Shown here: piece after piece, positions 1-64,000 of the stretch
Layout of the letters: every line of letters begins with the position of its first letter
How positions within the stretch are numbered: position 1 is the first letter of the stretch
Origin: Nitrospirota bacterium
Lineage (GTDB): Bacteria > Nitrospirota > Thermodesulfovibrionia > Thermodesulfovibrionales > Dissulfurispiraceae
DNA: 64,000 nucleotides
NCBI GenBank assembly: GCA_040754455.1
Contig: JBFMCP010000002.1
Location: 128,001 to 192,000, forward strand
Direction: 5' to 3'
Position numbers and translations under genes: made by a program
The notes under the pieces: generated by a model
Told to the model about the DNA's origin: nothing
The model's database searches: none
What the model saw: only the letters and a program-made list of their open reading frames with translations

Positions 1-1011
1 CTGCTCATCAATATGTTCCAGGCTTCTCAATTCCTCTTCAGCCGCATTCCTGTAGCTGAGAATTGCATCGATATCCTCACCGTACTTTCTCTCGAGCCGC
101 TTGATCAGCTCAAGGCGTTCATCGAGTTCGGTGAGCCGCTGGGGATCGATGTCGTATTTATCTTTGAATTTCCGTAGGAGAATCGCAGAATCCTCGAGCA
201 GCGGAAGCGCCGATTCAAGGATTGTCAGAAGTTCCTGGGCGCCCTGGTCGATGTGCGCCATATCCCGCACCTTTGCAAGTACCGTTGAGAGATGTTCGAT
301 CGATGAGCCTTCAGACTCATAGAGCAACATATAGGCGGTTTCGGAAGATTCCTTCAGTTTGTTGAGATTGAGCAGTATGGCCCTTTCTTCCTCGAGGACG
401 GCTTTTTCACCCGCTCTCAGTTGCGCAGTGTCGATCTCGTTGACCTGGAAACGCAGGAAATCGATTCTCTGCCCCCGTTCGCGGACGCGCGTCCGCATCT
501 CGGCAATCCGGCTCCTCATATCCGCTATCTCACGGTAGAGCGATTGCAGGGAGAGGGACGGTGCCTCAAGCCCGCCGTAGGAATCGAGAAACGACAAATG
601 GGCCTCTTTCCTCAGAAGGCTCTGGTGCTCGTGCTGGCCGTGGATATCGACGAGGCTGCTGCCTATTGCGGAGAGCGTCTGCATGCTTACCGGCGAGTCG
701 TTAACATAGGCCCTCCCTTTCCCCTGTGAAGAGATGCTTCTCCTCAGGATGATCCCTTCTTCGCTCGCTATGGAGAGATCCTCAAGGACCGGGTGGGTGG
801 TCGTATCGAAAAATGCTTCGACGAGGGCCTCTTTCCTTCCGGTCTTGATCATGTCCTGGGAAGCCTTGCTGCCGAGGAGAAGGCCGATGGCGTCGACGAT
901 GATTGATTTGCCGGCCCCGGTTTCGCCGGTGAGGATAGTGAGACCGGGCTCGAATTCGATGGTCAGGTCATCAATAATAGTAAAGTTGCTGATGCGTAAT
1001 TCCTTGAGCAT
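1..1011 (-). CDS. recN: DNA repair protein RecN (5' part; runs off window start)
   Basis: Not in the ORF track. Manual translation from ATG at 1011 gives MLKELRISNFTIIDDLTIEFEPGLTILTGETGAGKSIIVDAI, the RecN N-terminus with Walker A; GAGGGG RBS upstream. Confidence 0.93.
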   Translation of the reverse strand, partial: MLKELRISNFTIIDDLTIEFEPGLTILTGETGAGKSIIVDAIGLLLGSKASQDMIKTGRKEALVEAFFDTTTHPVLEDLSIASEEGIILRRSISSQGKGRAYVNDSPVSMQTLSAIGSSLVDIHGQHEHQSLLRKEAHLSFLDSYGGLEAPSLSLQSLYREIADMRSRIAEMRTRVRERGQRIDFLRFQVNEIDTAQLRAGEKAVLEEERAILLNLNKLKESSETAYMLLYESEGSSIEHLSTVLAKVRDMAHIDQGAQELLTILESALPLLEDSAILLRKFKDKYDIDPQRLTELDERLELIKRLERKYGEDIDAILSYRNAAEEELRSLEHIDEQ

Positions 1012-1111
1012 CCCCTCATACTCGATTGATGATTTCAGATTTGTGATCTATGATTATAATGTGATGCCGTTGAAAATCACAAATTGCATTCATCGATCAT
1101 CAAGCGACAAT

Positions 1112-2356
1112 CTAAAATATGCTTTTAAAATCTTCCTCTTTTACGGGACCAAGGACGGTGAGGCTCATTTTGCCCTCGTTGATGAGGCGACGGGCGAGGT
1201 CTTGCACCTGCTTGAGGGATACAGCTTCGATCTCTTTCATAATCTCATTCTGTGTAAAGTATCTTCCGTAATATATTTCTTGTCGGGCAATGCTCTGCAT
1301 CCTGTTGCTGGTCGATTCAAGACCGAGGACGATATTGCCTTTGAGCTGGTCCTTTGCCCTCCTGAGCTCGATGTCGGTCAGCGTTTCATGAAGCTCTTTC
1401 ATTTCCTTGATGATCAGCTCCGTCACCGTCTTTGCCCGCTTCTTTCCGGTGCCGGCATACACCGACCAGAAACCGGTGTCCAGATATGAAGAGGCAAAGG
1501 AGTAAATGGAGTAGGCGTATCCTTTCCTTTCACGTATTTCCTGAAAGAGCCGTGAGCTGACGCTCGACCCGAGAATGGAATTCAGTACCCCGATGGCATA
1601 CCGCTCGTCGCTCCCGAAGGGAAGGCCCTCGACGCCGAGACAAATATGGGTCTCTGAAAGATCCTTTGGAAATACGGCAATAGCGCTGTTAAACGACGGG
1701 GGTGAAAAAAGCTCGGGCTCGGAGCCCCTCCTGAGCGCCCCGAGGTAGTGGTTGAGCAGGTTCAGGACGAACTCCGGATCGAAGTTCCCTGCACAGGCCA
1801 CGACGGTATCGGCAGTGCCGTAATACTTTCTGACGTGGCTGGTGAGGTCGTCGCGGGTGAAGGTCTTGATCGTCTCCCGCCGCCCCAACACCGGCTGGCC
1901 GAGACCAGTATTGCCCCAGACGGTCTGGCTGAAGAGGTCATGGATGTAGTCGTCCGGCGTGTCCTCGACCAGCATGATCTCCTCTTTTATGACGCCCTTC
2001 TCTTTCTCGATTTCCTCTTCGGGAAAGGTTGAGTGCAAAAAGAGGTCGGAGAGCAACTCGATGCCCTTGTCGATGTATTCATCGAGCACTTTTATGTAGA
2101 AGGCGGTGTTCTCGCGCGAGGTAAAGGCGTTCAGGTCGCCGCCGAGCGAATCTATGGCAATGGCGATATCGGTGGCGGAACGCTTTTTGGTCCCCTTGAA
2201 GAACATATGTTCAAGGAAGTGGGAAATGCCGTTTTTTTCGGGCACCTCATTGCGGGAGCCCACTTTTACCCATATGCCGATGATGACGGAGCGAAAATTT
2301 TTCAGCTGCTCCATGACCACCGGCATGCCGTTGTCGAGATATTTTTTTGTAAACAT
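1112..2356 (-). CDS. M16 family (pitrilysin-like) zinc peptidase
   Basis: Inverted zinc motif HFLEH...E; usual position downstream of pnp. Start moved to MFTKKYLDNG (2356); the ORF track starts at 2419. Confidence 0.9.
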   Translation of the reverse strand: MFTKKYLDNGMPVVMEQLKNFRSVIIGIWVKVGSRNEVPEKNGISHFLEHMFFKGTKKRSATDIAIAIDSLGGDLNAFTSRENTAFYIKVLDEYIDKGIELLSDLFLHSTFPEEEIEKEKGVIKEEIMLVEDTPDDYIHDLFSQTVWGNTGLGQPVLGRRETIKTFTRDDLTSHVRKYYGTADTVVACAGNFDPEFVLNLLNHYLGALRRGSEPELFSPPSFNSAIAVFPKDLSETHICLGVEGLPFGSDERYAIGVLNSILGSSVSSRLFQEIRERKGYAYSIYSFASSYLDTGFWSVYAGTGKKRAKTVTELIIKEMKELHETLTDIELRRAKDQLKGNIVLGLESTSNRMQSIARQEIYYGRYFTQNEIMKEIEAVSLKQVQDLARRLINEGKMSLTVLGPVKEEDFKSIF

Positions 2357-2452
2357 AGTTGTGTTATGGCGTTGTAATGAACAGCGTTCGGCGTCAGGAT
2401 AAAAATAATACTGCGCCATAAGTTTGCACCTTATAGCGCAGTACGCTGAACG

Positions 2453-4570
2453 CTATGAACGGCTTTGCTCGCGCAGCACTTCTTTCCTGCTGAGCCTGAC
2501 TCTCCCCTGATTGTCGATTTCGATGACTTTGACCATTACTTCATCGCCGACATTCAACTCATCGGTGACTTTGGCGATTCTTTTCTCCGAAATCTGTGAT
2601 ATGTGGAGGAGCCCGTCGACTCCGGGAAGTATCTCGACAAAGGCGCCGAAATCGGTGATCCTCACCACTTTCCCTTTGTATATCTTGTGCAGCTCCGCTT
2701 CGGCAACGATGCCGTTGATAATCTCAATCGCCTTCTTCGCCGATTCTTCATCGGAGGAAGCGATATTGATCAACCCCGAATCATCGATGTCGATCTTGAC
2801 ACCGGTCTGCTCGATGATGCCCCGGATGACCTTTCCTCCGGTCCCGATGACGTCGCGTATCTTATCCTGCTTGATCTGCATGGTGAAGATGCGCGGTGCA
2901 TGGGGAGAGAGTGTTGCTCTCGGTCCGGGCAGCGCCTCCTTCATCTTTCCAAGGATATGGAGCCTGCCGATCCGCGCCTGCTCAAGGGCATCCTGGAGGA
3001 TCCGGCGGCTTACGCCGCTGATCTTCACGTCCATCTGGAAGGCGGTGATGCCCTTTTCGGTGCCGGCAACCTTGAAATCCATATCGCCGAGGTGGTCCTC
3101 AAGCCCGAGGATATCGGTGAGTACAACGACCTTTTCCTCCTCTTTGATAAGGCCCATGGCGATACCCGCCACCGGCGCAGTGATCGGGACGCCCGCATCC
3201 ATCAAAGAGAGCGTCGCACCGCAGACCGTCGCCATTGATGACGAGCCGTTGGACTCGAGGACATCGGAGACAACGCGGATCGTGTAGGGGAACTGCTCTT
3301 TTGTCGGAAGCACGTATTTCAAGGCGCGCTCGGCGAGCGCTCCATGTCCGATCTCCCGCCGCCCCGGAGAGCGCAGCGGCTTTACCTCGCCGACACTGAA
3401 GGGGGGGAAGTTGTAGTGGAGCATAAACGTTTTGTAGGTTTCACCTTCAAGGGAATCTATTTTCTGTTCATCGTCGGCAGTGCCGAGGGTCGCTGCAACC
3501 AATGCCTGGGTTTCGCCCCTGGTGAAGAGCGCCGAACCGTGGACCCGCGGCAGGAAGCCGAGGAGACAGCTGATATGTCGAATCTCGTTGGGTTTCCGGT
3601 TGTCCACCCGTACTCCCTCGTTGAGGATCATATTCCGTACGATTTCTTTCTCGTAGTCGTCGTAGATGTTGGCGATATCCCGCGTGAGGTCCTTTTCAGC
3701 GTTGCCGAAGAAGCGCTCCGCGCGATCGGGGGTGTTGAGGTGCTTGATAGCATCTTCGAGGATAAGGTCCAGCGCTTCCTGGCGCTGCTGCTTTCCCGCA
3801 ATACGTATTGCCTCTTGTATCCGCTCCGCCACATACGCCCGTACTTCGTTCTTGAGCTCGGCCTTTTCTTCGACCGGCGCAACGGGCCGTTTTTCTTTAC
3901 CGACGAGTTTTCTCAAGTCATTCTGAAGCGCTACGATTCTCTTTATTTCAGCATGGGCGAAGTCGATTGCCTCGAGGAGCTGTCCCTCTGAAACTTCCGA
4001 TCCTCCGCCTTCAACCATAATTACTGCTTCATCTGTTCCGGCAACGACGAGGTTGAGCGTGAGCCGGTCGATTTCGGACAGGTCGGGATTGATCACGAGG
4101 GCACCCTCGATCATGCCGACACGTACCGCTCCTACAGGGCCGCCGAAGGGAATGTCCGATATATGGACGGCAGCGGACATACCGATGACACCAAGGATGT
4201 CCGACACATTCTCGTCACCGTAGGAAAGCACCGATGCGATTCCCTGGGTCTCCGAATAGAACCCTTTCGGGAACAACGGTCTCAGGGGGCGATCGATGAG
4301 ACGTGAGGTAAGGACTTCCTTCTCCGAGGGCTTTCCCTCCCGCTTGAAGAAGCCGCCGGGAATCTTTCCCGCTGAATAGGTCTTTTCCTGGTAATCGATG
4401 GTAAGAGGGAAGAAATCCAATCCCTCCTTTACTCTCTTGTCTGCTACTGCAGTGGCAAGGACGACCGTATCGCCGTACCGTACCACAACGGCGCCGCCTG
4501 ACTGCCGCGCCATCTGCCCAGTCTCTAGGATCAGGCGTTTTCCTCTTAGTTCAAGTTCTACTTTTGTCAT
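2453..4570 (-). CDS. pnp: Polyribonucleotide nucleotidyltransferase (PNPase)
   Basis: Two RNase PH domains (RREIGHG, SNGSSSMA, DHLGDMDFKVAGT), KH and S1 domains; follows rpsO. Confidence 0.98.
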   Translation of the reverse strand: MTKVELELRGKRLILETGQMARQSGGAVVVRYGDTVVLATAVADKRVKEGLDFFPLTIDYQEKTYSAGKIPGGFFKREGKPSEKEVLTSRLIDRPLRPLFPKGFYSETQGIASVLSYGDENVSDILGVIGMSAAVHISDIPFGGPVGAVRVGMIEGALVINPDLSEIDRLTLNLVVAGTDEAVIMVEGGGSEVSEGQLLEAIDFAHAEIKRIVALQNDLRKLVGKEKRPVAPVEEKAELKNEVRAYVAERIQEAIRIAGKQQRQEALDLILEDAIKHLNTPDRAERFFGNAEKDLTRDIANIYDDYEKEIVRNMILNEGVRVDNRKPNEIRHISCLLGFLPRVHGSALFTRGETQALVAATLGTADDEQKIDSLEGETYKTFMLHYNFPPFSVGEVKPLRSPGRREIGHGALAERALKYVLPTKEQFPYTIRVVSDVLESNGSSSMATVCGATLSLMDAGVPITAPVAGIAMGLIKEEEKVVVLTDILGLEDHLGDMDFKVAGTEKGITAFQMDVKISGVSRRILQDALEQARIGRLHILGKMKEALPGPRATLSPHAPRIFTMQIKQDKIRDVIGTGGKVIRGIIEQTGVKIDIDDSGLINIASSDEESAKKAIEIINGIVAEAELHKIYKGKVVRITDFGAFVEILPGVDGLLHISQISEKRIAKVTDELNVGDEVMVKVIEIDNQGRVRLSRKEVLREQSRS

Positions 4571-4624
4571 CAAACTCTCTTTCTATCTCTTTAGTGTGCT
4601 TTGTTCAGTGCCAGAAGGGTGTTC

Positions 4625-4894
4625 CTATTTTCTGAGCCCGAGCTTCTCAACGACCGTATCATAACGACCCTTGTCGGAGGTCTTGAGATAGTTGAGCAGC
4701 TTCCTACGCTGGGCAACAAGCTTCAAGAGCCCTCTCCGCGAGTGATGGTCTTTTGCATGGGTTTTAAAATGCTCGGTAAGATACGTTATTCTCTCGGTGA
4801 GGAGCGCTATCTGTACCTCAGGTGAACCTGTGTCATGATCATGAACTTTGTAGCTCTCGATGATCTTCTTCTTTTTTTCCGTGTCAAGTGACAT
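4625..4894 (-). CDS. rpsO: 30S ribosomal protein S15
   Basis: [14 protein letters not shown]...[13 protein letters not shown] signature; AAGGTGGTGA RBS before ATG at 4894. Confidence 0.98.
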
Positions 4895-5226
4895 TGTTAG
4901 TATCACCACCTTTCTTTACCTTTCTTTTCGTTGCTGTGTTCAAGACAAATGAGAGCACTCGCTCAGCAGTGCTCTTTCAGGATGTCAAAAAAATATTTTA
5001 TGTTAATAGGTTAGCATACATCAAGGCCTGCTGTAAAGATTTTTGAGCGTATCATCATGGTCATGTCTGGAGAATGATATTCCTTTCAACGAGGTAACGC
5101 GACCGACCGGTCATTATAAAAAATTTTAAGACGCTGATAAAAGCGTAGATTTGCGTGTTCCAAGATGGTATTTTTAACCATATATGTACCTGCGGGTCAG
5201 CGTAGGAAAGAGGGTTTTCAACGGGG

Positions 5227-5829
5227 ATGGACATTGTATTAGCTACAAGGAACAGAAAAAAGGCGGAAGAGCTCAGCAGGATTCTTGGTGACCTCGACGT
5301 GAGGATATTGACGCTCGATGATTTCCCCTCCTGTCCGGAAGTGATTGAGGACAGAGATACCTTTGAGGGGAATGCGGTCAAGAAGGCCGCAGCGATTGCG
5401 CAGTGTACCGGCACTATGGCGGTTGCCGATGATTCAGGGCTGGAGGTTGCCGTCCTGAACGGCGCTCCCGGGGTTCTGTCGGCGCGCTATGCGGGTGAAC
5501 ATGCAGATGACGCCGCCAACCTCGAAAAGCTGCTCGGCGAGATGCAGAACGTACCTGACGGGCAGCGGGGGGCGCGGTTTGTTTGCTGTATCGCCTTTGC
5601 CGCTCCGGCTTCAGGAGAGGAAGGGGTCAAAACATTTTTCGGCTTTGTTGAGGGGACCATCGGAAGGGAGCCGAAAGGGCAGAGGGGGTTTGGCTATGAC
5701 CCGGTCTTTTATCCTGAAGGGCACGACAGGACTTTTGCCGAGATGGGGCCGGAAGAAAAAGATACGTTAAGCCATCGGAGACGGGCGCTTGAGCAGCTTA
5801 AAAGCTATTTAAAAGAATTCGTTAGATAA
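5227..5829 (+). CDS. rdgB: XTP/dITP diphosphatase (RdgB/HAM1)
   Basis: ATRNxKK, DDSGLEV, APGVLSARYA, GFGYDPVF and SHR motifs. Confidence 0.95.
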   Translation: MDIVLATRNRKKAEELSRILGDLDVRILTLDDFPSCPEVIEDRDTFEGNAVKKAAAIAQCTGTMAVADDSGLEVAVLNGAPGVLSARYAGEHADDAANLEKLLGEMQNVPDGQRGARFVCCIAFAAPASGEEGVKTFFGFVEGTIGREPKGQRGFGYDPVFYPEGHDRTFAEMGPEEKDTLSHRRRALEQLKSYLKEFVR

Positions 5830-5940
5830 ATATAAAGAATTTTAATGTGCGAATTATAATTTTAAAATTGCTTTAACGCCGGACATCTATTATCTTTAAT
5901 AGTATTGTCCTTTTTTTAAAAAAATTTAGGGAGGTACTCT

Positions 5941-6588
5941 ATGAGAATCGTTCTTCTTGGTGCACCGGGAGCAGGAAAAGGTACCCAGGCAAAGAAAATT
6001 ATCGAAAAATACCCTATTCCGCAGATTTCGACCGGTGATTTGCTGAGAGCCGCCGTTGCTGCAGGAACAGCCCTCGGCAAAGAGGCCAAATCATATATGG
6101 ATAAAGGTGAATTGGTCCCCGACAGCGTGGTACTCGGCATGGTGCAGGAGCGGCTCAAGCAGGATGATTGCAAAAAAGGATATATCCTTGACGGTTTCCC
6201 GAGGAACACCAAGCAGGCGGAGGCCTTGGACGGTATGCTTGCTTCAATGAATATGCCGCTCACCGCAGCCCTCAGTGTCGATGTTCCGTTTGATGACCTT
6301 ATGAAACGCCTTACCGGCAGGAGGACCTGCAAGTCCTGCGGGCAGATGTACAATGTATACTTCAATGCCCCCAAAAAGGAGGGCGTCTGTGACAAGTGCG
6401 GCGGCGAGCTTTTCCAGAGGGATGACGATAAGGAAGCAACGATCAAGAAGAGGCTCGAAGTGTACAACGCGCAGACGGCGCCGCTCATCGATTACTACGG
6501 CAAGAAGGGTATTCTGAAATCCGTTTCAGGAACCGGCAGCATCGATGACATATTCGGCAAGGTGTGCAGCGCGCTCGGGCTTAAATAG
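5941..6588 (+). CDS. adk: Adenylate kinase with zinc-binding LID
   Basis: GAPGAGKGT, STGDLLR, LDGFPR, CxxC...CxxC lid, QRDDD. Confidence 0.97.
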   Translation: MRIVLLGAPGAGKGTQAKKIIEKYPIPQISTGDLLRAAVAAGTALGKEAKSYMDKGELVPDSVVLGMVQERLKQDDCKKGYILDGFPRNTKQAEALDGMLASMNMPLTAALSVDVPFDDLMKRLTGRRTCKSCGQMYNVYFNAPKKEGVCDKCGGELFQRDDDKEATIKKRLEVYNAQTAPLIDYYGKKGILKSVSGTGSIDDIFGKVCSALGLK

Positions 6589-6642
6589 GACATTCAGGTT
6601 GGGTCTTGAAATAGAGCTAAAACCAAACAGGAGGAAATACGT

Positions 6643-7836
6643 ATGATTAAACCACATGGTTCAGACAAACTGAATCCGCTCTTTGTGTATGACACGGCTG
6701 AAAATGAAGCCCTGCAGAAAGAGGCTCAGGGTCTGAAGTCTATTGTTGTGAGCTCGGCTACTGCAGCGAATGCGGTTATGCTGGGCGGCGGCTACTTCAC
6801 CCCTTTAACAGGCTATATGAATAAAGCGGATGCCCTTTCTGTTGCGAAAAACATGAAAACGACATCCGGCTTGTTCTGGCCTGTTCCGATTTTGAACCTC
6901 GTTAAGGATGCGGGCTCGATCAAGGCGGGCGATCGTATTGCGCTGAAGGATCCGAACGTTGAAGGCAATCCTGTGCTGGCGGTTATGGATGTGAAGGCGG
7001 TTGAAGAATTCAGCGATGAGGAAATGGCGGTGATGTCGAAAGAGATCTTCCGTCCTCGTCCCGGGGAGGCACATCCCGGTGTTGAAGTGTTCAACGCTCA
7101 GGGGAAGGTGTGTCTGTCAGGTCCGATTAAAGTGTTGAACTTCTCATATTTCCAGGATGAGTTCCCCGACACCTTCCGTACCGCAGTCGAAATCCGCAAC
7201 GAAATCGCTGAGCGCGGCTGGAAGAAGGTTGTTGCGTTCCAGACCCGTAATCCGATGCATCTGGCGCACGAAGAGCTTTGCCATATGGCAATGGAGCGCC
7301 TGGGGTGCGACGGACTGGTTATTCACATGCTGCTCGGCAAATTGAAAAAGGGTGATATCCCGGCACCGGTTCGTGATGCGGCGATCCGTAAAATGGTTGA
7401 ACTCTACTTCCCTCAAAATAGTGTAATGGTCACCGGTTACGGTTTCGATATGTTGTATGCCGGCCCGAAAGAAGCGGTGCTGCACGCTGTGTTCCGTCAG
7501 AATATGGGTGCAACCCACTTCATTGTTGGGCGCGACCATGCCGGTGTCGGCGATCACTATGGTGCTTTCGATGCGCAGAAGATCTTCGACGAGGAAGTGC
7601 CTGCCGGCGCGCTGCAAATCGAAATCTTCAAGGCTGACCACACTGCATACTCGAAGAAGCTGAACAAAGTGGTGATGATGTGCGAGGCGCCTGATCATAA
7701 AAAGGAAGACTTTGTTCTTCTTTCCGGTACAAAGGTCCGCGAAATGTTAAGTCAGGGTATTGCACCGCCTAAAGAATTTTCGCGCCCCGAAGTGGCTGAA
7801 ATTCTGATCAAGTATTATCAGAGCCTTGGAAAATAA
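6643..7836 (+). CDS. sat: Dissimilatory sulfate adenylyltransferase (ATP sulfurylase), sulfur-oxidizer-like sequence
   Basis: VAFQTRNPMHxAH, YAGPKEAVLHA, GRDHAGVG, SGTKVR motifs; directly upstream of aprBA. Confidence 0.97.
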   Translation: MIKPHGSDKLNPLFVYDTAENEALQKEAQGLKSIVVSSATAANAVMLGGGYFTPLTGYMNKADALSVAKNMKTTSGLFWPVPILNLVKDAGSIKAGDRIALKDPNVEGNPVLAVMDVKAVEEFSDEEMAVMSKEIFRPRPGEAHPGVEVFNAQGKVCLSGPIKVLNFSYFQDEFPDTFRTAVEIRNEIAERGWKKVVAFQTRNPMHLAHEELCHMAMERLGCDGLVIHMLLGKLKKGDIPAPVRDAAIRKMVELYFPQNSVMVTGYGFDMLYAGPKEAVLHAVFRQNMGATHFIVGRDHAGVGDHYGAFDAQKIFDEEVPAGALQIEIFKADHTAYSKKLNKVVMMCEAPDHKKEDFVLLSGTKVREMLSQGIAPPKEFSRPEVAEILIKYYQSLGK

Positions 7837-8015
7837 ATCCTTCGTTTAGGGTACTTTGCAATGACGTGTTTCAGATTAAAAACTCCGACGATATGCATGA
7901 AAGGGGGTGCGAGTAAGTCTTACGGCAAAGGATAAGCAGTAAAGGTTGGGAATGCTTAAGAGGCAAAAGGTAATGAAGAGCTCACAAAACAAACCAAAAA
8001 AGGAGGTTGCATTTT

Positions 8016-8447
8016 ATGCCGAGCTATGTAATTACGGAAAAGTGTGACGGATGCAAGGCGCAGGACAAGACCGCCTGCCAGTACATCTGCCCGAACGACC
8101 TCATGACCCTCAACAGGGACATCATGAAGGCCTACAACCAGGAGCCTGATCAGTGCTGGGAGTGCTACAACTGCGTGAAGATCTGCCCTCAGCAGGCGAT
8201 CGAGGTAAGAGGCTACCAGGACTTCAACCCGCTTGGTGGTAACGTCATCCCTATGAGAGGCACCGACTCCATCATGTGGACGATCAAGTTCAGAAACGGG
8301 TCTCTCAAGAGATTCAAGTTCCCCATCAGGACGACCCCAGAAGGTTCTATCGATCCTTACAAAGGGAAGCCGGAGCCCGATTATTCGAAGTTGAAGTCGC
8401 CTGGCTACTTCAACTATGAAGCCAGAAAATCTGCGCAGATAAAATAA
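8016..8447 (+). CDS. aprB: Adenylylsulfate reductase beta subunit
   Basis: CDGC...CQYICP and CWECYNCVKICP 4Fe-4S motifs; MWTIKFRNG..KRFKFPIRTTPEG; AGGAGG RBS. Confidence 0.98.
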   Translation: MPSYVITEKCDGCKAQDKTACQYICPNDLMTLNRDIMKAYNQEPDQCWECYNCVKICPQQAIEVRGYQDFNPLGGNVIPMRGTDSIMWTIKFRNGSLKRFKFPIRTTPEGSIDPYKGKPEPDYSKLKSPGYFNYEARKSAQIK

Positions 8448-8465
8448 TAAAGGAGGGACGATAGA

Positions 8466-10445
8466 ATGGAAAAAGAAACCTGTAATTTTTCATACTGTGC
8501 GAAGCCCGAAATTGTTGAGATAGAGACCGATCTTCTTCTCATCGGCGGCGGCATGGCCTGCTGCGGCGCAGCATACGAGGCAGCCCGCTGGGCGACCCCG
8601 AAGGGCATAAGGGTCACCATGGTCGACAAGGCAGCTACCGACAGAAGCGGTGCGGTTGCGATGGGCCTTTCAGCTATCAATACCTACTGCGGTGAGAACG
8701 ATCCCGCAGATTACGTTAAATATGTACGCGCCGACCTGATGGGCATCATCAGGGAAGACCTTGTCTTCGACCTCGGCAGGCACGTCGACAATTCCGTCCA
8801 TCTCTTTGAGGAGTGGGGTCTCCCGATCTGGAAAAAGGCTGATGACGGCTTCTCCCTCGACGGCTTCCAGGCAAGAGACCAAGGAAAGGCTATGCTGAAG
8901 GACGGCGGAACGCCTGTCCGTTCCGGTAAGTGGCAGATTATGATCAACGGTGAGTCCTATAAGGTCATCGTTGCTGAGGCTGCCAAGAAGGCCCTTGAGT
9001 ACAACAGGCAGGCAACCGGCGTTCCACAGAACCACTTCGAGAGAGTCTTCATCGTGAAGCTCATTCACGATGCTAATGATCCGAAGAGGGTTGCAGCAGC
9101 AGCCGGCTTCAGCGTCAGGGAGAACAAGGTTTACATCTTCAAGGCGAAGGCGATGATCAATGCTTCCGGCGGCGCCGTCAACGTCTTCAGGCCGAGATCG
9201 ACCAAAGAAGGTCAGGGTAGGGCATGGTATCCGGTGTGGAACTCCGGTTCTGGATATGCTCTCGGCATGCAGGCCGGTGCTGAGCTCACAATGATGGAGA
9301 ACAGGTTCGTGCCCGCAAGATTTAAAGATGGTTATGGTCCGGTCGGCGCATGGTTCCTCTTCTTCAAGGCAAAGGCAACCAACTCCTATGGCGAGGACTA
9401 CTGCGCAACGCATCTCGAAGAGACCAAGAAGCTTTACAGCCCCTATGCCGAGAAGCTCGGCACCGCGATTAGAAACCACATGATGATGCTCGACATGAAG
9501 GCCGGCAAGGGCCCGATCCTCATGAATACACATACCGCCATGCAGGAGCTCGCAAAGACCATGGACGCCAAGAGGATCAAACACCTAGAGGCAGAGGCAT
9601 GGGAAGACTTCCTCGATATGTGTATCGGCCAGGCAGGCCTCTGGGCTTGTAAGAACGTTGAGCCCGACAAGGAGCCGTCAGAAATCATGCCGACCGAGCC
9701 GTATCTCCTCGGCTCGCACGCAGGCTGCGCAGGCTTCTGGTGCAGCGGCCCCGGCGATATACCGGGCACTCCTGAGCACTACTCCTGGGGCTACAACAGA
9801 ATGTCCACGGTACCGGGCCTCTTCATGGCTGGCGACATCTGCGGCGCATCAGGCCACAAATTCTCCTCGGGATCCCACGCCGAAGGCAGACTTGCTGCTA
9901 AAGGTGCAATCGCCTTCCTCCTTGACCATGCTGATTACAAGCCGACGATCAAGGAGACCCCTGACCAGATCGCTGCAGAGCTCTATCTGCCGTTTGAGGT
10001 CTACGAGAAGTACAAGACCTTCTCGACCGACCCGAGCATGAACCCGCACTATATCAGGCCGAACATGCTCCAGGCACGGCTCCAGAAGATCGCTGACGAG
10101 TACTTCGGCGGCATCTCGACTTGGTACATGACCTCAAAGACCATGCTCGAAGAAGGCTTGAAACAGCTCGAGCTGCTCAAGGAAGACGCTTCCAAGAGCG
10201 CGGCAAGCAATCTCCACGAACTCATGAGGGCGTGGGAGAACTTCCACAGAATCCTCTCGGTCGAGGCGCATGCACGCCACATCCTCTTCAGGGAAGAGTC
10301 CAGATACCCTGGCTACTACTACAGAGGCGACTTCCTCGCCATCAATGACAAGGACTGGAAGTGCTTCGTCAACTCCAAATATGATGCAGCAACCAACACC
10401 TGGGAGCTCAGGAAAGTTCCTTACGTCCAGATGTTTGCTGACTAA
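8466..10445 (+). CDS. aprA: Adenylylsulfate reductase alpha subunit
   Basis: RSGAVAMGLSAINTY, WQIMINGES, RFKDGYGPVGAWF, GHKFSSGSHAEG, REESRYPG motifs. Confidence 0.98.
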   Translation: MEKETCNFSYCAKPEIVEIETDLLLIGGGMACCGAAYEAARWATPKGIRVTMVDKAATDRSGAVAMGLSAINTYCGENDPADYVKYVRADLMGIIREDLVFDLGRHVDNSVHLFEEWGLPIWKKADDGFSLDGFQARDQGKAMLKDGGTPVRSGKWQIMINGESYKVIVAEAAKKALEYNRQATGVPQNHFERVFIVKLIHDANDPKRVAAAAGFSVRENKVYIFKAKAMINASGGAVNVFRPRSTKEGQGRAWYPVWNSGSGYALGMQAGAELTMMENRFVPARFKDGYGPVGAWFLFFKAKATNSYGEDYCATHLEETKKLYSPYAEKLGTAIRNHMMMLDMKAGKGPILMNTHTAMQELAKTMDAKRIKHLEAEAWEDFLDMCIGQAGLWACKNVEPDKEPSEIMPTEPYLLGSHAGCAGFWCSGPGDIPGTPEHYSWGYNRMSTVPGLFMAGDICGASGHKFSSGSHAEGRLAAKGAIAFLLDHADYKPTIKETPDQIAAELYLPFEVYEKYKTFSTDPSMNPHYIRPNMLQARLQKIADEYFGGISTWYMTSKTMLEEGLKQLELLKEDASKSAASNLHELMRAWENFHRILSVEAHARHILFREESRYPGYYYRGDFLAINDKDWKCFVNSKYDAATNTWELRKVPYVQMFAD

Positions 10446-10455
10446 TTAACCTCAT

Positions 10456-10483
10456 AAAGGGAGGGGCTCCAGCCCCTCCCTTT
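10456..10483 (+). terminator. Stem-loop after aprA (terminator or attenuator)
   Basis: AAAGGGAGGGGCT-CC-AGCCCCTCCCTTT inverted repeat. Confidence 0.7.
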
Positions 10484-10592
10484 AACCACTTATGTGCGAT
10501 AGTTTATAATGTACGGCGGGTAAGTTAGACTTGCCGGTCATACATTATAAACTACCTAACCGCGATGAACTCGCAATAAAGGAGGAAGCAGT

Positions 10593-11852
10593 ATGTCAGA
10601 ACAAAATACCAAACAGACCAATCGCATATTAGTGATTGGCGGCGGCTTCAGCGGTCTGACCACGGCAGTCGATGCAGCGGAGACGGGCGCCGAAGTGATC
10701 GTGATAGAAAAGAACCCTTATCTGGGCGGACGGGTTGCGCAGCTCAATAAATATTTCCCGAAGCTCTGTCCTCCGATCTGCGGGCTCGAGCTGAACTTCA
10801 GAAGACTTAAGACCAACCCGCTGATCAGTTTCTACACTATGGCTGAAGTAGAGAGCGTATCCGGCGGCCCTGGCGATTACACGGTGACGGTGAAGCTCAA
10901 TCCCCGCTATGTCAACGATAATTGTGTGGCCTGTAATGCCTGCGCAGAGGCATGCCCGGCCGAACGTCCGAACGAGTATAACTTTGGCATGGACACCACC
11001 AAGGCTGCATACCTTCCTTTCAACCAGGCATTCCCCCAGAAGTATGTGATTGACGGTGCTTACTGCAAGGGAGACTGTGGGAAGGCTTGTGAGGCAGCTT
11101 GTAAATACAACGCCATCGACTTAGGTATGAAGCCTGAAACCATGAATATCAAGGTGAATTCCATCGTGACCGCAACAGGCTGGAATCCATACGACGCGAA
11201 CAAGCTTGATATCCTCGGCTTCGGCACTGTGAAAAATGTGATTACCAACATGATGATGGAGCGGCTCGCTTCCCCGACCGGACCGACGGGCGGCAAGATC
11301 GTACGGCCTTCCGACGGAAAACCGGTACAGAATATCGTGTTCGTGCAGTGCGCAGGGAGCAGGGATGAGAACCATCTCCCCTTCTGTTCCTATATATGCT
11401 GCCTGGCCTCTCTGAAGCAGACAACCTATATAAGAGAGCAGAATCCTGAATCAAAGGCCCGCATCTTCTATATTGACATCAGGACCCCCGGCAAATACGA
11501 AAAGTTCTTCTGGAAGGTAAAGGACGACCCGAATGTCACCCTCACCAAAGGAAAGGTCGCCAAGATCACCCAGGCAGAAGGCTCTGATGACGTGGTCGTC
11601 GAGGCGGAAGACATGCAGACCGGCGACAAGATCAAGGTCCGGGCCGATCTGGTCGTTCTCGCTACTGGCATGGAGCCTGCGGGGGCACGCAAGCAGATCG
11701 GCGGATTGACTTATACGGACGAAGGCTTTTCAGTATCGACGCAGGGGGTTCACGCTGCTGGATGTTGCAAAAACCCCATGGATGTTGCCAGGTCGGCACA
11801 GGATGCGACGAGTGCGGTGCTGAAGGCAATCAATACAGGACAGGGGAGGTAA
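10593..11852 (+). CDS. qmoA: QmoA (HdrA-like flavoprotein)
   Basis: GGGFSG FAD loop, KYFPKLCPPIC, FVQCAGSRD..LPFCSYICC; follows aprA. Confidence 0.95.
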   Translation: MSEQNTKQTNRILVIGGGFSGLTTAVDAAETGAEVIVIEKNPYLGGRVAQLNKYFPKLCPPICGLELNFRRLKTNPLISFYTMAEVESVSGGPGDYTVTVKLNPRYVNDNCVACNACAEACPAERPNEYNFGMDTTKAAYLPFNQAFPQKYVIDGAYCKGDCGKACEAACKYNAIDLGMKPETMNIKVNSIVTATGWNPYDANKLDILGFGTVKNVITNMMMERLASPTGPTGGKIVRPSDGKPVQNIVFVQCAGSRDENHLPFCSYICCLASLKQTTYIREQNPESKARIFYIDIRTPGKYEKFFWKVKDDPNVTLTKGKVAKITQAEGSDDVVVEAEDMQTGDKIKVRADLVVLATGMEPAGARKQIGGLTYTDEGFSVSTQGVHAAGCCKNPMDVARSAQDATSAVLKAINTGQGR

Positions 11853-11859
11853 CTAAACA

Positions 11860-14001
11860 ATGGATAAAAATATTGGATTATATATATGCACCGGCTGCTC
11901 CATCGGAGAGGCCGTCGATGTAGAGAAGTGCAGCAATATCGCGAAGAATGCCTTACGGCTTCCGGTGGTCAAGTCCCACTTTGCGCTCTGCGGCAAAGAG
12001 GGTCTCGATCTCATCAATAATGATATCAAGAACGAGGGCGTGAACACCGTCGTTATCGCCGCCTGCTCACCGAGAGTGAAATACGAGGAATTCGACTTTC
12101 CGGGCTGCATCGTCGAGCGCGCCCCGATCAGGGAGCTCGCGGTCTGGTCTCAGGAGCCGGAGCAGGCGCAGCTCGCTGCAGAAGACTATATCAAGATGTC
12201 GGTCATCAAGGCGCAGAAGGGAGATCTTCCCGAGCCGTATCTTATGGAGACCGATAAAACCATTCTTGTTATCGGCGGCGGTATCACCGGAATGACGTCG
12301 GCGCTCAAGGCGGCTGACGCCGGCTACAAGGTCGTGCTTGTCGAAAAAGAGGCCCAGCTCGGCGGCTTCTTGAATAAACTGTACAAGAAGGTGCCGACTG
12401 CAGCAGGTGAGTACAAACGGCCGCTCATCGTCGATGTCGACATCGCGCCGACTATAAAGGCGGTAGAGAGCCATCCAAATATCAAGGTCTATAAATCGGC
12501 AAAGGTCGAAAAGACCGACGGCCAGCCCGGCGCCTACGATGTCACCATTTCATCAAACGGGAGTTCAGAGGTGGTGAAGATCGGCTCGATCGTCCTGGCG
12601 GCGGGATGGAGGCCTTATGATGCGGCAAAGCTCGGGCACCTCGGCTACGGTGTATCGAAAGATGTTGTCACCAATATAGAGTTTGAGGAGATAGCCAGGA
12701 AAGGAAGGATCACGAGGCCCTCGGACGGCAAAGAGGCGAAGAGAGTCGCCTTCATCCAGTGCGCAGGGCAAAGGGATCCGAACCACCTGCCGTACTGCTC
12801 GGCAATGTGCTGCACTACTTCTTTGAAGCAGGCGCAGTATGTGCGGCAGAATCCCGATGCCACGGCAATGATTCTCTATAAAGATATCAGGACCCCGGGC
12901 AATCTTGAGTTCTACTATAAGGCAGCGCAGAATGATCCCGGCGTCATGCTCACCAAGGGCGATGTGACTGCCGTCACCGATGCCGGAAACGGCAATCTCC
13001 ATATTGAGATGGAAAACAGCCTGCTCGGTCCTAAGGTGAAACTCGAGGCTGACCTGGTCGTCCTCGCCACCGGCGTTGTCCCCGCGACCGTGGATGATCC
13101 GATACTGAATCTTCAATACCGTCAGGGACCGGGCCTGCCTGACCTCGATCTTTACGACGGATTCGCTGATTCCAACTTCATCTGTTTCCAATACGAGACC
13201 AGAAGGACCGGCGTCTACGCCGCAGGCTGCGTACGCCAGCCCATGAACATGGCTGAGGCGCAGGAAGACGCCACCGGCGCTGCGCTCAAGGCCATCCAGT
13301 CAGTCGAGCATGTGGCGAAGGGCATTGCGGTGCATCCGAGGGCATGGGATATGACCTATCCCGATCCCTTCATGCAGAGATGTACTGCGTGTAAGAGATG
13401 CACCGAGGAGTGTCCTTTCGGCGCTATCGATGAGGACGAGAAGGGAACACCGTTCTACAAGCCGGGCCGCTGTCGGCGGTGTGCGACCTGTATGGGCGCA
13501 TGTCCAGAAAGAATCGTCTCCTTCAAGGACTACCATGTGGATATGATCGGCTCCATGCTGAAGAACGTTTCGGTCCCTTCTGACGACGATAAACCGAGAA
13601 TCATCGTGCTCGCCTGTGAGAATGACGCTTACCCGGCGATCGACACCGCAGCCTTTAAGCGCGAAAAGATCGATACGGCGGTAAGAATCATACAGCTCAG
13701 ATGTCTGGGCTCGACCAACCTCGTCTGGATCGCCGACGCGCTCTCGAGAGGTGTTGACGGCATGCTGCTCCTCGGCTGCAAGTTCGGCGAGAACTATCAG
13801 TGCCACTTCGCCAAAGGCAGCGAGCTTGCGAACTACCGGCTCGGCAAGGTCCAGGAGACGCTCGGCAGACTGCAGCTTGAGTCGGAGAGGGTCCAGATGG
13901 TCCAGCTCGCGATCGACGAGTATGACAACATATCAAAGATCATCAGCGACTTTGTAGAACGAGTAAAAGAAATAGGCCCCAATCCGTTCAAGGGCTTCTA
14001 G
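11860..14001 (+). CDS. qmoB: QmoB (HdrA-like domain, ferredoxin, MvhD domain)
   Basis: FIQCAGQRD..LPYCSAMCC, two 4Fe-4S motifs, C-terminal MvhD-like ACENDAY/RCLGS/GCKFG...CHF. Confidence 0.95.
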   Translation: MDKNIGLYICTGCSIGEAVDVEKCSNIAKNALRLPVVKSHFALCGKEGLDLINNDIKNEGVNTVVIAACSPRVKYEEFDFPGCIVERAPIRELAVWSQEPEQAQLAAEDYIKMSVIKAQKGDLPEPYLMETDKTILVIGGGITGMTSALKAADAGYKVVLVEKEAQLGGFLNKLYKKVPTAAGEYKRPLIVDVDIAPTIKAVESHPNIKVYKSAKVEKTDGQPGAYDVTISSNGSSEVVKIGSIVLAAGWRPYDAAKLGHLGYGVSKDVVTNIEFEEIARKGRITRPSDGKEAKRVAFIQCAGQRDPNHLPYCSAMCCTTSLKQAQYVRQNPDATAMILYKDIRTPGNLEFYYKAAQNDPGVMLTKGDVTAVTDAGNGNLHIEMENSLLGPKVKLEADLVVLATGVVPATVDDPILNLQYRQGPGLPDLDLYDGFADSNFICFQYETRRTGVYAAGCVRQPMNMAEAQEDATGAALKAIQSVEHVAKGIAVHPRAWDMTYPDPFMQRCTACKRCTEECPFGAIDEDEKGTPFYKPGRCRRCATCMGACPERIVSFKDYHVDMIGSMLKNVSVPSDDDKPRIIVLACENDAYPAIDTAAFKREKIDTAVRIIQLRCLGSTNLVWIADALSRGVDGMLLLGCKFGENYQCHFAKGSELANYRLGKVQETLGRLQLESERVQMVQLAIDEYDNISKIISDFVERVKEIGPNPFKGF

Positions 14002-14013
14002 GAGGAAAGATAT

Positions 14014-15129
14014 ATGTCAGAACAGGTAATAAAGCCGGATTTAAATTTCGTCAAGGACATTATCGCTTCTGGCGGGGAATCGCTCAAGAAGTGCTATCAG
14101 TGCTCGACCTGCACCGTGGTGTGTAATGTCACCCCTGACAGCAAGCCGTTCCCGAGAAAAGAGATGATGTATGCGCAATGGGGACTGAAGGACAAACTCC
14201 TGAGCAACCCCGATGTGTGGCTCTGCCACCAGTGCAGCGACTGCACCGCCTACTGTCCGAGAGGGGCGAAGCCGGGTGAGGTGCTCGGTGCGATAAGAAA
14301 GATGACGATCAGAGAGAACTCTGCACCGGGCTTCCTTGCAACAATGGTCGGCGATCCCAAATTCCTGCTCGTCTTGCTCGCCGTGCCCGTGCTCATTTTC
14401 CTGGGCATCATTACTAAACTGGGGACGATCTCCGAGGTCCCGCGGGGCGAGCATGGCGGCATTGTCTATGCCAACTTCATTCCGGTCCCTTATGTTGATG
14501 CGGTCTTTATCGCTGCTGCCTCGTTTGCCGCAATTTCTTTTGCACTTGGGATAATGAAGTACTGGAAAGCAATGAGCGGTGGTGCGTCGATACAGGGTAA
14601 TCTGGTGGAGAGCATAAAGGCGACCATAGGGGAAATCCTCTCGCACAAACGCTTCGAGAAATGCAACGTTACCAGGGACAGGTCGGTGGCGCACATGCTC
14701 GTCTTTTACGCCTTTGTCGGTCTCGCCATAACCACGACCTGGGCTATTGTGTACCTCTATGGTTTCCATTGGGAATCTCCCTATCCTCTCTACGACCCGA
14801 TGAAGCTCCTCGGCAATGCGAGCGCCCTTGCCCTGCTGACGGGTATCGCCATGGTCACCTCCAACCGTCTGAAGAACGCTGAAAAGGCAGGCAAGGGGAG
14901 CTACTTCGACTGGCTCTTCATCATGGTGATCTTCGCGATCGTGCTTACCGGATTAGGCTCCGAGCTGTTCAGGCTCGCCGATATCCCCGTGCTTGCATAT
15001 CCGACCTACTTTACGCACCTTGTGTTCGTATTCTTCCTCTTTGCGTACGCACCGTTCTCCAAGATGGCGCATATGGTTTACAGAACAACAGCGATGGTTT
15101 TTGCACGTCACACCCAAAGGGAGGGCTAA
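14014..15129 (+). CDS. qmoC: QmoC (HdrC-like Fe-S domain fused to heme b membrane domain)
   Basis: CYQCSTCTVVC and CHQCSDCTAYCP, multiple TM helices, conserved His (AHML, THLV, KMAH). Confidence 0.95.
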   Translation: MSEQVIKPDLNFVKDIIASGGESLKKCYQCSTCTVVCNVTPDSKPFPRKEMMYAQWGLKDKLLSNPDVWLCHQCSDCTAYCPRGAKPGEVLGAIRKMTIRENSAPGFLATMVGDPKFLLVLLAVPVLIFLGIITKLGTISEVPRGEHGGIVYANFIPVPYVDAVFIAAASFAAISFALGIMKYWKAMSGGASIQGNLVESIKATIGEILSHKRFEKCNVTRDRSVAHMLVFYAFVGLAITTTWAIVYLYGFHWESPYPLYDPMKLLGNASALALLTGIAMVTSNRLKNAEKAGKGSYFDWLFIMVIFAIVLTGLGSELFRLADIPVLAYPTYFTHLVFVFFLFAYAPFSKMAHMVYRTTAMVFARHTQREG

Positions 15130-15133
15130 TGCC

Positions 15134-15559
15134 ATGAAGGTCAAGGATGTACTGAAGGACAAAGGGCTCGAGGTGATTGCCATTGACAGCAGCGCAACCG
15201 TTGATTCGGCGATTAGAAAGATGGTCGAGAGGAACATAGGCGCTCTCCTTATTATGGAGGACGGAAAGCTCGTCGGCATGTTTACCGAGCGCGACGTGCT
15301 CAAGGGCCTGGCCGATCACGGCTCGATCAATAAGCTTGCGGTAAAGGATGTCATGATCAAGAATATCTGCGTTGTCGAGCCCGATGACGACCTCGAATAC
15401 GTCATGACGATTATGACCAAAAAGAGAATACGCCACCTTCCGGTCATTGAGCAGGGCAAGATGGTCGGACTGATCTCAATACGTGACGCCGTCAAATACC
15501 ATGTCGGGAACCTCGAAGCAGAGGTCCGTTATCTCAAAGATTACATGTTCAGTTCCTAG
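15134..15559 (+). CDS. Stand-alone CBS-pair protein
   Basis: MKVKDVL...IGALLI...GMFTERD...IRHLPV...GLISIRD; ATG 4 nt after the qmoC stop. Confidence 0.9.
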   Translation: MKVKDVLKDKGLEVIAIDSSATVDSAIRKMVERNIGALLIMEDGKLVGMFTERDVLKGLADHGSINKLAVKDVMIKNICVVEPDDDLEYVMTIMTKKRIRHLPVIEQGKMVGLISIRDAVKYHVGNLEAEVRYLKDYMFSS

Positions 15560-15585
15560 TACATTCCTTTAACTGAGGTAAGTGG

Positions 15586-15613
15586 AGCGCCTCTCTTCTC
15601 CGGGAGAGGCGCT
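15586..15613 (+). terminator. Stem-loop after the CBS gene
   Basis: AGCGCCTCTC-N8-GAGAGGCGCT; weak U tract. Confidence 0.5.
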
Positions 15614-15767
15614 TAAGTAAACACTGTGGCAAGGGAGGTGATCCAGGGGCAAGGTTGAGGCGTAGGCAGTTGATCGAAGTTGAAAGTTAAGAGGCTTTTA
15701 TCTGTGTGGGATGGTTTTTTGATAACGGAGAGGTCGTAGAAATTATATTATAAGGAGGAGAGAGTAG

Positions 15768-17834
15768 ATGAGTCCAATAATTCTCTTTGCCCTTGCGTGC
15801 GGTGGTCTGGGGGTGCTTTACGCCCTCTATACCGCAGCGTGGGTATCCAAGCAGGACGCTGGAACTCAGCGTATGCAGCAGATCTCTAATGCAGTAAAAG
15901 AGGGAGCAACTGCGTTTCTTGCCCGTGAGTACAAGACCGTTGCCATAGTGGCGATCGTTCTTTTCATCGTGATCTTTGCGCTCCTCGGTTCGTGGACGGC
16001 AATAGGCTTTTTGATCGGAACCGTCGGTTCTGCCCTTGCAGGATACATCGGCATGATGGTGACCGTCCGTGCAAATGTGCGTACAACCCAGGCTGCATCG
16101 AAGGGACTCCAGAACGCGCTCACCCTTTCCTTTAAGGGCGGCTCGGTGACCGGCCTTATGGTGGTCGGCCTCGGTATTCTCGGCATCGCGGGCTACTTTG
16201 CGGCGGCCAAAAGCATGGCTGGTGAGGAGGCATTCCATGCCCTCGTCGGTCTCGGTTTCGGCTGCTCTCTCATGTCTGTTTTTGCACGTATCGCCGGCGG
16301 TATTTACACCAAAGCGGCTGACGTCGGCGCAGACCTCGTCGGCAAGGTTGAGGCAGGCATTCCTGAAGACGACCCGAGAAACCCTGCTGTTATTGCCGAC
16401 AACGTTGGTGACAACGTCGGCGACTGCGCAGGAATGGCAGCAGACCTGTATGAAACCTACACGGTTACACTGGTTGCCGCGATGCTGCTGGCAAAGTCGG
16501 TGTTCGGCGCTGAAAGCCCGTGGGTCGAGTTCCCGCTCCTGCTGGGCGGCGTCTCGATTATCGCATCGGTTATCGGTACCTTTTTTGTCAAGCTCGGCGC
16601 GAAGCAGTACATTATGGGTGCGCTGTATAAAGGCCTCGCGGTCTCCGGTGTACTTGCCGCGATCGCATTCTATGGAGTAACACAGTGGTTTATGGGACAG
16701 CTCGGCGGCGATACGGGTGGATTCACTCCAATGAGCGTCTTCGGCACGGCCGTCATCGGCCTTGCCCTGACTGGCCTTATCGTCTGGATTACGGAATACT
16801 ATACTGCCAAGGAGTACAGACCCGTGAAGACGATCGCCAAGGCGAGCCTCACCGGCCATGGCACGAACGTTATTGCAGGTCTTGCGATGAGCATGGAGGC
16901 GACCGCGCTCCCGGCACTCGTGATCGTCGGTGCGATACTCGGCGCCTACTATCTGGGAGGAGGCTTCAGTGACAACGTCGGCGGAGGCCTTTTTGCGATC
17001 GCTCTTTCCGCTGTTTCGATGCTCTCGATGACCGGTATTGTCGTGGCTATCGACTCCTACGGTCCTATTACCGACAACGCAGGCGGTATCGCTGAGATGG
17101 CTGAGCTCCCCTCCGCTGTCAGAGATGTCACTGACCCGCTCGATGCAGTCGGCAACACCACTAAGGCCGTTACCAAGGGCTATGCTATCGGCTCTGCCGG
17201 TCTCGCAGCGCTGGTTCTCTTTGCGGAGTACTCTCGAGAGCTTGTGAAAAAAATGGGCGGCGTTACCTTCGATCTCTCCGACCCCTATGTCATCGCCGGC
17301 CTCTTTATCGGCGGTCTTATTCCGTACTACTTCGGCGGCAGGCTCATGCTTGCGGTCGGTAAGGCTGCGGGAGGCGTCGTACAGGAGGTCCGCAGACAGT
17401 TCCGCGAGATCAAGGGAATCATGGAAGGCACCGGCAAGCCGGAATACGGTAAGTGCGTTGATATCGTCACCAAGTCTGCCATCAGGGAGATGATGGTGCC
17501 TGCCCTCATTCCTGTCGCAGCTCCTATTCTTGTCGGTTTTGTCCTTGGGCCTAAGGCGCTCGGCGGCGTGCTTATCGGAAGCATTCTGACCGGCCTTTTC
17601 CAGGCGATCGCCATGACCAGCGGCGGCGGCGCCTGGGACAACGCCAAGAAATCCTTTGAGGATGGCGTTACTGATGAGAAGGGCGTCATGCATAAGAAGG
17701 GAAGCGATGGACACAAAGCCTCTGTTACCGGTGATACCGTCGGCGACCCCTACAAGGACACCGCAGGTCCGGCGATCAACCCGATGATCAAGGTCATCAA
17801 CATCGTGGCCCTGCTGATCGTTCCGTTACTATAG
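15768..17834 (+). CDS. hppA: Membrane pyrophosphatase, K+-independent H+-translocating type
   Basis: [33 protein letters not shown] (Lys marks the K+-independent type). Confidence 0.96.
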
Positions 17835-17844
17835 TAGTTGGTAT

Positions 17845-17889
17845 AAAGGCAAAAGGCTGGCAGGGTATCTTGCCGGCCTTTTGTCTTTT
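17845..17889 (+). terminator. Rho-independent terminator
   Basis: AAAGGCAAAAGGCTGGCAGG...CTTGCCGGCCTTTTGTCTTTT. Confidence 0.75.
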
Positions 17890-18066
17890 CCGGTAAGAGT
17901 AGATATTCCTTTGTTCTCGGCTACTCGACCTCTGTAAGCTGCACCGGTTGGCAAAGGGTATTTGATTTCATAAAGATTTCCGCTACACCGCCCTCAAGAT
18001 TGATCTTGCCAAAGCACTTTTATATTTAGTAAAATATAGTTTAATTCTAAAGCAGGAGGTTGTGCC

Positions 18067-18267
18067 GTGAAAGAGGGTATTCATCCGAAATATAAAGAGG
18101 CGAAGGTCGTTTGCGCATGCGGCGAGTCGTTTACCACGAGATCAACGCAGGATGTCATCCGTGTCGATATCTGTTCGAAGTGCCACCCCTTCTTCACCGG
18201 TAAGCAGAAGCTGGTAGACGCAGAGGGAAGGGTTGAGAAATTCAGGAAGAAATACGCAAAGAAATAG
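18067..18267 (+). CDS. rpmE: 50S ribosomal protein L31 (zinc-binding form)
   Basis: [26 protein letters not shown]. Confidence 0.98.
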
Positions 18268-18346
18268 CGTACCATAGATCAGGGTTAGCAGCGTTGGCAG
18301 TATATCGCTCTAACCCTTTTTTATTGAATAAAAGGGCTGGTAACGA

Positions 18347-19240
18347 ATGAAGAATATAGGTGGCCAGGCGGTTATCGAAGGGGTCATGATGAAGGCCCCC
18401 GGCGGGTGGAGCGTTGCGGTCAGGGGACCTCGGGGGGATATCGCGCTTAAAACCGTCCGGACGAAAGCCCCTGCTGGATTTTTGAAGCTGCCCCTTGTCA
18501 GAGGGGTGATTGCCCTTGGGCAGGCCCTCTCTATCGGGATCAAGGCAATCGAGTTCTCCGGCGCTATTGCCTATCAGGAGGAGAAGGGCGAGAAGCCCCT
18601 CAGTCCGCTGAGCATGGGGCTATCAATCGGCACGGCGATCCTTCTTGCCGCTGCATTGTTTGTTGTCCTCCCGCTCTTTTTGACAAAACTGACGGCTAAT
18701 GTCGTACAGAGTGTTTCGACCAACTCGCTGCTCTTCAACCTCGTCGACGGCGTGATCCGGGTTGCCGTATTCCTGCTCTATGTCTTTAGCATCGGCCTCT
18801 GGAAGGAAATGAGAAGAATTTACGAATACCACGGTGCCGAGCACAAGGTCATTTATGCCTATGAGGCCGGCGAGGAGCTCACTGTCGAGAATGCGAAAAA
18901 GTACAAGCCGTATCATCCCCGCTGCGGGACGAGCTTCCTTCTGATCGTCATGGTGATAAGTATCCTCGTATTTTCATTTATTCCGCAATCATGGTCGTTT
19001 CTTGCAAAGGCACTTTCCCGGCTTGTCTTGATACCCGCCATAGCAGGCATCTCTTACGAAATACTGAGGCTCTCGGCACGGCTGAAGGATAATCCGATCA
19101 TGGGAGTGATGGTGCTTCCCGGTCTGCTGCTGCAGCGGCTGACGGTACGAGAGCCCGATAACGCGCAGATCGAGGTGGCGCTCACCGCCATGAGTGAAGT
19201 CTTGAAATTGGAGTCCGGAGAGGGTTGCAGGCAATGTTAG
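18347..19240 (+). CDS. DUF1385 membrane protein
   Basis: [26 protein letters not shown]; usual rpmE-DUF1385-prfA-prmC context. Confidence 0.92.
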
Positions 19241-20295
19241 AGAAGTTGTTGGCAATAGAGGAAAAGTACGACGAGATCACCAATGCGTTGGCGAATCCTG
19301 ATGTGCTCTCCAATGCGCAGGCCTACCAGAAGTATTCGAGAGAGCAGGCAGAGCTGATGCCGATCGTCGAAAAGATCAAGGAGTATAAAAAGCTGCTTTT
19401 GGATATGGAAGGCGCTGAGGAGCTGATCAGGAGCGGGGACGGCGACTTCAGGGAGCTTGCGCAGGAAGAGCTCGATGAGCTGAAGAAAAGAAAGCCGCTT
19501 CTCGAAGAAGAGCTCAAGATCATGCTGCTGCCGAAGGACCCGCGCGACGAAAGGAACGTCATCCTCGAGATCAGGGCAGGCACCGGAGGGGAGGAGGCTG
19601 CACTCTTCGGGGCGAGTCTCTTCAGGATGTACTCAAAATATGCGGAAGCGCACCGATGGAAGATCGAGGTGATCGACTCGAATCCGACCGGGCTCGGCGG
19701 GTTGAAAGAGATCATCGCCAGTATCACCGGGAAAGGTGCCTACAGCAGGTTGAAATACGAAAGCGGCGTGCACCGCGTGCAGCGTGTTCCTGTTACTGAA
19801 GCATCGGGACGAATTCATACCTCGGCTGCCACCGTGGCGGTCCTTCCCGAGGCAGAAGAGGTGGATATCAAAGTGGAGGAGAAGGATCTGAGAATCGACA
19901 CCTTCTGCTCTTCGGGTGCCGGCGGCCAGAGCGTCAATACGACCTACTCCGCGGTGAGGATCACGCATATACCGACAGGCCTGGTCGTGCAGTGCCAGGA
20001 CGAGCGCTCCCAGCTGAAGAACCGTGAGAAGGCCATGAAGGTGCTCCGCTCGCGACTTCTGGAGCTGGAGATCGAAAAGAAGGAGAAAGAGCGTGCTGCG
20101 GACAGGAAGACGCAGGTTGGTTCCGGTGACCGGAGCGAGCGGATAAGGACCTACAACTATCCCCAGAACCGTGTTACCGACCATAGGATAGGACTCACCC
20201 TCCATAAGCTGGAACAGGTCCTGGAAGGTGATCTGGATGATATCATCGATGGGCTGATCACCCACTACCAGGCCGAGCGGCTCAAAGAACTGTAA
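19234..20295 (+). CDS. prfA: Peptide chain release factor 1
   Basis: PVT tripeptide, [23 protein letters not shown]. Confidence 0.98.
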
Positions 20296-20429
20296 GACGT
20301 CGCAAATTCCAAATACGAAGCACTAAATCCTCAACAATATCAAAATTCAAATGATCAAATAATTCTGGTTTTGGACATTGGAGTTTCGTAATTGTTTAGA
20401 ATTTAGATATTAGAATTTAGAGTTTACCC

Positions 20430-21281
20430 ATGAATGCCCTTCAGAAAATGAGACATATCTCGGCCATCCTTGAAAAGAACGGGATTGAGGATGCAGCGGC
20501 GGAAGCGGAAATGCTCCTGGCTGAGGCGCTCCATATCAGCAAGGCGCGGCTGTATGCCGATACACCGGATATCCCTGAAGGCGCCGCTGTGCTGATCGAC
20601 GACTGTGTTTCTCGGCGAGTTCGGGGAGAGCCGCTTCAGTACATCATCGGTTATGTCGAATTTTTTGGATTGAGAATCAATGTGGGCAGAGGCGCTCTTA
20701 TTCCGAGGCCCGAAACAGAGCTGCTCGTCGAGGAAGCGATAAAACTCCTGAAGCGATTCACGATTCACGATTCACGGCTCACGGTTCTTGATTTGTGTAC
20801 CGGCAGCGGATGCATCGCCCTTGCCCTTGCACAGCATTTCCCCGATGCCGATGTGTATGGGGTCGACCAGTCTGAAGCAGCGTTGGTGTACGCGACGCAA
20901 AATGCACTCGAGAATAATATCAGGAACGTTCATTTCAAACTGGGCGACCTCTTTGAGCCTGTCCGCTCCCTGCACGTTGATTGCATTGTTTCCAATCCCC
21001 CCTATATCAGAAGAGATGAGATAACAACGCTGCAGCGTGAGGTAAAGGAGTATGAGCCGCTTGAAGCCCTCGACGGAGGTCCGGACGGGCTCGACTTCTA
21101 CCGGAGAATACTTGGGCAAGCACCCAAGCACCTTAGGAAAAATGGCATAATTATACTTGAGATGGGATTTGGTCAGGCACGAGATATCGAAGCGATAGCA
21201 ATAAAAGCGGGAATGGGCGATATCGAAATAATAAGAGACTATGCGGGAATCGAGAGAATATTTGTGGGAAGACGCCTGTAA
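20430..21281 (+). CDS. prmC: Release factor glutamine methyltransferase
   Basis: GEPLQYI, LIPRPETE, DLCTGSG, SNPPY. Confidence 0.96.
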   Translation: MNALQKMRHISAILEKNGIEDAAAEAEMLLAEALHISKARLYADTPDIPEGAAVLIDDCVSRRVRGEPLQYIIGYVEFFGLRINVGRGALIPRPETELLVEEAIKLLKRFTIHDSRLTVLDLCTGSGCIALALAQHFPDADVYGVDQSEAALVYATQNALENNIRNVHFKLGDLFEPVRSLHVDCIVSNPPYIRRDEITTLQREVKEYEPLEALDGGPDGLDFYRRILGQAPKHLRKNGIIILEMGFGQARDIEAIAIKAGMGDIEIIRDYAGIERIFVGRRL

Positions 21282-21287
21282 GGAGAG

Positions 21288-21944
21288 ATGATGGAATTCA
21301 TTGCCACCTTTATTGATATTTTCACGCACCTGGACAAACACCTGAGCATGGTGATACAGCAGTACGGCACTTTGACCTACGTCATCCTTTTCCTCATCAT
21401 TTATTGTGAAACGGGATTGGTCGTTACACCATTTCTGCCCGGAGATTCGCTGCTTTTCGCCGCGGGCACCTTTGCCGCCCTCGGCGCACTGGATGTCAGC
21501 TGGCTCTTCGGTCTCCTCGTTGTTGCCGCCTTGGCGGGGAATACGACGAACTACTGGATCGGCCATTTTATCGGACCGAAGATATTCCGCAAAGAGGACG
21601 TGCGCTTTCTGAATAGGAAACATCTCGAACGCACGCATCACTTCTATGAGAAGTACGGCGGAAAGACGATCATCATCGCCCGCTTTGTTCCGATCGTCCG
21701 TACCTTTGCTCCTTTTGTCGCCGGTATCGGCAGGATGACCTACACCCGGTTTATCAGCTACGATGTCTTTGGAAGCACCGCGTGGATCGGTGTGTGCGTT
21801 TTTGCAGGATATTTTTTCGGCAACATTCCCGTGATCAAGCAGAACTTTTCTCTCGCGATCCTCGGTGTTATTTTTATCTCGATCATGCCCGGTCTCATTG
21901 AGTTGCTGCGACATCGCTTCCATACCGCACATCCGAAATCCTAA
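21288..21944 (+). CDS. dedA: DedA family membrane protein
   Basis: ETGLVVTPFLPGDSLLF, ARFVPIVRTFAPFVAG. Confidence 0.93.
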   Translation: MMEFIATFIDIFTHLDKHLSMVIQQYGTLTYVILFLIIYCETGLVVTPFLPGDSLLFAAGTFAALGALDVSWLFGLLVVAALAGNTTNYWIGHFIGPKIFRKEDVRFLNRKHLERTHHFYEKYGGKTIIIARFVPIVRTFAPFVAGIGRMTYTRFISYDVFGSTAWIGVCVFAGYFFGNIPVIKQNFSLAILGVIFISIMPGLIELLRHRFHTAHPKS

Positions 21945-21994
21945 GCACCGAGTCCTCAACAAATCCAAAATCCGAACTGATATAATACAGAGCT

Positions 21995-23593
21995 ATGAGC
22001 GCGAAAGGCAGAATTGCACGAGCAGCAGGGCTGATGTCCATTGCCACGTTCATCAGCCGCATACTCGGCTACGTCAAAGACATGATCCTCGCCGGAATTT
22101 TCGGTGCCACCGGCATTGCCGATGCCTTCTTCGTCGCTTTCAGGATTCCTAATCTTCTGCGCGAGCTCTTTGCCGAAGGCTCGATGTCCTCGGCGTTTAT
22201 CCCCGTCCTGACGGAATACCAGACAAAGCAGGGTCACGAGGCGGCGAACAGACTTGTCAGCTCTGTGTTCCTTTTTATCGTCCTCTTTGTCGGACTTCTG
22301 TGTGTACTCGGAATTACTTTTGCCCCTGCAATTGTTACGGCTATTGCGCCGGGGTTCCTGGATGATCCGGGCAAATTTTCGGTCGCCGTCATGCTGACCA
22401 GAATTATGTTCCCCTTTCTCCTGTTTATCAGCCTTGCTGCCCTCACCATGGGGGCTCTTAATACGAGGAAGGTATTCTTTATCCCCGCGTTGGCTCCGGC
22501 CGCGCTCAATGTTGTTATTATCGTTTGTGTACTAGTGCTGACGGGGTATTTTGCAAATCCGATTGTTGCGGTTGCTGTCGGCGTTGCCGCGGGGGGTCTT
22601 GTGCAGTTTCTCTTTCAGGTGCCTTCCTTTTTAAGACAGGGATATTCTTTTCTCCCACACGATCGATCAGTAAAGACCCTTGTTGCACTTCTGCAACATC
22701 CGGGATTGAAACGCATCGGCGTACTCGTCATCCCGGCAACTGCGGGTCTTGCCGTCAACCAGATCAATATATTCATAAGCACTGTTCTCGCATCGTATCT
22801 TCCGGAAGGGAGTATTACCTATCTTTATTATTCGATGCGGCTCGTCCAGTTTCCGATCGGTATCTTCGGTGTTGCCATGGGAATGGCGGTGCTGCCCGCC
22901 CTCTCGGAGCATTCGGTCCGCGGGGAAATGGACAAGCTGAAGGAGGATTTCTCCTTCGCTCTCCGCCTCCTGTTCTTCATTACCGTTCCGGCCATGGCCG
23001 GCCTCATCGCCCTCAAGGTTCCTATTGTTGCCACGCTCTTCCAGCGGGGGAAGTTCGGACCTGCAGCGACAGAGGCCACTGCCGATGCGCTCATGTTCTA
23101 TGCCCTCGGCATCTGGGCCATTGTCGGGGTCAGGACGATTGCGGCGACCTTCTATTCCGTACAGGACACGCGGACACCGGTAAAGATCGCTGCAGCGGCG
23201 ATGCTTGTCAATATAGGATTGAGCCTTTTGCTCATGGGGCCGATGCGGCACAGCGGACTTGCCCTTGCAAATGCTCTTGCCGCAGGAGTTAACTTTTCAT
23301 TGCTCTTTGTTTTGCTGCGCAGGAAGCTTGGCGGCGTAGGGACAAGGAGAATAGCGATATCCTTTGCAAAAACGCTGCTTGCCTCGCTGCTCATGGGGGG
23401 AGCGGGGTGGGTTGCCTCGCAGGGCGGAATATGGATGTCGAGCGGCAACGGACTCGATAAAGCTGCATATCTTGGCGGCCTCATGGCGCTCTGTGCGGTG
23501 CTGTATTTTGCCGTCACCTATTTGCTAAAAAGCGAAGAAATGGGGTATATCATAGAGAGGTGGAAAGGCAGAAAGAGAAAGGAGCATCGATGA
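21995..23593 (+). CDS. murJ: Lipid II flippase MurJ (MviN)
   Basis: SRILGYVKD, AFRIPNLLRELFAEG, many TM helices. Confidence 0.96.
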   Translation: MSAKGRIARAAGLMSIATFISRILGYVKDMILAGIFGATGIADAFFVAFRIPNLLRELFAEGSMSSAFIPVLTEYQTKQGHEAANRLVSSVFLFIVLFVGLLCVLGITFAPAIVTAIAPGFLDDPGKFSVAVMLTRIMFPFLLFISLAALTMGALNTRKVFFIPALAPAALNVVIIVCVLVLTGYFANPIVAVAVGVAAGGLVQFLFQVPSFLRQGYSFLPHDRSVKTLVALLQHPGLKRIGVLVIPATAGLAVNQINIFISTVLASYLPEGSITYLYYSMRLVQFPIGIFGVAMGMAVLPALSEHSVRGEMDKLKEDFSFALRLLFFITVPAMAGLIALKVPIVATLFQRGKFGPAATEATADALMFYALGIWAIVGVRTIAATFYSVQDTRTPVKIAAAAMLVNIGLSLLLMGPMRHSGLALANALAAGVNFSLLFVLLRRKLGGVGTRRIAISFAKTLLASLLMGGAGWVASQGGIWMSSGNGLDKAAYLGGLMALCAVLYFAVTYLLKSEEMGYIIERWKGRKRKEHR

Positions 23594-24219
23594 TCATCAA
23601 GACTGTGGTGGTGGGACCCCTTCAGGCGAACTGCATCATCATTGCGGATAAGGAATCCGGGAAGGCTATGGTGGTCGATCCCGGTGATGAGCCTGATAGA
23701 ATTCTGGATAGTATTAAAGAAAACAATTTAACCGTTGAATATATTGTCTGCACCCACGGCCACTTTGATCATGTGGGAGCGGTCCCCGAGCTTAAAAAAG
23801 AGACAGGAGCACCGGTGGTGATCCACAAGGATGAGTTGGTGATCTACAACGGTGCCAAAGATATGGCTGCCTTCTGGGGAGCTGAAATCGATCCCTTGCC
23901 GGAGCCGGATATCCTTGCAAAAGAGGGCGATATCCTTACCATCGGCACACTGCGCTTTGAGGTCTTTCATTCCCCCGGCCACAGCCCTGGCGGCATCTGT
24001 CTCTATCGGGAGGGGACGGTTATGACGGGAGATACCCTGTTTGCCGGGTCCATAGGGAGGACCGACTTCTACGGCGGCGATATCATAAAAATCAAAAAGT
24101 CTTTCCAGCGATTAATGGCGCTGCCCGATGCTACCAGAGTCTTCCCCGGCCACGGCCCTGCGACCACTATTGGCCGAGAGAAAAGGGAGAACATGTTTTC
24201 AGCAGAATTCCTTACATGA
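23590..24219 (+). CDS. MBL-fold hydrolase (glyoxalase II-like)
   Basis: THGHFDH, PGHSPG, GDTLF, PGHG. Confidence 0.92.
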   Translation: MIIKTVVVGPLQANCIIIADKESGKAMVVDPGDEPDRILDSIKENNLTVEYIVCTHGHFDHVGAVPELKKETGAPVVIHKDELVIYNGAKDMAAFWGAEIDPLPEPDILAKEGDILTIGTLRFEVFHSPGHSPGGICLYREGTVMTGDTLFAGSIGRTDFYGGDIIKIKKSFQRLMALPDATRVFPGHGPATTIGREKRENMFSAEFLT

Positions 24220-25943
24220 GACGTCGGATTACAAAAGTAAGAATCCAGGATACAGAATCCAGAATCCAGAATAAAAAACAGAGACAACAGAATCGCTGGC
24301 TTTACATCTTTCTCTTCTGGCTCCTGGCTCCCGGCATCTGGCTCCTGGCCTGTTCCGGCCAAAACACCTCTACTGATAACGCCCCCGGTAAAGGCACTGC
24401 TCCTCGGCCCGCTCTGAATGCCGCTCCGATTATTCTTTCCATCCTGCCGGTGGAGAGCGCGGGCGCTATGTATAAGCGATTCCTGCCGTTGAAGTATTAT
24501 CTTGAGCGGTCATTGAATGTGCCTGTTGTTATACGAATCGCCAAGGATTATGAGTCCGCCATCAACGAGCTGGGAAGCGGACAGGTCCATATGGCCTATC
24601 TTGACCCGGCTGCATACTGCGAAGTCAGAGCGCGCTATCGCGGCAAGGTCACTCCATTGGTAAGAGCGGTTGCAAAGGAGAACACATCATCGCGCAGCGT
24701 GCTTGTTGCAAAAAGCGGGACGGCGATCGAGAAGATCGTTGACGTGAGGGAAAAGCGACTTGCCTTCGGGAGCCGTCAGTCCTCATTCAGTTATCTTATA
24801 CCGCTCGCCATGCTGAATGATGTTGGTATCGGCATTGAGGACCTTGCTTCTGTCGACTATCTTGAGCAGGAGGACAGGGTTGCCCTGTCCGTCCTTGTCG
24901 GAAATCATGAGGTAGGGGCCATGAGCGAGCTGGTAGCGGCAAAGTATATCGACGACGGGTTGAGGATTATCAAACGGTCGGAGATTGTCCCTCAGTTTGT
25001 CCTCTGTTCCTCGATCGGCCTTTCACCGGAGCAGAGGAACGGGATTGTCAAGAACCTTACTTCGGCGCACGGCAGAGAAACCCTCTCGGCGATTGATAAA
25101 GATATGGAGTTTGTCGCTGCTGAGGACAGGGACTTTGATGTCATAAGGGTCATGATAAAGAATCTCACCGGAAAAAACTATATAGAGTATGGGCCGAAGA
25201 CGATCAAGGTTGCCGTGCTGCCTCTCTACTCGGCGGTAACGATATACAACAAGTATGATCCCCTCATGCGTTATCTTTCTCAGTTGACGGGCTATGAGTT
25301 CAAGCTGGTAATCCCGAAGGACTTTGATGACTTTGTCGGGACCGTCAAACGAAGGGCTGTTGACTTCTCCTATCAGAACCCCTATATTTTTGCGCTCATT
25401 GACCGCGAGGTCGATATAACCCCGCTCGTCACTACGGTCGATGAATACATGGAGGCGGGAGACCGGTTCAGGGGAGTGATTATAACCCGGAGTGATAGTC
25501 CTGTAAAGGATGTGAAAGAACTGAGAAACAAGAAAGTGCTCATTACCTCACCGAAGTCGGCGGGAGGTTATCTCTCGCAGCGGCTGTTTCTCCAGCAGAT
25601 GGGCATCGATACGGAACGCGATATGAAAATCATCGATGCAAAACGTCAGGAGAAGGTTATCCTGGGAGTCTACAAGGGTGAGGCCGACGCGGGCTTTGTT
25701 CGGGAATCCGCGTTGGATGTAGTAAAAGAGGAGTTCGATATGAAGAAGATTCGGGTACTGGCCAGGACCGAGCCGCTGCCTAACTGGCCCTTTGCACTCT
25801 GCAGAGAGCTCAATCCCGCCGTGGTGCAACAGGTGAAGCGTATCCTGACCGGTCTTGACAACCCGGAGATACTCGGGCCTGCGGGAATCAAGAGGTTCAA
25901 AGTTGCTAACGAGGCTGAATTCAACGTGCTCAAGAAATATTGA
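24216..25943 (+). CDS. Lipoprotein with two tandem PhnD/phosphonate-binding-type periplasmic domains
   Basis: LLAC lipobox; two copies of the pattern LP...PL..YL...(SSFSYL/SAGGYL)...D/E.V.L.V..G..E/D.G; no ABC permease or ATPase nearby. Confidence 0.8.
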   Translation: MRRRITKVRIQDTESRIQNKKQRQQNRWLYIFLFWLLAPGIWLLACSGQNTSTDNAPGKGTAPRPALNAAPIILSILPVESAGAMYKRFLPLKYYLERSLNVPVVIRIAKDYESAINELGSGQVHMAYLDPAAYCEVRARYRGKVTPLVRAVAKENTSSRSVLVAKSGTAIEKIVDVREKRLAFGSRQSSFSYLIPLAMLNDVGIGIEDLASVDYLEQEDRVALSVLVGNHEVGAMSELVAAKYIDDGLRIIKRSEIVPQFVLCSSIGLSPEQRNGIVKNLTSAHGRETLSAIDKDMEFVAAEDRDFDVIRVMIKNLTGKNYIEYGPKTIKVAVLPLYSAVTIYNKYDPLMRYLSQLTGYEFKLVIPKDFDDFVGTVKRRAVDFSYQNPYIFALIDREVDITPLVTTVDEYMEAGDRFRGVIITRSDSPVKDVKELRNKKVLITSPKSAGGYLSQRLFLQQMGIDTERDMKIIDAKRQEKVILGVYKGEADAGFVRESALDVVKEEFDMKKIRVLARTEPLPNWPFALCRELNPAVVQQVKRILTGLDNPEILGPAGIKRFKVANEAEFNVLKKY

Positions 25944-27592
25944 TGATGCGGTGCTCCGGATCAATACGATTGCGAAAAACAGTCAGGAATCTTTTCAGGA
26001 GGATGAGCCTTGTCAAAAAGTTCGCCACGGCGGTGGTCTTTCTCATCCTCGTTATCATGTTCATCTTCAGCTCTCTTATAATTACTCACCAGAGGGCAGC
26101 GCTGAAATCCGAGATGGACAGCAACGCCCTCGTCCTTGCCAAGAAACTTTCCAATGATGTGCTCGAACCGCTTATGATCATGGATCTGCTGAGGCTTGAT
26201 GAGCTCGTAAGGACGACCGCTCAGACACCCGCCTGTGTATATGCCGGCATTATCGCCAGAGACATGAGAATCGTTGCCCATACGAACCGCAAGCTGCTCG
26301 GACAGACGGTAAGCGGGATATCGTCGCAACAGCTCGCCGGCGCTTTTGAGCGCGGGAATGAATATACGCGGGATATTTCCGGTGAGGATGTGCGGGAAAT
26401 CATTATTCCGGTAAAGGTCGGGTATGAGGTTATGGGGGCAGTCGTTATCGGCTTTTCGAAGGATGCCATCAGAACGGTTATTGAAAACAACCTGAGCGGA
26501 CTGAAGAACTACCTGATCCTGATTTCCTTTGCCGTCACGATTGCGGGAATAGGCGGCGCCTACTGGCTTGCGCGGTTTCTTGCGATCCCGGTAAAAAAGC
26601 TCAAGGAGCAGATGGGACGTGTACAGGCGGGCGATCTGGATGTAGAGATTTATTCAGAGCACATTGTCGACTGCGCCGAGGTCCTCCGATGTGATACCAG
26701 GGAGTGTCCTGCCTATGGAAAAAAGCGGTGCTGGACTGTACCGGGAACGCTGTGCTTCGGATTGGTGCAGGGAGATGTGTCTGAAAAGATATGTGATTGC
26801 AGGAGATGTGTTGTCTATCGGAGTTCCTGCGGTGATGAAATCGGGGAACTCGTCGAGGTGTTCAACCAGATGGTTGAGCGGCTCAAGGATAATATCAAGG
26901 AACTGGAAGAGAGCAATAAGGAGAAGACCAGGATGGAGAAGCTTTCCGCCCTCGGTGAAATGGCGATGACCGTGGCCCATGAGATAAAGAATCCCCTGAA
27001 CGCCATTCGGGGGTCAGCCTCCTATCTTAAGGATAATTTTGAAGGGGAGATACTCAGGGAATTCCTCACGGTCATCGAGGAGGAAACGAAGCGGCTGAAT
27101 GAGATCGTCACCAGCATCCTCAGGTTCTCCAGGCCGACCCCTTTGAACCTGCAGGTCTCCGATCTGAACAAGGTGATCAGAGAGACCGTGGAGCTCATCA
27201 GGCAGGAGGCGGTGGAGAACAATGTCGAAGTGGTCGTGAATCTCGATGAGAGGATCCCGCTTTTCAGGTTCGATGCGCAGCAGTTTAAGCAGGCACTCCT
27301 CAATATTCTCGTCAACGCCCTTGAGACAACGAAGGCAGGAGATACGATAGGAATTGCCACCCAGCCCTTTGACTCCAGCGTACGCATTATGATAAAAGAT
27401 ACGGGAGCGGGTATTGCGAAGGAAATCATCTCCGAAATTTTCAAACCTTTCTTTACCACTAAAACCCGCGGCTCGGGTCTCGGCCTTGCCTGTGTCGAGC
27501 GGATTATCAAAGACCATAAAGGGGACATTACAGTCGTGAGTGAGGAGGGAAAGGGCACGGAGTTTACCATAACGCTGCCGCTTGGAAAATGA
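25940..27592 (+). CDS. Membrane sensor histidine kinase with Cys-rich insert in HAMP
   Basis: Two TM helices, HAMP, H-box AHEIKNPL, N box, DTGAGI, FFTTK..GSGLGL. Confidence 0.93.
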   Translation: MMMRCSGSIRLRKTVRNLFRRMSLVKKFATAVVFLILVIMFIFSSLIITHQRAALKSEMDSNALVLAKKLSNDVLEPLMIMDLLRLDELVRTTAQTPACVYAGIIARDMRIVAHTNRKLLGQTVSGISSQQLAGAFERGNEYTRDISGEDVREIIIPVKVGYEVMGAVVIGFSKDAIRTVIENNLSGLKNYLILISFAVTIAGIGGAYWLARFLAIPVKKLKEQMGRVQAGDLDVEIYSEHIVDCAEVLRCDTRECPAYGKKRCWTVPGTLCFGLVQGDVSEKICDCRRCVVYRSSCGDEIGELVEVFNQMVERLKDNIKELEESNKEKTRMEKLSALGEMAMTVAHEIKNPLNAIRGSASYLKDNFEGEILREFLTVIEEETKRLNEIVTSILRFSRPTPLNLQVSDLNKVIRETVELIRQEAVENNVEVVVNLDERIPLFRFDAQQFKQALLNILVNALETTKAGDTIGIATQPFDSSVRIMIKDTGAGIAKEIISEIFKPFFTTKTRGSGLGLACVERIIKDHKGDITVVSEEGKGTEFTITLPLGK

Positions 27593-28974
27593 ATATGGAT
27601 AAAGCTCAGGGGAACATATTGATCGTCGATGACGAGGCGAACATCCTCAAGGTGCTTTCGGCCATCCTCAAGAAAAACGGTTATGAGGTTGTGACCGCGC
27701 GTACCGCAGAAGAGGCGATGGAGAGGATTGCCAAGGCCGACTTTGATGCGATCATCACCGATTATAAGATGCCCGGAATGAGCGGCATGGAACTTCTGGA
27801 TCGTCTGAAGGAGAGGGATTACAAGACCCCCGTCATACTGCTCACCGCCTTCGGCACCATTGAGCGTGCAGTGGACGCCATGAGAAAAGGAGCCTTCAGT
27901 TACCTCGCGAAGCCGGTAAATCCCGATGAGCTGCTTACGGTTACCAGAGAGGCGGTTGAAAAGCATCGGTTGCTTGTTGAGAATATATCGCTCAAATCAC
28001 AGCTCAAAGAGCGCCACAGTTTCAAGAACATCATCGGCAAAAGCCATAGTATGCAGGATGTGTTCAATCTCATCGAGACGGTAGCCGGAAGTACTTCAAA
28101 TGTATTGATCACCGGCGAGAGCGGCACCGGGAAAGAGCTCGTGGCAAAGGCTATTCATTACGGGTCGCCGCGCGCGAACAACCCCTTCATTCCTATCGAT
28201 TGTGCGGCACTGCCCGAAGAGCTCCTCGAGAGTGAGCTCTTCGGACATGAACGGGGCTCCTTTACCGGAGCGTATGACCGGAAAGCGGGACAGATCGAGC
28301 TTGCCCACGGCGGCACCATCTTTCTCGATGAAATCGGCGAGCTGTCGTTGAATACGCAGAAGAAGTTTCTGCGTTTTCTCCAGGAGCGGGAGATTCTGAG
28401 GATCGGCGGAAAGAGCAGGATAAAGGTGGACGTGAGGATTATTGCTGCAACGAACCGGGACCTTGAGAAAGAGGTCGAGAAGGGCACCTTCAGGGGAGAT
28501 CTCTTCTACCGGCTCAATGTGGTGACGGTCGCCATACCCCCGCTCCGCGAACGCAGGGAGGACATTCCTCTCCTTGCCGGTCATTTTCTGAACAAGTTCA
28601 ACCAGACCAATAACAAAGCTATCGCCGCCATTGACAGTGAGGCGATGAGGGTCCTGATGGATTATGACTGGCCTGGCAATGTGCGGGAACTCGAGAATGT
28701 TATTGAGCGGGCAGTTGTCCTCTGTTCCACCGATGCCATTACCCTTAATTATCTGCCGAAATCGATTCGCGGTGACAGCCGTGCAATTGATCGGGGGAAC
28801 GGTGATGGATTGAACCTGCTCGAAACCGAAAAGAGGCTCATTGTCAGGGCGCTCGAGAAGACCTCATGGAACCAAACGAAGGCCGCGGGGGTCTTGGGAA
28901 TTTCGCGGAAACAGCTGAGAACAAAGATGAAACACCACGGGCTTCTTCTGGAAAATGGCGCTGATGATGAATAA
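27589..28974 (+). CDS. Sigma54-dependent response regulator (NtrC/AtoC family)
   Basis: REC domain, GESGTGKE, GSFTGA variant of GAFTGA, FLDEIGE, WPGNVREL, Fis-type HTH. Confidence 0.96.
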   Translation: MNMDKAQGNILIVDDEANILKVLSAILKKNGYEVVTARTAEEAMERIAKADFDAIITDYKMPGMSGMELLDRLKERDYKTPVILLTAFGTIERAVDAMRKGAFSYLAKPVNPDELLTVTREAVEKHRLLVENISLKSQLKERHSFKNIIGKSHSMQDVFNLIETVAGSTSNVLITGESGTGKELVAKAIHYGSPRANNPFIPIDCAALPEELLESELFGHERGSFTGAYDRKAGQIELAHGGTIFLDEIGELSLNTQKKFLRFLQEREILRIGGKSRIKVDVRIIAATNRDLEKEVEKGTFRGDLFYRLNVVTVAIPPLRERREDIPLLAGHFLNKFNQTNNKAIAAIDSEAMRVLMDYDWPGNVRELENVIERAVVLCSTDAITLNYLPKSIRGDSRAIDRGNGDGLNLLETEKRLIVRALEKTSWNQTKAAGVLGISRKQLRTKMKHHGLLLENGADDE

Positions 28975-29001
28975 TTTCAGAATACTCTTCGCTGCCGATA
29001 T

Positions 29002-29047
29002 TGTCCCAAATGGAACAGTTGCTCCTGTTGTTGTCCCGTTTGGGACA
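29002..29047. promoter_or_regulatory. Tandem palindromic enhancer (UAS) sites
   Basis: TGTCCCAAATGGAACA (29002-29017) and TGTCCCGTTTGGGACA (29032-29047), 30 bp apart, 85-130 bp upstream of a -24/-12 promoter. Confidence 0.75.
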
Positions 29048-29131
29048 GAGTCGATGTAGGGCCTGACCGCTCTCCCACCAAATTATCCTTTATTTACAAA
29101 GAACTATACGTGTATTAACGAGTGCCTGTAG

Positions 29132-29147
29132 TGGCATGTTTATTGCT
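29132..29147 (+). promoter_or_regulatory. Sigma54 -24/-12 promoter
   Basis: TGGCATGTTTATTGCT with exact GG-N10-GC spacing. Confidence 0.85.
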
Positions 29148-29308
29148 TTTTCTTATAGGCTGATAAGATTATCTGTGGATTGCGCCATTCCGCAAAAGGG
29201 GGGTGTTAAAAGGGCACATACGCGAAAGGACAATCCGTAAAGGTAGAGTGGAGGAGAGCGGCAGGGGGTCGCTCTCTAAAAGTGAAACGTAAAAAGGGAG
29301 GAGACAGT

Positions 29309-30616
29309 ATGAAACGTTTCTGGGTATCACTGGCCATCGCCCTGATGGCAACAGTCTTTATGATGTATCAAAATGGTGCTCTTGCCGAGAAACCGAAGGA
29401 TGCAAAGGCTCCTGCGGTTCAGGACATGAAGACGTCTGAAGCAAAGTCTGAAGCGAAACCTGAGGAAAAGAAAGACGAGCTGTCCGGCACCGTAACCGCT
29501 CAGATCGACAAGACGACGCTCAACAACGGCGGTACGATTACGGTTACCGGAACCGCCCCGGCAGGCAAGCCCGTGTATATTGAAGTATGGTCCGATAAAA
29601 AGGTACGTGCCTCCCGCTTCGACTCAGAAGTAGATAAGGATACGGGAAAGCGGCCGTATATCCTCTATATGACCTATGATATGCCCGCGTACTACAAAAT
29701 ATTTGTTCCGAAAGACCAGAAGGACACCCTCGTGAAGGTGAAAAAAGAGGGGAAAAAGTGGAGCTTTTCAAAAGCCCTCAAGGATGTGGGTGCTGATGCC
29801 GTTTATTCCGTACCGGCAAAAGCTAAAATCGACCGTTACCAGGCGACCCTGATGGGCAGCATCATCGGTTCCAGAGGGGAGCTGCTTCCTGCAATGGACG
29901 ATAAGGAAGGCAAGAAACGTTCCATGCAGCTCGTGAAGGCACGCTTCAGAGACGTGAACAAAGTGATGAGCCCTGATGTCGAGGTCAATCCCGACGGCAC
30001 GTTCAAGGCGGAGATAAAGATCCGCGAAGGCCTTGCACCGGGCAAATACACTCTGGTCGCTGCCGTCGATAAGAATACCAAGAGCCAGCCGATCACGTTC
30101 GAGAACAATATCGCGTTCCCGAACGTTTATCTCAGCAATGCGGGCACAAGCCTGAACCTCTTCGGCCCCTTCTTCCTGACGCTCGCCATCGCGATCTTCG
30201 GCGTGCTCATGGGGGCAGGCGGCGGGTTTATTATGAACCCCTTGCTGGTTTCCATCTGGCCCTTGCCCCACACCATCGTTGCAGGAACCGTTATGCCGAC
30301 CGTGCTCTTCTCCCAGGCGAGCGGTATCTATAATTATTCGAAGATCAAGTTCATCAGCTGGAAGCTCGGCGTTGCCATTGGCCTCGCCATGGTGGTGGGC
30401 GGTTTTATCGGCCCCAAGCTCACGGAGATGATCACCCTCGAGCAGTTCAAGTTTGTCTTCGGCTGGATACTGATTATCCTTGCAGGCTTGATGTTCTGGC
30501 AGACCACACCAGGGTATCTTGCCAAGAACAAGAAGGAGCAGGCGATTCTCAAAGAGTTCAAGAAAAAGGCCGAAGAAGCTGCGAAGGGCAAGACTGCCCC
30601 TGCTGAAGCGAAATAA
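29309..30616 (+). CDS. TSUP (TauE/SafE) transporter N-terminal half with large exported N-terminal domain
   Basis: Signal peptide, about 270 soluble residues, then GVLMGAGGGFIMNP and about 4 TM helices; GGAGG RBS. Confidence 0.82.
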   Translation: MKRFWVSLAIALMATVFMMYQNGALAEKPKDAKAPAVQDMKTSEAKSEAKPEEKKDELSGTVTAQIDKTTLNNGGTITVTGTAPAGKPVYIEVWSDKKVRASRFDSEVDKDTGKRPYILYMTYDMPAYYKIFVPKDQKDTLVKVKKEGKKWSFSKALKDVGADAVYSVPAKAKIDRYQATLMGSIIGSRGELLPAMDDKEGKKRSMQLVKARFRDVNKVMSPDVEVNPDGTFKAEIKIREGLAPGKYTLVAAVDKNTKSQPITFENNIAFPNVYLSNAGTSLNLFGPFFLTLAIAIFGVLMGAGGGFIMNPLLVSIWPLPHTIVAGTVMPTVLFSQASGIYNYSKIKFISWKLGVAIGLAMVVGGFIGPKLTEMITLEQFKFVFGWILIILAGLMFWQTTPGYLAKNKKEQAILKEFKKKAEEAAKGKTAPAEAK

Positions 30617-30628
30617 AGGAGGGCTACC

Positions 30629-31018
30629 ATGACAGTAGAATTCTGGGGACACGAATTTAAAGTAAATATAGTGCTGGGATGCATCGGAGGATTTCTGATC
30701 GCGGTCGTTTCATCGATGTTCGGCTTCGGCGGCGGGCCGTTCATGGTACCGCTGATGACCGTCGGCCTCGGGCTTCCGATGTATGTTGTTGTAGGCAGCT
30801 CGTTGCTTGCCATTTTCTTCAACACGCTGATGGGCACCATGCGTCATTATCAGTTCGGGAACTTCGATCTGATCTTCTTCCTCATTATGTTCCCCGCAGC
30901 AATTCTGGGCGGTTTTATCGCACCGCAGATCGCAAAACGCGTCAGCCCGCTTGTGGTAAAGAGAGTTGCAGTTGCGGGATTGCTTCTCCTGGCACTAAAC
31001 CTGCTGGGAGTATATTAA
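30629..31018 (+). CDS. TSUP (TauE/SafE) transporter C-terminal half
   Basis: SSMFGFGGGPFMVP repeat motif, about 4 TM helices, own AAGGAGG RBS. Confidence 0.82.
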   Translation: MTVEFWGHEFKVNIVLGCIGGFLIAVVSSMFGFGGGPFMVPLMTVGLGLPMYVVVGSSLLAIFFNTLMGTMRHYQFGNFDLIFFLIMFPAAILGGFIAPQIAKRVSPLVVKRVAVAGLLLLALNLLGVY

Positions 31019-31085
31019 TTAAATTTAAGCGAATGGTTTTCAGGATTATCCTCGTGACTGTTTGAGGATAACACCTCAGGAGTAC

Positions 31086-31116
31086 GGGAGAGGAGGAATC
31101 CCCCCTCCTCTCTCCC
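31086..31116 (+). terminator. Intra-operon stem-loop
   Basis: GGGAGAGGAGG...CCTCCTCTCTCCC; no U tract. Confidence 0.45.
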
Positions 31117-31196
31117 ATACCCTAAGGAATGGGCGTCATCAACTTCGAAAGCAATATTCATTTACAATAAAGAAACGTTGTTTGTGGAGGGTGAAC

Positions 31197-33281
31197 ATGG
31201 GAGAAATTTCATCAGTATACAGCATGTGTGGCATGTGCGCAGTGCGCTGTCCCATCAGAGTTGAAGTAGAGAACGGGATCGTCAAGTGGATAGAGGGGAA
31301 CCCCCACGCAGCGGGGATAGAGGGCGCTCTTTGCGCCAAAGGCAGCGCGGGAATCGCTTTTGAGTATGATAGTGAGCGGCCTCAGTCGCCGATGATCAGA
31401 ATCGGCCCGAGGGGGTCGGGACAGTGGAAACGGGCGACCTGGGACGAGGCCCTTGAGTATATAGCTGAAAAGCTGAAAGCAGTAGTGGAAAAATACGGCG
31501 CGAGGGCTATTGCGCTCGCCGACAGGGGCGGTCCCTTTACGGACCTTACCAAGAGCTTCATCAAGGCGCTGGGCTCTCCCAACTACCTCGACCATGATGA
31601 TACGTGCGCCAAGAATGTGAATATGGCGGCCCAGACCCTTTTCGGCTACGGCCGCGGCGATCTCGGCTACGACATCGCCAACACGAAGCACCTCGTCCTG
31701 TTCGGCAGAAACATCTTCGAATCCCTCCAGGTAAAAGAGGTAAATAATGCTCTCGACGCCATGGAGAAAGGGGCGAAGATAACCTATATCGATGTCCGGG
31801 CCACCACCACCGCCTCCAAGGCGGACAAGTTCCTCATGATCAGGCCTGGCACCGACTATGCCTTTTGCCTCGGGCTCATCCATGTCATCCTCAAGGAAAA
31901 GCTCTACGATGCCGATTTCGTCAACAAGTATGTGGTGGGGCTCCAGGAGTTGGAGGCCTTTGTCGCCCCGTACACGCCCGAATGGGCGGAGCAGGAGACC
32001 GGTGTCCCCGCCTTCGAGATCGTCAACCTCGCCCGTGAAGTAAGCAGTGTGAAGCCGAAGGTGATCTTCCACGGCGGATGGATGCTCGCCCGGTATGTGG
32101 ATTCCTTCTATGCAAGCCGCTGCGCGTACATTCTCAATACGCTCATGGGCTCTATCGAAACAAAGGGTGGCATCGTGATCGCCAAAGGTGCGAAGGATGC
32201 GGGCAAGAAGGGGCTCAACTCTCTTGGCGCCAAGATCCCCGATCCGCAGGACAAAATATTCGATGCAGACCTGCCGGGCAAGTCTCTCGGTACCGGGCAC
32301 GTGATCAACCTCTACAAGGTCATCAAATCCGGTAAACCCTATCCGGTCAAGGCGTTCTTCGCTTATCGCTACGATCCTGTCGCCTCGCTCCCTGATCCGG
32401 ATGAGCAGAAAAATATCCTGGATAATCTCGACCTCCTCGTTTCCATCGATGTCAACTACAGCCAGACCGCATGGTATGCCGATGTGATTCTTCCCGAGGC
32501 GACCTACCTCGAGCGGTCGAATATCATCGCGGTCCAGAAGGGGCAGAAGCCCAACTTCCTCATGAGACGCCAGGCGGTCAAGCCCTATTACGACAGCAAG
32601 CCCGCCTGGGAAATCTTCAAGCTCATCGCGGAGAGGATGGGTGCGGGACAATATTTCCCTTATAACAGCATCGAGGAAATCTGGAACTACCAACTCGAGG
32701 GTACAGGGTATACCATTGAAGATTTCAAGGCAAAAGGTTTTGTGAGCCTCGCCAAAGACGCCATCTTCATGGACAGGAACGATATCAAGTTCACTACTCC
32801 TTCCGGCAAAATCGAGTTCGTGTCGAGCAAGCTGGAGAAGGCCGGCTTCAAATCCTTTGCTCCGTACAATAGCCCCAAGAAGCCTGAACCCGGATCTTTC
32901 CGGCTCACCTTCGGCAGGTCTCCGGCCCAGACCCATGCACAGTCCCAGAATAACCCCTACCTGAATGAGATAGTGCCGACCAACATTCTCTGGATAAACG
33001 AGAAAGAGGCGACCGCCCTCGGCATCAAGAACGGTGATATGGTGGAGGTAAGCGCAAACGGGTACTCAGGGACCATCAGGGCCTACGTTACGCCGTATAT
33101 TCATCCCGAGGCGGTCTTTATGTTCCACGGATTCGGCAACGAGATACCGCTCAAGACCCGCTCCTGCGGCAAAGGGCTCAGTGACACGAAGCTCGAAAGG
33201 GGCATCCTCGGAGTGGTGGATCCCGTGGGCGGCGGCGGCGCGTACAATGAGGCCATAGTAAAGGTCAGGAAGGCGAAATAA
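31197..33281 (+). CDS. Molybdopterin (bis-MGD) oxidoreductase catalytic subunit, Psr/Phs-like, no Tat signal
   Basis: FS0 motif CGMCAVRC...C immediately after the start, putative Mo-ligand Cys in DHDDTC, ADVILPEATYLER, C-terminal MGD domain; GGAGG RBS before ATG 31197. Confidence 0.88.
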   Translation: MGEISSVYSMCGMCAVRCPIRVEVENGIVKWIEGNPHAAGIEGALCAKGSAGIAFEYDSERPQSPMIRIGPRGSGQWKRATWDEALEYIAEKLKAVVEKYGARAIALADRGGPFTDLTKSFIKALGSPNYLDHDDTCAKNVNMAAQTLFGYGRGDLGYDIANTKHLVLFGRNIFESLQVKEVNNALDAMEKGAKITYIDVRATTTASKADKFLMIRPGTDYAFCLGLIHVILKEKLYDADFVNKYVVGLQELEAFVAPYTPEWAEQETGVPAFEIVNLAREVSSVKPKVIFHGGWMLARYVDSFYASRCAYILNTLMGSIETKGGIVIAKGAKDAGKKGLNSLGAKIPDPQDKIFDADLPGKSLGTGHVINLYKVIKSGKPYPVKAFFAYRYDPVASLPDPDEQKNILDNLDLLVSIDVNYSQTAWYADVILPEATYLERSNIIAVQKGQKPNFLMRRQAVKPYYDSKPAWEIFKLIAERMGAGQYFPYNSIEEIWNYQLEGTGYTIEDFKAKGFVSLAKDAIFMDRNDIKFTTPSGKIEFVSSKLEKAGFKSFAPYNSPKKPEPGSFRLTFGRSPAQTHAQSQNNPYLNEIVPTNILWINEKEATALGIKNGDMVEVSANGYSGTIRAYVTPYIHPEAVFMFHGFGNEIPLKTRSCGKGLSDTKLERGILGVVDPVGGGGAYNEAIVKVRKAK

Positions 33282-33294
33282 AGGAGGAAACATA

Positions 33295-33804
33295 ATGAGC
33301 GATTATTACATATACCAGGACCAGAGGAGATGCATCGGCTGCTACGCCTGCGAGGTGCATTGCAAGTCAAAGAACAACCTTCCCGTCGGTCCGCGGTTCT
33401 GCAGGATTATTCAGGTAGGACCGAAGATGGCAGGAGGTGTTCCCCGGATGCAGTTCGTCTTCATGCCCTGCTTCCATTGCGAAAAACCGTGGTGTGTATC
33501 CGCATGCCCGACCGGCGCAATGCAGAAACGGGCAAAGGACGGCATCGTCTTCGTCGACCAATCCCTGTGCGTTGGATGCAAGTCATGCATCACCGCGTGC
33601 CCCTGGGGCGTGCCGCAGTGGGACCCGGAGACGAAGAAAGTGGCGAAGTGCGATTACTGTAAAGACAGAGTCGATGCAGGGCTCAAGCCTGCATGCGTGA
33701 CCAAATGCACTGCCCATGCGCTCCGCTGGGTCACTGCAGCTGAGGCTTCGGCACTGAAGCGGGAACGGTTTGCAAAGGAAATAGCCGAAAATCTTCTCTG
33801 CTAG
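33295..33804 (+). CDS. Four-cluster Fe-S subunit (PsrB/PhsB/DmsB type)
   Basis: CIGCYACEVHC, CFHCEKPWCVSACP, CVGCKSCITACP, KCDYC...PACVTKC. Confidence 0.92.
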   Translation: MSDYYIYQDQRRCIGCYACEVHCKSKNNLPVGPRFCRIIQVGPKMAGGVPRMQFVFMPCFHCEKPWCVSACPTGAMQKRAKDGIVFVDQSLCVGCKSCITACPWGVPQWDPETKKVAKCDYCKDRVDAGLKPACVTKCTAHALRWVTAAEASALKRERFAKEIAENLLC

Positions 33805-33814
33805 AGGACGGACT

Positions 33815-34606
33815 ATGATACACCTTACGATAGACGGCAGGCCGGTTGAGGTTGCAGCAGAGACAACGGCCCTCGAAGCGGCCCGCCAGGCGGGCATTGC
33901 TATCCCTACGCTCTGCTACCATCGAGCGCTCGGCCCCAACGGCGTCTGCAGGCTCTGCATCGTCGAAGTGGAAGGCCCCGGGCTGAACCGCACCATTGCC
34001 ACCTCTTGCAATCTCCGCGTTGCCGAAGGCCTCAGGATCGAGACAAACTCTCCGGTTATCCAGGATATGAGGAAAACCATCCTGGAGCTGCTTCTTTCCG
34101 GAATGGTCCCGACACCGGAGCTGCGGTCGCTGGCAAAGCAGGCAGGAGTGGGGAGAAGGAGATTCAAAGCAGAACCGGAGGACCAGTGTGCGCTCTGCGG
34201 CATCTGCATCAGAACCTGCCGCGATCGCATCGGGGCCGGTGCACTGGCCTTCGGGACTGCAGGAAAGAGCAAAAGTAAAGTAGCCGAATATGTGACACTC
34301 TCCAAAGAGGCCTGCATCGGCTGTGGGACCTGCGCGCAGGTCTGCCCCGTCGGCGCAATCACCATCAAGGATAAAGGCGCGGAGCGGAAGATACTCCTCT
34401 ACGGAAAAGAAGCGAACCGGCTCGCGCTCGTTGCCTGCGAATCCTGCGGGACTCCCTTTGCAACGGAGCGATTCATCGATTCTGTGCTTTCCCGTCTTTC
34501 CGGTGAGCTTGGCGCACAGGTAAAGAGGATATGTCCGGAATGCGCACGGCACTATTATGCAGCGACACTGGCGGAAGGATTTCCGGTCGATAACACTGCA
34601 CGGTGA
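33815..34606 (+). CDS. 2Fe-2S plus multi-4Fe-4S electron-transfer protein (like the NuoG/SfrA/FdhA N-terminus)
   Basis: IPTLC...GVCRLCIVEV...TSC, CALCGICIRTC, CIGCGTCAQVCP, additional CxxC pairs. Confidence 0.85.
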   Translation: MIHLTIDGRPVEVAAETTALEAARQAGIAIPTLCYHRALGPNGVCRLCIVEVEGPGLNRTIATSCNLRVAEGLRIETNSPVIQDMRKTILELLLSGMVPTPELRSLAKQAGVGRRRFKAEPEDQCALCGICIRTCRDRIGAGALAFGTAGKSKSKVAEYVTLSKEACIGCGTCAQVCPVGAITIKDKGAERKILLYGKEANRLALVACESCGTPFATERFIDSVLSRLSGELGAQVKRICPECARHYYAATLAEGFPVDNTAR

Positions 34607-34709
34607 TCGCGCAGTATCGTCTTTAAGAAATAACAATATTCTACAGCAGGGCGGCCCCGAAAGTCGCCCCTTCGCTCTATGAAAGAGAAGGATAAAGAGG
34701 AGAAAGGGC

Positions 34710-36683
34710 ATGGCGGAAACAATCGTTTGTTACTGGAATAATAAATCCTGCGATGGAGCATCTCCCCTTAAGCACGGGAACGAGAATATTGCCGCCCTTA
34801 TCGGCTGGGGAGGTGTTCAGGTATTCGACCCCGACGTCGATATCATCGACCTCTGCGCTGCTTACGCTGCAGCGGTAAGAAATAATTCCTGCGGACAGTG
34901 TATTCCCTGTAGGATAGGAACAAGGATAATCGCCGATATTTTTGAGGGCATAAAAAAAGGAGAGGGCAAGCTGAACGATCTCGATACTGTAAGGACGCTC
35001 TCTGAGACCGTTGCCCGGACTTCGATGTGCGAAATAGGACGGAGCTCTCCTGAAGTGTTCCTGTATCTCCTCGATCACTATAAAGATGTTTTTCAAAAGG
35101 CAATAAAAGGCAAGAGGAAGGGAAAGAAAAAATACGTCTATCGCTCGATTAGGACGGCGCCCTGTATGCAGGCGTGTCCCATGCATCTGGATATCCCGAA
35201 ATACATCGAGGCGATCAAGTTCGGCAGATTCCGGGAATCTCTGGATATCATACGCCAGAAGCTCCCGCTGCCGGGAGTCGTCGGCAGAGTCTGTGTGCGG
35301 CCCTGTGAATTCAACTGCCGGAGAGGGCTCATCGATGAACCTATTCAGATAAAACATCTGAAGCGGTTCGTTGCCGATTACGACATCGAAAGTGTACGAG
35401 CTCCTGCATGCAAGAGACCTGAGGACAAAGTATTGTATGAGCTTTCGCGAGCCGAGGGTCCTCAGCTGCAGCGGCAGAAACCCAACGGCATCAAGATCGC
35501 CATTGTCGGTGCCGGTCCTTCGGGCCTCACCTGCGCCCATTTTCTCGCCTATCAGGGCTATGAAGTAACCATCTATGAGCTGCTCTCTGAACCGGGCGGC
35601 ATGGCTGCCGTCGGCATTCCTGATTACCGTTTGCCGCGAAGCATCCTGCGCGGTGAAATCGAAGCGATAGAGAAGCTGGGGGTGAAGATCGTTTACGGCA
35701 AAGGCCTCGGTACTCATTTTACCCTTGATGATCTTGAGAAAGAGGGGTATAAGGCACTATTCATCGGCATGGGCTGCCACTGTCATAAAAAGATGGACAT
35801 AGAGGGAGAAGACAAGGGCTATTACGGTTACATACCGGGCGTCTATTTCCTGCGCAATGTGAACCTCGGCCTCCTCGACGAGATACCAAAGGGGAAAAAG
35901 ATGGTGGTTGTCGGCGGCGGTAATGTCGCCATCGATTGTGTGCGCAGCGCGTTCAGAGTGGGATTCGAAGATTCCCATATCGTCTACCGGAGATCCCGTA
36001 AAGAGATGCCTGCCGATGCCGTCGAGATCAGTGATGCAGAAGCAGAAGGGGTGCAGTTCCATTTTTTGACAGCGCCGAAAAGGATCATCGGAGAAAACGG
36101 GAAAGTGGTGGGCCTCGAATGCCTCAGGATGGAACTGGGCGAGCCCGATGCCTCGGGCAGGAGGAGGCCGGTCGAGGTCCCCGGCTCTGAGTTTGTCATC
36201 GAGGCGGACGTCATCGTCGCCGCTATCGGACAAGAGGGAGATTTCTCGTGCATGTGCAACCTGCCGGGAGTCGAGGTGACAAAGAAAGGGGCTATTGTTG
36301 TCGATGAGAATCTGATGACCACCAGAAAAGGCGTCTTTGCCGGAGGCGATTGCATTACAGGCCCGGACGTTCTTATCAGGGCCTGCGCTCACGGGAGGCG
36401 CGTGGCATTGAAGATCGATATGTTCCTGAAAGAGGGAAAGATCGTACCCCTCGATGAAGAGAACGACGAAGCGTTTTTGAACCAGCTCAAGGTGTTCGAT
36501 CCCTCAGAAAAGGTGAACATCCCCGGAGGAGTAAAACGTATTCCTATCAAACACGAGCCGCCGGTAGAACGGAAGAAGGATTTCAGAGAGGTGGATAAAG
36601 GATTCACTGTGCAGGAGGCCATGGCCGAGGCCGAACGATGCCTGAGATGCTACCGCGTCGTCACTTATGCCACTATTAAATAA
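34710..36683 (+). CDS. SfrB/GltD-like NADPH-dependent Fe-S flavoprotein
   Basis: NuoF-type SCGQCIPCRIG...SMC, APCMQACP/GRVCVRPCEFNCRR, GAGPSG (FAD), GGGNVAID and YRRS (NADPH-type), ERCLRC tail. Confidence 0.88.
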   Translation: MAETIVCYWNNKSCDGASPLKHGNENIAALIGWGGVQVFDPDVDIIDLCAAYAAAVRNNSCGQCIPCRIGTRIIADIFEGIKKGEGKLNDLDTVRTLSETVARTSMCEIGRSSPEVFLYLLDHYKDVFQKAIKGKRKGKKKYVYRSIRTAPCMQACPMHLDIPKYIEAIKFGRFRESLDIIRQKLPLPGVVGRVCVRPCEFNCRRGLIDEPIQIKHLKRFVADYDIESVRAPACKRPEDKVLYELSRAEGPQLQRQKPNGIKIAIVGAGPSGLTCAHFLAYQGYEVTIYELLSEPGGMAAVGIPDYRLPRSILRGEIEAIEKLGVKIVYGKGLGTHFTLDDLEKEGYKALFIGMGCHCHKKMDIEGEDKGYYGYIPGVYFLRNVNLGLLDEIPKGKKMVVVGGGNVAIDCVRSAFRVGFEDSHIVYRRSRKEMPADAVEISDAEAEGVQFHFLTAPKRIIGENGKVVGLECLRMELGEPDASGRRRPVEVPGSEFVIEADVIVAAIGQEGDFSCMCNLPGVEVTKKGAIVVDENLMTTRKGVFAGGDCITGPDVLIRACAHGRRVALKIDMFLKEGKIVPLDEENDEAFLNQLKVFDPSEKVNIPGGVKRIPIKHEPPVERKKDFREVDKGFTVQEAMAEAERCLRCYRVVTYATIK

Positions 36684-36849
36684 ATAAAAGGCATCGAGTC
36701 CTTCAGTCGTTGTACTATTAAAGCAAGCGTCATTGGACATTGGTCATTAGCTATTGGTCGCTTATCAGTTGTCAGTTACTTTTACCAATGACCATTGACT
36801 ATCGACCAGTGATCGATGACTTCCTTTTGTCGAGATCGAGGATGCCTGA

Positions 36850-39800
36850 ATGGAACGGTTTCTGAATATCTTCTCAAAAAAGCGGCGATGCCTCCCCGTC
36901 GCCGATGCCCGGAGCAGTATTGCGGCGAAGTACAAATTCTTCAAGAGCCTTCTCAAACACAATCACACCGCCCTCAAGGCCATTGCCGATCTCGAACAGC
37001 TGTACTACAGCGGGAAGCCTTTCAGTCTTTCTTCCATACGTATTAATTACGAGGAGTTGCTTGAAGCAGTGACCGGCGTTATTCATTCTCTCCAGGCGCT
37101 GTCGGGGAAGGATATGGAGCCACTGGCAGAGGTCGCCGGGTGCATCGATAGAGAGCTCTTCAAGAACTTCAATCCGAAATGCGCCATCACCATAAAAGAT
37201 TTTGTCCTTCCCTTTGAAGAGATTACTCCCGAAATGAAAAAAATGGTAGGAGCGAAGGCCGCCAACCTGGCGGTGATAAAGAACGTGCTCGGGCTCCCCG
37301 TGCCGCAGGGGTTTGCCGTCACCGCCTATGCGTTTGAACACTTCATTGAAGAGAACAGGCTCCTCCGCCACATCAAAGAGGAATTGTCGCACATCTCCTC
37401 CGATGCCCCTGAGACCATCGAACGGGCAAGCGGCAGATTGAGAGAGATGGTGCTCAACGGGAAGGTGCCGGCTTCACTTTCTGCTGAGATCCTCAAGGCC
37501 TATGAGGCGATCGAGCAGAAATTGCACAGGGGAGTGCGCATTGCAATGAGGAGCAGCGCCGTTGGAGAGGATACCGAAGCAACCTTTGCAGGCCAGTACG
37601 AGACCGTGCTCAATGTGAAAAAAGAGAATATCATTGATGCCTACAAGACCGTTCTGGCGAGCAAATATTCCGCACGGGCGATCGCCTACCGGCTCCAGTA
37701 CGGGCTGGATGACCGCGAGACCCCCATGTGCGTGATCGGCATCGAGATGATCGATGCGACGTCGAGCGGCGTGCTCTATTCCGTTGATCCCGCGCTGCGG
37801 CGCTCCTGCCCGGTGAAGATCAATTCCCTCTGGGGCGTGGGAGAGCATCTTGTGGACGGCAGCGCCTCTCCCGATGTCTTTATCATCGACCGCATCGACA
37901 AGCGCATTGTCGAGAAGCATGTTGCACGGAAAGGATCGAGGATGATCAACCGGCGAGAGGGAGGAACCATGATCGAACAGGTCCCCGAGAGCGAGCGGCA
38001 GCGTTCCTCGCTCGACGATGCGAAGGCATTAGAGCTCGCCCATTACGGGTTGCTCCTGGAGGAGTTCTTCGAGAGCCCCCAGGACGTGGAGTGGGCCCTT
38101 GACAGCAATAACGACCTTTTCATCCTTCAGTCCAGGCCTCTGAACCTTCCTGAAATCACCGCCGAGGAGTCCGTACCACGCGACTACCCTGATCATCCTG
38201 TGCTTCTCTCTCAGGGCAGGGCGGCGGCGTCGGGGATTGCGACAGGGAGGGTGTTCATCGTGGAGCATGACGATGATCTCAAAAGAATTCCCCCTGATGC
38301 CATACTGGTAGCGCGGACCGCTTCGCCGGAATATGCGAAGGCCATCGGGAGGATCAGAGGTATTATAACCGACATCGGAAGCGTTACCAGTCATATGTCC
38401 TCCGTAGCCCGGGAATTCGGCATTCCCGCAATCGTGGATGCGGGTAACGCCACAGCGGTGCTGCCGAACGGACGGCTTATTACCATGTGGGCCGACACGA
38501 CGAGAGTGTACGATGGAGTGGTTGAATCACTGGTCAGAGAGATGAAGCCGGCACGAAAGCTTATCTTCGACAGCCCGCTCCACCGCCGCATGCGGAGAAT
38601 TCTCGACAAGATCGCTCCCTTGAACCTCACCGACCCTGAAGCGCCCACCTTTACCCCCGAAGGGTGTCAGACCTTCCATGACATCATCCGGTACACCCAT
38701 GAATATGCCATGCGGGAGATGTTCGGACTTTCGGAAGATACGGGTGAGACGGGGCGGTCGGTGAAACTTACGACCAGGCTTCCCCTCAATCTGCGGATGA
38801 TCGACCTGGGCGGAGGGCTCAGGGAGGGTCTGACCAGCTGTGATACGGTTACGCCTGATTGTATCGCATCGACCCCGATGAGGGCGGTCTGGAAAGGCTT
38901 TACGCATCCCGGCGTCAACTGGGCTGGCACGATGAGTTTTGACAGGAGCAAACTCTCCGGTCTCCTTGCGGCGGCAGCTGCTTCGGAATTCGGCGACACA
39001 GGTCCTGGAGAGAGCTATGCCATCCTGTCACGCGATTATCTGAACCTCAGCGTGCGCTTTGCCTATCACTTTGCCACGATCGACACGCTCTGCAGCGACA
39101 AGAGCACCCAGAACTATATCTCTCTCCAGTTTTCCGGGGGCGCCGGGAGCTACTACGGACGCTCGCTCCGTATCCAGCTGATCGGCACGGTGCTCGAGAG
39201 GCTCGGCTTCAAGGTGACGCTCAAGGGCGACCTCATCGAAGCGTTTATCGCACGTTATGACCGTCAGGCGATCGAGGAAAAGCTCGACCTGATGGGCAGG
39301 CTGCTTGCATCGAGCCGCCTGCTCGACATGGTCCTCTCGAACCAGGAGGAGATCGACTTCTATGCCGCTGCATTCTTCAGCGGCAACTACGACTTCCTCA
39401 CGAAGGGAAAGGAGGACGAATTCCCCGGCTTCTATGTCCGCGGGGGGTATTGGAAACGTCTCGTCGAAGAGGGCCACCCCTGTTGTCTGCAGGACGGTTC
39501 CCGCTGGGGCCGGAGAGTATCTTCTGAGTTCTCGGGACTCATGGGAAAGGTCATCGGCAACACATACCGGGAGTTTCTCGATACAATCGAAGCCTACTAC
39601 TATTTCCCTCTCCTGATTATGAAGGATATGGAGTTCTCCCAAGGCGCCATAACTGCCGGGATAAAGCCGATGCGCGGCAATATCGACCGGGCGGGCGGGA
39701 TCGCCTTTGGCATCAGGGACACGGAAAATTACTTCGTGCTCAGGACGAACTCTCTCGAGGGCAACATCGTGCTCTTCGAATTTGTAGAGGGAAGAAGGGT

Positions 39801-40032
39801 GCTTCTGTTCAGTGTAACAAAGAGGATAGAGAACAACCAGTGGCATCTTCTCAAGGCTGAGCTCACCGAGGATTCCATAAAAGGGTACTATAACGATGAT
39901 CTGGTCATGGAATATCCTCTCGATCAACCAATCAGAGGGTTTATCGGCCTCTGGACAAAATCCGACTCGGTCATCTGTTTTAAGGACCTGGTGATCGAGA
40001 CCGGAGGCGGTCGGAGGACAATCGCCTTTTGA
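36850..40032 (+). CDS. PEP-synthase/PPDK-like protein: ATP-grasp, phospho-His swivel domain, non-canonical C-terminus
   Basis: VGAKAANL, MRSSAVGED...FAGQYETVLNV, PQDVEWA...ILQSRPL, GSVTSHMSSVAREFGIP. Confidence 0.85.
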   Translation: MERFLNIFSKKRRCLPVADARSSIAAKYKFFKSLLKHNHTALKAIADLEQLYYSGKPFSLSSIRINYEELLEAVTGVIHSLQALSGKDMEPLAEVAGCIDRELFKNFNPKCAITIKDFVLPFEEITPEMKKMVGAKAANLAVIKNVLGLPVPQGFAVTAYAFEHFIEENRLLRHIKEELSHISSDAPETIERASGRLREMVLNGKVPASLSAEILKAYEAIEQKLHRGVRIAMRSSAVGEDTEATFAGQYETVLNVKKENIIDAYKTVLASKYSARAIAYRLQYGLDDRETPMCVIGIEMIDATSSGVLYSVDPALRRSCPVKINSLWGVGEHLVDGSASPDVFIIDRIDKRIVEKHVARKGSRMINRREGGTMIEQVPESERQRSSLDDAKALELAHYGLLLEEFFESPQDVEWALDSNNDLFILQSRPLNLPEITAEESVPRDYPDHPVLLSQGRAAASGIATGRVFIVEHDDDLKRIPPDAILVARTASPEYAKAIGRIRGIITDIGSVTSHMSSVAREFGIPAIVDAGNATAVLPNGRLITMWADTTRVYDGVVESLVREMKPARKLIFDSPLHRRMRRILDKIAPLNLTDPEAPTFTPEGCQTFHDIIRYTHEYAMREMFGLSEDTGETGRSVKLTTRLPLNLRMIDLGGGLREGLTSCDTVTPDCIASTPMRAVWKGFTHPGVNWAGTMSFDRSKLSGLLAAAAASEFGDTGPGESYAILSRDYLNLSVRFAYHFATIDTLCSDKSTQNYISLQFSGGAGSYYGRSLRIQLIGTVLERLGFKVTLKGDLIEAFIARYDRQAIEEKLDLMGRLLASSRLLDMVLSNQEEIDFYAAAFFSGNYDFLTKGKEDEFPGFYVRGGYWKRLVEEGHPCCLQDGSRWGRRVSSEFSGLMGKVIGNTYREFLDTIEAYYYFPLLIMKDMEFSQGAITAGIKPMRGNIDRAGGIAFGIRDTENYFVLRTNSLEGNIVLFEFVEGRRVLLFSVTKRIENNQWHLLKAELTEDSIKGYYNDDLVMEYPLDQPIRGFIGLWTKSDSVICFKDLVIETGGGRRTIAF

Positions 40033-40231
40033 AAAATTCCTCTTTCACAAGAGGGTAAAATTACCTGCCCGCTGTACCCGAAATGTCGTATACTGAAACA
40101 TATCCTCCCCTCGAGCAGTACATTATAAAAAACAGCAATATGCTATAATTATTTTGTTATCACTTCGGGGGCTGGATGCCGGCGAAGCACCGGCTCTCCT
40201 GCGCGCATATCTTTAATTATCACAAGGAGCT

Positions 40232-41059
40232 TTGTTGCTGGACTTATTTAAACAGATCAGATGGCAGGACTTTTTCGATATCGCCATTGTCTCCCTCATT
40301 TTCTATCGCATTCTTCTGATGATCAAAGGCACGAAAGCGGCGCAGATGCTTCTGGGGCTCGGCGTCCTGCTGATCGCCTCGTTCTTCTCAAAGTATCTGC
40401 AGCTGTATACCATGGACTGGATTATTCAGAGCTTCTGGTCCCAGGTGGTGATCGTCCTCATCATTCTCTTCCAGCCCGAGATCCGGAGGGCGCTTGCGCA
40501 GATGGGAGAGTCCTCCTTCTTTCAGAATCTTACCACTGCGGAGGAGCTGAAATCGCTCGAGGAAATCGTGAGGGCCACTGTTGCCCTGGCAAACAGAAAA
40601 ATAGGGGGGCTCATCGTGATCGAGCGTGAGGTGAGCCTCAGGGATTATGTTGAAATGGGGACGCCACTCGATGCGAAGGTCTCGAAGGAATTGCTGCTCA
40701 GTATCTTTCATCCGACCTCGCCGATCCATGACGGTGCGATAGTTATCCGCGGGAACAGGGTGGTTGCCGCTGGGTGCTTTCTGCCGATCACCCTTGGCGC
40801 CGATGTCAGTAAATCTCTCGGGACCCGCCACCGGGCGGGAATCGGCATTACGGAAGAGACCGATGCCGTTGCCATCATCGTTTCCGAGGAGACAGGAACC
40901 GTCTCGGTTGCGATGACCGGGAAGTTCCAGACGAATATCGACATGGGCACCCTCCGGGACATCCTTACCGATCTCTTTACGGAATCAAAAAAGGGCAAGG
41001 GCGGAGCAAGGAAAAAAGTAGAGCTGGCCGCCGGGCGCACCGAGGACGCCGAGAAATGA
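40232..41059 (+). CDS. dacA: Diadenylate cyclase CdaA/DacA
   Basis: Three N-terminal TM helices, FQPEIRRAL, HDGA, GTRHRA, VSEETG. Confidence 0.95.
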   Translation: MLLDLFKQIRWQDFFDIAIVSLIFYRILLMIKGTKAAQMLLGLGVLLIASFFSKYLQLYTMDWIIQSFWSQVVIVLIILFQPEIRRALAQMGESSFFQNLTTAEELKSLEEIVRATVALANRKIGGLIVIEREVSLRDYVEMGTPLDAKVSKELLLSIFHPTSPIHDGAIVIRGNRVVAAGCFLPITLGADVSKSLGTRHRAGIGITEETDAVAIIVSEETGTVSVAMTGKFQTNIDMGTLRDILTDLFTESKKGKGGARKKVELAAGRTEDAEK

Positions 41060-41703
41060 AACGGATTATTTTCAGCAACCTGGGCTTAAAAGTGCTTGCG
41101 GTGGTGCTCGCCGTATCAATGTGGTTTTTTATCACCTACCGCGGACAGGCTGAAATGTCCCTCGATGTGCCGATCGGATTCAAGAACGTACCCCAGGGGC
41201 TGGAGATACTGAAACAGAGTGTGAGGAACGTGACGCTCACGATGAGGGGGCATGAGCGGCTCCTCAAGAGCCTGCGGCCCATGGATATCGGTGTGACCAT
41301 TGACCTCTCAAACGCCAAAAAAGGAGAGGCGACGTTCTTTTTCGATAAGGATAACGTGGTCGCACCGAGGACCCTGGACATCCTGCGGATAGAGCCGACC
41401 TATGTGAAAGTGACGCTCGATGAATCAATAGAAAAGGTCGTCCCGGTGAAGCCGGCGATCATCGGGACCCCTGAAAAGGGGTATCGCGTCACGACTGTCG
41501 AGGTGAAACCTTCTACCGTACGGGTGGAAGGGGCGAAGACCGAGCTGGCGAGAGTCGCCGTACTCAGGACGGAGCCCATCGACATTACCGGCCTCGATTC
41601 CGATATACGGCAGAATGTACGGCTTAATTCGAACGGAAGAAATATCAGGACGGATGTTGCTGAAGTCACCTTGAGCATTTCCATCAAGAGGGTTGAACGA
41701 TGA
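41056..41703 (+). CDS. cdaR: CdaR/YbbR-domain protein
   Basis: N-terminal anchor NLGLKVLAVVLAVSMW, two YbbR-like repeats; lies between cdaA and glmM. Confidence 0.88.
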   Translation: MKRIIFSNLGLKVLAVVLAVSMWFFITYRGQAEMSLDVPIGFKNVPQGLEILKQSVRNVTLTMRGHERLLKSLRPMDIGVTIDLSNAKKGEATFFFDKDNVVAPRTLDILRIEPTYVKVTLDESIEKVVPVKPAIIGTPEKGYRVTTVEVKPSTVRVEGAKTELARVAVLRTEPIDITGLDSDIRQNVRLNSNGRNIRTDVAEVTLSISIKRVER

Positions 41704-43055
41704 AATTATTCGGCACTGACGGTATACGGGGAAAAGTGAACAGGGCCCCCATGACGCCTGAAACGGTCTTGCGGGTGGGCATGGCGGTCGCATCGGTTTT
41801 GAAAAACGACCACGGCAGACACATGGTAGTGATCGGCAAAGACACGCGGCTCTCGGGATACATGATCGAGAGCGCACTGACTTCCGGCATCTGCGCGAAC
41901 GGGATGGATGTGACGCTCGTCGGGCCCATACCGACGCCGGGCGTTGCCTTCCTCACCAGGGCGCTGCGCCTGGATGCAGGGATTGTCATCTCCGCATCGC
42001 ACAATCCCTTCGAAGATAACGGCATCAAGATTTTCTCGCCCAGCGGGTTCAAGCTTTCCGATGAATCCGAAGCGGAGATCGAGCGGATGATCGCCGACGA
42101 TAGTTTCCCCGCGAAGAGAGCGACGGGAGAGAAGATAGGCAGGGCGGTCAGGCTCGATGATGCGACAGGACGGTACATCGAATATATCAAATCGACGATT
42201 CCGAGAGGGGCGGACCTTGAAGGTCTGAAGATCGTCGTCGACTCCGCCAACGGCGCTGCCTATAAGGTCACGCCTGTGCTCCTGAGAGAGCTCGGCGCAG
42301 AGGTCATCTCCATCAACGATAAGCCGAACGGCATCAATATCAATGATAACTGCGGCTCGCTCCACCTGGACTGCATCGCCCGTGCGGTCAAGGAGGCCGG
42401 CGCCCATGTCGGCATAGCGCACGACGGCGATGCCGACAGGACGCTCATCGTCGATGAAAAGGGCAATGTCGTCGACGGCGATCTGATCCTCGGCATCTGG
42501 GCCACGGAGCTGAAGCGGGAGGACCGGCTCAAGGGAAACGGCGTCGTCGCTACGGTGATGAGCAATCTGGGCCTCGAAAAATATTTGGAGCGGCAGGGCA
42601 TTACGCTGGTGCGGGCACAGGTTGGTGACCGCTATGTCGTCGAAGAGATGATCAAGGGCGGCTACAACCTCGGCGGTGAACAATCGGGGCATATCATCTT
42701 TTTTGACTATAACACTACCGGCGATGGGCCGATTACGGCGCTGCAGGTGCTGTACCTGATGCGGAAGAGGAACGAGCTGCTCTCCGATCTTACAAAGGGC
42801 ATCGAGCTCTATCCCCAGGTGCTGTTGAATGTCCCTGTTGCTGAGAGGAAAGATATCAAGAAGGTCCCCGAAATAGCGAAGGCTGCCGACGAAGCCGTCA
42901 GGAAACTCGGGGACAAGGGGAGGCTGCTTGTCAGGCCGTCAGGGACGGAGCTGAAAATCAGGGTGATGGTGGAGGCAGAGGATGCCGCCATGGCAAAGAG
43001 CGTGGCTGAAGAGGTGGCGGGCGTCATCACCACGAGCATGGGAGTTGTCGGTTAG
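41700..43055 (+). CDS. glmM: Phosphoglucosamine mutase
   Basis: FGTDGIRG, ISASHNP, HDGDADR, GGEQSGH, VRPSGTE. Confidence 0.97.
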   Translation: MKLFGTDGIRGKVNRAPMTPETVLRVGMAVASVLKNDHGRHMVVIGKDTRLSGYMIESALTSGICANGMDVTLVGPIPTPGVAFLTRALRLDAGIVISASHNPFEDNGIKIFSPSGFKLSDESEAEIERMIADDSFPAKRATGEKIGRAVRLDDATGRYIEYIKSTIPRGADLEGLKIVVDSANGAAYKVTPVLLRELGAEVISINDKPNGININDNCGSLHLDCIARAVKEAGAHVGIAHDGDADRTLIVDEKGNVVDGDLILGIWATELKREDRLKGNGVVATVMSNLGLEKYLERQGITLVRAQVGDRYVVEEMIKGGYNLGGEQSGHIIFFDYNTTGDGPITALQVLYLMRKRNELLSDLTKGIELYPQVLLNVPVAERKDIKKVPEIAKAADEAVRKLGDKGRLLVRPSGTELKIRVMVEAEDAAMAKSVAEEVAGVITTSMGVVG

Positions 43056-43106
43056 GCAAGGGTCCTTGCGCCCGTAACTTTTCATTACCCCTGTGAGCGA
43101 TAGACC

Positions 43107-45575
43107 ATGAGCTATCTTGCGGTATTCATCTTCGGTGCATCGCTCTTTTTTACCTCCCGATTCTTTCCTTTTTCAAGTCTCTTCGCCGCTGCCATTGTCA
43201 TTGCGCTTTTGGGTGCTTGCAGACTCAGGAGAGCGCACGATTCGTTCAGGCAGAAGACGCGTACGGTCATTATTACCGTGCTCGTTGCTGCTGCGGGGTT
43301 CTTTTATGCGCACCTCTGGTATGTTGCACCTCTGCCCCCCTCTGCGGTTGCCGGCACTACGATTGCGGTGAAAGGCACGGTGAGCTCCGAGCCCCTTCCG
43401 CTTTCCTCGCGGGACGGAATGTTTCTGCAGCAGGTGGCAATCGATGCGGCGGAGACAAGCGATCACGAACCGCTCCCCCTGAGGGAACTGCGCGTGATGA
43501 GCCGGGTCCCGCTCACACCGGATACAACGTATTCCCTCAGTGTCGCTATCCCGCGGGAAGGCTCCTTCCTCAATCCCGGAACCGGCGGGGATTTCCCTTA
43601 CGGTTACGCTGTTGCTGTGCAGGAGCATCCGGAACGCCCGGCCTTGTCCTTTGGTCCCGTGCGGGCAAAAATAGGGACCTTTATAAAGAGCAGTTTTTCT
43701 CCTGAAGCGGCGGCCTTCCTCCTCTCCATCGTCATCGGTGAGCGGAATCTCATGCCCAAGGAACTGAACAACGCCTTTAATCGCACCGGACTCGCCCATC
43801 TGCTGAGCATATCCGGAGCTCATTTCGGACTGTTGTTTTTCATTCTCTTCCGGATATTCAGCTGTGCGGTGGTGCGGCTGCCCCATTCTCTGCTGGTCAG
43901 ATTGACGCTCTATACGACGCCGTCCCAGATCGCGGCACTCCTCTCCCTGCCTTTTATGGCCGGCTATCTCGGCATCTCTTCCGCCAGTATCCCTGCAGTC
44001 AGGGCATTTATCATGATTACCCTCTTCCTCTTCGGTCTTTTTGTGCAGAGAGAAGGGTTCTGGCTTGCCTCGCTGCTTTTTGCAGCGGCGCTCATTATCC
44101 TTATGCACCCTGGTGCGATGCTCGACCTTTCGTTCCAGCTCTCCTTCATCGCTGTTCTGTGCATCGGCATGGTAGCGGAACAAAGAGGCAAAGAACCGGC
44201 GTATCGGAGAGCGGGAGAACCGGAGAGAGAAAATACGGAAAATGACGAAGGTGTCATTAAACGCATTCTCCGTTTTATCCTTTTGCCTGCTCGCCGCTTT
44301 ATCGCTTCATCCCTGCTCATCTCACTCGCGGCAACCGTCGGTACCGCTCCGCTCGTGGCATATTCTTTTCATTATTTCTCGTTGGTATCTCCTCTTACCA
44401 ATCTCGTCATAACGCCCCTGGTGGGGTTTGTCATCCTCCCGCTCGCCCTCGCTGCTTCATCCGCTTTTCTCATCTTCGGCGCATTTCCCGACCCCTCTTT
44501 CATCGACAAGCTGACATGCGTTGCACTTGATCTCATAAACTATGCGGCCCGCTGGGATATGGCGGATATCAAGATCCCCGCGTTCCCTTTGATACTCCTC
44601 CTCATGTTCTATTGCGGGATGCTCTTCTTTTTTATTTTGAACATCGGACAGCACGCTGCCGGGCGCAGCAGACTTCACCGGTTCGCTGCGGCATTCTCAG
44701 TGACGATAGCCATTCTGCCTTTGCTGGTCTACGCAGGGTTCAGGGCTGCGGAGCAGAAGGAGCTGCATATTACCTATCTCGATGTGGGGCAGGGGGATGC
44801 CGCGGTTGTCGAACTGCCTGATGAGAGAGTCCTGGTGGTGGATACAGGAAGGAACGGATTCCAGGTCGGAGCATTTTTGAGATATCGGGGTATCAGGAGG
44901 ATCGATGCAGTGGTTCTGTCCCATGGGCAATCAGACCACGCAGGAGGAATGGAGTACCTGCTGAAGCATTTCGACGTACAGGAAGTCTGGGACAATGATC
45001 GCCTGGTGTATGCCGACGGATTTCTGGGAGCATCACTCCACCGGGGCTTTCAGCGGGGAGATGTTATTGAAGGGAGCGGCGGGTACCGTATTGATGTCCT
45101 CCATCCCTACAGCGGCTTTTATACCCCGGCCAGAGGGGAGAGTGATGAGAACAACGACTCGTTCGTATTTAAGATTAGGGGGAGAAAGAATGACTTCCTC
45201 TTTGCAGGGGACATCGAAAGTGCGGCAGCGGCAGACCTTTCGAGCCTCGACGCCTATCTCAGGAGCACGGTGCTGAAGGTCCCTCATCACGGAAGCCGCT
45301 CAGCGGCATCTGAAGCGTTCTTCCGTGCGGTCTCGCCCGAAATAGCCGTTATCAGTGTGGGGCGCAATAACCGGTACGGCCACCCGCACCATGAAATCCT
45401 GGAGATGCTCGGAACAACAAAGACTTTCAGAACCGATAGCGACGGCGCCATAGGTTTCGTCGAACATGCCGATGGAACACTCGATATCAGGACGTGGAGC
45501 GGGTTTCAGCTTGGAGAGGCACGAACGATCCGGGATGAAGTGGTTAATTTTAAAAAACTTTTTCTTGTATGGTAA
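43107..45575 (+). CDS. comEC: ComEC/Rec2 competence protein
   Basis: GLAHLLSISGAH, SFQLSF, DVGQGDA, SHGQSDHAGG, KVPHHGS, YGHPH. Confidence 0.93.
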   Translation: MSYLAVFIFGASLFFTSRFFPFSSLFAAAIVIALLGACRLRRAHDSFRQKTRTVIITVLVAAAGFFYAHLWYVAPLPPSAVAGTTIAVKGTVSSEPLPLSSRDGMFLQQVAIDAAETSDHEPLPLRELRVMSRVPLTPDTTYSLSVAIPREGSFLNPGTGGDFPYGYAVAVQEHPERPALSFGPVRAKIGTFIKSSFSPEAAAFLLSIVIGERNLMPKELNNAFNRTGLAHLLSISGAHFGLLFFILFRIFSCAVVRLPHSLLVRLTLYTTPSQIAALLSLPFMAGYLGISSASIPAVRAFIMITLFLFGLFVQREGFWLASLLFAAALIILMHPGAMLDLSFQLSFIAVLCIGMVAEQRGKEPAYRRAGEPERENTENDEGVIKRILRFILLPARRFIASSLLISLAATVGTAPLVAYSFHYFSLVSPLTNLVITPLVGFVILPLALAASSAFLIFGAFPDPSFIDKLTCVALDLINYAARWDMADIKIPAFPLILLLMFYCGMLFFFILNIGQHAAGRSRLHRFAAAFSVTIAILPLLVYAGFRAAEQKELHITYLDVGQGDAAVVELPDERVLVVDTGRNGFQVGAFLRYRGIRRIDAVVLSHGQSDHAGGMEYLLKHFDVQEVWDNDRLVYADGFLGASLHRGFQRGDVIEGSGGYRIDVLHPYSGFYTPARGESDENNDSFVFKIRGRKNDFLFAGDIESAAAADLSSLDAYLRSTVLKVPHHGSRSAASEAFFRAVSPEIAVISVGRNNRYGHPHHEILEMLGTTKTFRTDSDGAIGFVEHADGTLDIRTWSGFQLGEARTIRDEVVNFKKLFLVW

Positions 45576-45679
45576 AATAATTGGTTATCAGCCGTCAGCA
45601 AAGGGCAGAGAAAAACAGCATAAAGGTCTTTACCTATGCTGAAGGCTGATTGTTGAGGGCTATTCTGGTGGAGAAAAAT

Positions 45680-46321
45680 ATGATTGCCATTGTTGATTAC
45701 GGGATGGGAAACATAAGGAGCGTCGAAAAAGGATTCATCAAGGTCGGCGCCGGGGTGAAGGTCACGTCCGACCCCAAGGTAATCGCTGATGCGAAAGGCA
45801 TCGTGCTTCCCGGTGTGGGGGCATTCAAGGATTGCATGGCCAATCTCGACAAGCTCTCACTCCTCGACGTGATCACCAGGGAGATAGCAAAGGGCAAGCC
45901 CTATCTCGGCATCTGCCTCGGCCTTCAGATACTGTTTGCCGAGTCCGAGGAATTCGGCTTCTGCAAGGGCATGAACGTGCTCAGAGGAAAGGTGGTCAAA
46001 TTCAGATTTGATGGTAATCAGCAATCAGCAGTCAGCAATCAGCAATTAAAGATTCCACATATGGGATGGAATACGGCGCGGTTGATCAGGAAACCGCCGA
46101 TCTTCGGCGGAATTGACGATCAGTCATATTTCTACTTTGTCCACTCCTACTATGTCGTGCCCGAGGACGAGGGTGTTATTGCTGCGCGGACCGACTACGG
46201 CGTCGATTTCGTCTCGATGGTATGGAAGGATAATATCTTCGCCACGCAGTTCCATCCGGAAAAGAGTCAGGACCTTGGACTGAAGATTCTCAAGGGATTT
46301 AGCGAGTTTGTAACAAAGTGA
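45680..46321 (+). CDS. hisH: Imidazole glycerol phosphate synthase glutaminase subunit
   Basis: [40 protein letters not shown]. Confidence 0.97.
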
Positions 46322-48222
46322 GCGAACAGACCGTAAAAAGCATTATCCTCGGTACCGCAGGACATATCGACCACGGCAAAAGTTCTCTGGTGAAGGCACT
46401 CACCGGAGTCGATCCCGACCGCCTGAAAGAGGAGAAGGAGCGGGGCATCACCATAGACCTCGGCTTTGCCAGCCTCTCGTACCCCGACGGACTTTCGGTG
46501 GGGATTGTCGATGTGCCCGGACATGAGCGCCTGATCAAAAACATGCTGGCGGGTGCGGGCGGCATCGATATCCTGCTCATGGTGATTGCCGCCGACGAGG
46601 GCATCATGCCCCAGAGCCGCGAACACCTCGCCATCTGCGAGCTCCTCAAAATCAAGGACGGCATTGTCGTCGTCACCAAGGCGGATCTCGTCGATGAGGA
46701 GTGGCTGCAGCTTGTTACTGAAGATGTGCGGACTTTTGTTAAGGGAACTTTCCTCGAGCACGCGGAAATCATCCCGGTGTCGGCTAAGAGCGGTCTGAAT
46801 CTCGAGAAGCTCAAGGACAAGATACACGAGGTGGCCCGTACCGTTAAGCCGAAGCTGATCGACGGGCTGTTCAGGCTCCCGATCGATAGGGTATTTACCC
46901 TGAAGGGATTCGGCACGGTCGTGACCGGCACCGCACTGTCAGGGACTATCGCACTGGATGCCCCTGTCGAGATACTGCCCTCACGCATCAGCACCAAAGT
47001 GCGGGGACTCCAGAGCCACGGCAGGAGCGTTGATAAAGCATTTGCCGGGCAGCGCATCGGCATCAATCTCCAGGGCGTCGACAAAGACCTGCTCAAGCGC
47101 GGAGATGTGGTGGTCGATTCGGACAAGCTCGTTCCCACTGCGGTGCTGGATGCGGAGCTGGAGCTCCTTGAGGACGCCCCGCTGCTCAAGAGCAGGGACC
47201 GGGTGCATTTTTACGCAGGGACCTCGGAGACGATCGCCAGGATTGTTATCTATGACCGGGATGAGGTGAGGGCAGGCGAATCGTGCTACTGCCAGTTCCG
47301 CCTCGAAGAGCCGATCGTCGCCCTCTCCGGCGACCGGTACATCATCAGGAGGTTTTCGCCCCTCGAAACGATCGGCGGAGGGTCGATTCTCGATCCCTAC
47401 CCGATCAAGCGCAAAAGGAGCACCGGTATCGAGGACCTCATCCTTTTCAAGGAGGGGTCGCTGAGGGATAAGATCGAGGTAAAGGTAAAGAGGGCGCATA
47501 TCAACGGCTGCCGTATTGCCGAAATCGAAGGATGGATCCAGGCGAATATTCCCGAGATAAGAACAAACATCGAGCAATTGCTCAAAGAGGGTATACTGGT
47601 CAAGAGCAGCGACGTCCTGTTCCATAAGACCGCGCTGGCCGCCTTTAGAGAGGCGCTCATCGCAGAGCTCAAACGGTTTCATAAAGAGCATCCCCTGAAG
47701 CCGGGCATGACAAAAGAGGACCTGAGGACGCGCATCAGGATCTATCAAAAGGATGCCGAGAGGGTCTTCAACAGTCTGGTCGATATGGTGAAGGAAGTGG
47801 TGGTCGAGAAGGAGACGGTACGTCTCAAGGACTTCACGGTGGCCCTGACCAGCACGGATGAGGGAGTGAAGGGCAGGATCATCGCAACCCTCAACAAAGA
47901 GGGATTTCAGCCCTCATTCAAGCCCGAGCTCGCCCAGAAGCTGTCCCTTGGTGAAAGGGAGCTCGGCGATCTGCTCAAGCTCCTGACTGCGGAGGGCGCG
48001 CTGGTGCGCATCAACGATTCCCTGTATATAACGAAAGAGCAGTATGACAGGATCATCGCATTGCTGAAAGACTTCTCTTCGAAAAAGAGCGAGATGACCG
48101 TTGCGGAGTTCCGAGACCTCCTGGGCACTACCCGCAAGTATGCCCTTCCGTTCCTCGAGTATTTCGATTCCCATCGGATGACGCTGAGGGTTGGGGATAC
48201 GAGAAAATTAATGATAAAATAA
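46318..48222 (+). CDS. selB: Selenocysteine-specific elongation factor
   Basis: [31 protein letters not shown]-terminal winged helix [13 protein letters not shown]. Confidence 0.96.
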
Positions 48223-48359
48223 AAAAGAATTCAGAATTCAGGAGCCGGAAGCCAGAGTAAAGAAAAAGATCTGAACTGATTTATTCTGACTCCTGGATTC
48301 TGGCTTCCGGCTCCAGTTTTTACTACTAACAACTACGAAAGGGCAGTACAGCGAACACA

Positions 48360-49814
48360 ATGAAAAGACGGTTACTCTGGATTCCGGCCATTCTTCTGAT
48401 CGGGTTCTTATTGGGCGGCATCACCTATTATTTCCTCAGCAAGAGTATTGCGCCTACCTATATCCCGTTTACTCCACGGGTCCCTGGGTCGATCGTCGAG
48501 AGCTCGAGGGCCTTCTCCGAAATCGTGCGTGCGGTCTCTCCCTCGGTCGTCAATATATCGAGTATCAAGACACTCAAGCGCCAGCCGACCCCCTTTGATG
48601 AATTCTTCGATTTCCTCTACCCGTTTCCTGACGGCAATGCGAAGCGATGGAAAGAGCAGAGCCTCGGCTCCGGTGTCATCGTTTCTGCAGACGGCTATAT
48701 TGTCACGAACAACCATGTCGTCGAGCAATCGGACGATATCAAGGTGATCCTCTTCGACAAGCGGAGCTTCAGGGCGAAGATCATCGGAGCAGACCCCAAG
48801 ACCGACCTTGCCATCATCAAGATCAATGCGAAGGACCTCCCCGTCGTCCCCTGGGGAGACTCGGAGCGGCTCCAGGTGGGTGAGTTTGTTCTCGCGATAG
48901 GTAATCCTTTCGGCTTGCGGCATACCGTTACCATGGGCATCATCAGTGCCGTGGGCCGGGCGGATGTCGGCATTGCCGATTACGAAAATTTCATTCAGAC
49001 CGATGCTGCCATTAACCCCGGCAACTCCGGCGGGCCGTTGGTCAATATCAAGGGAGAGCTGATCGGCATCAATACCGCCATATTCTCGAAGACCGGCGGC
49101 TATCAGGGGATCGGGTTTGCGGTGCCGAGCGGCATGGTCCGCGTCGTTATGGAGCAGCTGATCAGCAAAGGGAAAGTCACCAGAGGATGGATCGGCGTCA
49201 CCATCCAGGAGCTCACCCCCGAGATCGCCCAGAAGTTCAACCTCAAGACCTCTGACGGCGCTCTGGTAAGCGATGTGGCAAAGGGGAGCCCAGCACACAA
49301 GGCAGGGATCATGAGAGGCGATATTATCCTCGAGTTTGACGGGAAAAAAATCAGCGATGTTGGTGTGCTGCGGAATATGGTCGCCCAGAGCAGGGTCGGG
49401 TCACAGGTCCCGATACGGCTGCTGAGAGGGGGCAAGGAGCTGATAGTAACGGCAACCATTACCGAGCTGCCATCGGACGGGACCGAGCCGGCGCCGGGTG
49501 CGCCGCAAAGGCCGGAAGAGGAGGGAAGCGTTCTGTCCGGAATCGCTGCCGTCGACCTTAACCGTGCCATCGCAAAGCAGCTCGGCGTCGATAAGGACGA
49601 AAAGGGCGTTGTCATCATAAAGGTCGAACCGGGGTCTCCGGCGGATGAGTCGGGGATCAGGAAGGGCGATATCATCCAGGAGATCGACCGGCAGAAGATC
49701 AACAACCTGAACGACTTCAACAGGGTCATTTCCAAGACAAAGGCCGATGATGCGGTCTTGCTGTTCATCAACCGCAACGGCAGGAAGTTCTATGTTGCGG
49801 TATCGCCGCAATAA
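48360..49814 (+). CDS. HtrA/DegP serine protease with two PDZ domains
   Basis: TNNHVV, DLA, QTDAAINPGNSGG, two PDZ domains. Confidence 0.95.
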   Translation: MKRRLLWIPAILLIGFLLGGITYYFLSKSIAPTYIPFTPRVPGSIVESSRAFSEIVRAVSPSVVNISSIKTLKRQPTPFDEFFDFLYPFPDGNAKRWKEQSLGSGVIVSADGYIVTNNHVVEQSDDIKVILFDKRSFRAKIIGADPKTDLAIIKINAKDLPVVPWGDSERLQVGEFVLAIGNPFGLRHTVTMGIISAVGRADVGIADYENFIQTDAAINPGNSGGPLVNIKGELIGINTAIFSKTGGYQGIGFAVPSGMVRVVMEQLISKGKVTRGWIGVTIQELTPEIAQKFNLKTSDGALVSDVAKGSPAHKAGIMRGDIILEFDGKKISDVGVLRNMVAQSRVGSQVPIRLLRGGKELIVTATITELPSDGTEPAPGAPQRPEEEGSVLSGIAAVDLNRAIAKQLGVDKDEKGVVIIKVEPGSPADESGIRKGDIIQEIDRQKINNLNDFNRVISKTKADDAVLLFINRNGRKFYVAVSPQ

Positions 49815-49916
49815 AGGCAAATCCTAACCACGAAACTCTAAATCCTAAATTAAGGACTTTAGGTTCAGCGTTTAGATAGTAGATTTCGGATTTTAACGAG
49901 AGGAGGTGATACAGAG

Positions 49917-50897
49917 GTGCATATACTTGCAAAGAGTGCTGTTGTCGCGATCTTTGTCATAGTAGGCTATTTTTACGGTTTCAGATACGGCTTTATTGTA
50001 GAAGGATTGGTTGCAGGACTTTTTCTCGGCCTTATCTCTCTCTTGGTCGAATCCCGCCTGCGGAGGGTCTCCTTTGGCTCTGTGCTCGGTGGCCTGGTCG
50101 GATTGGGGATGGGCCTGGTGTTCGCAGTGCTGCTGCTCTTCCCCCTTCGCTCCATTGTTACCGACGAAAACTGGGGAATCGCATCATTTGTGCTTACAGC
50201 GGTCCTTGGCTACGGCGGCCTGTTCGTCGGGCTGCAGAGGGGCAAGAATCTCACTATTCCCGCAATTATGCGGCTGTTCAAAGGACAGGAGCTCGAGCAG
50301 GACATTAAGATACTGGATACCAGCGTCATTATCGACGGCCGCATTGCAGATGTCATTGAGGCGGGATTTCTTGAAGGCACGTTCATTATTGCCCAGTTCA
50401 TCCTGCAGGAGCTGCAGTACATCGCGGATTCGCCGGACCCCATGAGAAGGGCGAAAGGAAGGCGGGGGCTCGATATCCTCCATCGCATTCAGAAGATGGC
50501 GAACATCAAGGTAAGGATTGTTGAAGAGGACTTTCCGAAGATCAAGGAGGTCGATGCGAAGCTCATCTCCCTTGCACGGCTGATGAACGGCAAGATCATC
50601 ACCAATGATTTCAATCTGAACAAGGTGGCGCAGCTCCAGGGCGTCCCGGTACTCAACATCAATGAGCTGGCCAATGTTCTCAAGCCGGTGGTGCTGCCGG
50701 GCGAAGTGCTGAACCTTTTTATCGTCAAAGAGGGCAAGGAGCACAATCAGGGCGTCGCTTACCTCGATGATGGAACAATGGTAGTTGTGGAGAATGCGAG
50801 AAGACTGATAGGAAGGAATGCCGATCTGGTGGTCACCAGCGTCCTGCAGACAACGGCGGGAAGGATGATCTTTGCACGGCTGAAGGAAGAGGAGTAA
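49917..50897 (+). CDS. PIN/TRAM-domain membrane protein (YacL-like)
   Basis: TM region, LDTSVIIDGRI, RGLDIL, TNDFNLNK, GVAYLDDGTMVVVE; precedes ispDF. Confidence 0.92.
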   Translation: MHILAKSAVVAIFVIVGYFYGFRYGFIVEGLVAGLFLGLISLLVESRLRRVSFGSVLGGLVGLGMGLVFAVLLLFPLRSIVTDENWGIASFVLTAVLGYGGLFVGLQRGKNLTIPAIMRLFKGQELEQDIKILDTSVIIDGRIADVIEAGFLEGTFIIAQFILQELQYIADSPDPMRRAKGRRGLDILHRIQKMANIKVRIVEEDFPKIKEVDAKLISLARLMNGKIITNDFNLNKVAQLQGVPVLNINELANVLKPVVLPGEVLNLFIVKEGKEHNQGVAYLDDGTMVVVENARRLIGRNADLVVTSVLQTTAGRMIFARLKEEE

Positions 50898-50899
50898 GG

Positions 50900-51061
50900 A
50901 AGTGGCAGGAGTGGGTACGGAAAGGAGCTTTCTCATGCGCAATTTATTTGAATGGATATGCCTCTCTCAATTGTAAAGATAGATGCTATCGAGGATGTGA
51001 GATCTTAGTGGAAGCTAAGGAGGCGCTAGAAAGCTCCTTTCCGTACCCACTCCTGCCACTT
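50900..51061. repeat. 162-bp element bounded by perfect 34-bp inverted repeats (MITE-like or structured RNA)
   Basis: AAGTGGCAGGAGTGGGTACGGAAAGGAGCTTTCT at 50900-50933 and its exact reverse complement at 51028-51061. Confidence 0.85.
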
Positions 51062-51087
51062 ATATAGTGGAAAGAGAATAAAAGAAT

Positions 51088-51816
51088 ATGGATCACAAGA
51101 AGGGAAAGATTGCCGCTATTGTTCCTGCTGCGGGGGTCGGGAAGCGGTTCGGCCAGGACAGGAACAAATCGCTCTATGAGCTTGCAGGAAAGCCGCTGCT
51201 GATCTGGGTGCTCGAAGCGCTCCAGGGCGTGGGGGAGATTGACGAGATCGTCCCGGTGCTCAAGGGCGAGGATATCGCGCCAGGTGCTGCATTGATAGAG
51301 CAGTATGGTATTACGAAAGTGAAGCGTGTCATTCCCGGCGGCAGGGAGCGACAGGATTCGGTTTATAACGGTCTCAAAGCTCTGGACGGCAGGGCCTCTG
51401 TTGTTGCTATTCATGATGGAGCACGGCCGCTGGCGGATGCGGAGTTGATCCGGAGGACCCTTAGGGGCCTCGGCGATTTTGATGGTGCTGTTGCAGCAGT
51501 GCCGGTGAAGGATACCATAAAAGAAGGTAAGCTCCACAGGGATGAGGAGGGGAGCGAAACTAATGAGATTGTCGTCAGGAGGACATTAGACCGTGCGGTC
51601 CTCTGGGCGATCCAGACGCCCCAGACCTTTTACTTGGAGAAGCTTAGGAATGCACACGAGAAAGCGCGTGCCGATGAATATTACGCTACCGATGATGCAG
51701 CCCTTGTCGAAAAATACGGAGGGTTGATAAGGATCGTCGAGGGCTCCTATAGGAATATCAAGGTAACCACGCCTGAAGATATCGCCATCGCGGAAGCCCT
51801 CTTGAAATGTAGATAG
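51088..51816 (+). CDS. ispD: 2-C-methyl-D-erythritol 4-phosphate cytidylyltransferase
   Basis: PAAGVGKRF, GGRERQDSV, IHDGARP, QTPQ, NIKVTTPED. Confidence 0.96.
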   Translation: MDHKKGKIAAIVPAAGVGKRFGQDRNKSLYELAGKPLLIWVLEALQGVGEIDEIVPVLKGEDIAPGAALIEQYGITKVKRVIPGGRERQDSVYNGLKALDGRASVVAIHDGARPLADAELIRRTLRGLGDFDGAVAAVPVKDTIKEGKLHRDEEGSETNEIVVRRTLDRAVLWAIQTPQTFYLEKLRNAHEKARADEYYATDDAALVEKYGGLIRIVEGSYRNIKVTTPEDIAIAEALLKCR

Positions 51817-51900
51817 CCCGTATCCGGCTCCTCACTATGCCTTCCTGAATAGAGAATCAAAATGCTCAAATTTGTTGCATTTGTTTTATAATGTAAGCCT

Positions 51901-52371
51901 ATGCGTATAGGTATCGGCTACGATTCACATCGACTTGTTGAGGGCAGAAAGCTCATTATCGGCGGGGTGGATATCCCTTTTGAAAAGGGACTGCTCGGCC
52001 ACTCCGATGGCGATGTGCTGTGCCACGCAATTATCGATGCGCTCATCGGCGCGCTCGGTGAAGGGGATATAGGAAAGCATTTTCCTGATACCGACAACCG
52101 ATGGAAAGATGCATCGAGCATTATGCTGCTCAGGCATATTGTCAATATGGTGAAGTCAAAGGGCTTCGAAATCCAGTGGATCGATGCCGTCATCATCACT
52201 GAAAGACCCAAAATGGCCCCTCATATCGATTTCATGAAAGCTGCGATTGAACAGGCCGGCATTCTCCCCTCGGTGATCAACATCAAGGCAAAGACGAATG
52301 AAGGAATGGGGTTCATCGGCAAAGAGGAGGGTATTGTCTCGCAGGCGGTATGCCTTATAAAGCAGATATAA
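51901..52371 (+). CDS. ispF: MECDP synthase
   Basis: RIGIGYDSH, GHSDGDVLCHA, GDIGKHFPD, KAKTNE. Confidence 0.97.
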   Translation: MRIGIGYDSHRLVEGRKLIIGGVDIPFEKGLLGHSDGDVLCHAIIDALIGALGEGDIGKHFPDTDNRWKDASSIMLLRHIVNMVKSKGFEIQWIDAVIITERPKMAPHIDFMKAAIEQAGILPSVINIKAKTNEGMGFIGKEEGIVSQAVCLIKQI

Positions 52372-52492
52372 CCTAATCACGATCTCAACTTCAGACCAGC
52401 AATCCATCTTTATACAGAGCTGTCCTCTTCTCTCGTCTTTCACTACACTCACTTTTTCATTTCGGATAGTATCATGAAGAAAATTAGACAAT

Positions 52493-52526
52493 AAAAAAGG
52501 GCGGGTCTTGCGACCCGCCCTTTTAT
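52493..52526. terminator. Bidirectional terminator between ispF and the porin gene
   Basis: AAAAAAGGGCGGGTC-TTGC-GACCCGCCCTTTT. Confidence 0.85.
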
Positions 52527-52552
52527 GTTACGCGTTGCCGCGTGACTGGTAA

Positions 52553-53968
52553 TTAGAAGCTGAGCTCGATACCGTGCCTTACAGCATAGGCATCATCATC
52601 AGTTGTTCCGCCAGTGATTGCTTTGACAGCATCGCCGGCGAAGAGGTAACCGCCCTCAACCCAGTAAACGAGGTTGCGGTCGATCTTGTAGGTGATCTTT
52701 CCGTCAACTTCGATACCTAAATCCTTGTCATTGTTTGTTGCGGTGATATCTTCAGATGCTCTCAGGTAATAAACGTTCACGAGAGCATTGAGGTCCTTCA
52801 TGATATCAGCGGAAGCACCAACTTTGATATACCAGGTATTGGTAATACCGGAGTTGTTGGGGCCACCTGCAGTTGCTGTGCGGTAGTCATATACATAGGT
52901 GTACTTCTGGATACCGCTCTGAAGAGTCTGGAATCCATCAATATCATCATCAGCATCAGCGTCAGGATCGTTACCGCTACCATAAGCATACTCGAGGGTG
53001 AGCTTTACCGGAGCAAGGGTGTAGTCAATGCCTACGAGGTAAGCATAGCCACTATAATCCCGATCCTGTGCTCCTGCTGCTTCACCTTCAAGCGTACCTC
53101 TCTGCAACTCAACATCGGCCCTGATGCCGAAGCCGGCAATCTTGGTCTGGCCTCTCAGGCCAAAGTTCCAGAGATGGCTGTCATTCTGCTCAGCCGGATC
53201 TACTGTAGAAACGAGTGAGTTCTGCACATCGATGTAGGTAGCATCGAAGCCGATGCTGGTATCTTTGTTGAGGTTGTAGCTGAGCAGCAATGAATAGAGG
53301 TCGCCGTCGTTGCTTGATATCCTTCTGTTGTTTGTTAATGTGCTACCAGTTAATCCAACCTGACCAGCACCCTCTGAGAGTTTTGCTGTCAGGAACTCGA
53401 CATGGAGATCTTTCATAGGATCAATGAAGACGTTGATTGCATCATCACCGAACTTCGAGTGATCATAGAAGAGACCATAGCCGAGCTTGACCGGCATATG
53501 ACCGACCTTGAAGCCTGCAGGCACGCCGAGGAGGCCTGCACCCTTGTGCTGGATCCATGCTTCGAGAATGAAGAGTTCATTCTGTTTGAGGTTGCCAATG
53601 TTGTTAAATGCATATGAACCTTTGCCTTCACCAGCCGTGGTGCCCCACTCAACATCACTGCTGTTAGTACCTGTGCCATGCTCGAGGTGGACAACGCCGG
53701 TGGTGTTTTTCGAAACATCAGCCTGGAGGCGGAGTCTTACCCTCTGATCATAGTAAGAGAGACGATCGGTATCGTCATCGTCAAAATCAAGAGTATTGTC
53801 CTGAACCTCACCTCTTACTCTGATGCTACCGCCCAGGGTGAGCTGGGTGGTGCCTTTTGCTACGACTGCCTGGGTCTCTGACGGGATGTCAGCGTGGACC
53901 GCGAAGGCACTCGCCGCAAAGCCAAGAACCAACATCATGCTTGCGACTACTGCTAAAATTTTTCTCAC
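52553..53968 (-). CDS. Outer-membrane beta-barrel porin (alginate-export-like)
   Basis: Signal peptide (ASAFA), amphipathic beta strands, YYDQRVRL, DLGIEVD, C-terminal Phe (GIELSF). Confidence 0.8.
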   Translation of the reverse strand: MRKILAVVASMMLVLGFAASAFAVHADIPSETQAVVAKGTTQLTLGGSIRVRGEVQDNTLDFDDDDTDRLSYYDQRVRLRLQADVSKNTTGVVHLEHGTGTNSSDVEWGTTAGEGKGSYAFNNIGNLKQNELFILEAWIQHKGAGLLGVPAGFKVGHMPVKLGYGLFYDHSKFGDDAINVFIDPMKDLHVEFLTAKLSEGAGQVGLTGSTLTNNRRISSNDGDLYSLLLSYNLNKDTSIGFDATYIDVQNSLVSTVDPAEQNDSHLWNFGLRGQTKIAGFGIRADVELQRGTLEGEAAGAQDRDYSGYAYLVGIDYTLAPVKLTLEYAYGSGNDPDADADDDIDGFQTLQSGIQKYTYVYDYRTATAGGPNNSGITNTWYIKVGASADIMKDLNALVNVYYLRASEDITATNNDKDLGIEVDGKITYKIDRNLVYWVEGGYLFAGDAVKAITGGTTDDDAYAVRHGIELSF

Positions 53969-54207
53969 TTCCTAACCCTCCTATGGTTAGTTCAGTATGG
54001 ACCGCCAAAGGCGGTGTACAGCAAAATGAAGATCGTAAAAACTGAGTAGTCAGAATCTGAGAACCGGACTTTGTTTCCTTCACCTCCCATGGGTGATCAT
54101 CCAGTTGCTAAAGACCGGGAAAGACAAGCTTGAAAGTTGAACGTACAATAGAAGGTTTATACCATTTCGTACACTATGCCTGTCAAGCAAAAAATAGCTT
54201 TCAGCTA

Positions 54208-54567
54208 TCAGCGGTCAGCCGTCAGCTTTTGAATAAAAGAAGTCAGCATACGTTTAACCTCGACGACCTCTCCAGCAAGCGTTTCATAATCAGACACTTG
54301 CAATAAGCCAAGATCATGTGAGAGTAATAAGTGATATTCAAGTTCGCTTGCCGAGCCGAATGCTATCTGGAGAAAGCGAGCGAATTCGATCTCACTGCTT
54401 CTTCCGCAACCTTCCGCAATATTGGCAGAAATAGAGCCGCTTGCTCGGCGGATCTGGCTTGTTAAGCCATACATTTCTTCCCTTGGGAATGTTACAGTGG
54501 CTTTGTAAACCGCCAATGTCAATTGATGGCTTTTTTGCCAGACTTTCAATTCTTTAAAATCTCTCAA
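54208..54567 (-). CDS. Four-helix-bundle protein (23S rRNA IVP / bAvd-like family)
   Basis: FKELKVWQKS, FPREEMYGLTSQIRRAS.SI.ANIAEG, FL.IA.GS.SE; TTG start with AGGAG RBS. Confidence 0.92.
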   Translation of the reverse strand: MRDFKELKVWQKSHQLTLAVYKATVTFPREEMYGLTSQIRRASGSISANIAEGCGRSSEIEFARFLQIAFGSASELEYHLLLSHDLGLLQVSDYETLAGEVVEVKRMLTSFIQKLTADR

Positions 54568-54649
54568 ACAATGCTCCTGCTGATAGCTGATGGCTGAAAG
54601 CTGATTGCTTGATTATTGTCAAAGAGCCGTATAGTAGATACGGTACGTA

Positions 54650-54664
54650 GCAACTAGTATGCCA
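54650..54664 (-). promoter_or_regulatory. Sigma54 -24/-12 promoter
   Basis: Minus strand TGGCATACTAGTTGC (GG-N10-GC), facing the four-helix-bundle and porin genes. Confidence 0.7.
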
Positions 54665-54927
54665 TAGCCTCTGGTAGGCATAACTAATTGTAATTTTAGT
54701 GGTTATCTATCAAGTGGGTGTCAAAAATTTGTGGTTATTCTGCAACAATCTGTGAATTGCGGAAACATAGTCAATATATTGACAGGAGAGCAGCTATCAG
54801 ACTATATTTTGAAAAAGACTTTATAGAAAACGCTGTTTCTCTTTGTCCTTTGCTGATTGCTGACGGCTGATAGCTGATGGCTATTTGTATCTTCATTGAC
54901 CATTCAGACCACACCGATTTATAGTAA

Positions 54928-55503
54928 ATGAGGAAAACGCACATGGCGAAGGATTTCAAATATGATCAGGCGATCGCCAAATACACGAAGATCATAGAAT
55001 CGAACCCGGAGCATTACAGCGCCTACAACAACCGTGGGCTCGCCTATTTTAAAAAGGGCCTTCACCAACGTGCATTTGCCGATTTCGATAAAGCCATCGA
55101 GCTCAATCCCGCCTTCATCCCTGCCTACATCAACCGCGGCAATGCCCACCAGGAGCTGGGGCACTACGATGTAGCAATCGCCGATTTCAACAAGGCTATT
55201 GAGCTGGACCCCGGCAACGATATGGCCTACAACAACCGCGGGTTTACCTTTCTTTTGACGGGTCGCTATGCAGAGGCTGAAAGGGATATCGCAAAGGCGC
55301 TCGAGCTTAACCCGGACAATGTCTATGCATTGAACAGCATGGCTGAACTTTATGCCATGCGCAACGATGCGGCAGAGGCCTGCACGTGGTTGAAGCGGGC
55401 TTTGGAGAAAGGGTACACCAACTGGAGCTATATCAAAACCTCGAAGACATACAACAATATCCGCAGCGCGCCCTGCTTTATGGAGATAGTGAAGGGGAAA
55501 TAA
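54928..55503 (+). CDS. TPR-repeat protein
   Basis: Repeated AYNNRG...A.ADF.KAIEL.P 34-aa units. Confidence 0.9.
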   Translation: MRKTHMAKDFKYDQAIAKYTKIIESNPEHYSAYNNRGLAYFKKGLHQRAFADFDKAIELNPAFIPAYINRGNAHQELGHYDVAIADFNKAIELDPGNDMAYNNRGFTFLLTGRYAEAERDIAKALELNPDNVYALNSMAELYAMRNDAAEACTWLKRALEKGYTNWSYIKTSKTYNNIRSAPCFMEIVKGK

Positions 55504-55509
55504 TAGAGA

Positions 55510-55584
55510 TGGTGGGCGATGAGGGTATCGAACCCACGACCTCTTCCGTGTGAAGGAAGCGCTCTCCCACTGAGCTAATCGCCC
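55510..55584 (-). tRNA. tRNA-Val (CAC)
   Basis: GGGCGATTAGCTCAGTGGGAGAGCGCTTCCTT-CAC-ACGGAAGAGGTCGTGGGTTCGATACCCTCATCGCCCACCA; cloverleaf with encoded CCA. Confidence 0.96.
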
Positions 55585-55683
55585 GTCTTTACTATTATAA
55601 ACAAAATCGGCAGCGGATGGGGAAGTTTTGGTGCCCTTTCCGTTCGGCAAGAGATCACCGTGACCAAAAGGGAGATTAATTAA

Positions 55684-57543
55684 GTGCTGTCACACAAAGC
55701 AGATGAATTTCTGGGCGGGGCCATCGGAAGCGCCCTGGAGCACTACGAGCCCCGGCATTCGCAGCGGGCGATGATGAGCGCCTGTTCCCGGATTATTGAG
55801 GAAGGGGGCACCTTGCTGGCCGAGGCAGGCACTGGCACCGGCAAGACCTTTGCGTATCTTGTCCCGATCATACGCTCCGGGCAGAAGGCGATTGTCTCGA
55901 CCAGGACCATCAATCTCCAGGAGCAGATCGTTGCAAAGGACCTGAAGTTTCTTGCCGGCCTTACTCCCTTTGAGTATGTCATAGCAAAAGGCAGAGGCAA
56001 CTATCTCTGCCTGAGAAGACTCAATGCCTTCAGACCCTCGAACGAGCAGGAGACAGAAGAGTACAAGAGCCTGCTCAGATGGGCATCGGCGACAAAGAGC
56101 GGCGACAGGGAGGACTACGGATTTATCCGATTGATGATCTGGGATGAAGTCTGCTCGGATGCGGATGCCTGCAGTGCGTTGAAGTGCGGCTTTTTCAAGC
56201 AGTGCTTCTATTTCGGCGCGCGGCAGCAATGGGAAAAGGCCCGGATCATTGTGGCGAACCATGCGCTGGTCGGCATCAACGCCCTGCTGGAGCGTGATGT
56301 CCGCATGCTGCCCCAGGCCGAGGTGCTCGTCATCGATGAGGCCCATACACTCGACGGCGTGCTTTCGGAAATAGCCGGAGTGACCCTGACTGACAGGGGC
56401 TTTGACCGCATCTTCAACAAGCTGCTGAAGCTCGATGAGCGGGGAGTGTACAAGGGACTCCTCGGAAATTCTCCCCACCTCTTCCCAGCAGTTGAATCAC
56501 TGAGGACCGAAATGGGAATTCTCTGGATTCATGCCAGAAATGAGCTGAAGCACCGGGAGACGATCAAAGGGGAGTGCGTTCTGAAGGAGCGTATGCAGGC
56601 GCTCATAACATCCATCAACGAACTGATTGAAAAGGCCAGGACGACGGTGACGGGCCTCTTCAAGGAGGATGACGAACTGGAGCTCTCGGCAGCCCTCGGC
56701 AAGCTCAAGGCCTATGCCGAGGGAATGGAGGCCTTTTCCGAAGGTATGGCCGACTACGTCAGATGGGCTGATATTGAAGAGCGGCGGATTTCCCTTCGCA
56801 TGTCGCCCATCTACTCAAGGGAGCTCATGCGCAACAGCATCGTGCCGGAGCACCGGTCGATCATCCTCACCTCGGCCACACTTTCCGTATCCGGAGATTT
56901 CAGCTTTATTACGAACGTCCTCGGGCTTGACGGCGCCGAAACGCTCACTATCCCTTCTCCCTTCGATTTCCGCAAGCAGGTTGTTGTCGATATCAGAAAG
57001 GGAATAAATCTTAAGGAGGAGCGCAGCGCAGAGAAACTGTCGGCGGTCATTCTCGAGGAGGCGGCAAGAAGAGACGGCGGGGTGCTGGTGCTGTTCACTT
57101 CGCGAGAGGTTATGAAGAGGACCTGGGAGCTTTCAGCCGAAGCGCTCGGTATCATGGGCCTCAACCCGATGATGCAGGGAGAGCTGCCAAACCGGTTGAT
57201 GCTCGAAATTATGAGAGACAGCGATAACAGCGTCATCTTCGGTCTCGACTCTTTCTGGGAGGGCGTGGATGTCAAAGGCGATGCGCTCAAGTGCCTCATC
57301 ATCACCAAGCTCCCCTTCGAGGTGCCGACGGAGCCGATCGTAAAGGCGAGGAGCGAGGAGATTGAGAAGCGCGGTGAAAACCCCTTTTATGAATACGCGC
57401 TTCCCCGCGCAGTGCTCAAATTCAAGCAGGGGTTCGGGCGGCTGATCCGTTCGAAGCGGGACAGCGGAAGGGTCGTCATCTGCGATGAGCGGATAGAGAC
57501 CAAAGCCTACGGGCGCAAATTCATGGAGAGCATCTATAAATAA
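55684..57543 (+). CDS. DinG/YoaA family Fe-S helicase
   Basis: EAGTGTGKT, KGRGNYLC, Fe-S cysteines, IDEAH, TSATL, FWEGVDV, QGFGRLIR. Confidence 0.93.
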   Translation: MLSHKADEFLGGAIGSALEHYEPRHSQRAMMSACSRIIEEGGTLLAEAGTGTGKTFAYLVPIIRSGQKAIVSTRTINLQEQIVAKDLKFLAGLTPFEYVIAKGRGNYLCLRRLNAFRPSNEQETEEYKSLLRWASATKSGDREDYGFIRLMIWDEVCSDADACSALKCGFFKQCFYFGARQQWEKARIIVANHALVGINALLERDVRMLPQAEVLVIDEAHTLDGVLSEIAGVTLTDRGFDRIFNKLLKLDERGVYKGLLGNSPHLFPAVESLRTEMGILWIHARNELKHRETIKGECVLKERMQALITSINELIEKARTTVTGLFKEDDELELSAALGKLKAYAEGMEAFSEGMADYVRWADIEERRISLRMSPIYSRELMRNSIVPEHRSIILTSATLSVSGDFSFITNVLGLDGAETLTIPSPFDFRKQVVVDIRKGINLKEERSAEKLSAVILEEAARRDGGVLVLFTSREVMKRTWELSAEALGIMGLNPMMQGELPNRLMLEIMRDSDNSVIFGLDSFWEGVDVKGDALKCLIITKLPFEVPTEPIVKARSEEIEKRGENPFYEYALPRAVLKFKQGFGRLIRSKRDSGRVVICDERIETKAYGRKFMESIYK

Positions 57544-57579
57544 GCTCTCAGCAATCAGCTGATGGCTGAGAGCTTTTTT
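57542..57579 (+). terminator. Terminator hairpin built from TCAGC/GCTGA heptamers
   Basis: AAGCTCTCAGCAATCAG/CTGATGGCTGAGAGCTT followed by a T tract. Confidence 0.75.
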
Positions 57580-57702
57580 GCGATTGCCAAGCCGTCCTTT
57601 TTGCGATAGTCTTTAGTTATATATCAGTCTGCTACGTACTTTCCCGTGTAACGCTGGTACGACATGTCCTGATATCCCTGCTCTCATCAAGGAGGTGCCC
57701 CG

Positions 57703-59639
<1,937 letters not shown>

Positions 59640-59804
59640 CTCTGAGCATTATCAAGACCTGCGCTTTGAAATTTATGCAGTTGTTCTCCTCCTGCCTTTT
59701 TATTTCATTTCAAAATGTTTTGAAGTATACTTGATAAGGGAAACGGGACTGTTTCCCTGGAATGGCTGTTCAGGGAATGCTTACTATTCAAGGAGGAGAG
59801 AAGC

Positions 59805-61463
59805 GTGCTCGATACCATTAATCCTACACGGACACCGGCCTGGAAGAAGCTCAAAGAGCATTATGCAGTCATGAAGCGGAAACATATGAGAGACCTCTTT
59901 AAGAGGGATCCTGAGCGCTTTTCCCGCTTTTCGCTCAGCCTCAATGATATCACCGTCGATTATTCGAAAAATATCATCACCAGGGAGACCCTGCGCCTCC
60001 TGGTCGGGCTCGCCAGGGAATGCCGGGTGAAGCAGGCGATCGAGAAGATGTTCACCGGCGATATCATCAATGAGACGGAGCACCGGGCGGTGCTCCATGT
60101 GGCGCTGAGGAACCGTTCGAACACTCCCATCTACGTCAACGGCAGCGACGTGATGCCCGAAGTAAACGATGTACTGGCACAGATGGAACGCTTCTCAAAG
60201 AGCATTATCTCCGGCGAATGGAAAGGATATACAGGAAAGGCGATCACCGATATCGTCAATATCGGCATCGGCGGGTCGGACCTCGGCCCGCTCATGGTGA
60301 CCGAGGCATTAAAGCCGTACTGGAAGCCGCATATAAAGGCGCACTTCGTCTCGAATGTGGACGGGACGCATATCGCGGAGACCCTGAAAAAGGTAGCACC
60401 TGAAACCACCCTGTTCATGATCGCCTCGAAGACCTTTACCACCCAGGAGACCATGGCGAACGCCCATACGGCGCGGCAATGGTTCCTCGACGCGGCAAAG
60501 AGCGAGGCATTCATCAAGCGCCACTTCGTTGCGATATCGACCACTACGAAGGAGGTCGAGCGCTTCGGCATCGATCCGGAAAACATGTTCAGATTCTGGG
60601 ACTGGGTCGGCGGCAGGTATTCCCTCTGGTCGGCGATCGGCCTCTCGATCGCCTGCACCATAGGGTTCGAGCATTTCGTCGAGCTTCTGGAGGGCGCGCA
60701 TGATGCCGACCTCCATTTCAGGGAGTCGCCCTTCGAGAAAAATATTCCCGTACTCCTTGCGCTCATAGGAATATGGTATGTCGATTTCTTCGGCGCCGCC
60801 ACCGAGGCGATACTTCCCTATGACCAGTATCTGCATAAATTCCCCGCCTATTTTCAGCAGGGCAACATGGAGAGCAACGGGAAGAGCATCGACCGGAGCG
60901 GTCGCAAGGTGAGCTACCAGACCGGGCCGATCATCTGGGGAGAGTCGGGCACCAACGGGCAGCATGCCTTTTACCAACTCATCCATCAGGGGACGAGAAT
61001 GGTCCCCTGCGATTTCCTGGCACCTGCGATAAGTCACAACCCGATAGGCGAGCATCATGCCATGCTGCTGTCCAACTTCTTTGCGCAGACAGAGGCTTTG
61101 ATGAAAGGAAAAACGAGAGAAGAAGTCGTCGCTGAGCTGAAAGAGTCCGGAGCAAGCGATCAGGAGATAAAGAAACTCGCCCCTTTTAAAACCTTCGAAG
61201 GCAACAGGCCGACGAATTCGATACTCTTTCGAAAGCTGACGCCACGCACGCTCGGCAGCCTTATTGCCCTCTACGAGCACAAGATCTTCGTGCAGGGCGT
61301 GATCTGGAACATCTTCAGCTTCGATCAGTGGGGAGTGGAGCTCGGCAAGCAGCTCGCCAACAAGATTCTTCCCGAGCTCTCGGACAGCCGTCCGGTTGCC
61401 TCCCATGATGCGTCGACCAACGGCCTGATCAATACGTTCAAGAAATTAAGGTCATCATCATAA
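59805..61463 (+). CDS. pgi: Glucose-6-phosphate isomerase
   Basis: [44 protein letters not shown]. Confidence 0.97.
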
Positions 61464-61520
61464 ACAGCAACTCTACTAATGACCGCCGCGATAGCAAATT
61501 GCAGTCGTCGTTTTGTTGAA

Positions 61521-61551
61521 ATCCGCTGCGGGCTTCATGCCCGCAGCGGAT
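61521..61551. terminator. Hairpin between convergent genes
   Basis: ATCCGCTGCGGGC-TTCAT-GCCCGCAGCGGAT. Confidence 0.7.
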
Positions 61552-61590
61552 AGTTCTGTTGTGTTCCTTTTGTAATCCGGCGTACTTGCC

Positions 61591-63444
61591 TCAGAATGCA
61601 CTTTTCAGTTTGATCTCATCAACCATTCCGCTGCCGCGGATGAGGAAGCCGTTGACGCTCAGGATGGTCACTCCCGGCTGGGCGGCCTTCAGGTCAGCCT
61701 GGAGATCACGGGTGAAGGTTTGCCATACGCCGTTGCGGGCGCCGGTGCCGAGCCCGTAGTGTACGTATTCGCCGGTGCCGCGGTTGCTGTAGCTTACCGG
61801 TGTGTAGGTGAGATAGCGGTGCCCTGCCGTAGTCTCCACATCAATGTAGATCGTAAAGTCCGACGAGTATTTCATGCTCCATTCGATGACAAACTGGCTG
61901 GTGTTGTTCCACGGAGCAGCAGCGTCGCTCCTGAGTCGATAGCCGTTGGCCGTACCGCTGCCGCTCAACTGAATGACGCGGCTTTGACGTGCCGTATCGT
62001 AGACATTGGTGATTTTTGCTCCCGCGGGATCGTTGTCGTAAATGTCCCATCCCTTGATGGTACCGTCCTGGGCGTCTTCATATACCGTGGCCGCTTTCAT
62101 CAGCTTAATACCGTCGAGCAAACCGCTGCCGCGGATGAGGAAGCCGTTGACGCTCAGGATGGTCACTCCCGGCTGGGCGGCCTTCAGGTCAGCCTGGAGA
62201 TCACGGGTGAAGGTTTGCCATACGCCGTTGCGGGCGCCGGTGCCGAGCCCGTAGTGTACGTATTCGCCGGTGCCGCGGTTGCTGTAGCTTACCGGTGTGT
62301 AGGTGAGATAGCGGTGCCCTGCCGTAGTCTCCACATCAATGTAGATCGTAAAGTCTTCCGCATACTTCATGCTCCATTCGATGACAGACTGGCTGGTGTT
62401 GTTCCACGGGGTGTAATCATCATTTCTCAGCCGGTAACCGTTGGCCCGTCCCGCGCCGCTCAACTGAATGACGCGGCTTTGACGTGCCGTATCGTAGACA
62501 TTGGTGATTTTTGCTCCCGCGGGATCGTTGTCGTAAATGTCCCATCCCTTGATGGTACCGTCCTGGGCGTCTTCATACGCTGTGATGGTCGTGGCCTGGG
62601 GGGGGGCCGGAGGAGGGGGCGTCGTAGCAGCGAAGCTTGCTGCTATAGAGTGATGAGCTGTTACATTACTAAAGGTATAGGTATTGACGGCGCCGACCGA
62701 AACGCCATCGACCTTTACGTCGGCGATGAGGTACCCCGCATCGGGGGTAATGGTGAATGTTCCGCTTGCTCCCTGGGTAACCGATACTGTTCCTGAAGGG
62801 GTGATGGTCCCTCCGCTGCCTGCAGAAGCTGTTATCGAATAGGTAGTTGCCGGAGTGATATTGAATGTTGCGGTAATTGTCGTTGCTGCATTCATGGTGA
62901 CGGTGCATGTTCCGGTGCCAGTGCAGTTGCCTGACCATCCTGCAAAGGTCGAGCCTGTCGCCGGTGCAGCGGAGAGTGTCACGACCGTACCCTGATTGTA
63001 GGGTTCGGTGCAGTCGGTACCGCAGTTTATTCCCGTACCTGTTACGGTCCCTGTCCCTGTCCCGCTTTTGTTGACCGTAAGCGAATATTGCTGGGGAGCC
63101 GCAGGCGTTGTTTTTGCCACCATATTGGAATATCCGCTTTCGCCTCCTGCGGTGTTATAGGCAGTGGCGACGAAGTAATAGGTCGTTCCGGGGGCAAGGT
63201 TAGTGATCGTATATGTTGTTCTGTTGCCGACATCGACATACTGCGGATAGCTGCCCGACACTGTACTATAGTAGATCCTGTAGCCGGCAAGATCGGTGAT
63301 CGGTGTGCCGTCGCTATTGGTGGTCGGCGGGTTCCAGGCGAGCTGGATCTCGGCGGCGCTCGCTATGCCGGCAATAATAAACACGCACCAGAAGACTACT
63401 ATTGAGATTGCCGCACATCTTCTATTGTTCCGGTTTTTGCTCAT
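61591..63444 (-). CDS. Secreted modular protein: FN3, two InlB-B-repeat-like domains, Pro linker, two copies of a beta-sandwich-like domain
   Basis: Signal peptide (ASA-AE), LAW...LAGYRIYY...LAPGTTYYFVATAY, F.GWSG.C.GTG.C.VTM; 165-aa repeat x2. Confidence 0.8.
   Translation of the reverse strand: MSKNRNNRRCAAISIVVFWCVFIIAGIASAAEIQLAWNPPTTNSDGTPITDLAGYRIYYSTVSGSYPQYVDVGNRTTYTITNLAPGTTYYFVATAYNTAGGESGYSNMVAKTTPAAPQQYSLTVNKSGTGTGTVTGTGINCGTDCTEPYNQGTVVTLSAAPATGSTFAGWSGNCTGTGTCTVTMNAATTITATFNITPATTYSITASAGSGGTITPSGTVSVTQGASGTFTITPDAGYLIADVKVDGVSVGAVNTYTFSNVTAHHSIAASFAATTPPPPAPPQATTITAYEDAQDGTIKGWDIYDNDPAGAKITNVYDTARQSRVIQLSGAGRANGYRLRNDDYTPWNNTSQSVIEWSMKYAEDFTIYIDVETTAGHRYLTYTPVSYSNRGTGEYVHYGLGTGARNGVWQTFTRDLQADLKAAQPGVTILSVNGFLIRGSGLLDGIKLMKAATVYEDAQDGTIKGWDIYDNDPAGAKITNVYDTARQSRVIQLSGSGTANGYRLRSDAAAPWNNTSQFVIEWSMKYSSDFTIYIDVETTAGHRYLTYTPVSYSNRGTGEYVHYGLGTGARNGVWQTFTRDLQADLKAAQPGVTILSVNGFLIRGSGMVDEIKLKSAF
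61628..62577. repeat. Intragenic direct repeat, period 495 bp
   Basis: 61628-62082 versus 62123-62577, identical apart from a central patch. Confidence 0.95.
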
Positions 63445-63595
63445 TACTCACTCCTCATCGTTTATTTAGCTCTGACGCAAGCGAAACTATGGGTGTATTT
63501 TGAAGAACATTCAACGGGAAAATCTGTGATTGCAATCACGGCGTCTGATTTCTGAATGCAGAGCCCGTCCGTCCCCCTGCATTTGACAGAGCAAC

Positions 63596-63718
63596 TGTTT
63601 ACATTGGAAACAAACGGCGTTAAAAGCTTGAAAGGTAAGTACCCCGCAGTGTTTCCTTTGGATACACTTCAAGGAGAGAAACGCTTTTGCAAGGGTAAAG
63701 TGTTTCCTTTGGATACAC
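63596..63718. promoter_or_regulatory. Three TGT-N11-ACA enhancer-like sites
   Basis: TGTTTACATTGGAAACA (63596) and two identical GTGTTTCCTTTGGATACAC (63649, 63700). Confidence 0.7.
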
Positions 63719-63844
63719 CCCCGATGCTTTTATTCCGGAAAGTCTGACAATCCGTTCATGAGGGAGCGTCGAAAGAGTTTACAAAAATCTTTTTGTTTCA
63801 AGCTACTTACCTTGGGATTATTTTTCAATGCCTTGGTTCCCTTC

Positions 63845-63860
63845 TGGCATAGTGATTGCA
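63845..63860 (+). promoter_or_regulatory. Sigma54 -24/-12 promoter for a gene beyond the window
   Basis: TGGCATAGTGATTGCA (GG-N10-GC) downstream of the enhancer-like repeats. Confidence 0.8.
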
Positions 63861-64000
63861 AACTATCCCTCGTAAAAGCTGCATCGCTGCACCGACAGAG
63901 ATGTTACTACATCGTGAATATCCAAAAGCAGTCGAGTGGTATCAGTTACCTGTGCCTGATGTGACTGAAAAGGCGGAGCTATGTGAAAGGGTGAACAATG

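Follow-up and report, generated by a model that had tools for sequence, protein, structure and literature searches.

The 64,000-nt stretch analyzed here (positions 128,001 to 192,000 of contig JBFMCP010000002.1 of a Nitrospirota bacterium of the Dissulfurispiraceae; hereafter the window) carries short tandem arrays with a period of 7 bp, one pair of which surrounds a small gene for a four-helix-bundle protein. This raises the question of what kind of element these arrays represent and whether the gene and the gene-less arrays belong together. An initial sequence-only reading had proposed that they might be ends or scars of a small gene-cassette mobility system or, alternatively, protein-binding or RNA-hairpin elements at operon junctions.

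Abundance and Geometry of the Heptamer Arrays

Tandem repeat analysis by TRF together with direct reading of all sites located period-7 arrays at or near every position at which they had been claimed, with 11 period-7 rows in the window alone in addition to period-14 and period-21 rows. Genome-wide, 347 period-7 rows were obtained compared with 81, 61, and 60 in three dinucleotide shuffles, an approximately fivefold excess over shuffled controls. Period-14 rows numbered 104 (23, 22, and 13 in three dinucleotide shuffles) and period-21 rows 23 (4, 1, and 2). A strict hairpin scan, which accepts only Watson-Crick pairs without gaps and at least 17 of 21 pairs, yielded 302 hairpins in the genome and 49 in shuffled DNA. 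Both arms were periodic at 7 nt in 99 of the 302 genomic hairpins and in none of the 49 shuffled ones, while all remaining periods combined accounted for 17 of the 302. As only one window site (48235-48320) passes this filter, the total of 99 heptamer-armed hairpins is conservative. An inverted partner (at least 14/16) was found within 160 nt for 103 of 350 arrays, as opposed to 1 of 350 in a control with flanks taken 2 kb away; arrays often face their reverse complement, though not “usually,” as had been stated.

These elements are real and non-random and have a fixed polarity. They consist of two nearby 7-nt tandem arrays on opposite strands, are mainly intergenic, and each arm is a short array, mostly of three to five units, of a 7-base word with about five fixed and two free positions. 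The word stands in the 5' arm in 78 cases and in the opposite orientation in 1, counted across six word classes. The arms are true mirror images of each other, since 1982 of 2325 positions (85%) pair in register compared with 70% after sliding one arm by one or two units. Many words coexist in this one genome (54 canonical units among the 99 elements), and a few word classes recur across genomes. With regard to genomic setting, 54 of the 99 elements are located between co-directional genes, 14 between convergent and 13 between divergent genes, 15 inside crude ORFs, and 3 at contig edges. Typically, an element begins a few nucleotides past the upstream stop codon and ends about 20 nt ahead of the next start codon, leaving the ribosome-binding site intact. 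Loops are mostly unrelated from copy to copy, with only 14 weak pairs among the loops of at least 18 nt in the 99 elements, and no near-identical element copies were found in the genome. Loop conservation, which would have spoken for copy-and-paste, was not found.

For ten sites of the window, folding was compared with that of 200 shuffles. The near-perfect CAGRANN-class hairpin in the selB-htrA spacer (48226-48316) folds far better than its shuffles (z -6.0 for 48224-48320) and is apparently young. The same holds for the folding of a GTCATTG/CAATGAC hairpin between an oxidoreductase gene and a PPDK-like gene (36729-36820; z -4.4 for 36725-36824), a gene-less TCAGC-class hairpin in the comEC-hisH spacer (45585-45661; z -4.2 for 45582-45664), and a short TCAGC palindrome downstream of a helicase gene (57542-57579, plus strand; z -4.0 for 57538-57585). 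A T-run comes after the latter, which looks like an intrinsic terminator; this single copy does fit the pattern of a stem with a T-run on the transcribed strand. An AAATYCN/NGRATTT hairpin that occupies the whole prfA-prmC spacer (20304-20425) is marginal (z -2.0 for 20300-20428). The AAATCCT-class hairpin of the htrA-PIN spacer (49819-49894; z -1.2 for 49815-49898) is degenerate and apparently old, and an asymmetric gene-less TCAGC hairpin in which about 2 units stand opposite 4.4 (54790-54886; z -0.9 for 54787-54889) is degenerate as well. A degenerate GATNNNN/NNNNATC array pair between the genes of an SMC-like ATPase and an M16 peptidase (1024-1112; z -1.0 for 1020-1115) is weak or decayed, as 31 of 200 shuffles fold equally well. 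Pairing has also decayed in a translated CAGRANN-class hairpin at the start of a phosphonate-binding lipoprotein gene (24240-24349, plus strand; z -0.5 for 24236-24352), and a one-sided AAATCC-type array across the stop codon of a VTT-domain gene, ahead of murJ (21921-21976), does not fold (21918-21980).

A PF05635 Gene Between Inverted Arrays

The four-helix-bundle gene is located at 54208-54567 on the minus strand and encodes a 119-aa protein of the 23S rRNA intervening-sequence (IVS) protein family PF05635 (Pfam score 135.2 bits, cut-off 33.8), which matches PDB entry 2gsc with an E-value of 1.4e-19. A syntenic copy exists in the congeneric genome G001. The left (TCAGC) arm at 54196-54227 overlaps the 3'-terminal 20 nt of the ORF together with its stop codon, whereas the right (GCTGA) arm at 54579-54609 lies 12 nt from its start, with AGGAG in between; both arms pair at 18 of 21 positions. 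The claim that a TCAGC/GCTGA pair brackets this gene was therefore borne out, and the arrangement extends well beyond the window. When a bracket was defined as inverted 7- or 8-base arrays pairing at 17 or more of 21 positions, PF05635 genes of relatives were found between such arrays in 22 of 29 cases and in a further 18 of 20, in contrast to 2 of 99 displaced control intervals, which supports the idea that arrays form the ends of a small gene cassette.

Two extensions of this idea were not supported. A general cassette system with other small genes as cargo is not apparent, as pairs 150-3000 bp apart were inverted in 10 and direct in 11 cases; distant inverted pairs other than the PF05635 bracket turned out to be adjacent separate hairpins, and no cargo gene besides PF05635 was found between pairs at these distances. 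The view of the gene-less copies as scars found no support either: the arms match, whereas nothing within TCAGC-class cassettes corresponds to the loops, and no remnants of the PF05635 gene were found in these loops. Two joints in strain X5 (54231 to 54579 and 54226 to 54834) would fit a gene-less form of the cassette; they were given no weight, as the shorter sides of these joints comprise only 21 and 29 letters and lie inside repeats. The genome's PF05635 content amounts to one IVS-type copy and one that looks like a DGR Avd. The latter, a weak match at C2:111597-111899 within a DGR-like repeat pair, was considered as a second heptamer cassette and rejected because it carries no heptamer arms.

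Gain, Loss, and Length Change of Elements

Comparison with other genomes and strains bears out the suggested filled and empty sites: one and the same junction can carry an element in some of them and lack it in others. The selB-htrA junction measures 137 nt here and only 3-9 nt in 26 of 27 relatives, including G001 and G005. In strain X5, whose contig is 96-99% identical, 48233-48345 is replaced by 32 letters and the hairpin is absent. Whole hairpins are either present or absent, both between strains (as palindromes of 80-110 nt) and between congeners. In addition, arms change by whole units (7, 14, or 21 nt) between near-identical strains: X5 differs from the window by -7 and +21 nt at the htrA-PIN hairpin, and at 54790-54886 its left arm is 7 nt longer and its right arm 14 nt longer.

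One permissive site can host different word families in different relatives. At the htrA-PIN junction, the AAATCCT family is shared with G005 and, in decayed form, with G001; G016 and G008 carry other words and G013 is empty. Across relatives, at least five different words occur at this junction, which is no longer than 25 nt in 5 of 29. Similarly, prfA and prmC abut or overlap in 8 of 18 relatives, and G006 carries a heptamer hairpin of another word, GTGAAAN, between them. No element is present at the comEC-hisH site of G005, G016, and G013, and that of G001 carries a longer TCAGC element; strains X4 and X5 have other letters in place of the 45585-45661 hairpin. An inversion of the loop relative to G001 at this site was considered, and the alignment scores (17 vs. 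14) were too weak to claim it. As a separate observation, two other TCAGC loops of this genome match the 45585 loop better in reversed orientation (26-27 vs. 12-13). No target duplication was seen at the filled and empty sites compared. Abundances point to class-specific bursts, with 142 CAGRA matches here and 10 in congeneric G001, and 36 TCAGC matches here and 106 in G001.

Elements Inside Coding Sequence

Copies in coding DNA come in multiples of 21 nt. TRF located a CGATTCA array of 4.9 units (20754-20787, plus strand) inside the coding region of prmC, where it falls in the linker that precedes methyltransferase motif I. An AATCAGC array in frame inside hisH (46016-46046, plus strand) lengthens the protein by 7 residues (21 nt) compared with G008 and G013; this coding insertion is common to this genome and G001, and G016 exhibits a complete in-frame heptamer palindrome at the matching loop. 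Elements of the CAGRANN class are translated as signal peptides, including that of the lipoprotein at 24240-24349 (Pfam Phosphonate-bd), in which the 5' arm provides the charged n-region and the 3' arm the hydrophobic core, followed by the lipobox cysteine. Within its first 80 codons, the only in-frame starts are an ATG at codon 0 and a GTG at codon 78.

Co-occurrence of Arrays and PF05635 Across Genomes

The word of the arms goes with the clade of the PF05635 protein, also between different host families, and one PF05635 protein is identical in two of these families (f11 and f2). All eight genomes with demonstrated TCAGC-type cassette arms contain at least 17 TCAGC triple-unit matches each: 36 in this genome (G000), 106 in G001, 165 in G096, 31 in G124, 46 in G153, 505 in G090, 17 in G043, and 56 in G019. 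G090 is the sole strongly PF05635-positive genome among the 22 of its family and, with 505 TCAGC and 15 CAGRA matches, the only one with more than two of either word; G109 and G128 have one CAGRA match each and the other 19 genomes none. Order-wide, 10 or more array matches were found in 50 of 112 PF05635-positive and in 10 of 89 PF05635-negative genomes, and the array count rises with PF05635 copy number (Spearman 0.51, a statistic that ignores phylogeny).

The association is not strict. Some genomes have arrays and no strong PF05635 match, namely G171 (98% complete, 39 matches), G081 (45 matches), G066, and G126, and most hairpin classes of the present genome (CAGRANN, AAAATNN, AAATYCN, AAGTRAG, and GTTCAYN) have no cognate PF05635 gene in it. 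A class-free hairpin scan, which covered 400 kb per sampled genome (158 kb in G009), detected 0, 3 (AT-rich and doubtful), 1, and 0 heptamer-armed hairpins in four PF05635-negative genomes, 12 in G008, and 8 in this genome; G095 possesses a PF05635 gene and yielded none in 400 kb.

Relation to Known Repeat Elements

Among comparable tandem heptamers are the STRR heptamers of cyanobacteria. Abundant intergenic palindromes that fill spacers are likewise formed by REP/BIME-RAYT elements and MITEs. In contrast to these, the copies described here share no full-length consensus, as their loops are unrelated, showed no target duplication at the sites compared, and are tied to a four-helix-bundle gene instead of a transposase.

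The closest precedents in print are partial. In Xanthomonas campestris and X. axonopodis, GGGAATC heptamers often come as two arrays close together, one on each strand (70 and 75 cases); they were described as mostly intergenic, nearer the end of the upstream gene, and variable from one related species to another (Rehm et al. 2015, PMC4692102). Tandem heptamers in two opposed, mainly intergenic arrays are common to both systems; the Xanthomonas work dealt with just one G-rich word, with regard to its ability to form G-quadruplexes (PMC4692102), whereas many words without G-tracts (CAGRANN, TCAGCNN, AAATYCN, AAAATNN, AAGTRAG, and GTTCAYN) occur here, and the 5'-arm polarity, the PF05635 cassette link, and the translation as signal peptides set the present elements apart. 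TAACTGA repeats of Beggiatoaceae, cyanobacteria, and Bacteroidetes likewise comprise 2-6 tandem heptamer units and are for the most part intergenic, and their patchy distribution suggests horizontal spread; they are described as direct repeats upstream of start codons with one inverted case in 170 sets (PMC4679880), while the inverted pair is characteristic here.

The other partial precedent is the IVS of Coxiella burnetii, described as a selfish element, in which a 28-bp terminal stem is cut by RNase III and GACAGAT heptamer repeats adjoin the S23p ORF in numbers that vary by strain (PMC4990558). Both systems place a PF05635/S23p gene in the loop of a long stem of complementary termini, and in Coxiella the tandem heptamers stand in that stem beside the start of the ORF (PMC4990558). 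Unlike the Coxiella IVS as reported, the present elements have arrays in both arms, lie outside rRNA, and include about 100 gene-less copies between and inside genes. Insertion into a 23S rRNA helix was not observed: the window contains no rRNA, tRNA-Val being its sole Rfam 15 match at gathering score, and 20 PF05635 loci of relatives gave 0 Rfam matches. The statement of the sequence-only reading that tandem repeats have been noted beside four-helix-bundle genes could be traced in the literature only to this Coxiella paper (PMC4990558), and a literature search found no published work joining three or more of the terms IVS protein, four-helix bundle, heptamer, and tandem repeats. PF05635 has also been reported to resemble Avd (PMC10053308), and the second, weak PF05635 match of this genome sits in a DGR-like repeat pair. 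The window cassette differs from DGR Avd in having neither template nor variable repeat and no reverse transcriptase seen beside it, and the genome's Avd-like copy lacks heptamer arms.

Possible Origins of the Elements

Selection for a functional RNA, in the form of RNase III sites, mRNA stabilizers, attenuators, or terminators that punctuate operons, would agree with the placement between stop codon and ribosome-binding site, with the terminator-like copy at 57542-57579, and with the RNase III cleavage of the analogous IVS stem (PMC4990558); the different-word hairpins at htrA-PIN and prfA-prmC in several relatives could likewise reflect convergent selection. As a class, however, the elements behave as DNA-level repeats and not as strand-specific RNA signals. 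Stem mismatches are balanced (48 G·U vs. 52 A·C), sense and antisense fold energies are equal, with the sense strand folding better in 30 of 65 elements, and a T-run follows the stem in 10 of 54 cases on the sense and 13 of 54 on the antisense strand, which speaks against the earlier suggestion of RNA hairpins at operon junctions and against terminators for the class. Moreover, 13 of the 99 elements lie in divergent spacers and others within coding sequence, the selB-htrA site is empty in nearly all relatives and in a near-identical strain, old copies have lost their pairing (z -0.5 to -1.2), and none matches an Rfam family. A functional RNA is thus quite unlikely as a general explanation. Sites at which a nucleoid protein or host regulator would bind double-stranded DNA every 7 bp might account for the fixed word positions and the strict period, three units (21 bp) corresponding to roughly two helical turns; many unrelated words within one genome, translated copies in coding DNA, and rapid gain and loss make this highly improbable.

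Ordinary simple-sequence repeats, generated in place by polymerase slippage and local template switching with neither mobility nor a role for PF05635, deserve closer consideration, as an excess of heptamer repeats is reported for many bacteria, with slippage as the suggested cause (PMC4692102). The whole-unit variation of arms between strains, the unrelated loops, the 54 canonical units among 99 elements, and the arrays of some PF05635-negative genomes all fit. Slippage alone nevertheless appears unlikely, given the 78 to 1 polarity within six word classes, the few classes that recur across genomes, the presence or absence of entire 80-110-nt palindromes between strains, the class-specific bursts between congeners, the concordance of protein clade and arm word across host families, and the lack of a period-7 excess in four sampled PF05635-negative genomes.

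We therefore lean, with modest confidence, towards multi-family palindromic repeats with heptamer arms, whose gene-bearing form is an IVS-like PF05635 cassette outside rRNA and whose gene-less hairpins are of the same kind. In the gene-bearing form, the PF05635 (S23p, IVS-protein, Avd-like) gene lies exactly between the arms, and the many gene-less hairpins would be the same element type minus the gene. New copies presumably arrive as near-perfect palindromes and later decay. The elements may be largely selfish or neutral, owing their persistence to insertion in spacers or in protein loops that tolerate them; by analogy with the IVSs of other organisms, RNase III can probably excise their long stems from transcripts. 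Some copies have been co-opted in this reading, such as the terminator-like hairpin at 57542 and the CAGRANN signal peptides. Least secure is the step by which the PF05635 protein would somehow be needed for spread, perhaps by binding the nucleic acid of the heptad arms as a pentamer; the pentamer has already been solved for a homologue. Counted against this explanation are the repeated occupation of one junction, which could mean selection for a hairpin there, the absence of a direct trace of transposition in the copies and sites compared, the mismatch between gene-less TCAGC loops and cassette interiors, the hairpin classes that have no cognate PF05635 gene here, the arrays in genomes such as G171 and G081, and the lack of heptamer hairpins in the G095 sample. 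More tentatively, PF05635 heptad-armed cassettes might represent a widespread, unrecognized class of mobile elements with the rRNA IVS as best-known landing site, in which the pentameric four-helix-bundle protein, homologous to the DGR factor Avd, would recognize its own 7-base word and thereby seed or spread through the genome gene-less palindromes that supply raw material for operon punctuation and ready-made signal peptides; we regard this broader view as doubtful.

Intergenic spacers can turn over fast even between strains that are 96-99% identical. For genome annotation, a start codon may precede a hairpin which then forms part of the translated sequence, and the lipoprotein case shows concretely how the N-terminal export signal of a protein can arise from a repeat. 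If the link to PF05635 holds, one element type would join three puzzles so far studied apart, namely the over-representation of heptamers, the rRNA IVS with their S23p ORFs, and the role of the very common PF05635 proteins.

Period-7 Arrays and Their Palindromes

The heptamer arrays described in the sequence-only reading are real: the sequence at each reported site was inspected, and across this genome (G000; 3.27 Mb in 92 contigs) period-7 repeats exceed those in shuffled DNA. TRF reported 11 period-7 rows in the window, together with rows of period 14 and 21, and 347 period-7 rows genome-wide (81, 61 and 60 in three dinucleotide-preserving shuffles of the genome), besides 104 rows of period 14 (23, 22 and 13 in shuffles) and 23 of period 21 (4, 1 and 2). 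The absolute excess was far smaller for periods 6 and 8, with 85 and 137 rows vs. about 20 and about 78. An ungapped, strand-symmetric hairpin scan, which counted Watson-Crick pairs only and demanded at least 17 of 21 pairs, identified 302 hairpins in the whole genome and 49 in shuffled DNA. Period 7 occupied both arms in 99 of the former and in none of the latter, and all other periods combined accounted for 17. Since, in addition, an inverted partner was located within 160 nt of 103 of 350 arrays, compared with 1 of 350 control flanks 2 kb away, the arrays can be considered genuine and often, though not always, paired; the claim that they "usually" face their reverse complement has to be softened to that extent. 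By fold, the sites of the window comprise four strong hairpins, one marginal, four decayed and one one-sided.

The 99 genome-wide elements belong to a few classes, named by the word of the 5' arm: CAGRANN, AAAATNN, AAATYCN, AAGTRAG, GTTCAYN, TCAGCNN and GTCATTN. Within a word, about five positions are fixed and two are free, and it is in the free columns that arm-to-arm mismatches cluster. Pairing in register reached 1982 of 2325 (85%) vs. about 70% with one arm shifted by 7 or 14 nt, a gap that partly reflects the choice of the best diagonal. The arms are true mirror images, more than two arrays of one word. In six classes the word array precedes its complement 78 times and follows it once. 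TRF copy numbers form a plateau at two to four units (116, 100 and 98 rows), followed by 23 rows at five and 10 beyond.

Genomic Placement and Strand Symmetry

Genes near the reported sites, named by Pfam, code for an SMC-like ATPase, an M16 peptidase, PNPase, PrfA, PrmC, a VTT-domain protein, MurJ, an MBL-fold protein, a phosphonate-binding protein, an oxidoreductase, a PPDK-like protein, ComEC, HisH, SelB, HtrA, a PIN-domain protein, IspD, IspF, a porin-like protein, a PF05635 protein, a TPR protein, a helicase and GapA. The nearest named relatives of this HtrA are found in MAGs labelled Nitrospirota, Thermodesulfovibrionales or Dissulfurispiraceae. A tRNA-Val (CAC) gene is located between the TPR and helicase genes (55510-55584, minus strand) and explains a 243-aa ORF without Pfam match on the same strand. 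Further downstream, 1.9 copies of a 495-bp unit (61628-62577; 94% identity) lie within the gene for a 617-aa surface-type protein with fn3, Flg_new_2 and Glce beta-sandwich domains.

Of all 99 elements, 54 are situated in co-directional spacers, 14 in convergent and 13 in divergent ones, 15 within crude ORFs (13 of them at most 60 nt from the ORF start) and three at contig edges. In co-directional spacers the element starts a few nucleotides past the stop codon, which some overlap, and ends about 20 nt short of the next start. It had been proposed that the arrays might be RNA-hairpin elements, an idea that finds no support in strand asymmetry. Among 65 elements with an assignable transcribed strand, G·U-type mismatches (48) were balanced by A·C-type mismatches (52), and the sense strand gave the better fold in 30 (Wilcoxon p 0.83). 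Of 54 stems, 10 were followed by a T-run on the sense strand and 13 by one on the antisense strand, and no Rfam family matched the hairpins. Consequently, the hairpins act like DNA objects that are symmetric between strands, not like RNA signals tied to one strand. One exception, at 57542-57579, is short, is accompanied by a T-run and looks like a terminator.

Several elements extend into coding sequence. In hisH, in-frame AATCAGC units, also present in the congener G001, add seven residues (21 nt) relative to the relatives G008 and G013, and the hisH gene of G016 exhibits a complete in-frame heptamer palindrome at the same loop; a CGATTCA array lies within the linker of prmC. A translation test showed that in several ORFs with a 5'-proximal hairpin the sole start codon is upstream of the entire hairpin. 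In these, translation of the 5' arm yields a segment rich in K/R/Q/S and that of the TTCTGGC-type 3' arm an F-W-L-L hydrophobic core, which is followed by a putative signal-peptidase or lipobox motif. The gene for the phosphonate-binding protein (24216-25943), whose in-frame starts are restricted to codons 0 and 78, is such a case. Period-7 DNA encoded 14 of 1579 hydrophobic windows at N-termini vs. 2 of 3495 internal ones; the ORF start is doubtful in around half of these 14, and the same test revealed no N-terminal bias for periods 6 and 9. Hairpin-derived predicted signal peptides concern a minority of exported proteins in G000.

Occupancy and Turnover of Gene Junctions

The suggested distinction between "filled" and "empty" sites is supported by comparison with relatives, as four junctions are occupied in some genomes and bare in others. 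The selB-htrA spacer measures 137 nt in the window vs. 3-9 nt in 26 of 27 relatives and is empty in G001 and G005. Similarly, the TCAGC element between comEC and hisH exists in G000 and G001, and the site is empty in G005, G016 and G013. Inverted array pairs occupy the htrA-PIN spacer in nine or more of 29 relatives; they are built from five or more distinct words, including 6-nt ones, and in five of the 29 the spacer is no longer than 25 nt. The word AAATCCT is common to G000, G005 and, in decayed form, G001; elsewhere in the host family GTGAATA (G016), GGTTAAG (G008) or nothing (G013) is found, and the downstream ribosome-binding site is retained in all family members compared. Downstream of prfA, prmC was present in 18 of 29 relatives, with the two genes abutting or overlapping in eight of the 18. 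G006 has a heptamer hairpin of a different word at this junction and G001 a decayed 122-nt spacer. In G008 (L004) and G028 (L028) the spacer holds 615 and 1240 additional nucleotides without obvious heptamer arms, so this junction takes other insertions too.

Contigs of related strains from four other metagenome runs were aligned to window positions 43000-58000. An X5 contig, 96-99% identical, spans the selB-htrA junction with only 32 letters in place of 48233-48345 and thus lacks the palindrome. In the same strain, a single hairpin is longer by 7 nt in one arm (54790) and by 14 nt in the other (54864), the hairpin at htrA-PIN differs by -7 and +21 nt, and the comEC-hisH loop has 78 letters instead of 16. 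At comEC-hisH, the X4 contig departs from the alignment at 45581 and rejoins it at 45675, with 124 letters of its own between. Therefore, arms shift by whole units, and whole hairpins are gained or lost, within the time that separates strains. The near-perfect selB-htrA copy of the window (z -6.0 for fold energy against shuffles) appears to be young, and copies common to other genera are decayed (z -1.2 and -2.0), a pattern that, on a basis of only three or four sites, fits a clean palindrome on arrival and neutral decay thereafter.

The strains differ at further positions. The ispD-ispF spacer (51797-51910), without an array in the window sequence, has 589 other letters replacing 112 nt in the X4 and X5 contigs. 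In the interior of comEC (44179-44306), a period-8 repeat, AGAACCGG in 4.4 copies, forms part of the coding sequence, and in this region X5 has 183 letters replacing 126. At 54059-54118, just upstream of the left arm of the PF05635 cassette, X4, X5 and X6 share an identical 22-letter replacement of 58 nt.

The PF05635 Cassette

PF05635 comprises the four-helix-bundle protein S23p of 23S rRNA intervening sequences (IVS). The window copy (54208-54567, minus strand) has its stop codon inside the left array, and AGGAG and the start codon are 12 nt from the right array. It is one of two matches in G000; the other, weak (41 bits) and without heptamer arms, is situated outside the window between two long near-identical repeats (L002; G000:C2:110097-113399), an arrangement that resembles a diversity-generating retroelement in which Avd accompanies a variable and a template repeat.

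Among 201 sampled genomes of the order, 124 exhibit a PF05635 match (E ≤ 0.001), strong in 112 and often multicopy. Flanks complementary at 17 or more of 21 positions were found at 22 of the 29 best PF05635 loci of relatives vs. 2 of 99 displaced control intervals, and flank complementarity recurred at 18 of 20 further loci, with arm units of 7 or 8 nt. In a tree of 30 PF05635 proteins, clades match arm words and span host families: TCAGCNN (G000, G096, G124 and G153), AGGCTNN (G039, G084 and G008), an 8-mer (six genomes), AGTGAAY (two genomes) and CACAGAA. This agreement indicates that gene and arms travel as a unit. In the CACAGAA clade, the proteins of L131 (G134, family f11) and L133 (G055, family f2) are identical and their arms nearly so, suggesting recent horizontal transfer or a binning artefact. 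The window cassette is at least genus-old, as a TCAGC cassette occupies the syntenic place in G001. The proposal of a small-gene cassette system is thus right for PF05635 but wrong for cargo in general: at spacings of 150-3000 bp, inverted array pairs (10) did not outnumber direct pairs (11), and, the PF05635 gene excepted, they are neighboring hairpins.

Similar components have been described separately. The Coxiella IVS has a 28-bp terminal stem cleaved by RNase III, an S23p ORF and, beside the ORF start, three to four GACAGAT heptamers whose number varies among strains (PMC4990558, which also cites a pentameric toroid structure for a Xanthomonas homologue). Rehm et al. reported 70 and 75 convergent GGGAATC array pairs in two xanthomonads, mostly intergenic and closer to the upstream gene (PMC4692102), MacGregor described TAACTGA direct repeats in Beggiatoaceae, cyanobacteria and Bacteroidetes (PMC4679880), and PF05635 has been likened to Avd (PMC10053308). 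Our literature search found no publication linking IVS/S23p, convergent heptamer pairs, TAACTGA repeats and the PF05635-Avd likeness. The cassette resembles an IVS outside rRNA; none of 20 PF05635 loci examined was located in an rRNA gene.

Gene-less Hairpins and the PF05635 Protein

Across the 201 genomes, three-unit arrays of TCAGC and CAGRA, two words taken as proxy for all, become more numerous as PF05635 copies increase (Spearman 0.51, phylogeny ignored), and, again ignoring phylogeny, at least 10 hits occur in 50 of 112 PF05635-positive vs. 10 of 89 negative genomes. Every one of the eight genomes with proven TCAGC-type cassette arms has 17 to 505 TCAGC hits. G090, the sole strongly positive genome among 22 in its family, carries 505 TCAGC and 15 CAGRA hits, and the rest of that family has one CAGRA hit each in two genomes and zero in the other 19. 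A class-free hairpin scan covered 400 kb each (158 kb for G009) of six sampled PF05635-negative or -positive genomes beside G000; the four negative genomes yielded 0, 3 (doubtful), 1 and 0 heptamer-armed hairpins and no period-7 excess, compared with 12 in G008 and 8 in G000. However, G095, with one PF05635 copy, yielded none, arrays exist without a strong PF05635 match in G171, G081, G066 and G126, and most hairpin classes of G000 are without a cognate PF05635 gene. Moreover, gene-less loops showed no resemblance to cassette interiors and were unrelated among copies. Class counts differ sharply between the congeners G000 and G001 (CAGRA 142 vs. 10; TCAGC 36 vs. 106), which looks like family-specific bursts. 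Taken as an association, these observations suggest that the PF05635 protein may have a part in the spread of the elements. The elements are best read as palindromes with heptamer arms, a class that acts at the DNA level and turns over quickly, and of which the PF05635 cassette is the gene-bearing form.

Follow-up and report, generated by a model that had tools for sequence, protein, structure and literature searches.

A locus in the window (the whole 64-kb stretch of DNA analysed) is real and coherent, and represents a variant of a system type that is known though uncharacterised. It carries a molybdoenzyme pair (A+B) of the polysulfide/thiosulfate reductase (Psr/Phs) type that is predicted to be cytoplasmic and to exchange electrons with NAD(P)H. 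The best explanation is an inducible system of three parts, for sensing, transport and conversion, and thiosulfate is tentatively its substrate. An enzyme of this kind is suspected of cleaving thiosulfate within sulfur-cycling bacteria; the NADPH-linked form would be a soluble one and hence open to assay. The initial annotation of this DNA had reached a similar interpretation, which is in part supported.

Layout and regulation of the locus

All ten genes listed in the initial annotation were found at the coordinates it gave, on the + strand, and so were the sigma-54 promoter and the two palindromes upstream of it (Table 1).

Table 1. Genes and regulatory sites of the locus (positions in the window).
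Feature	Position	Strand	Basis
GloB/ETHE1-like metallo-beta-lactamase-fold protein	23560..24219	+	Pfam Lactamase_B, E 6.8e-36
Tandem PhnD-type solute-binding protein, lipoprotein-like, periplasmic	24216..25943	+	two PF12974 stretches, E 1.9e-101
Membrane histidine kinase	25940..27592	+	Pfam sCache_3_2, HAMP, HisKA, HATPase
NtrC/AtoC-type sigma-54-dependent response regulator	27589..28974	+	Pfam Response_reg, Sigma54_activat, HTH_8
Two candidate upstream activator sites, TGTCCC-N4-GGRACA	29002-29017, 29032-29047	+	palindrome search
Sigma-54 -24/-12 promoter, TGGCATGTTTATTGCT	29132-29147	+	exact match to TGGCAY-N5-TTGCW
TSUP N half, 444-aa ORF	29309..30616	+	Pfam TauE, residues 297-415 = profile 2-114 of 237
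TSUP C half, separate gene	30629..31018	+	Pfam TauE, profile 127-237 of 237
Subunit A, Mo/W-bisPGD catalytic subunit, Psr/Phs type, 694 aa, Tat-less	31197..33281	+	NCBIfam, PDB, FS0 motif
Subunit B, four-cluster Fe-S subunit (PsrB/DmsB type), 169 aa	33295..33804	+	Pfam Fer4_11
HoxU/NuoG-N-terminus-like protein, one 2Fe-2S and several 4Fe-4S motifs	33815..34606	+	Pfam Fer2_4, Fer4
Flavoprotein, NuoF-type 4Fe-4S domain and GltD/NfnI-L-type FAD/NAD(P)H domain	34710..36683	+	Pfam NADH_4Fe-4S, Fer4_20, Pyr_redox_2
PEP-synthase-like dikinase, 1060 aa	36850..40032	+	Pfam PPDK_N and PEP-utilizers only

The signal peptide of the tandem binding protein ends in a lipobox-like LLAC. The protein exceeds the cut-off of TIGR01098, a phosphate/phosphite/phosphonate family (226 bits, cut-off 112), and its second PhnD repeat also matches the sensor domain of TtrS (E 7.8e-16). 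Full-length matches of at least 45% identity were found in 9 of 82 loci (own locus included), beside matches to the kinase and the regulator, and the protein is probably a co-sensor for the histidine kinase, which has one hydrophobic stretch, at its N-terminus. The regulator reaches 508 bits against an AtoC-like NCBIfam model, under the cut-off. Its candidate palindrome occurs only at these two places in the 64 kb (0.01 expected) and is present in 13 of 138 loci; in nine placed loci, Thermodesulfovibrio included, it lies upstream of a usp/TSUP or binding-protein gene, and it appears to be conserved 5' of the operon. The promoter pattern occurs three times in the window (0.13 expected). Going downstream, 85 bases lie between the second palindrome and the -24/-12 element, and 162 between this element and the transporter ATG.

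The N half of the transporter opens with a signal peptide or anchor, continues with ~220 residues that make up a periplasmic beta-sandwich region (in the AlphaFold model, residues ~60-280 are mostly strands with pLDDT >90) and then has the first half of a TauE/SafE permease; its orthologues are 53-81% identical. The split into two genes is kept in 30/30 loci with both halves, and the pair adjoins A+B in 30 of the 82. Close homologues (at least 60% identity) of a single PhnD-type binding protein were found in 9/82 loci, beside the TSUP genes where mapped. The TSUP/TauE family is named for sulfite and, as TauE, for export.

At the 5' end, the metallo-beta-lactamase gene overlaps the start of the binding-protein gene. 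NCBIfam gives GloB and the dioxygenase portion of Blh as its best matches, each falling far short of the cut-off, and it is a conserved neighbour, with homologues of 66-69% identity adjoining the system in L036, L037, L040/L060, L058 and L061. At the other end, the dikinase has ATP-grasp and swivelling-His domains followed by an unassigned C-terminal half of ~500 residues, for which the PDB gave nothing better than E 0.13. Pps-like matches (33-63% identity) occur in 11/82 loci; the dikinase of L069 is fused to an LMW-phosphatase/ArsC-type domain and that of L046 is preceded by a gene of this type. The Apr/Sat block reported upstream is indeed there (sat and aprBA at 6643-10445, about 21-24 kb 5' of the molybdoenzyme gene), and its observed relation to the locus is one of proximity. 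The genome also carries dsrAB, as well as sat, aprBA and qmoABC. No gene for an NrfD-type or cytochrome b anchor lies within the locus, in agreement with the initial annotation, and five NrfD genes are found elsewhere in the genome, each near an Fe-S subunit match of its own.

The catalytic subunit and its electron-transfer partners

The ranking of NCBIfam and PDB matches places subunit A, as had been proposed, with the Psr/Phs type and not with formate, nitrate or arsenate enzymes. The best NCBIfam model is PhsA (538.9 bits, short of the cut-off of 694), followed by Fdh-alpha (273.7), and the best PDB match is PsrA (2vpw_A, E 2.3e-119), followed by acetylene hydratase (E 3e-58). The gene starts at an ATG at 31197 with GGAGG just 5'. 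The N-terminus, MGEISSVYSMCGMC, and the PsrA alignment, in which residue 3 faces residue 36 of the Thermus protein, agree with the earlier claim that the enzyme begins at FS0 with no Tat signal. This start is common to 82/82 family members, in all of which the FS0 cysteines (C11, C14, C18, C46) are kept; Cys137 aligns with PsrA Cys173. An RR motif, sought in-frame from the start back to the previous stop, was absent in 81 of the 82. The match in L063 was rejected by eye as a Tat signal; it sits 5' of the gene's ATG, with no hydrophobic stretch after it. The same test was positive in 6/6 Tat-bearing paralogues from the same order, which are accompanied by B and a protein of 311-384 aa (located between A and B in L132). 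Judging from these sequences, the Tat-less subunit A is probably cytoplasmic.

The Tat-less subunits form a distinct clade with members in Nitrospirota, Desulfobacterota, Myxococcota, Bacillota and others, set apart from the Tat paralogues with 100 SH-aLRT. Subunit A is ~35% identical to the Tat-bearing PsrA paralogues of its order, in which 43 of 201 genomes have a match of at least 50% identity (the next class is at 33-39%). The hosts of the clade are overwhelmingly sulfur-cycling taxa, elemental-sulfur disproportionators (e.g., Dissulfurispiraceae, Desulfocapsa) among them. At the position of Thermus PsrA His145 all 82 members have Arg, and at that of Arg332 there is Trp in 77 and Tyr in five, whereas His and Arg are found in 6/6 Tat paralogues. 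We take these two residues to line the PsrA active site and, if this is right, their replacement means that the chemistry of the clade may differ from that of classical Psr/Phs. Conserved residues gained by the clade are R110, R171, R391, H133 and H636.

Subunit B (149.7 bits against the DmsB-like NCBIfam model, under cut-off; 2vpw_B in the PDB, E 3.5e-24) is near A in 75/82 loci. The best PDB match of the 2Fe-2S protein, over its full length, is 9mqx_A, a 'NuoG-like protein' (E 3.9e-42), and we propose it as the bridge to the flavoprotein. The latter matches NfnI (5jca_L, E 1.1e-97) and the GltD-like parts of 9bov_A, NfnA (9n5u_A) and 8oh5_C, and its sequence indicates homology to the GltD-like, NADP(H)-binding regions of NfnA, the 8oh5_C/9bov_A fusions and NfnI-L. 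The complex model of B with the 2Fe-2S protein scored 0.80, against 0.00 for the best of three controls (the mark for this score was reached by 116/157 solved complexes and 2/215 mismatched pairs); three runs share at least 82% of the contacts, with a partner pLDDT of at least 83. The model supports contact between the two proteins, in line with the initial reading, although the pass may reflect likeness, since a similar complex (9mqx, chains A and E) is already solved.

Partners of A+B were surveyed in 82 non-redundant loci, a non-random sample called mostly from tblastn best matches (with Pfam checks in L050, L038 and L069), and counted again in the 70 loci with at least 3 kb downstream. A GltD-type partner, defined by a GltD match downstream (30 of 32 also with a 2Fe-2S-protein match), was found in 32 of all 82 loci (31 of the 70), a complex I core without NuoEFG in 19 (18), NuoEF in 7 (7), NuoD+NuoI only in 2 (2), and no partner was recognised in 22 (12). 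The 56 of 70 loci with a GltD-, NuoEF- or Nuo-type module 3' of A+B come from several phyla, and the window's own clade in the tree (seven starred rows) has four Nuo, two GltD and one NuoEF locus. In L036, a same-genus relative, other genes stand between B and the 2Fe-2S gene. The NuoD-type subunit of Nuo-linked relatives matches the Complex1_49kDa family. The recurrence of the flavoprotein module beside A+B in other phyla supports the initial view that it belongs with the molybdoenzyme. From gene content, the A+B pair appears conserved and its partners interchangeable. Only to this variant does the idea of NADP(H) in place of quinone apply, as the complex I core would imply a quinone link in 19/82 loci. 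Because the partners are NAD(P)H flavoproteins, NuoEF or the complex I core, the redox couple of the enzyme should have a potential close to that of NAD(P)H or lower.

Proposed function and alternatives

The genes and sites for sensing and regulation are in place. The tandem PhnD-type protein and the sCache kinase would detect an external anion in the periplasm, and the phosphorylated NtrC-type regulator would bind both palindromes and open the sigma-54 promoter. The two-piece TSUP permease, made first from the operon, would take up the anion. The Tat-less A+B would exchange electrons, via the HoxU-like protein, with the NAD(P)H-binding GltD/NfnI-type flavoprotein, an architecture supported by conserved gene order and the complex model; in relatives, A+B would plug into NuoEF, another NADH flavoprotein or a complex I core without NuoEFG. 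The conversion would be a reductive cleavage of thiosulfate with NADPH to sulfite and sulfide in the cytoplasm, the sulfite being reduced by DsrAB or oxidised by AprAB/Sat during disproportionation. This is the best-supported function, although we hold it only tentatively. Points counted against it are the PhsA score under cut-off, the replaced His145/Arg332 and the potentials, together with the phosphate/phosphite/phosphonate family score of the binding protein and the naming of TauE for export. NAD(P)H has a potential of about -320 mV. A standard potential of -402 mV is given for thiosulfate in the relevant passages of a recent study (PMC13490349). With NAD(P)H a poor donor at standard potentials, thiosulfate reduction would need low sulfite.

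Thiosulfate is favoured by published proteomics of apparent relatives. For Dissulfuribacter thermophilus, the same passages describe a PhsAB-like pair without Tat signal or PhsC whose log2 changes under thiosulfate disproportionation were +2.45 and +3.51, a split TauE pair with +1.79 and +1.56, and less of the PhsAB-like pair on sulfite plus H2 than on thiosulfate (PMC13490349). In Desulfolithobacter, according to the sections on these genes, the genes for PhsA-1 (701 aa) and PhsB-1 (168 aa) stand directly before those for NuoA, NuoB and NuoC; NuoA and NuoB were detected under thiosulfate disproportionation only, and PhsA-1 was only slightly more abundant there than under sulfate reduction (PMC9751629). 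THER_0567-0568 of Thermodesulfovibrio sp. N1 are likewise cytoplasmic PhsAB-like/PsrAB and Nuo-linked. The cytoplasmic PhsAB-like thiosulfate reductase of the initial annotation agrees with the missing Tat signal and anchor, but the idea itself was already in print; our literature search did not find the NADPH-linked four-subunit form, the split TSUP transporter or the regulon described. The substrate assignment, which draws on resemblance to the family and on proteomic data from organisms with inferred orthologues, is a possible one, a little short of probable.

It is unlikely that the same architecture serves sulfane sulfur, reducing polysulfide, persulfide or elemental sulfur with NAD(P)H in the cytoplasm. 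A polysulfide reductase is the best match of solved structure, NAD(P)H is better suited to the S0/HS- couple (about -270 mV) than to thiosulfate, the conserved GloB/ETHE1-like neighbour is of a family that includes persulfide dioxygenases, and there are the relatives in elemental-sulfur disproportionators; yet the PhnD-type proteins and TSUP suggest an XO3-type anion and not polysulfide, other residues stand in for the PsrA-type His/Arg pair across the clade and the published induction was on thiosulfate. Other anions (tetrathionate/trithionate, selenite, arsenate or phosphite) seem quite improbable. TtrS senses tetrathionate with PhnD-type domains like the second repeat here, the score of the binding protein is above the cut-off of the phosphite/phosphonate subfamily, ArsC/LMW-phosphatase-type domains accompany the dikinase in L046 and L069 and, in the passages on MopB lineages, the SrrA selenite reductase falls in the PsrA/PhsA lineage (PMC10100899). 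High-potential acceptors, however, could do without a complex I core or wiring at the NAD(P)H level (passages of PMC13490349 give +198 mV for tetrathionate and +139 mV for arsenate). Moreover, inferred family proteins were detected in sulfate, thiosulfate or sulfite cultures, for which the passages concerned mention no added selenium, arsenic or phosphite, and the clade hosts are overwhelmingly sulfur cyclers.

We also doubt that the enzyme works oxidatively in the cytoplasm, withdrawing electrons from a low-potential oxyanion (sulfite, with sulfate as the product, being the most plausible) and passing them to NAD(P)+ here and, in relatives, to quinone via the proton-pumping complex I core; if true, it would be the missing sulfite oxidoreductase of disproportionators. 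The partner modules all take up electrons at the level of NAD(P)H or lower, the normal donor to a complex I core is one of low potential, the sulfate/sulfite couple (-516 mV) would drive both routes, the transporter family name refers to sulfite, and the residues gained by the clade might suit an oxyanion site. Against this, we know of no oxo-transfer enzyme in the Psr/Phs lineage apart from selenite reductase, which is reductive. The cytoplasm-facing sulfite dehydrogenase SoeA is of a different MopB lineage from PsrA/PhsA/SrrA in the passages on these groups (PMC10100899), and the Dissulfuribacter pair was lower on sulfite plus H2. That A+B use another soluble carrier, e.g., ferredoxin, and that the 2Fe-2S protein, flavoprotein and dikinase belong to an unrelated pathway is very improbable. 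The 12/70 loci with no recognised partner, the intervening genes in L036 and a complex pass stemming from likeness to solved assemblies would allow it, whereas a partner module follows A+B in 56/70 loci, the genes from A through the flavoprotein lie here on one strand with 10-103 bases between them, and the complex score stands well clear of the controls. Cleavage of thiosulfate by one NAD(P)H-linked enzyme is the reading we prefer.

Comparison with known systems

PsrABC of Thermus thermophilus (PDB 2vpw) and PhsABC of Salmonella are periplasmic polysulfide/thiosulfate reductases whose A subunits share with ours the domain order, the FS0 motif and the cysteine Mo ligand, and whose B subunits are also of the four-cluster type. 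In contrast, the system described here lacks both a Tat signal and an NrfD-type C subunit, and appears wired to NAD(P)H instead of quinol. NfnABC (9n5u_A, deposited as NfnA) likewise combines a HoxU-like 2Fe-2S N-terminus, a GltD-like FAD/NADP(H) domain and a MopB-fold protein, and 8oh5_C ('formate dehydrogenase-O, major subunit'), which we take to be the Stn transhydrogenase, and 9bov_A ('molybdopterin oxidoreductase') are fusions with this combination; we presume that Geobacter SfrAB counts with such 2Fe-2S and GltD-like NADP(H) modules. In those systems the parts are fused and the MopB protein is of formate dehydrogenase type or cofactor-less, whereas here separate proteins would serve a Psr/Phs-type pair through a PsrB-type subunit.

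Formate hydrogenlyase, presumably, has a cytoplasmic MopB protein and a four-cluster subunit (7z0s_B matches subunit B) on membrane subunits of NuoB/C/D/I/H type. The Nuo-linked relatives follow the same logic, as do other soluble molybdoenzymes with a complex-I-like partner, but differ in having a NuoD-type subunit of the Complex1_49kDa family and a catalytic subunit of the Psr/Phs type, and the window's own variant in having no membrane module. SoeABC is a Tat-less MopB enzyme that also faces the cytoplasm and acts on a sulfur oxyanion, but it has an NrfD-type anchor and SoeA is much larger. The flavoprotein NAD(P)H-dependent polysulfide/thiosulfate reductase of Thermotoga maritima we assume to be free of molybdenum. 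In the passages concerned, SoeA falls in the bSreA/SoeA lineage and not with PsrA/PhsA/SrrA (PMC10100899), and the Thermotoga enzyme, tied to archaeal NAD(P)H-dependent enzymes, has a similar proposed function (cytoplasmic polysulfide/thiosulfate reduction with NAD(P)H) and appears to be an unrelated flavoprotein type (PMC9431562).

The published cytoplasmic PhsAB-like proteins (THER_0567-0568; GF1_30490-30500 of Desulfolithobacter; DITHS69_2027-2028 of Dissulfuribacter) are Tat-less and have no C subunit, as here, their A and B are of ~700 and 168 aa, and the order A-B-NuoA/B/C matches surveyed loci. They are very probably of the same family as this clade, orthology being judged from lengths, Tat absence, gene order and taxon rather than from direct alignment. 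However, their pair has no partner or a complex I core, while here it is followed by the 2Fe-2S protein and the GltD-type flavoprotein, and the locus adds the sensor triad, the sigma-54 promoter, the split TSUP and the dikinase.

The locus and its catalytic subunit

The ten genes at 24216-40032 all lie on the forward strand and carry the domains (Pfam, NCBIfam) that the initial annotation had read as one co-directional locus. In what follows, A is the molybdoenzyme catalytic subunit and B the Fe-S subunit next to it.

Features of the locus and of the rest of the window (positions in the window; genes of the locus on the forward strand)
Feature	Position	Description
Binding protein		two PhnD-type repeats, lipobox-like signal LLAC
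Histidine kinase		sCache/HAMP
Regulator		NtrC-type, sigma-54-dependent
Palindrome TGTCCC-N4-GGRACA	29002-29017, 29032-29047	two copies; 0.01 expected
-24/-12 element TGGCATGTTTATTGCT	29132-29147	canonical; pattern expected 0.13 times in the window, matched 3 times
Other exact matches to TGGCAY-N5-TTGCW	54649-54664 (-), 63845-63860 (+)	same -24/-12 pattern
TauE/TSUP permease	N half starts at 29309	split over two genes; TauE/SafE (PF01925) profile positions 2-114 and 127-237 of 237
Terminator-like hairpin	30986-31010	reported with the gap between TSUP C half and molybdoenzyme gene
Gap	31019-31196	178 bases, separates TSUP C half from molybdoenzyme gene
Strong hairpin GGGAGAGGAGG...CCTCCTCTCTCCC	near 31085-31120	seen by eye, in the same gap
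MopB molybdoenzyme (A)	31197-33281	catalytic subunit, 694 aa
Fe-S subunit (B)	33295-33804	four-cluster, 169 aa
2Fe-2S/4Fe-4S protein		HoxU-like
Flavoprotein		NuoF-type 4Fe-4S domain fused with GltD-type FAD/NAD(P)H domain
PEP-synthase-like protein (dikinase)		1060 residues
SelB	46318-48222	

The Pfam domains of A come in the order Molybdop_Fe4S4 (E 4.3e-12), Molybdopterin (5.8e-47) and Molydop_binding (7.8e-16). The best NCBIfam model was PhsA with 538.9 bits, against 273.7 for Fdh-alpha and 260 for DmsA, a score that lies under the curated cut-off of the PhsA equivalog (NF012032, 694 bits). In the PDB the best match was PsrA of Thermus thermophilus (2vpw; 402.9 bits, E 2.3e-119), followed by acetylene hydratase (200.9 bits, E 3e-58). 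By these profile and PDB scores A appears closer to Psr/Phs than to the other characterised MopB families. Formate, nitrate or arsenate reductase identities were considered and rejected on the NCBIfam and PDB scores.

We compared the locus with its relatives in a set of 82 non-redundant loci, a non-random sample assembled from the top 80 of 660 confirmed matches, which represent 73 distinct loci, together with 20 loci from a scan of the order Thermodesulfovibrionales and the window's own. As initially annotated, the molybdoenzyme starts directly at its FS0 motif, without a twin-arginine signal (N-terminus MGEISSVYSMCGMC). The ATG is preceded by GGAGG and residue 3 aligns with residue 36 of PsrA, so that the Tat leader is simply missing. 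In all 82 loci A aligns from its N-terminus, and even a loosely defined RR motif was absent from the in-frame upstream stretch in 81 of them; the one match (locus L063) lies upstream of the gene's own ATG, is followed by no hydrophobic stretch and by eye is not a Tat signal. The same test found the motif in all six Tat-bearing PsrA-like paralogues from the same order. On sequence grounds, A and B can be taken as a cytoplasmic pair of the Psr/Phs type.

The FS0 cysteines (C11, C14, C18 and C46) are present in every family member, and the column of Cys137, aligned with PsrA Cys173, which we take to be the Mo ligand, is Cys in 81 of 82. The sole exception, L048 (a locus on the same contig as another, L073), has an in-frame TGA at this column and is probably a selenocysteine variant of A, as would fit a metal-ligand position. 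The residue aligned with PsrA His145 is Arg throughout the clade (82/82) and His in the six Tat paralogues, while that aligned with PsrA Arg332 is Trp (77/82) or Tyr (5/82) in the clade and Arg in all six paralogues. Further residues invariant and specific to the clade are His133, Arg171, Asn172, Arg391 and His636. If His145 and Arg332 line the active site of PsrA, as we presume, the chemistry of the clade would be remodelled; a literature search for the residues of the PsrA active site gave no match.

A match of at least 50% identity to A was found in 43 of 201 genomes of the order, and the next class of matches is only 33-39% identical. The six members of this class that were fetched all start with MSxxRR(D/E)F(L/I)K, and in each locus a B subunit and a 311-384 aa protein come next (in one, L132, this protein sits between A and B); they would be classical periplasmic PsrABC. 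A quick maximum-likelihood tree separated the clade from the Tat paralogues (100 SH-aLRT, branch length 1.18). In a scan of species genomes, relatives of A with 49-77% identity were found in Nitrospirota, many Desulfobacterota, Myxococcota, Bacillota, Acidobacteriota and a Sulfurirhabdus, and the scan's own estimate is that about 1,500 stretches in the database contain a match. One Desulfobacterota contig (L077, 10001-15347) has A and B twice in tandem (A 59% and 51% identical to the window's) and then a GltD-type module.

Interchangeable partners of the pair

The flavoprotein combines two 4Fe-4S motifs (Fer4_20) with an FAD/NAD(P)H fold of the Pyr_redox_2 type (Pfam), and matches NfnI-L (E 1.1e-97) and GltD (E 9.8e-55) in the PDB; among solved structures it comes closest to NfnI-L and to the GltD-like NADP(H) parts of NfnA and of the fusion proteins 8oh5_C and 9bov_A. 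Along its whole length the 2Fe-2S protein matches 9mqx_A, a "NuoG-like protein" (E 3.9e-42). A complex prediction of B with the 2Fe-2S protein scored 0.80 against 0.00 for the best of three controls (among solved complexes 116 of 157 attain the mark for such scores, among mismatched pairs 2 of 215), with a contact agreement among runs of at least 82% and a partner pLDDT of at least 83. The model supports binding of B to the 2Fe-2S protein, although chains A and E of 9mqx match both proteins and the pass may thus show likeness rather than prove binding. A soluble enzyme of four subunits (A, B, the 2Fe-2S protein and the flavoprotein) is predicted.

The initial annotation had proposed a search for conserved gene order of the redox genes with TSUP. 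A GltD-type flavoprotein or the TSUP pair stood with A and B in part of the loci; in others a complex I core or NuoE and NuoF took the place of the flavoprotein.

Partners found downstream of A and B (mostly from tblastn best hits; a locus counted as GltD-type if a GltD match lay downstream)
Partner	All loci	Loci with at least 3 kb downstream	Remark
GltD-type flavoprotein	32/82	31/70	30/32 also with a match to the 2Fe-2S protein
Complex I core, at least 3 Nuo subunits	19/82	18/70	
NuoE and NuoF with HoxU-like protein	7/82	7/70	
NuoD and NuoI only	2/82	2/70	
No recognised partner	22/82	12/70	

Pfam confirmed the Nuo set in a complete genome of the Thermodesulfovibrio type (NuoB, D, I, A, C, H, J, K and N, the B gene overlapping nuoB), as well as a CBS-NuoE-NuoF-HoxU set, and revealed another kind of partner in Sulfurirhabdus, an Fe-S protein with an NADH flavoprotein of the PadH/NirB type. 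The type of partner switches at least 23 times on the tree, and the seven-member clade to which the window's own locus belongs (starred in the tree) already comprises four Nuo loci, two GltD loci and one NuoEF locus. As judged from gene order, A and B are conserved alongside pyridine-nucleotide modules or a complex I core.

No PsrC/NrfD or cytochrome b anchor was found among the genes of the locus, in agreement with the first reading. The genome contains five NrfD genes elsewhere, each near an Fe-S subunit match of its own. A hidden membrane anchor outside the locus was thus rejected as far as gene order shows. The only Nuo-type cluster of this genome (contig 27) contains NuoE-, NuoF- and NuoG-like matches, and a second group of weak NuoD/NuoN matches is found on contig 23. 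The other MopB genes of the genome that were read carry RRDFLK leaders, except one on contig 7. Contig 17 (L137, 1955-5122) holds a Tat-bearing MopB gene that reads as two ORFs in the same orientation (201 and 837 aa) and has both an NrfD gene and an Fe-S subunit as neighbours; the split looks like an in-frame stop as in selenocysteine formate dehydrogenases.

Transport, sensing and neighbouring genes

The permease is indeed split, as had been noticed, into two genes 12 bases apart, but the start of the N half had to be corrected. In this N half the membrane part is preceded by a helix (signal or anchor) and by ~220 periplasmic residues. The model of the region is confident (residues ~60-280), and Foldseek searches against the PDB returned generic beta-sandwich matches only (query-normalised TM-scores <0.25). 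The TSUP pair stands beside A and B in 30 of the 82 loci and is split identically in all 30. For a single PhnD-type binding protein, close homologues (at least 60% identity) were counted in nine loci, adjoining the TSUP genes where they were mapped, and ten loci have a match of at least 50% identity to a universal stress protein. In several relatives the position of the gap before the molybdoenzyme gene is occupied by a single-domain PhnD binding-protein gene. The binding proteins and the external sensor argue for the uptake of an anion from outside, from which we infer the direction of transport, and a TSUP permease working with periplasmic binding proteins is suggested.

The regulator has receiver, AAA+ sigma-54 interaction and HTH_8 domains, as befits a two-component regulator of the NtrC type acting with sigma-54. 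The upstream activating sites and the -24/-12 promoter noticed initially were both located between the regulator and transporter genes. The palindrome was present in 13 of the 138 loci searched, and in all nine loci where its place was determined the usp/TSUP or binding-protein gene is downstream of it; this includes Thermodesulfovibrio, where the palindrome is present though the kinase and regulator genes are not adjacent. The locus also points to a sigma-54 regulon, conserved among relatives, by which this metabolism could be recognised in genomes. A second triad of tandem PhnD binding protein, kinase and sigma-54 regulator, 25-48% identical to that of the window, lies on contig 4 of the same genome (L135, 104000-116000), upstream of a Tat-bearing MopB protein of 847 aa and an Fe-S subunit; judging by this gene order, a periplasmic molybdoenzyme, too, seems to be under a sensing system of this design.

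Matches to the dikinase (33-63% identity) were found in 11 of the 82 loci. Its C-terminal half had no PDB match better than E 0.13, and its leads in the Atlas, which pointed to lectin-like beta-sandwich clusters, were weak (scores up to 0.79). A domain of the LMW-phosphatase/ArsC type is fused to the dikinase in Sulfurirhabdus (L069, 7107-10910); in a relative from the Nitrospirota (L046, 5102-5572) it has its own gene, immediately ahead of that of the dikinase; the window's dikinase is without it. The last 35 residues of the latter (39925-40029) are 66% identical to a stretch of contig 21 of the same genome (35957-36061); another gene for a PhnD-type binding protein lies ~400 bases from that stretch. 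On the upstream side of the locus, a GloB/ETHE1-like MBL protein is conserved as a neighbour.

Substrate, energetics and relation to known systems

Every partner works at or below the level of NAD(P)H, from which we infer a substrate couple of low potential. High-potential acceptors, e.g., tetrathionate (+198 mV), fit such low-potential wiring poorly. In a 2026 proteome study of Dissulfuribacter thermophilus (PMC13490349), -402 mV is quoted for thiosulfate/sulfite plus sulfide and -74 mV for menaquinone. Thiosulfate cleavage with NADPH is uphill under standard conditions. By our own estimate, it would become feasible if DsrAB or AprAB kept sulfite low. In the genome dsrAB is present, and sat, aprBA, qmoABC and a membrane pyrophosphatase are in the window. 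For relatives with the Nuo link, electron flow from menaquinol to thiosulfate could be powered by the proton motive force.

Because the active site of the clade may be remodelled, we keep several rivals to thiosulfate. What is reduced might be polysulfide or sulfane sulfur (S0/HS-, about -270 mV; NAD(P)H, -320 mV); alternatively, the enzyme might be oxidative and dehydrogenate sulfite (sulfate/sulfite, -516 mV), or act on other anions. The sulfite-oxidizing subunit SoeA groups with bacterial SreA, apart from PsrA/PhsA/SrrA, according to Wells et al. (2023; PMC10100899).

There is one comprehensive reading of these data, which we offer tentatively and, taken as a whole, consider doubtful. The Tat-less A and B would be a plug-in module for a low-potential sulfur oxyanion couple that has moved repeatedly among NADPH flavoproteins, NADH modules and a complex I core lacking NuoEFG. 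In disproportionation, thiosulfate cleavage would then be coupled to the proton motive force by the Nuo-linked form, a device that has long been postulated, through reverse electron transport from menaquinol or, running backwards, as an energy-conserving oxidation. The soluble form of the window would be its directly assayable counterpart, and its chemistry would differ from that of the periplasmic Psr/Phs, a change marked by Arg110 and Trp295, which replace His and Arg. To our knowledge, thiosulfate splitting and the electron balance in sulfate reducers and disproportionators have been argued from activities and proteomes, with no identified and purified enzyme. With the soluble four-subunit form predicted here, NAD(P)H-linked assays, ligand tests of the PhnD-type proteins and structural work become practical.

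The finding is real and coherent, and the kind of enzyme is known. A Psr/Phs-family pair linked to NuoABCDHIJKLMN without NuoEFG was described in Thermodesulfovibrio sp. N1, with the suggestion of proton transfer coupled to the redox chemistry of sulfur compounds (Frank et al., 2016; PMC5165239). In Hashimoto et al. (2022; PMC9751629), PhsA-1 (701 aa) and PhsB-1 (168 aa), with no C subunit, are directly followed by NuoA, NuoB and NuoC; NuoA and NuoB were detected only under thiosulfate disproportionation and PhsA-1 was only slightly enriched. According to PMC13490349, the proteins with the strongest rise on thiosulfate include a PhsAB-like pair that lacks both a Tat signal and PhsC (log2 2.45 and 3.51); a split TauE pair is raised as well (1.79 and 1.56). 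The study proposes cytoplasmic thiosulfate cleavage and calls for biochemistry and a search for membrane association, asking what these proteins attach to. By gene order, the window's locus and its relatives answer the latter question: to NAD(P)H modules or to a complex I core. In the literature searched, which lay outside the subscription journals, we found no paper on the GltD/NADPH-linked form, the link between TSUP and binding proteins, or the regulon. Thus, the catalytic idea has already been proposed in print, while that literature seems to hold no description of the soluble, presumably NADPH-wired architecture, of the exchange of partner modules, of a split TSUP that possibly acts with binding proteins, or of the conserved sigma-54 regulon.

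Compared with the respiratory PsrABC/PhsABC, where A bears a Tat signal and a membrane subunit of the NrfD/PsrC type oxidises quinol, the window's A has no such signal and its locus no such subunit, and the His145/Arg332 of PsrA are replaced by Arg and Trp or Tyr in the clade. Measured against the single polypeptide taken as typical of TSUP permeases, that of the window is made by two genes, the N half with an extra periplasmic region. By description, A and B resemble the "cytoplasmic PhsAB-like" class of the literature, equally Tat-less and C-less and of nearly the same size (GF1_30490/GF1_30500, 701/168 aa, vs. 694/169 aa here).
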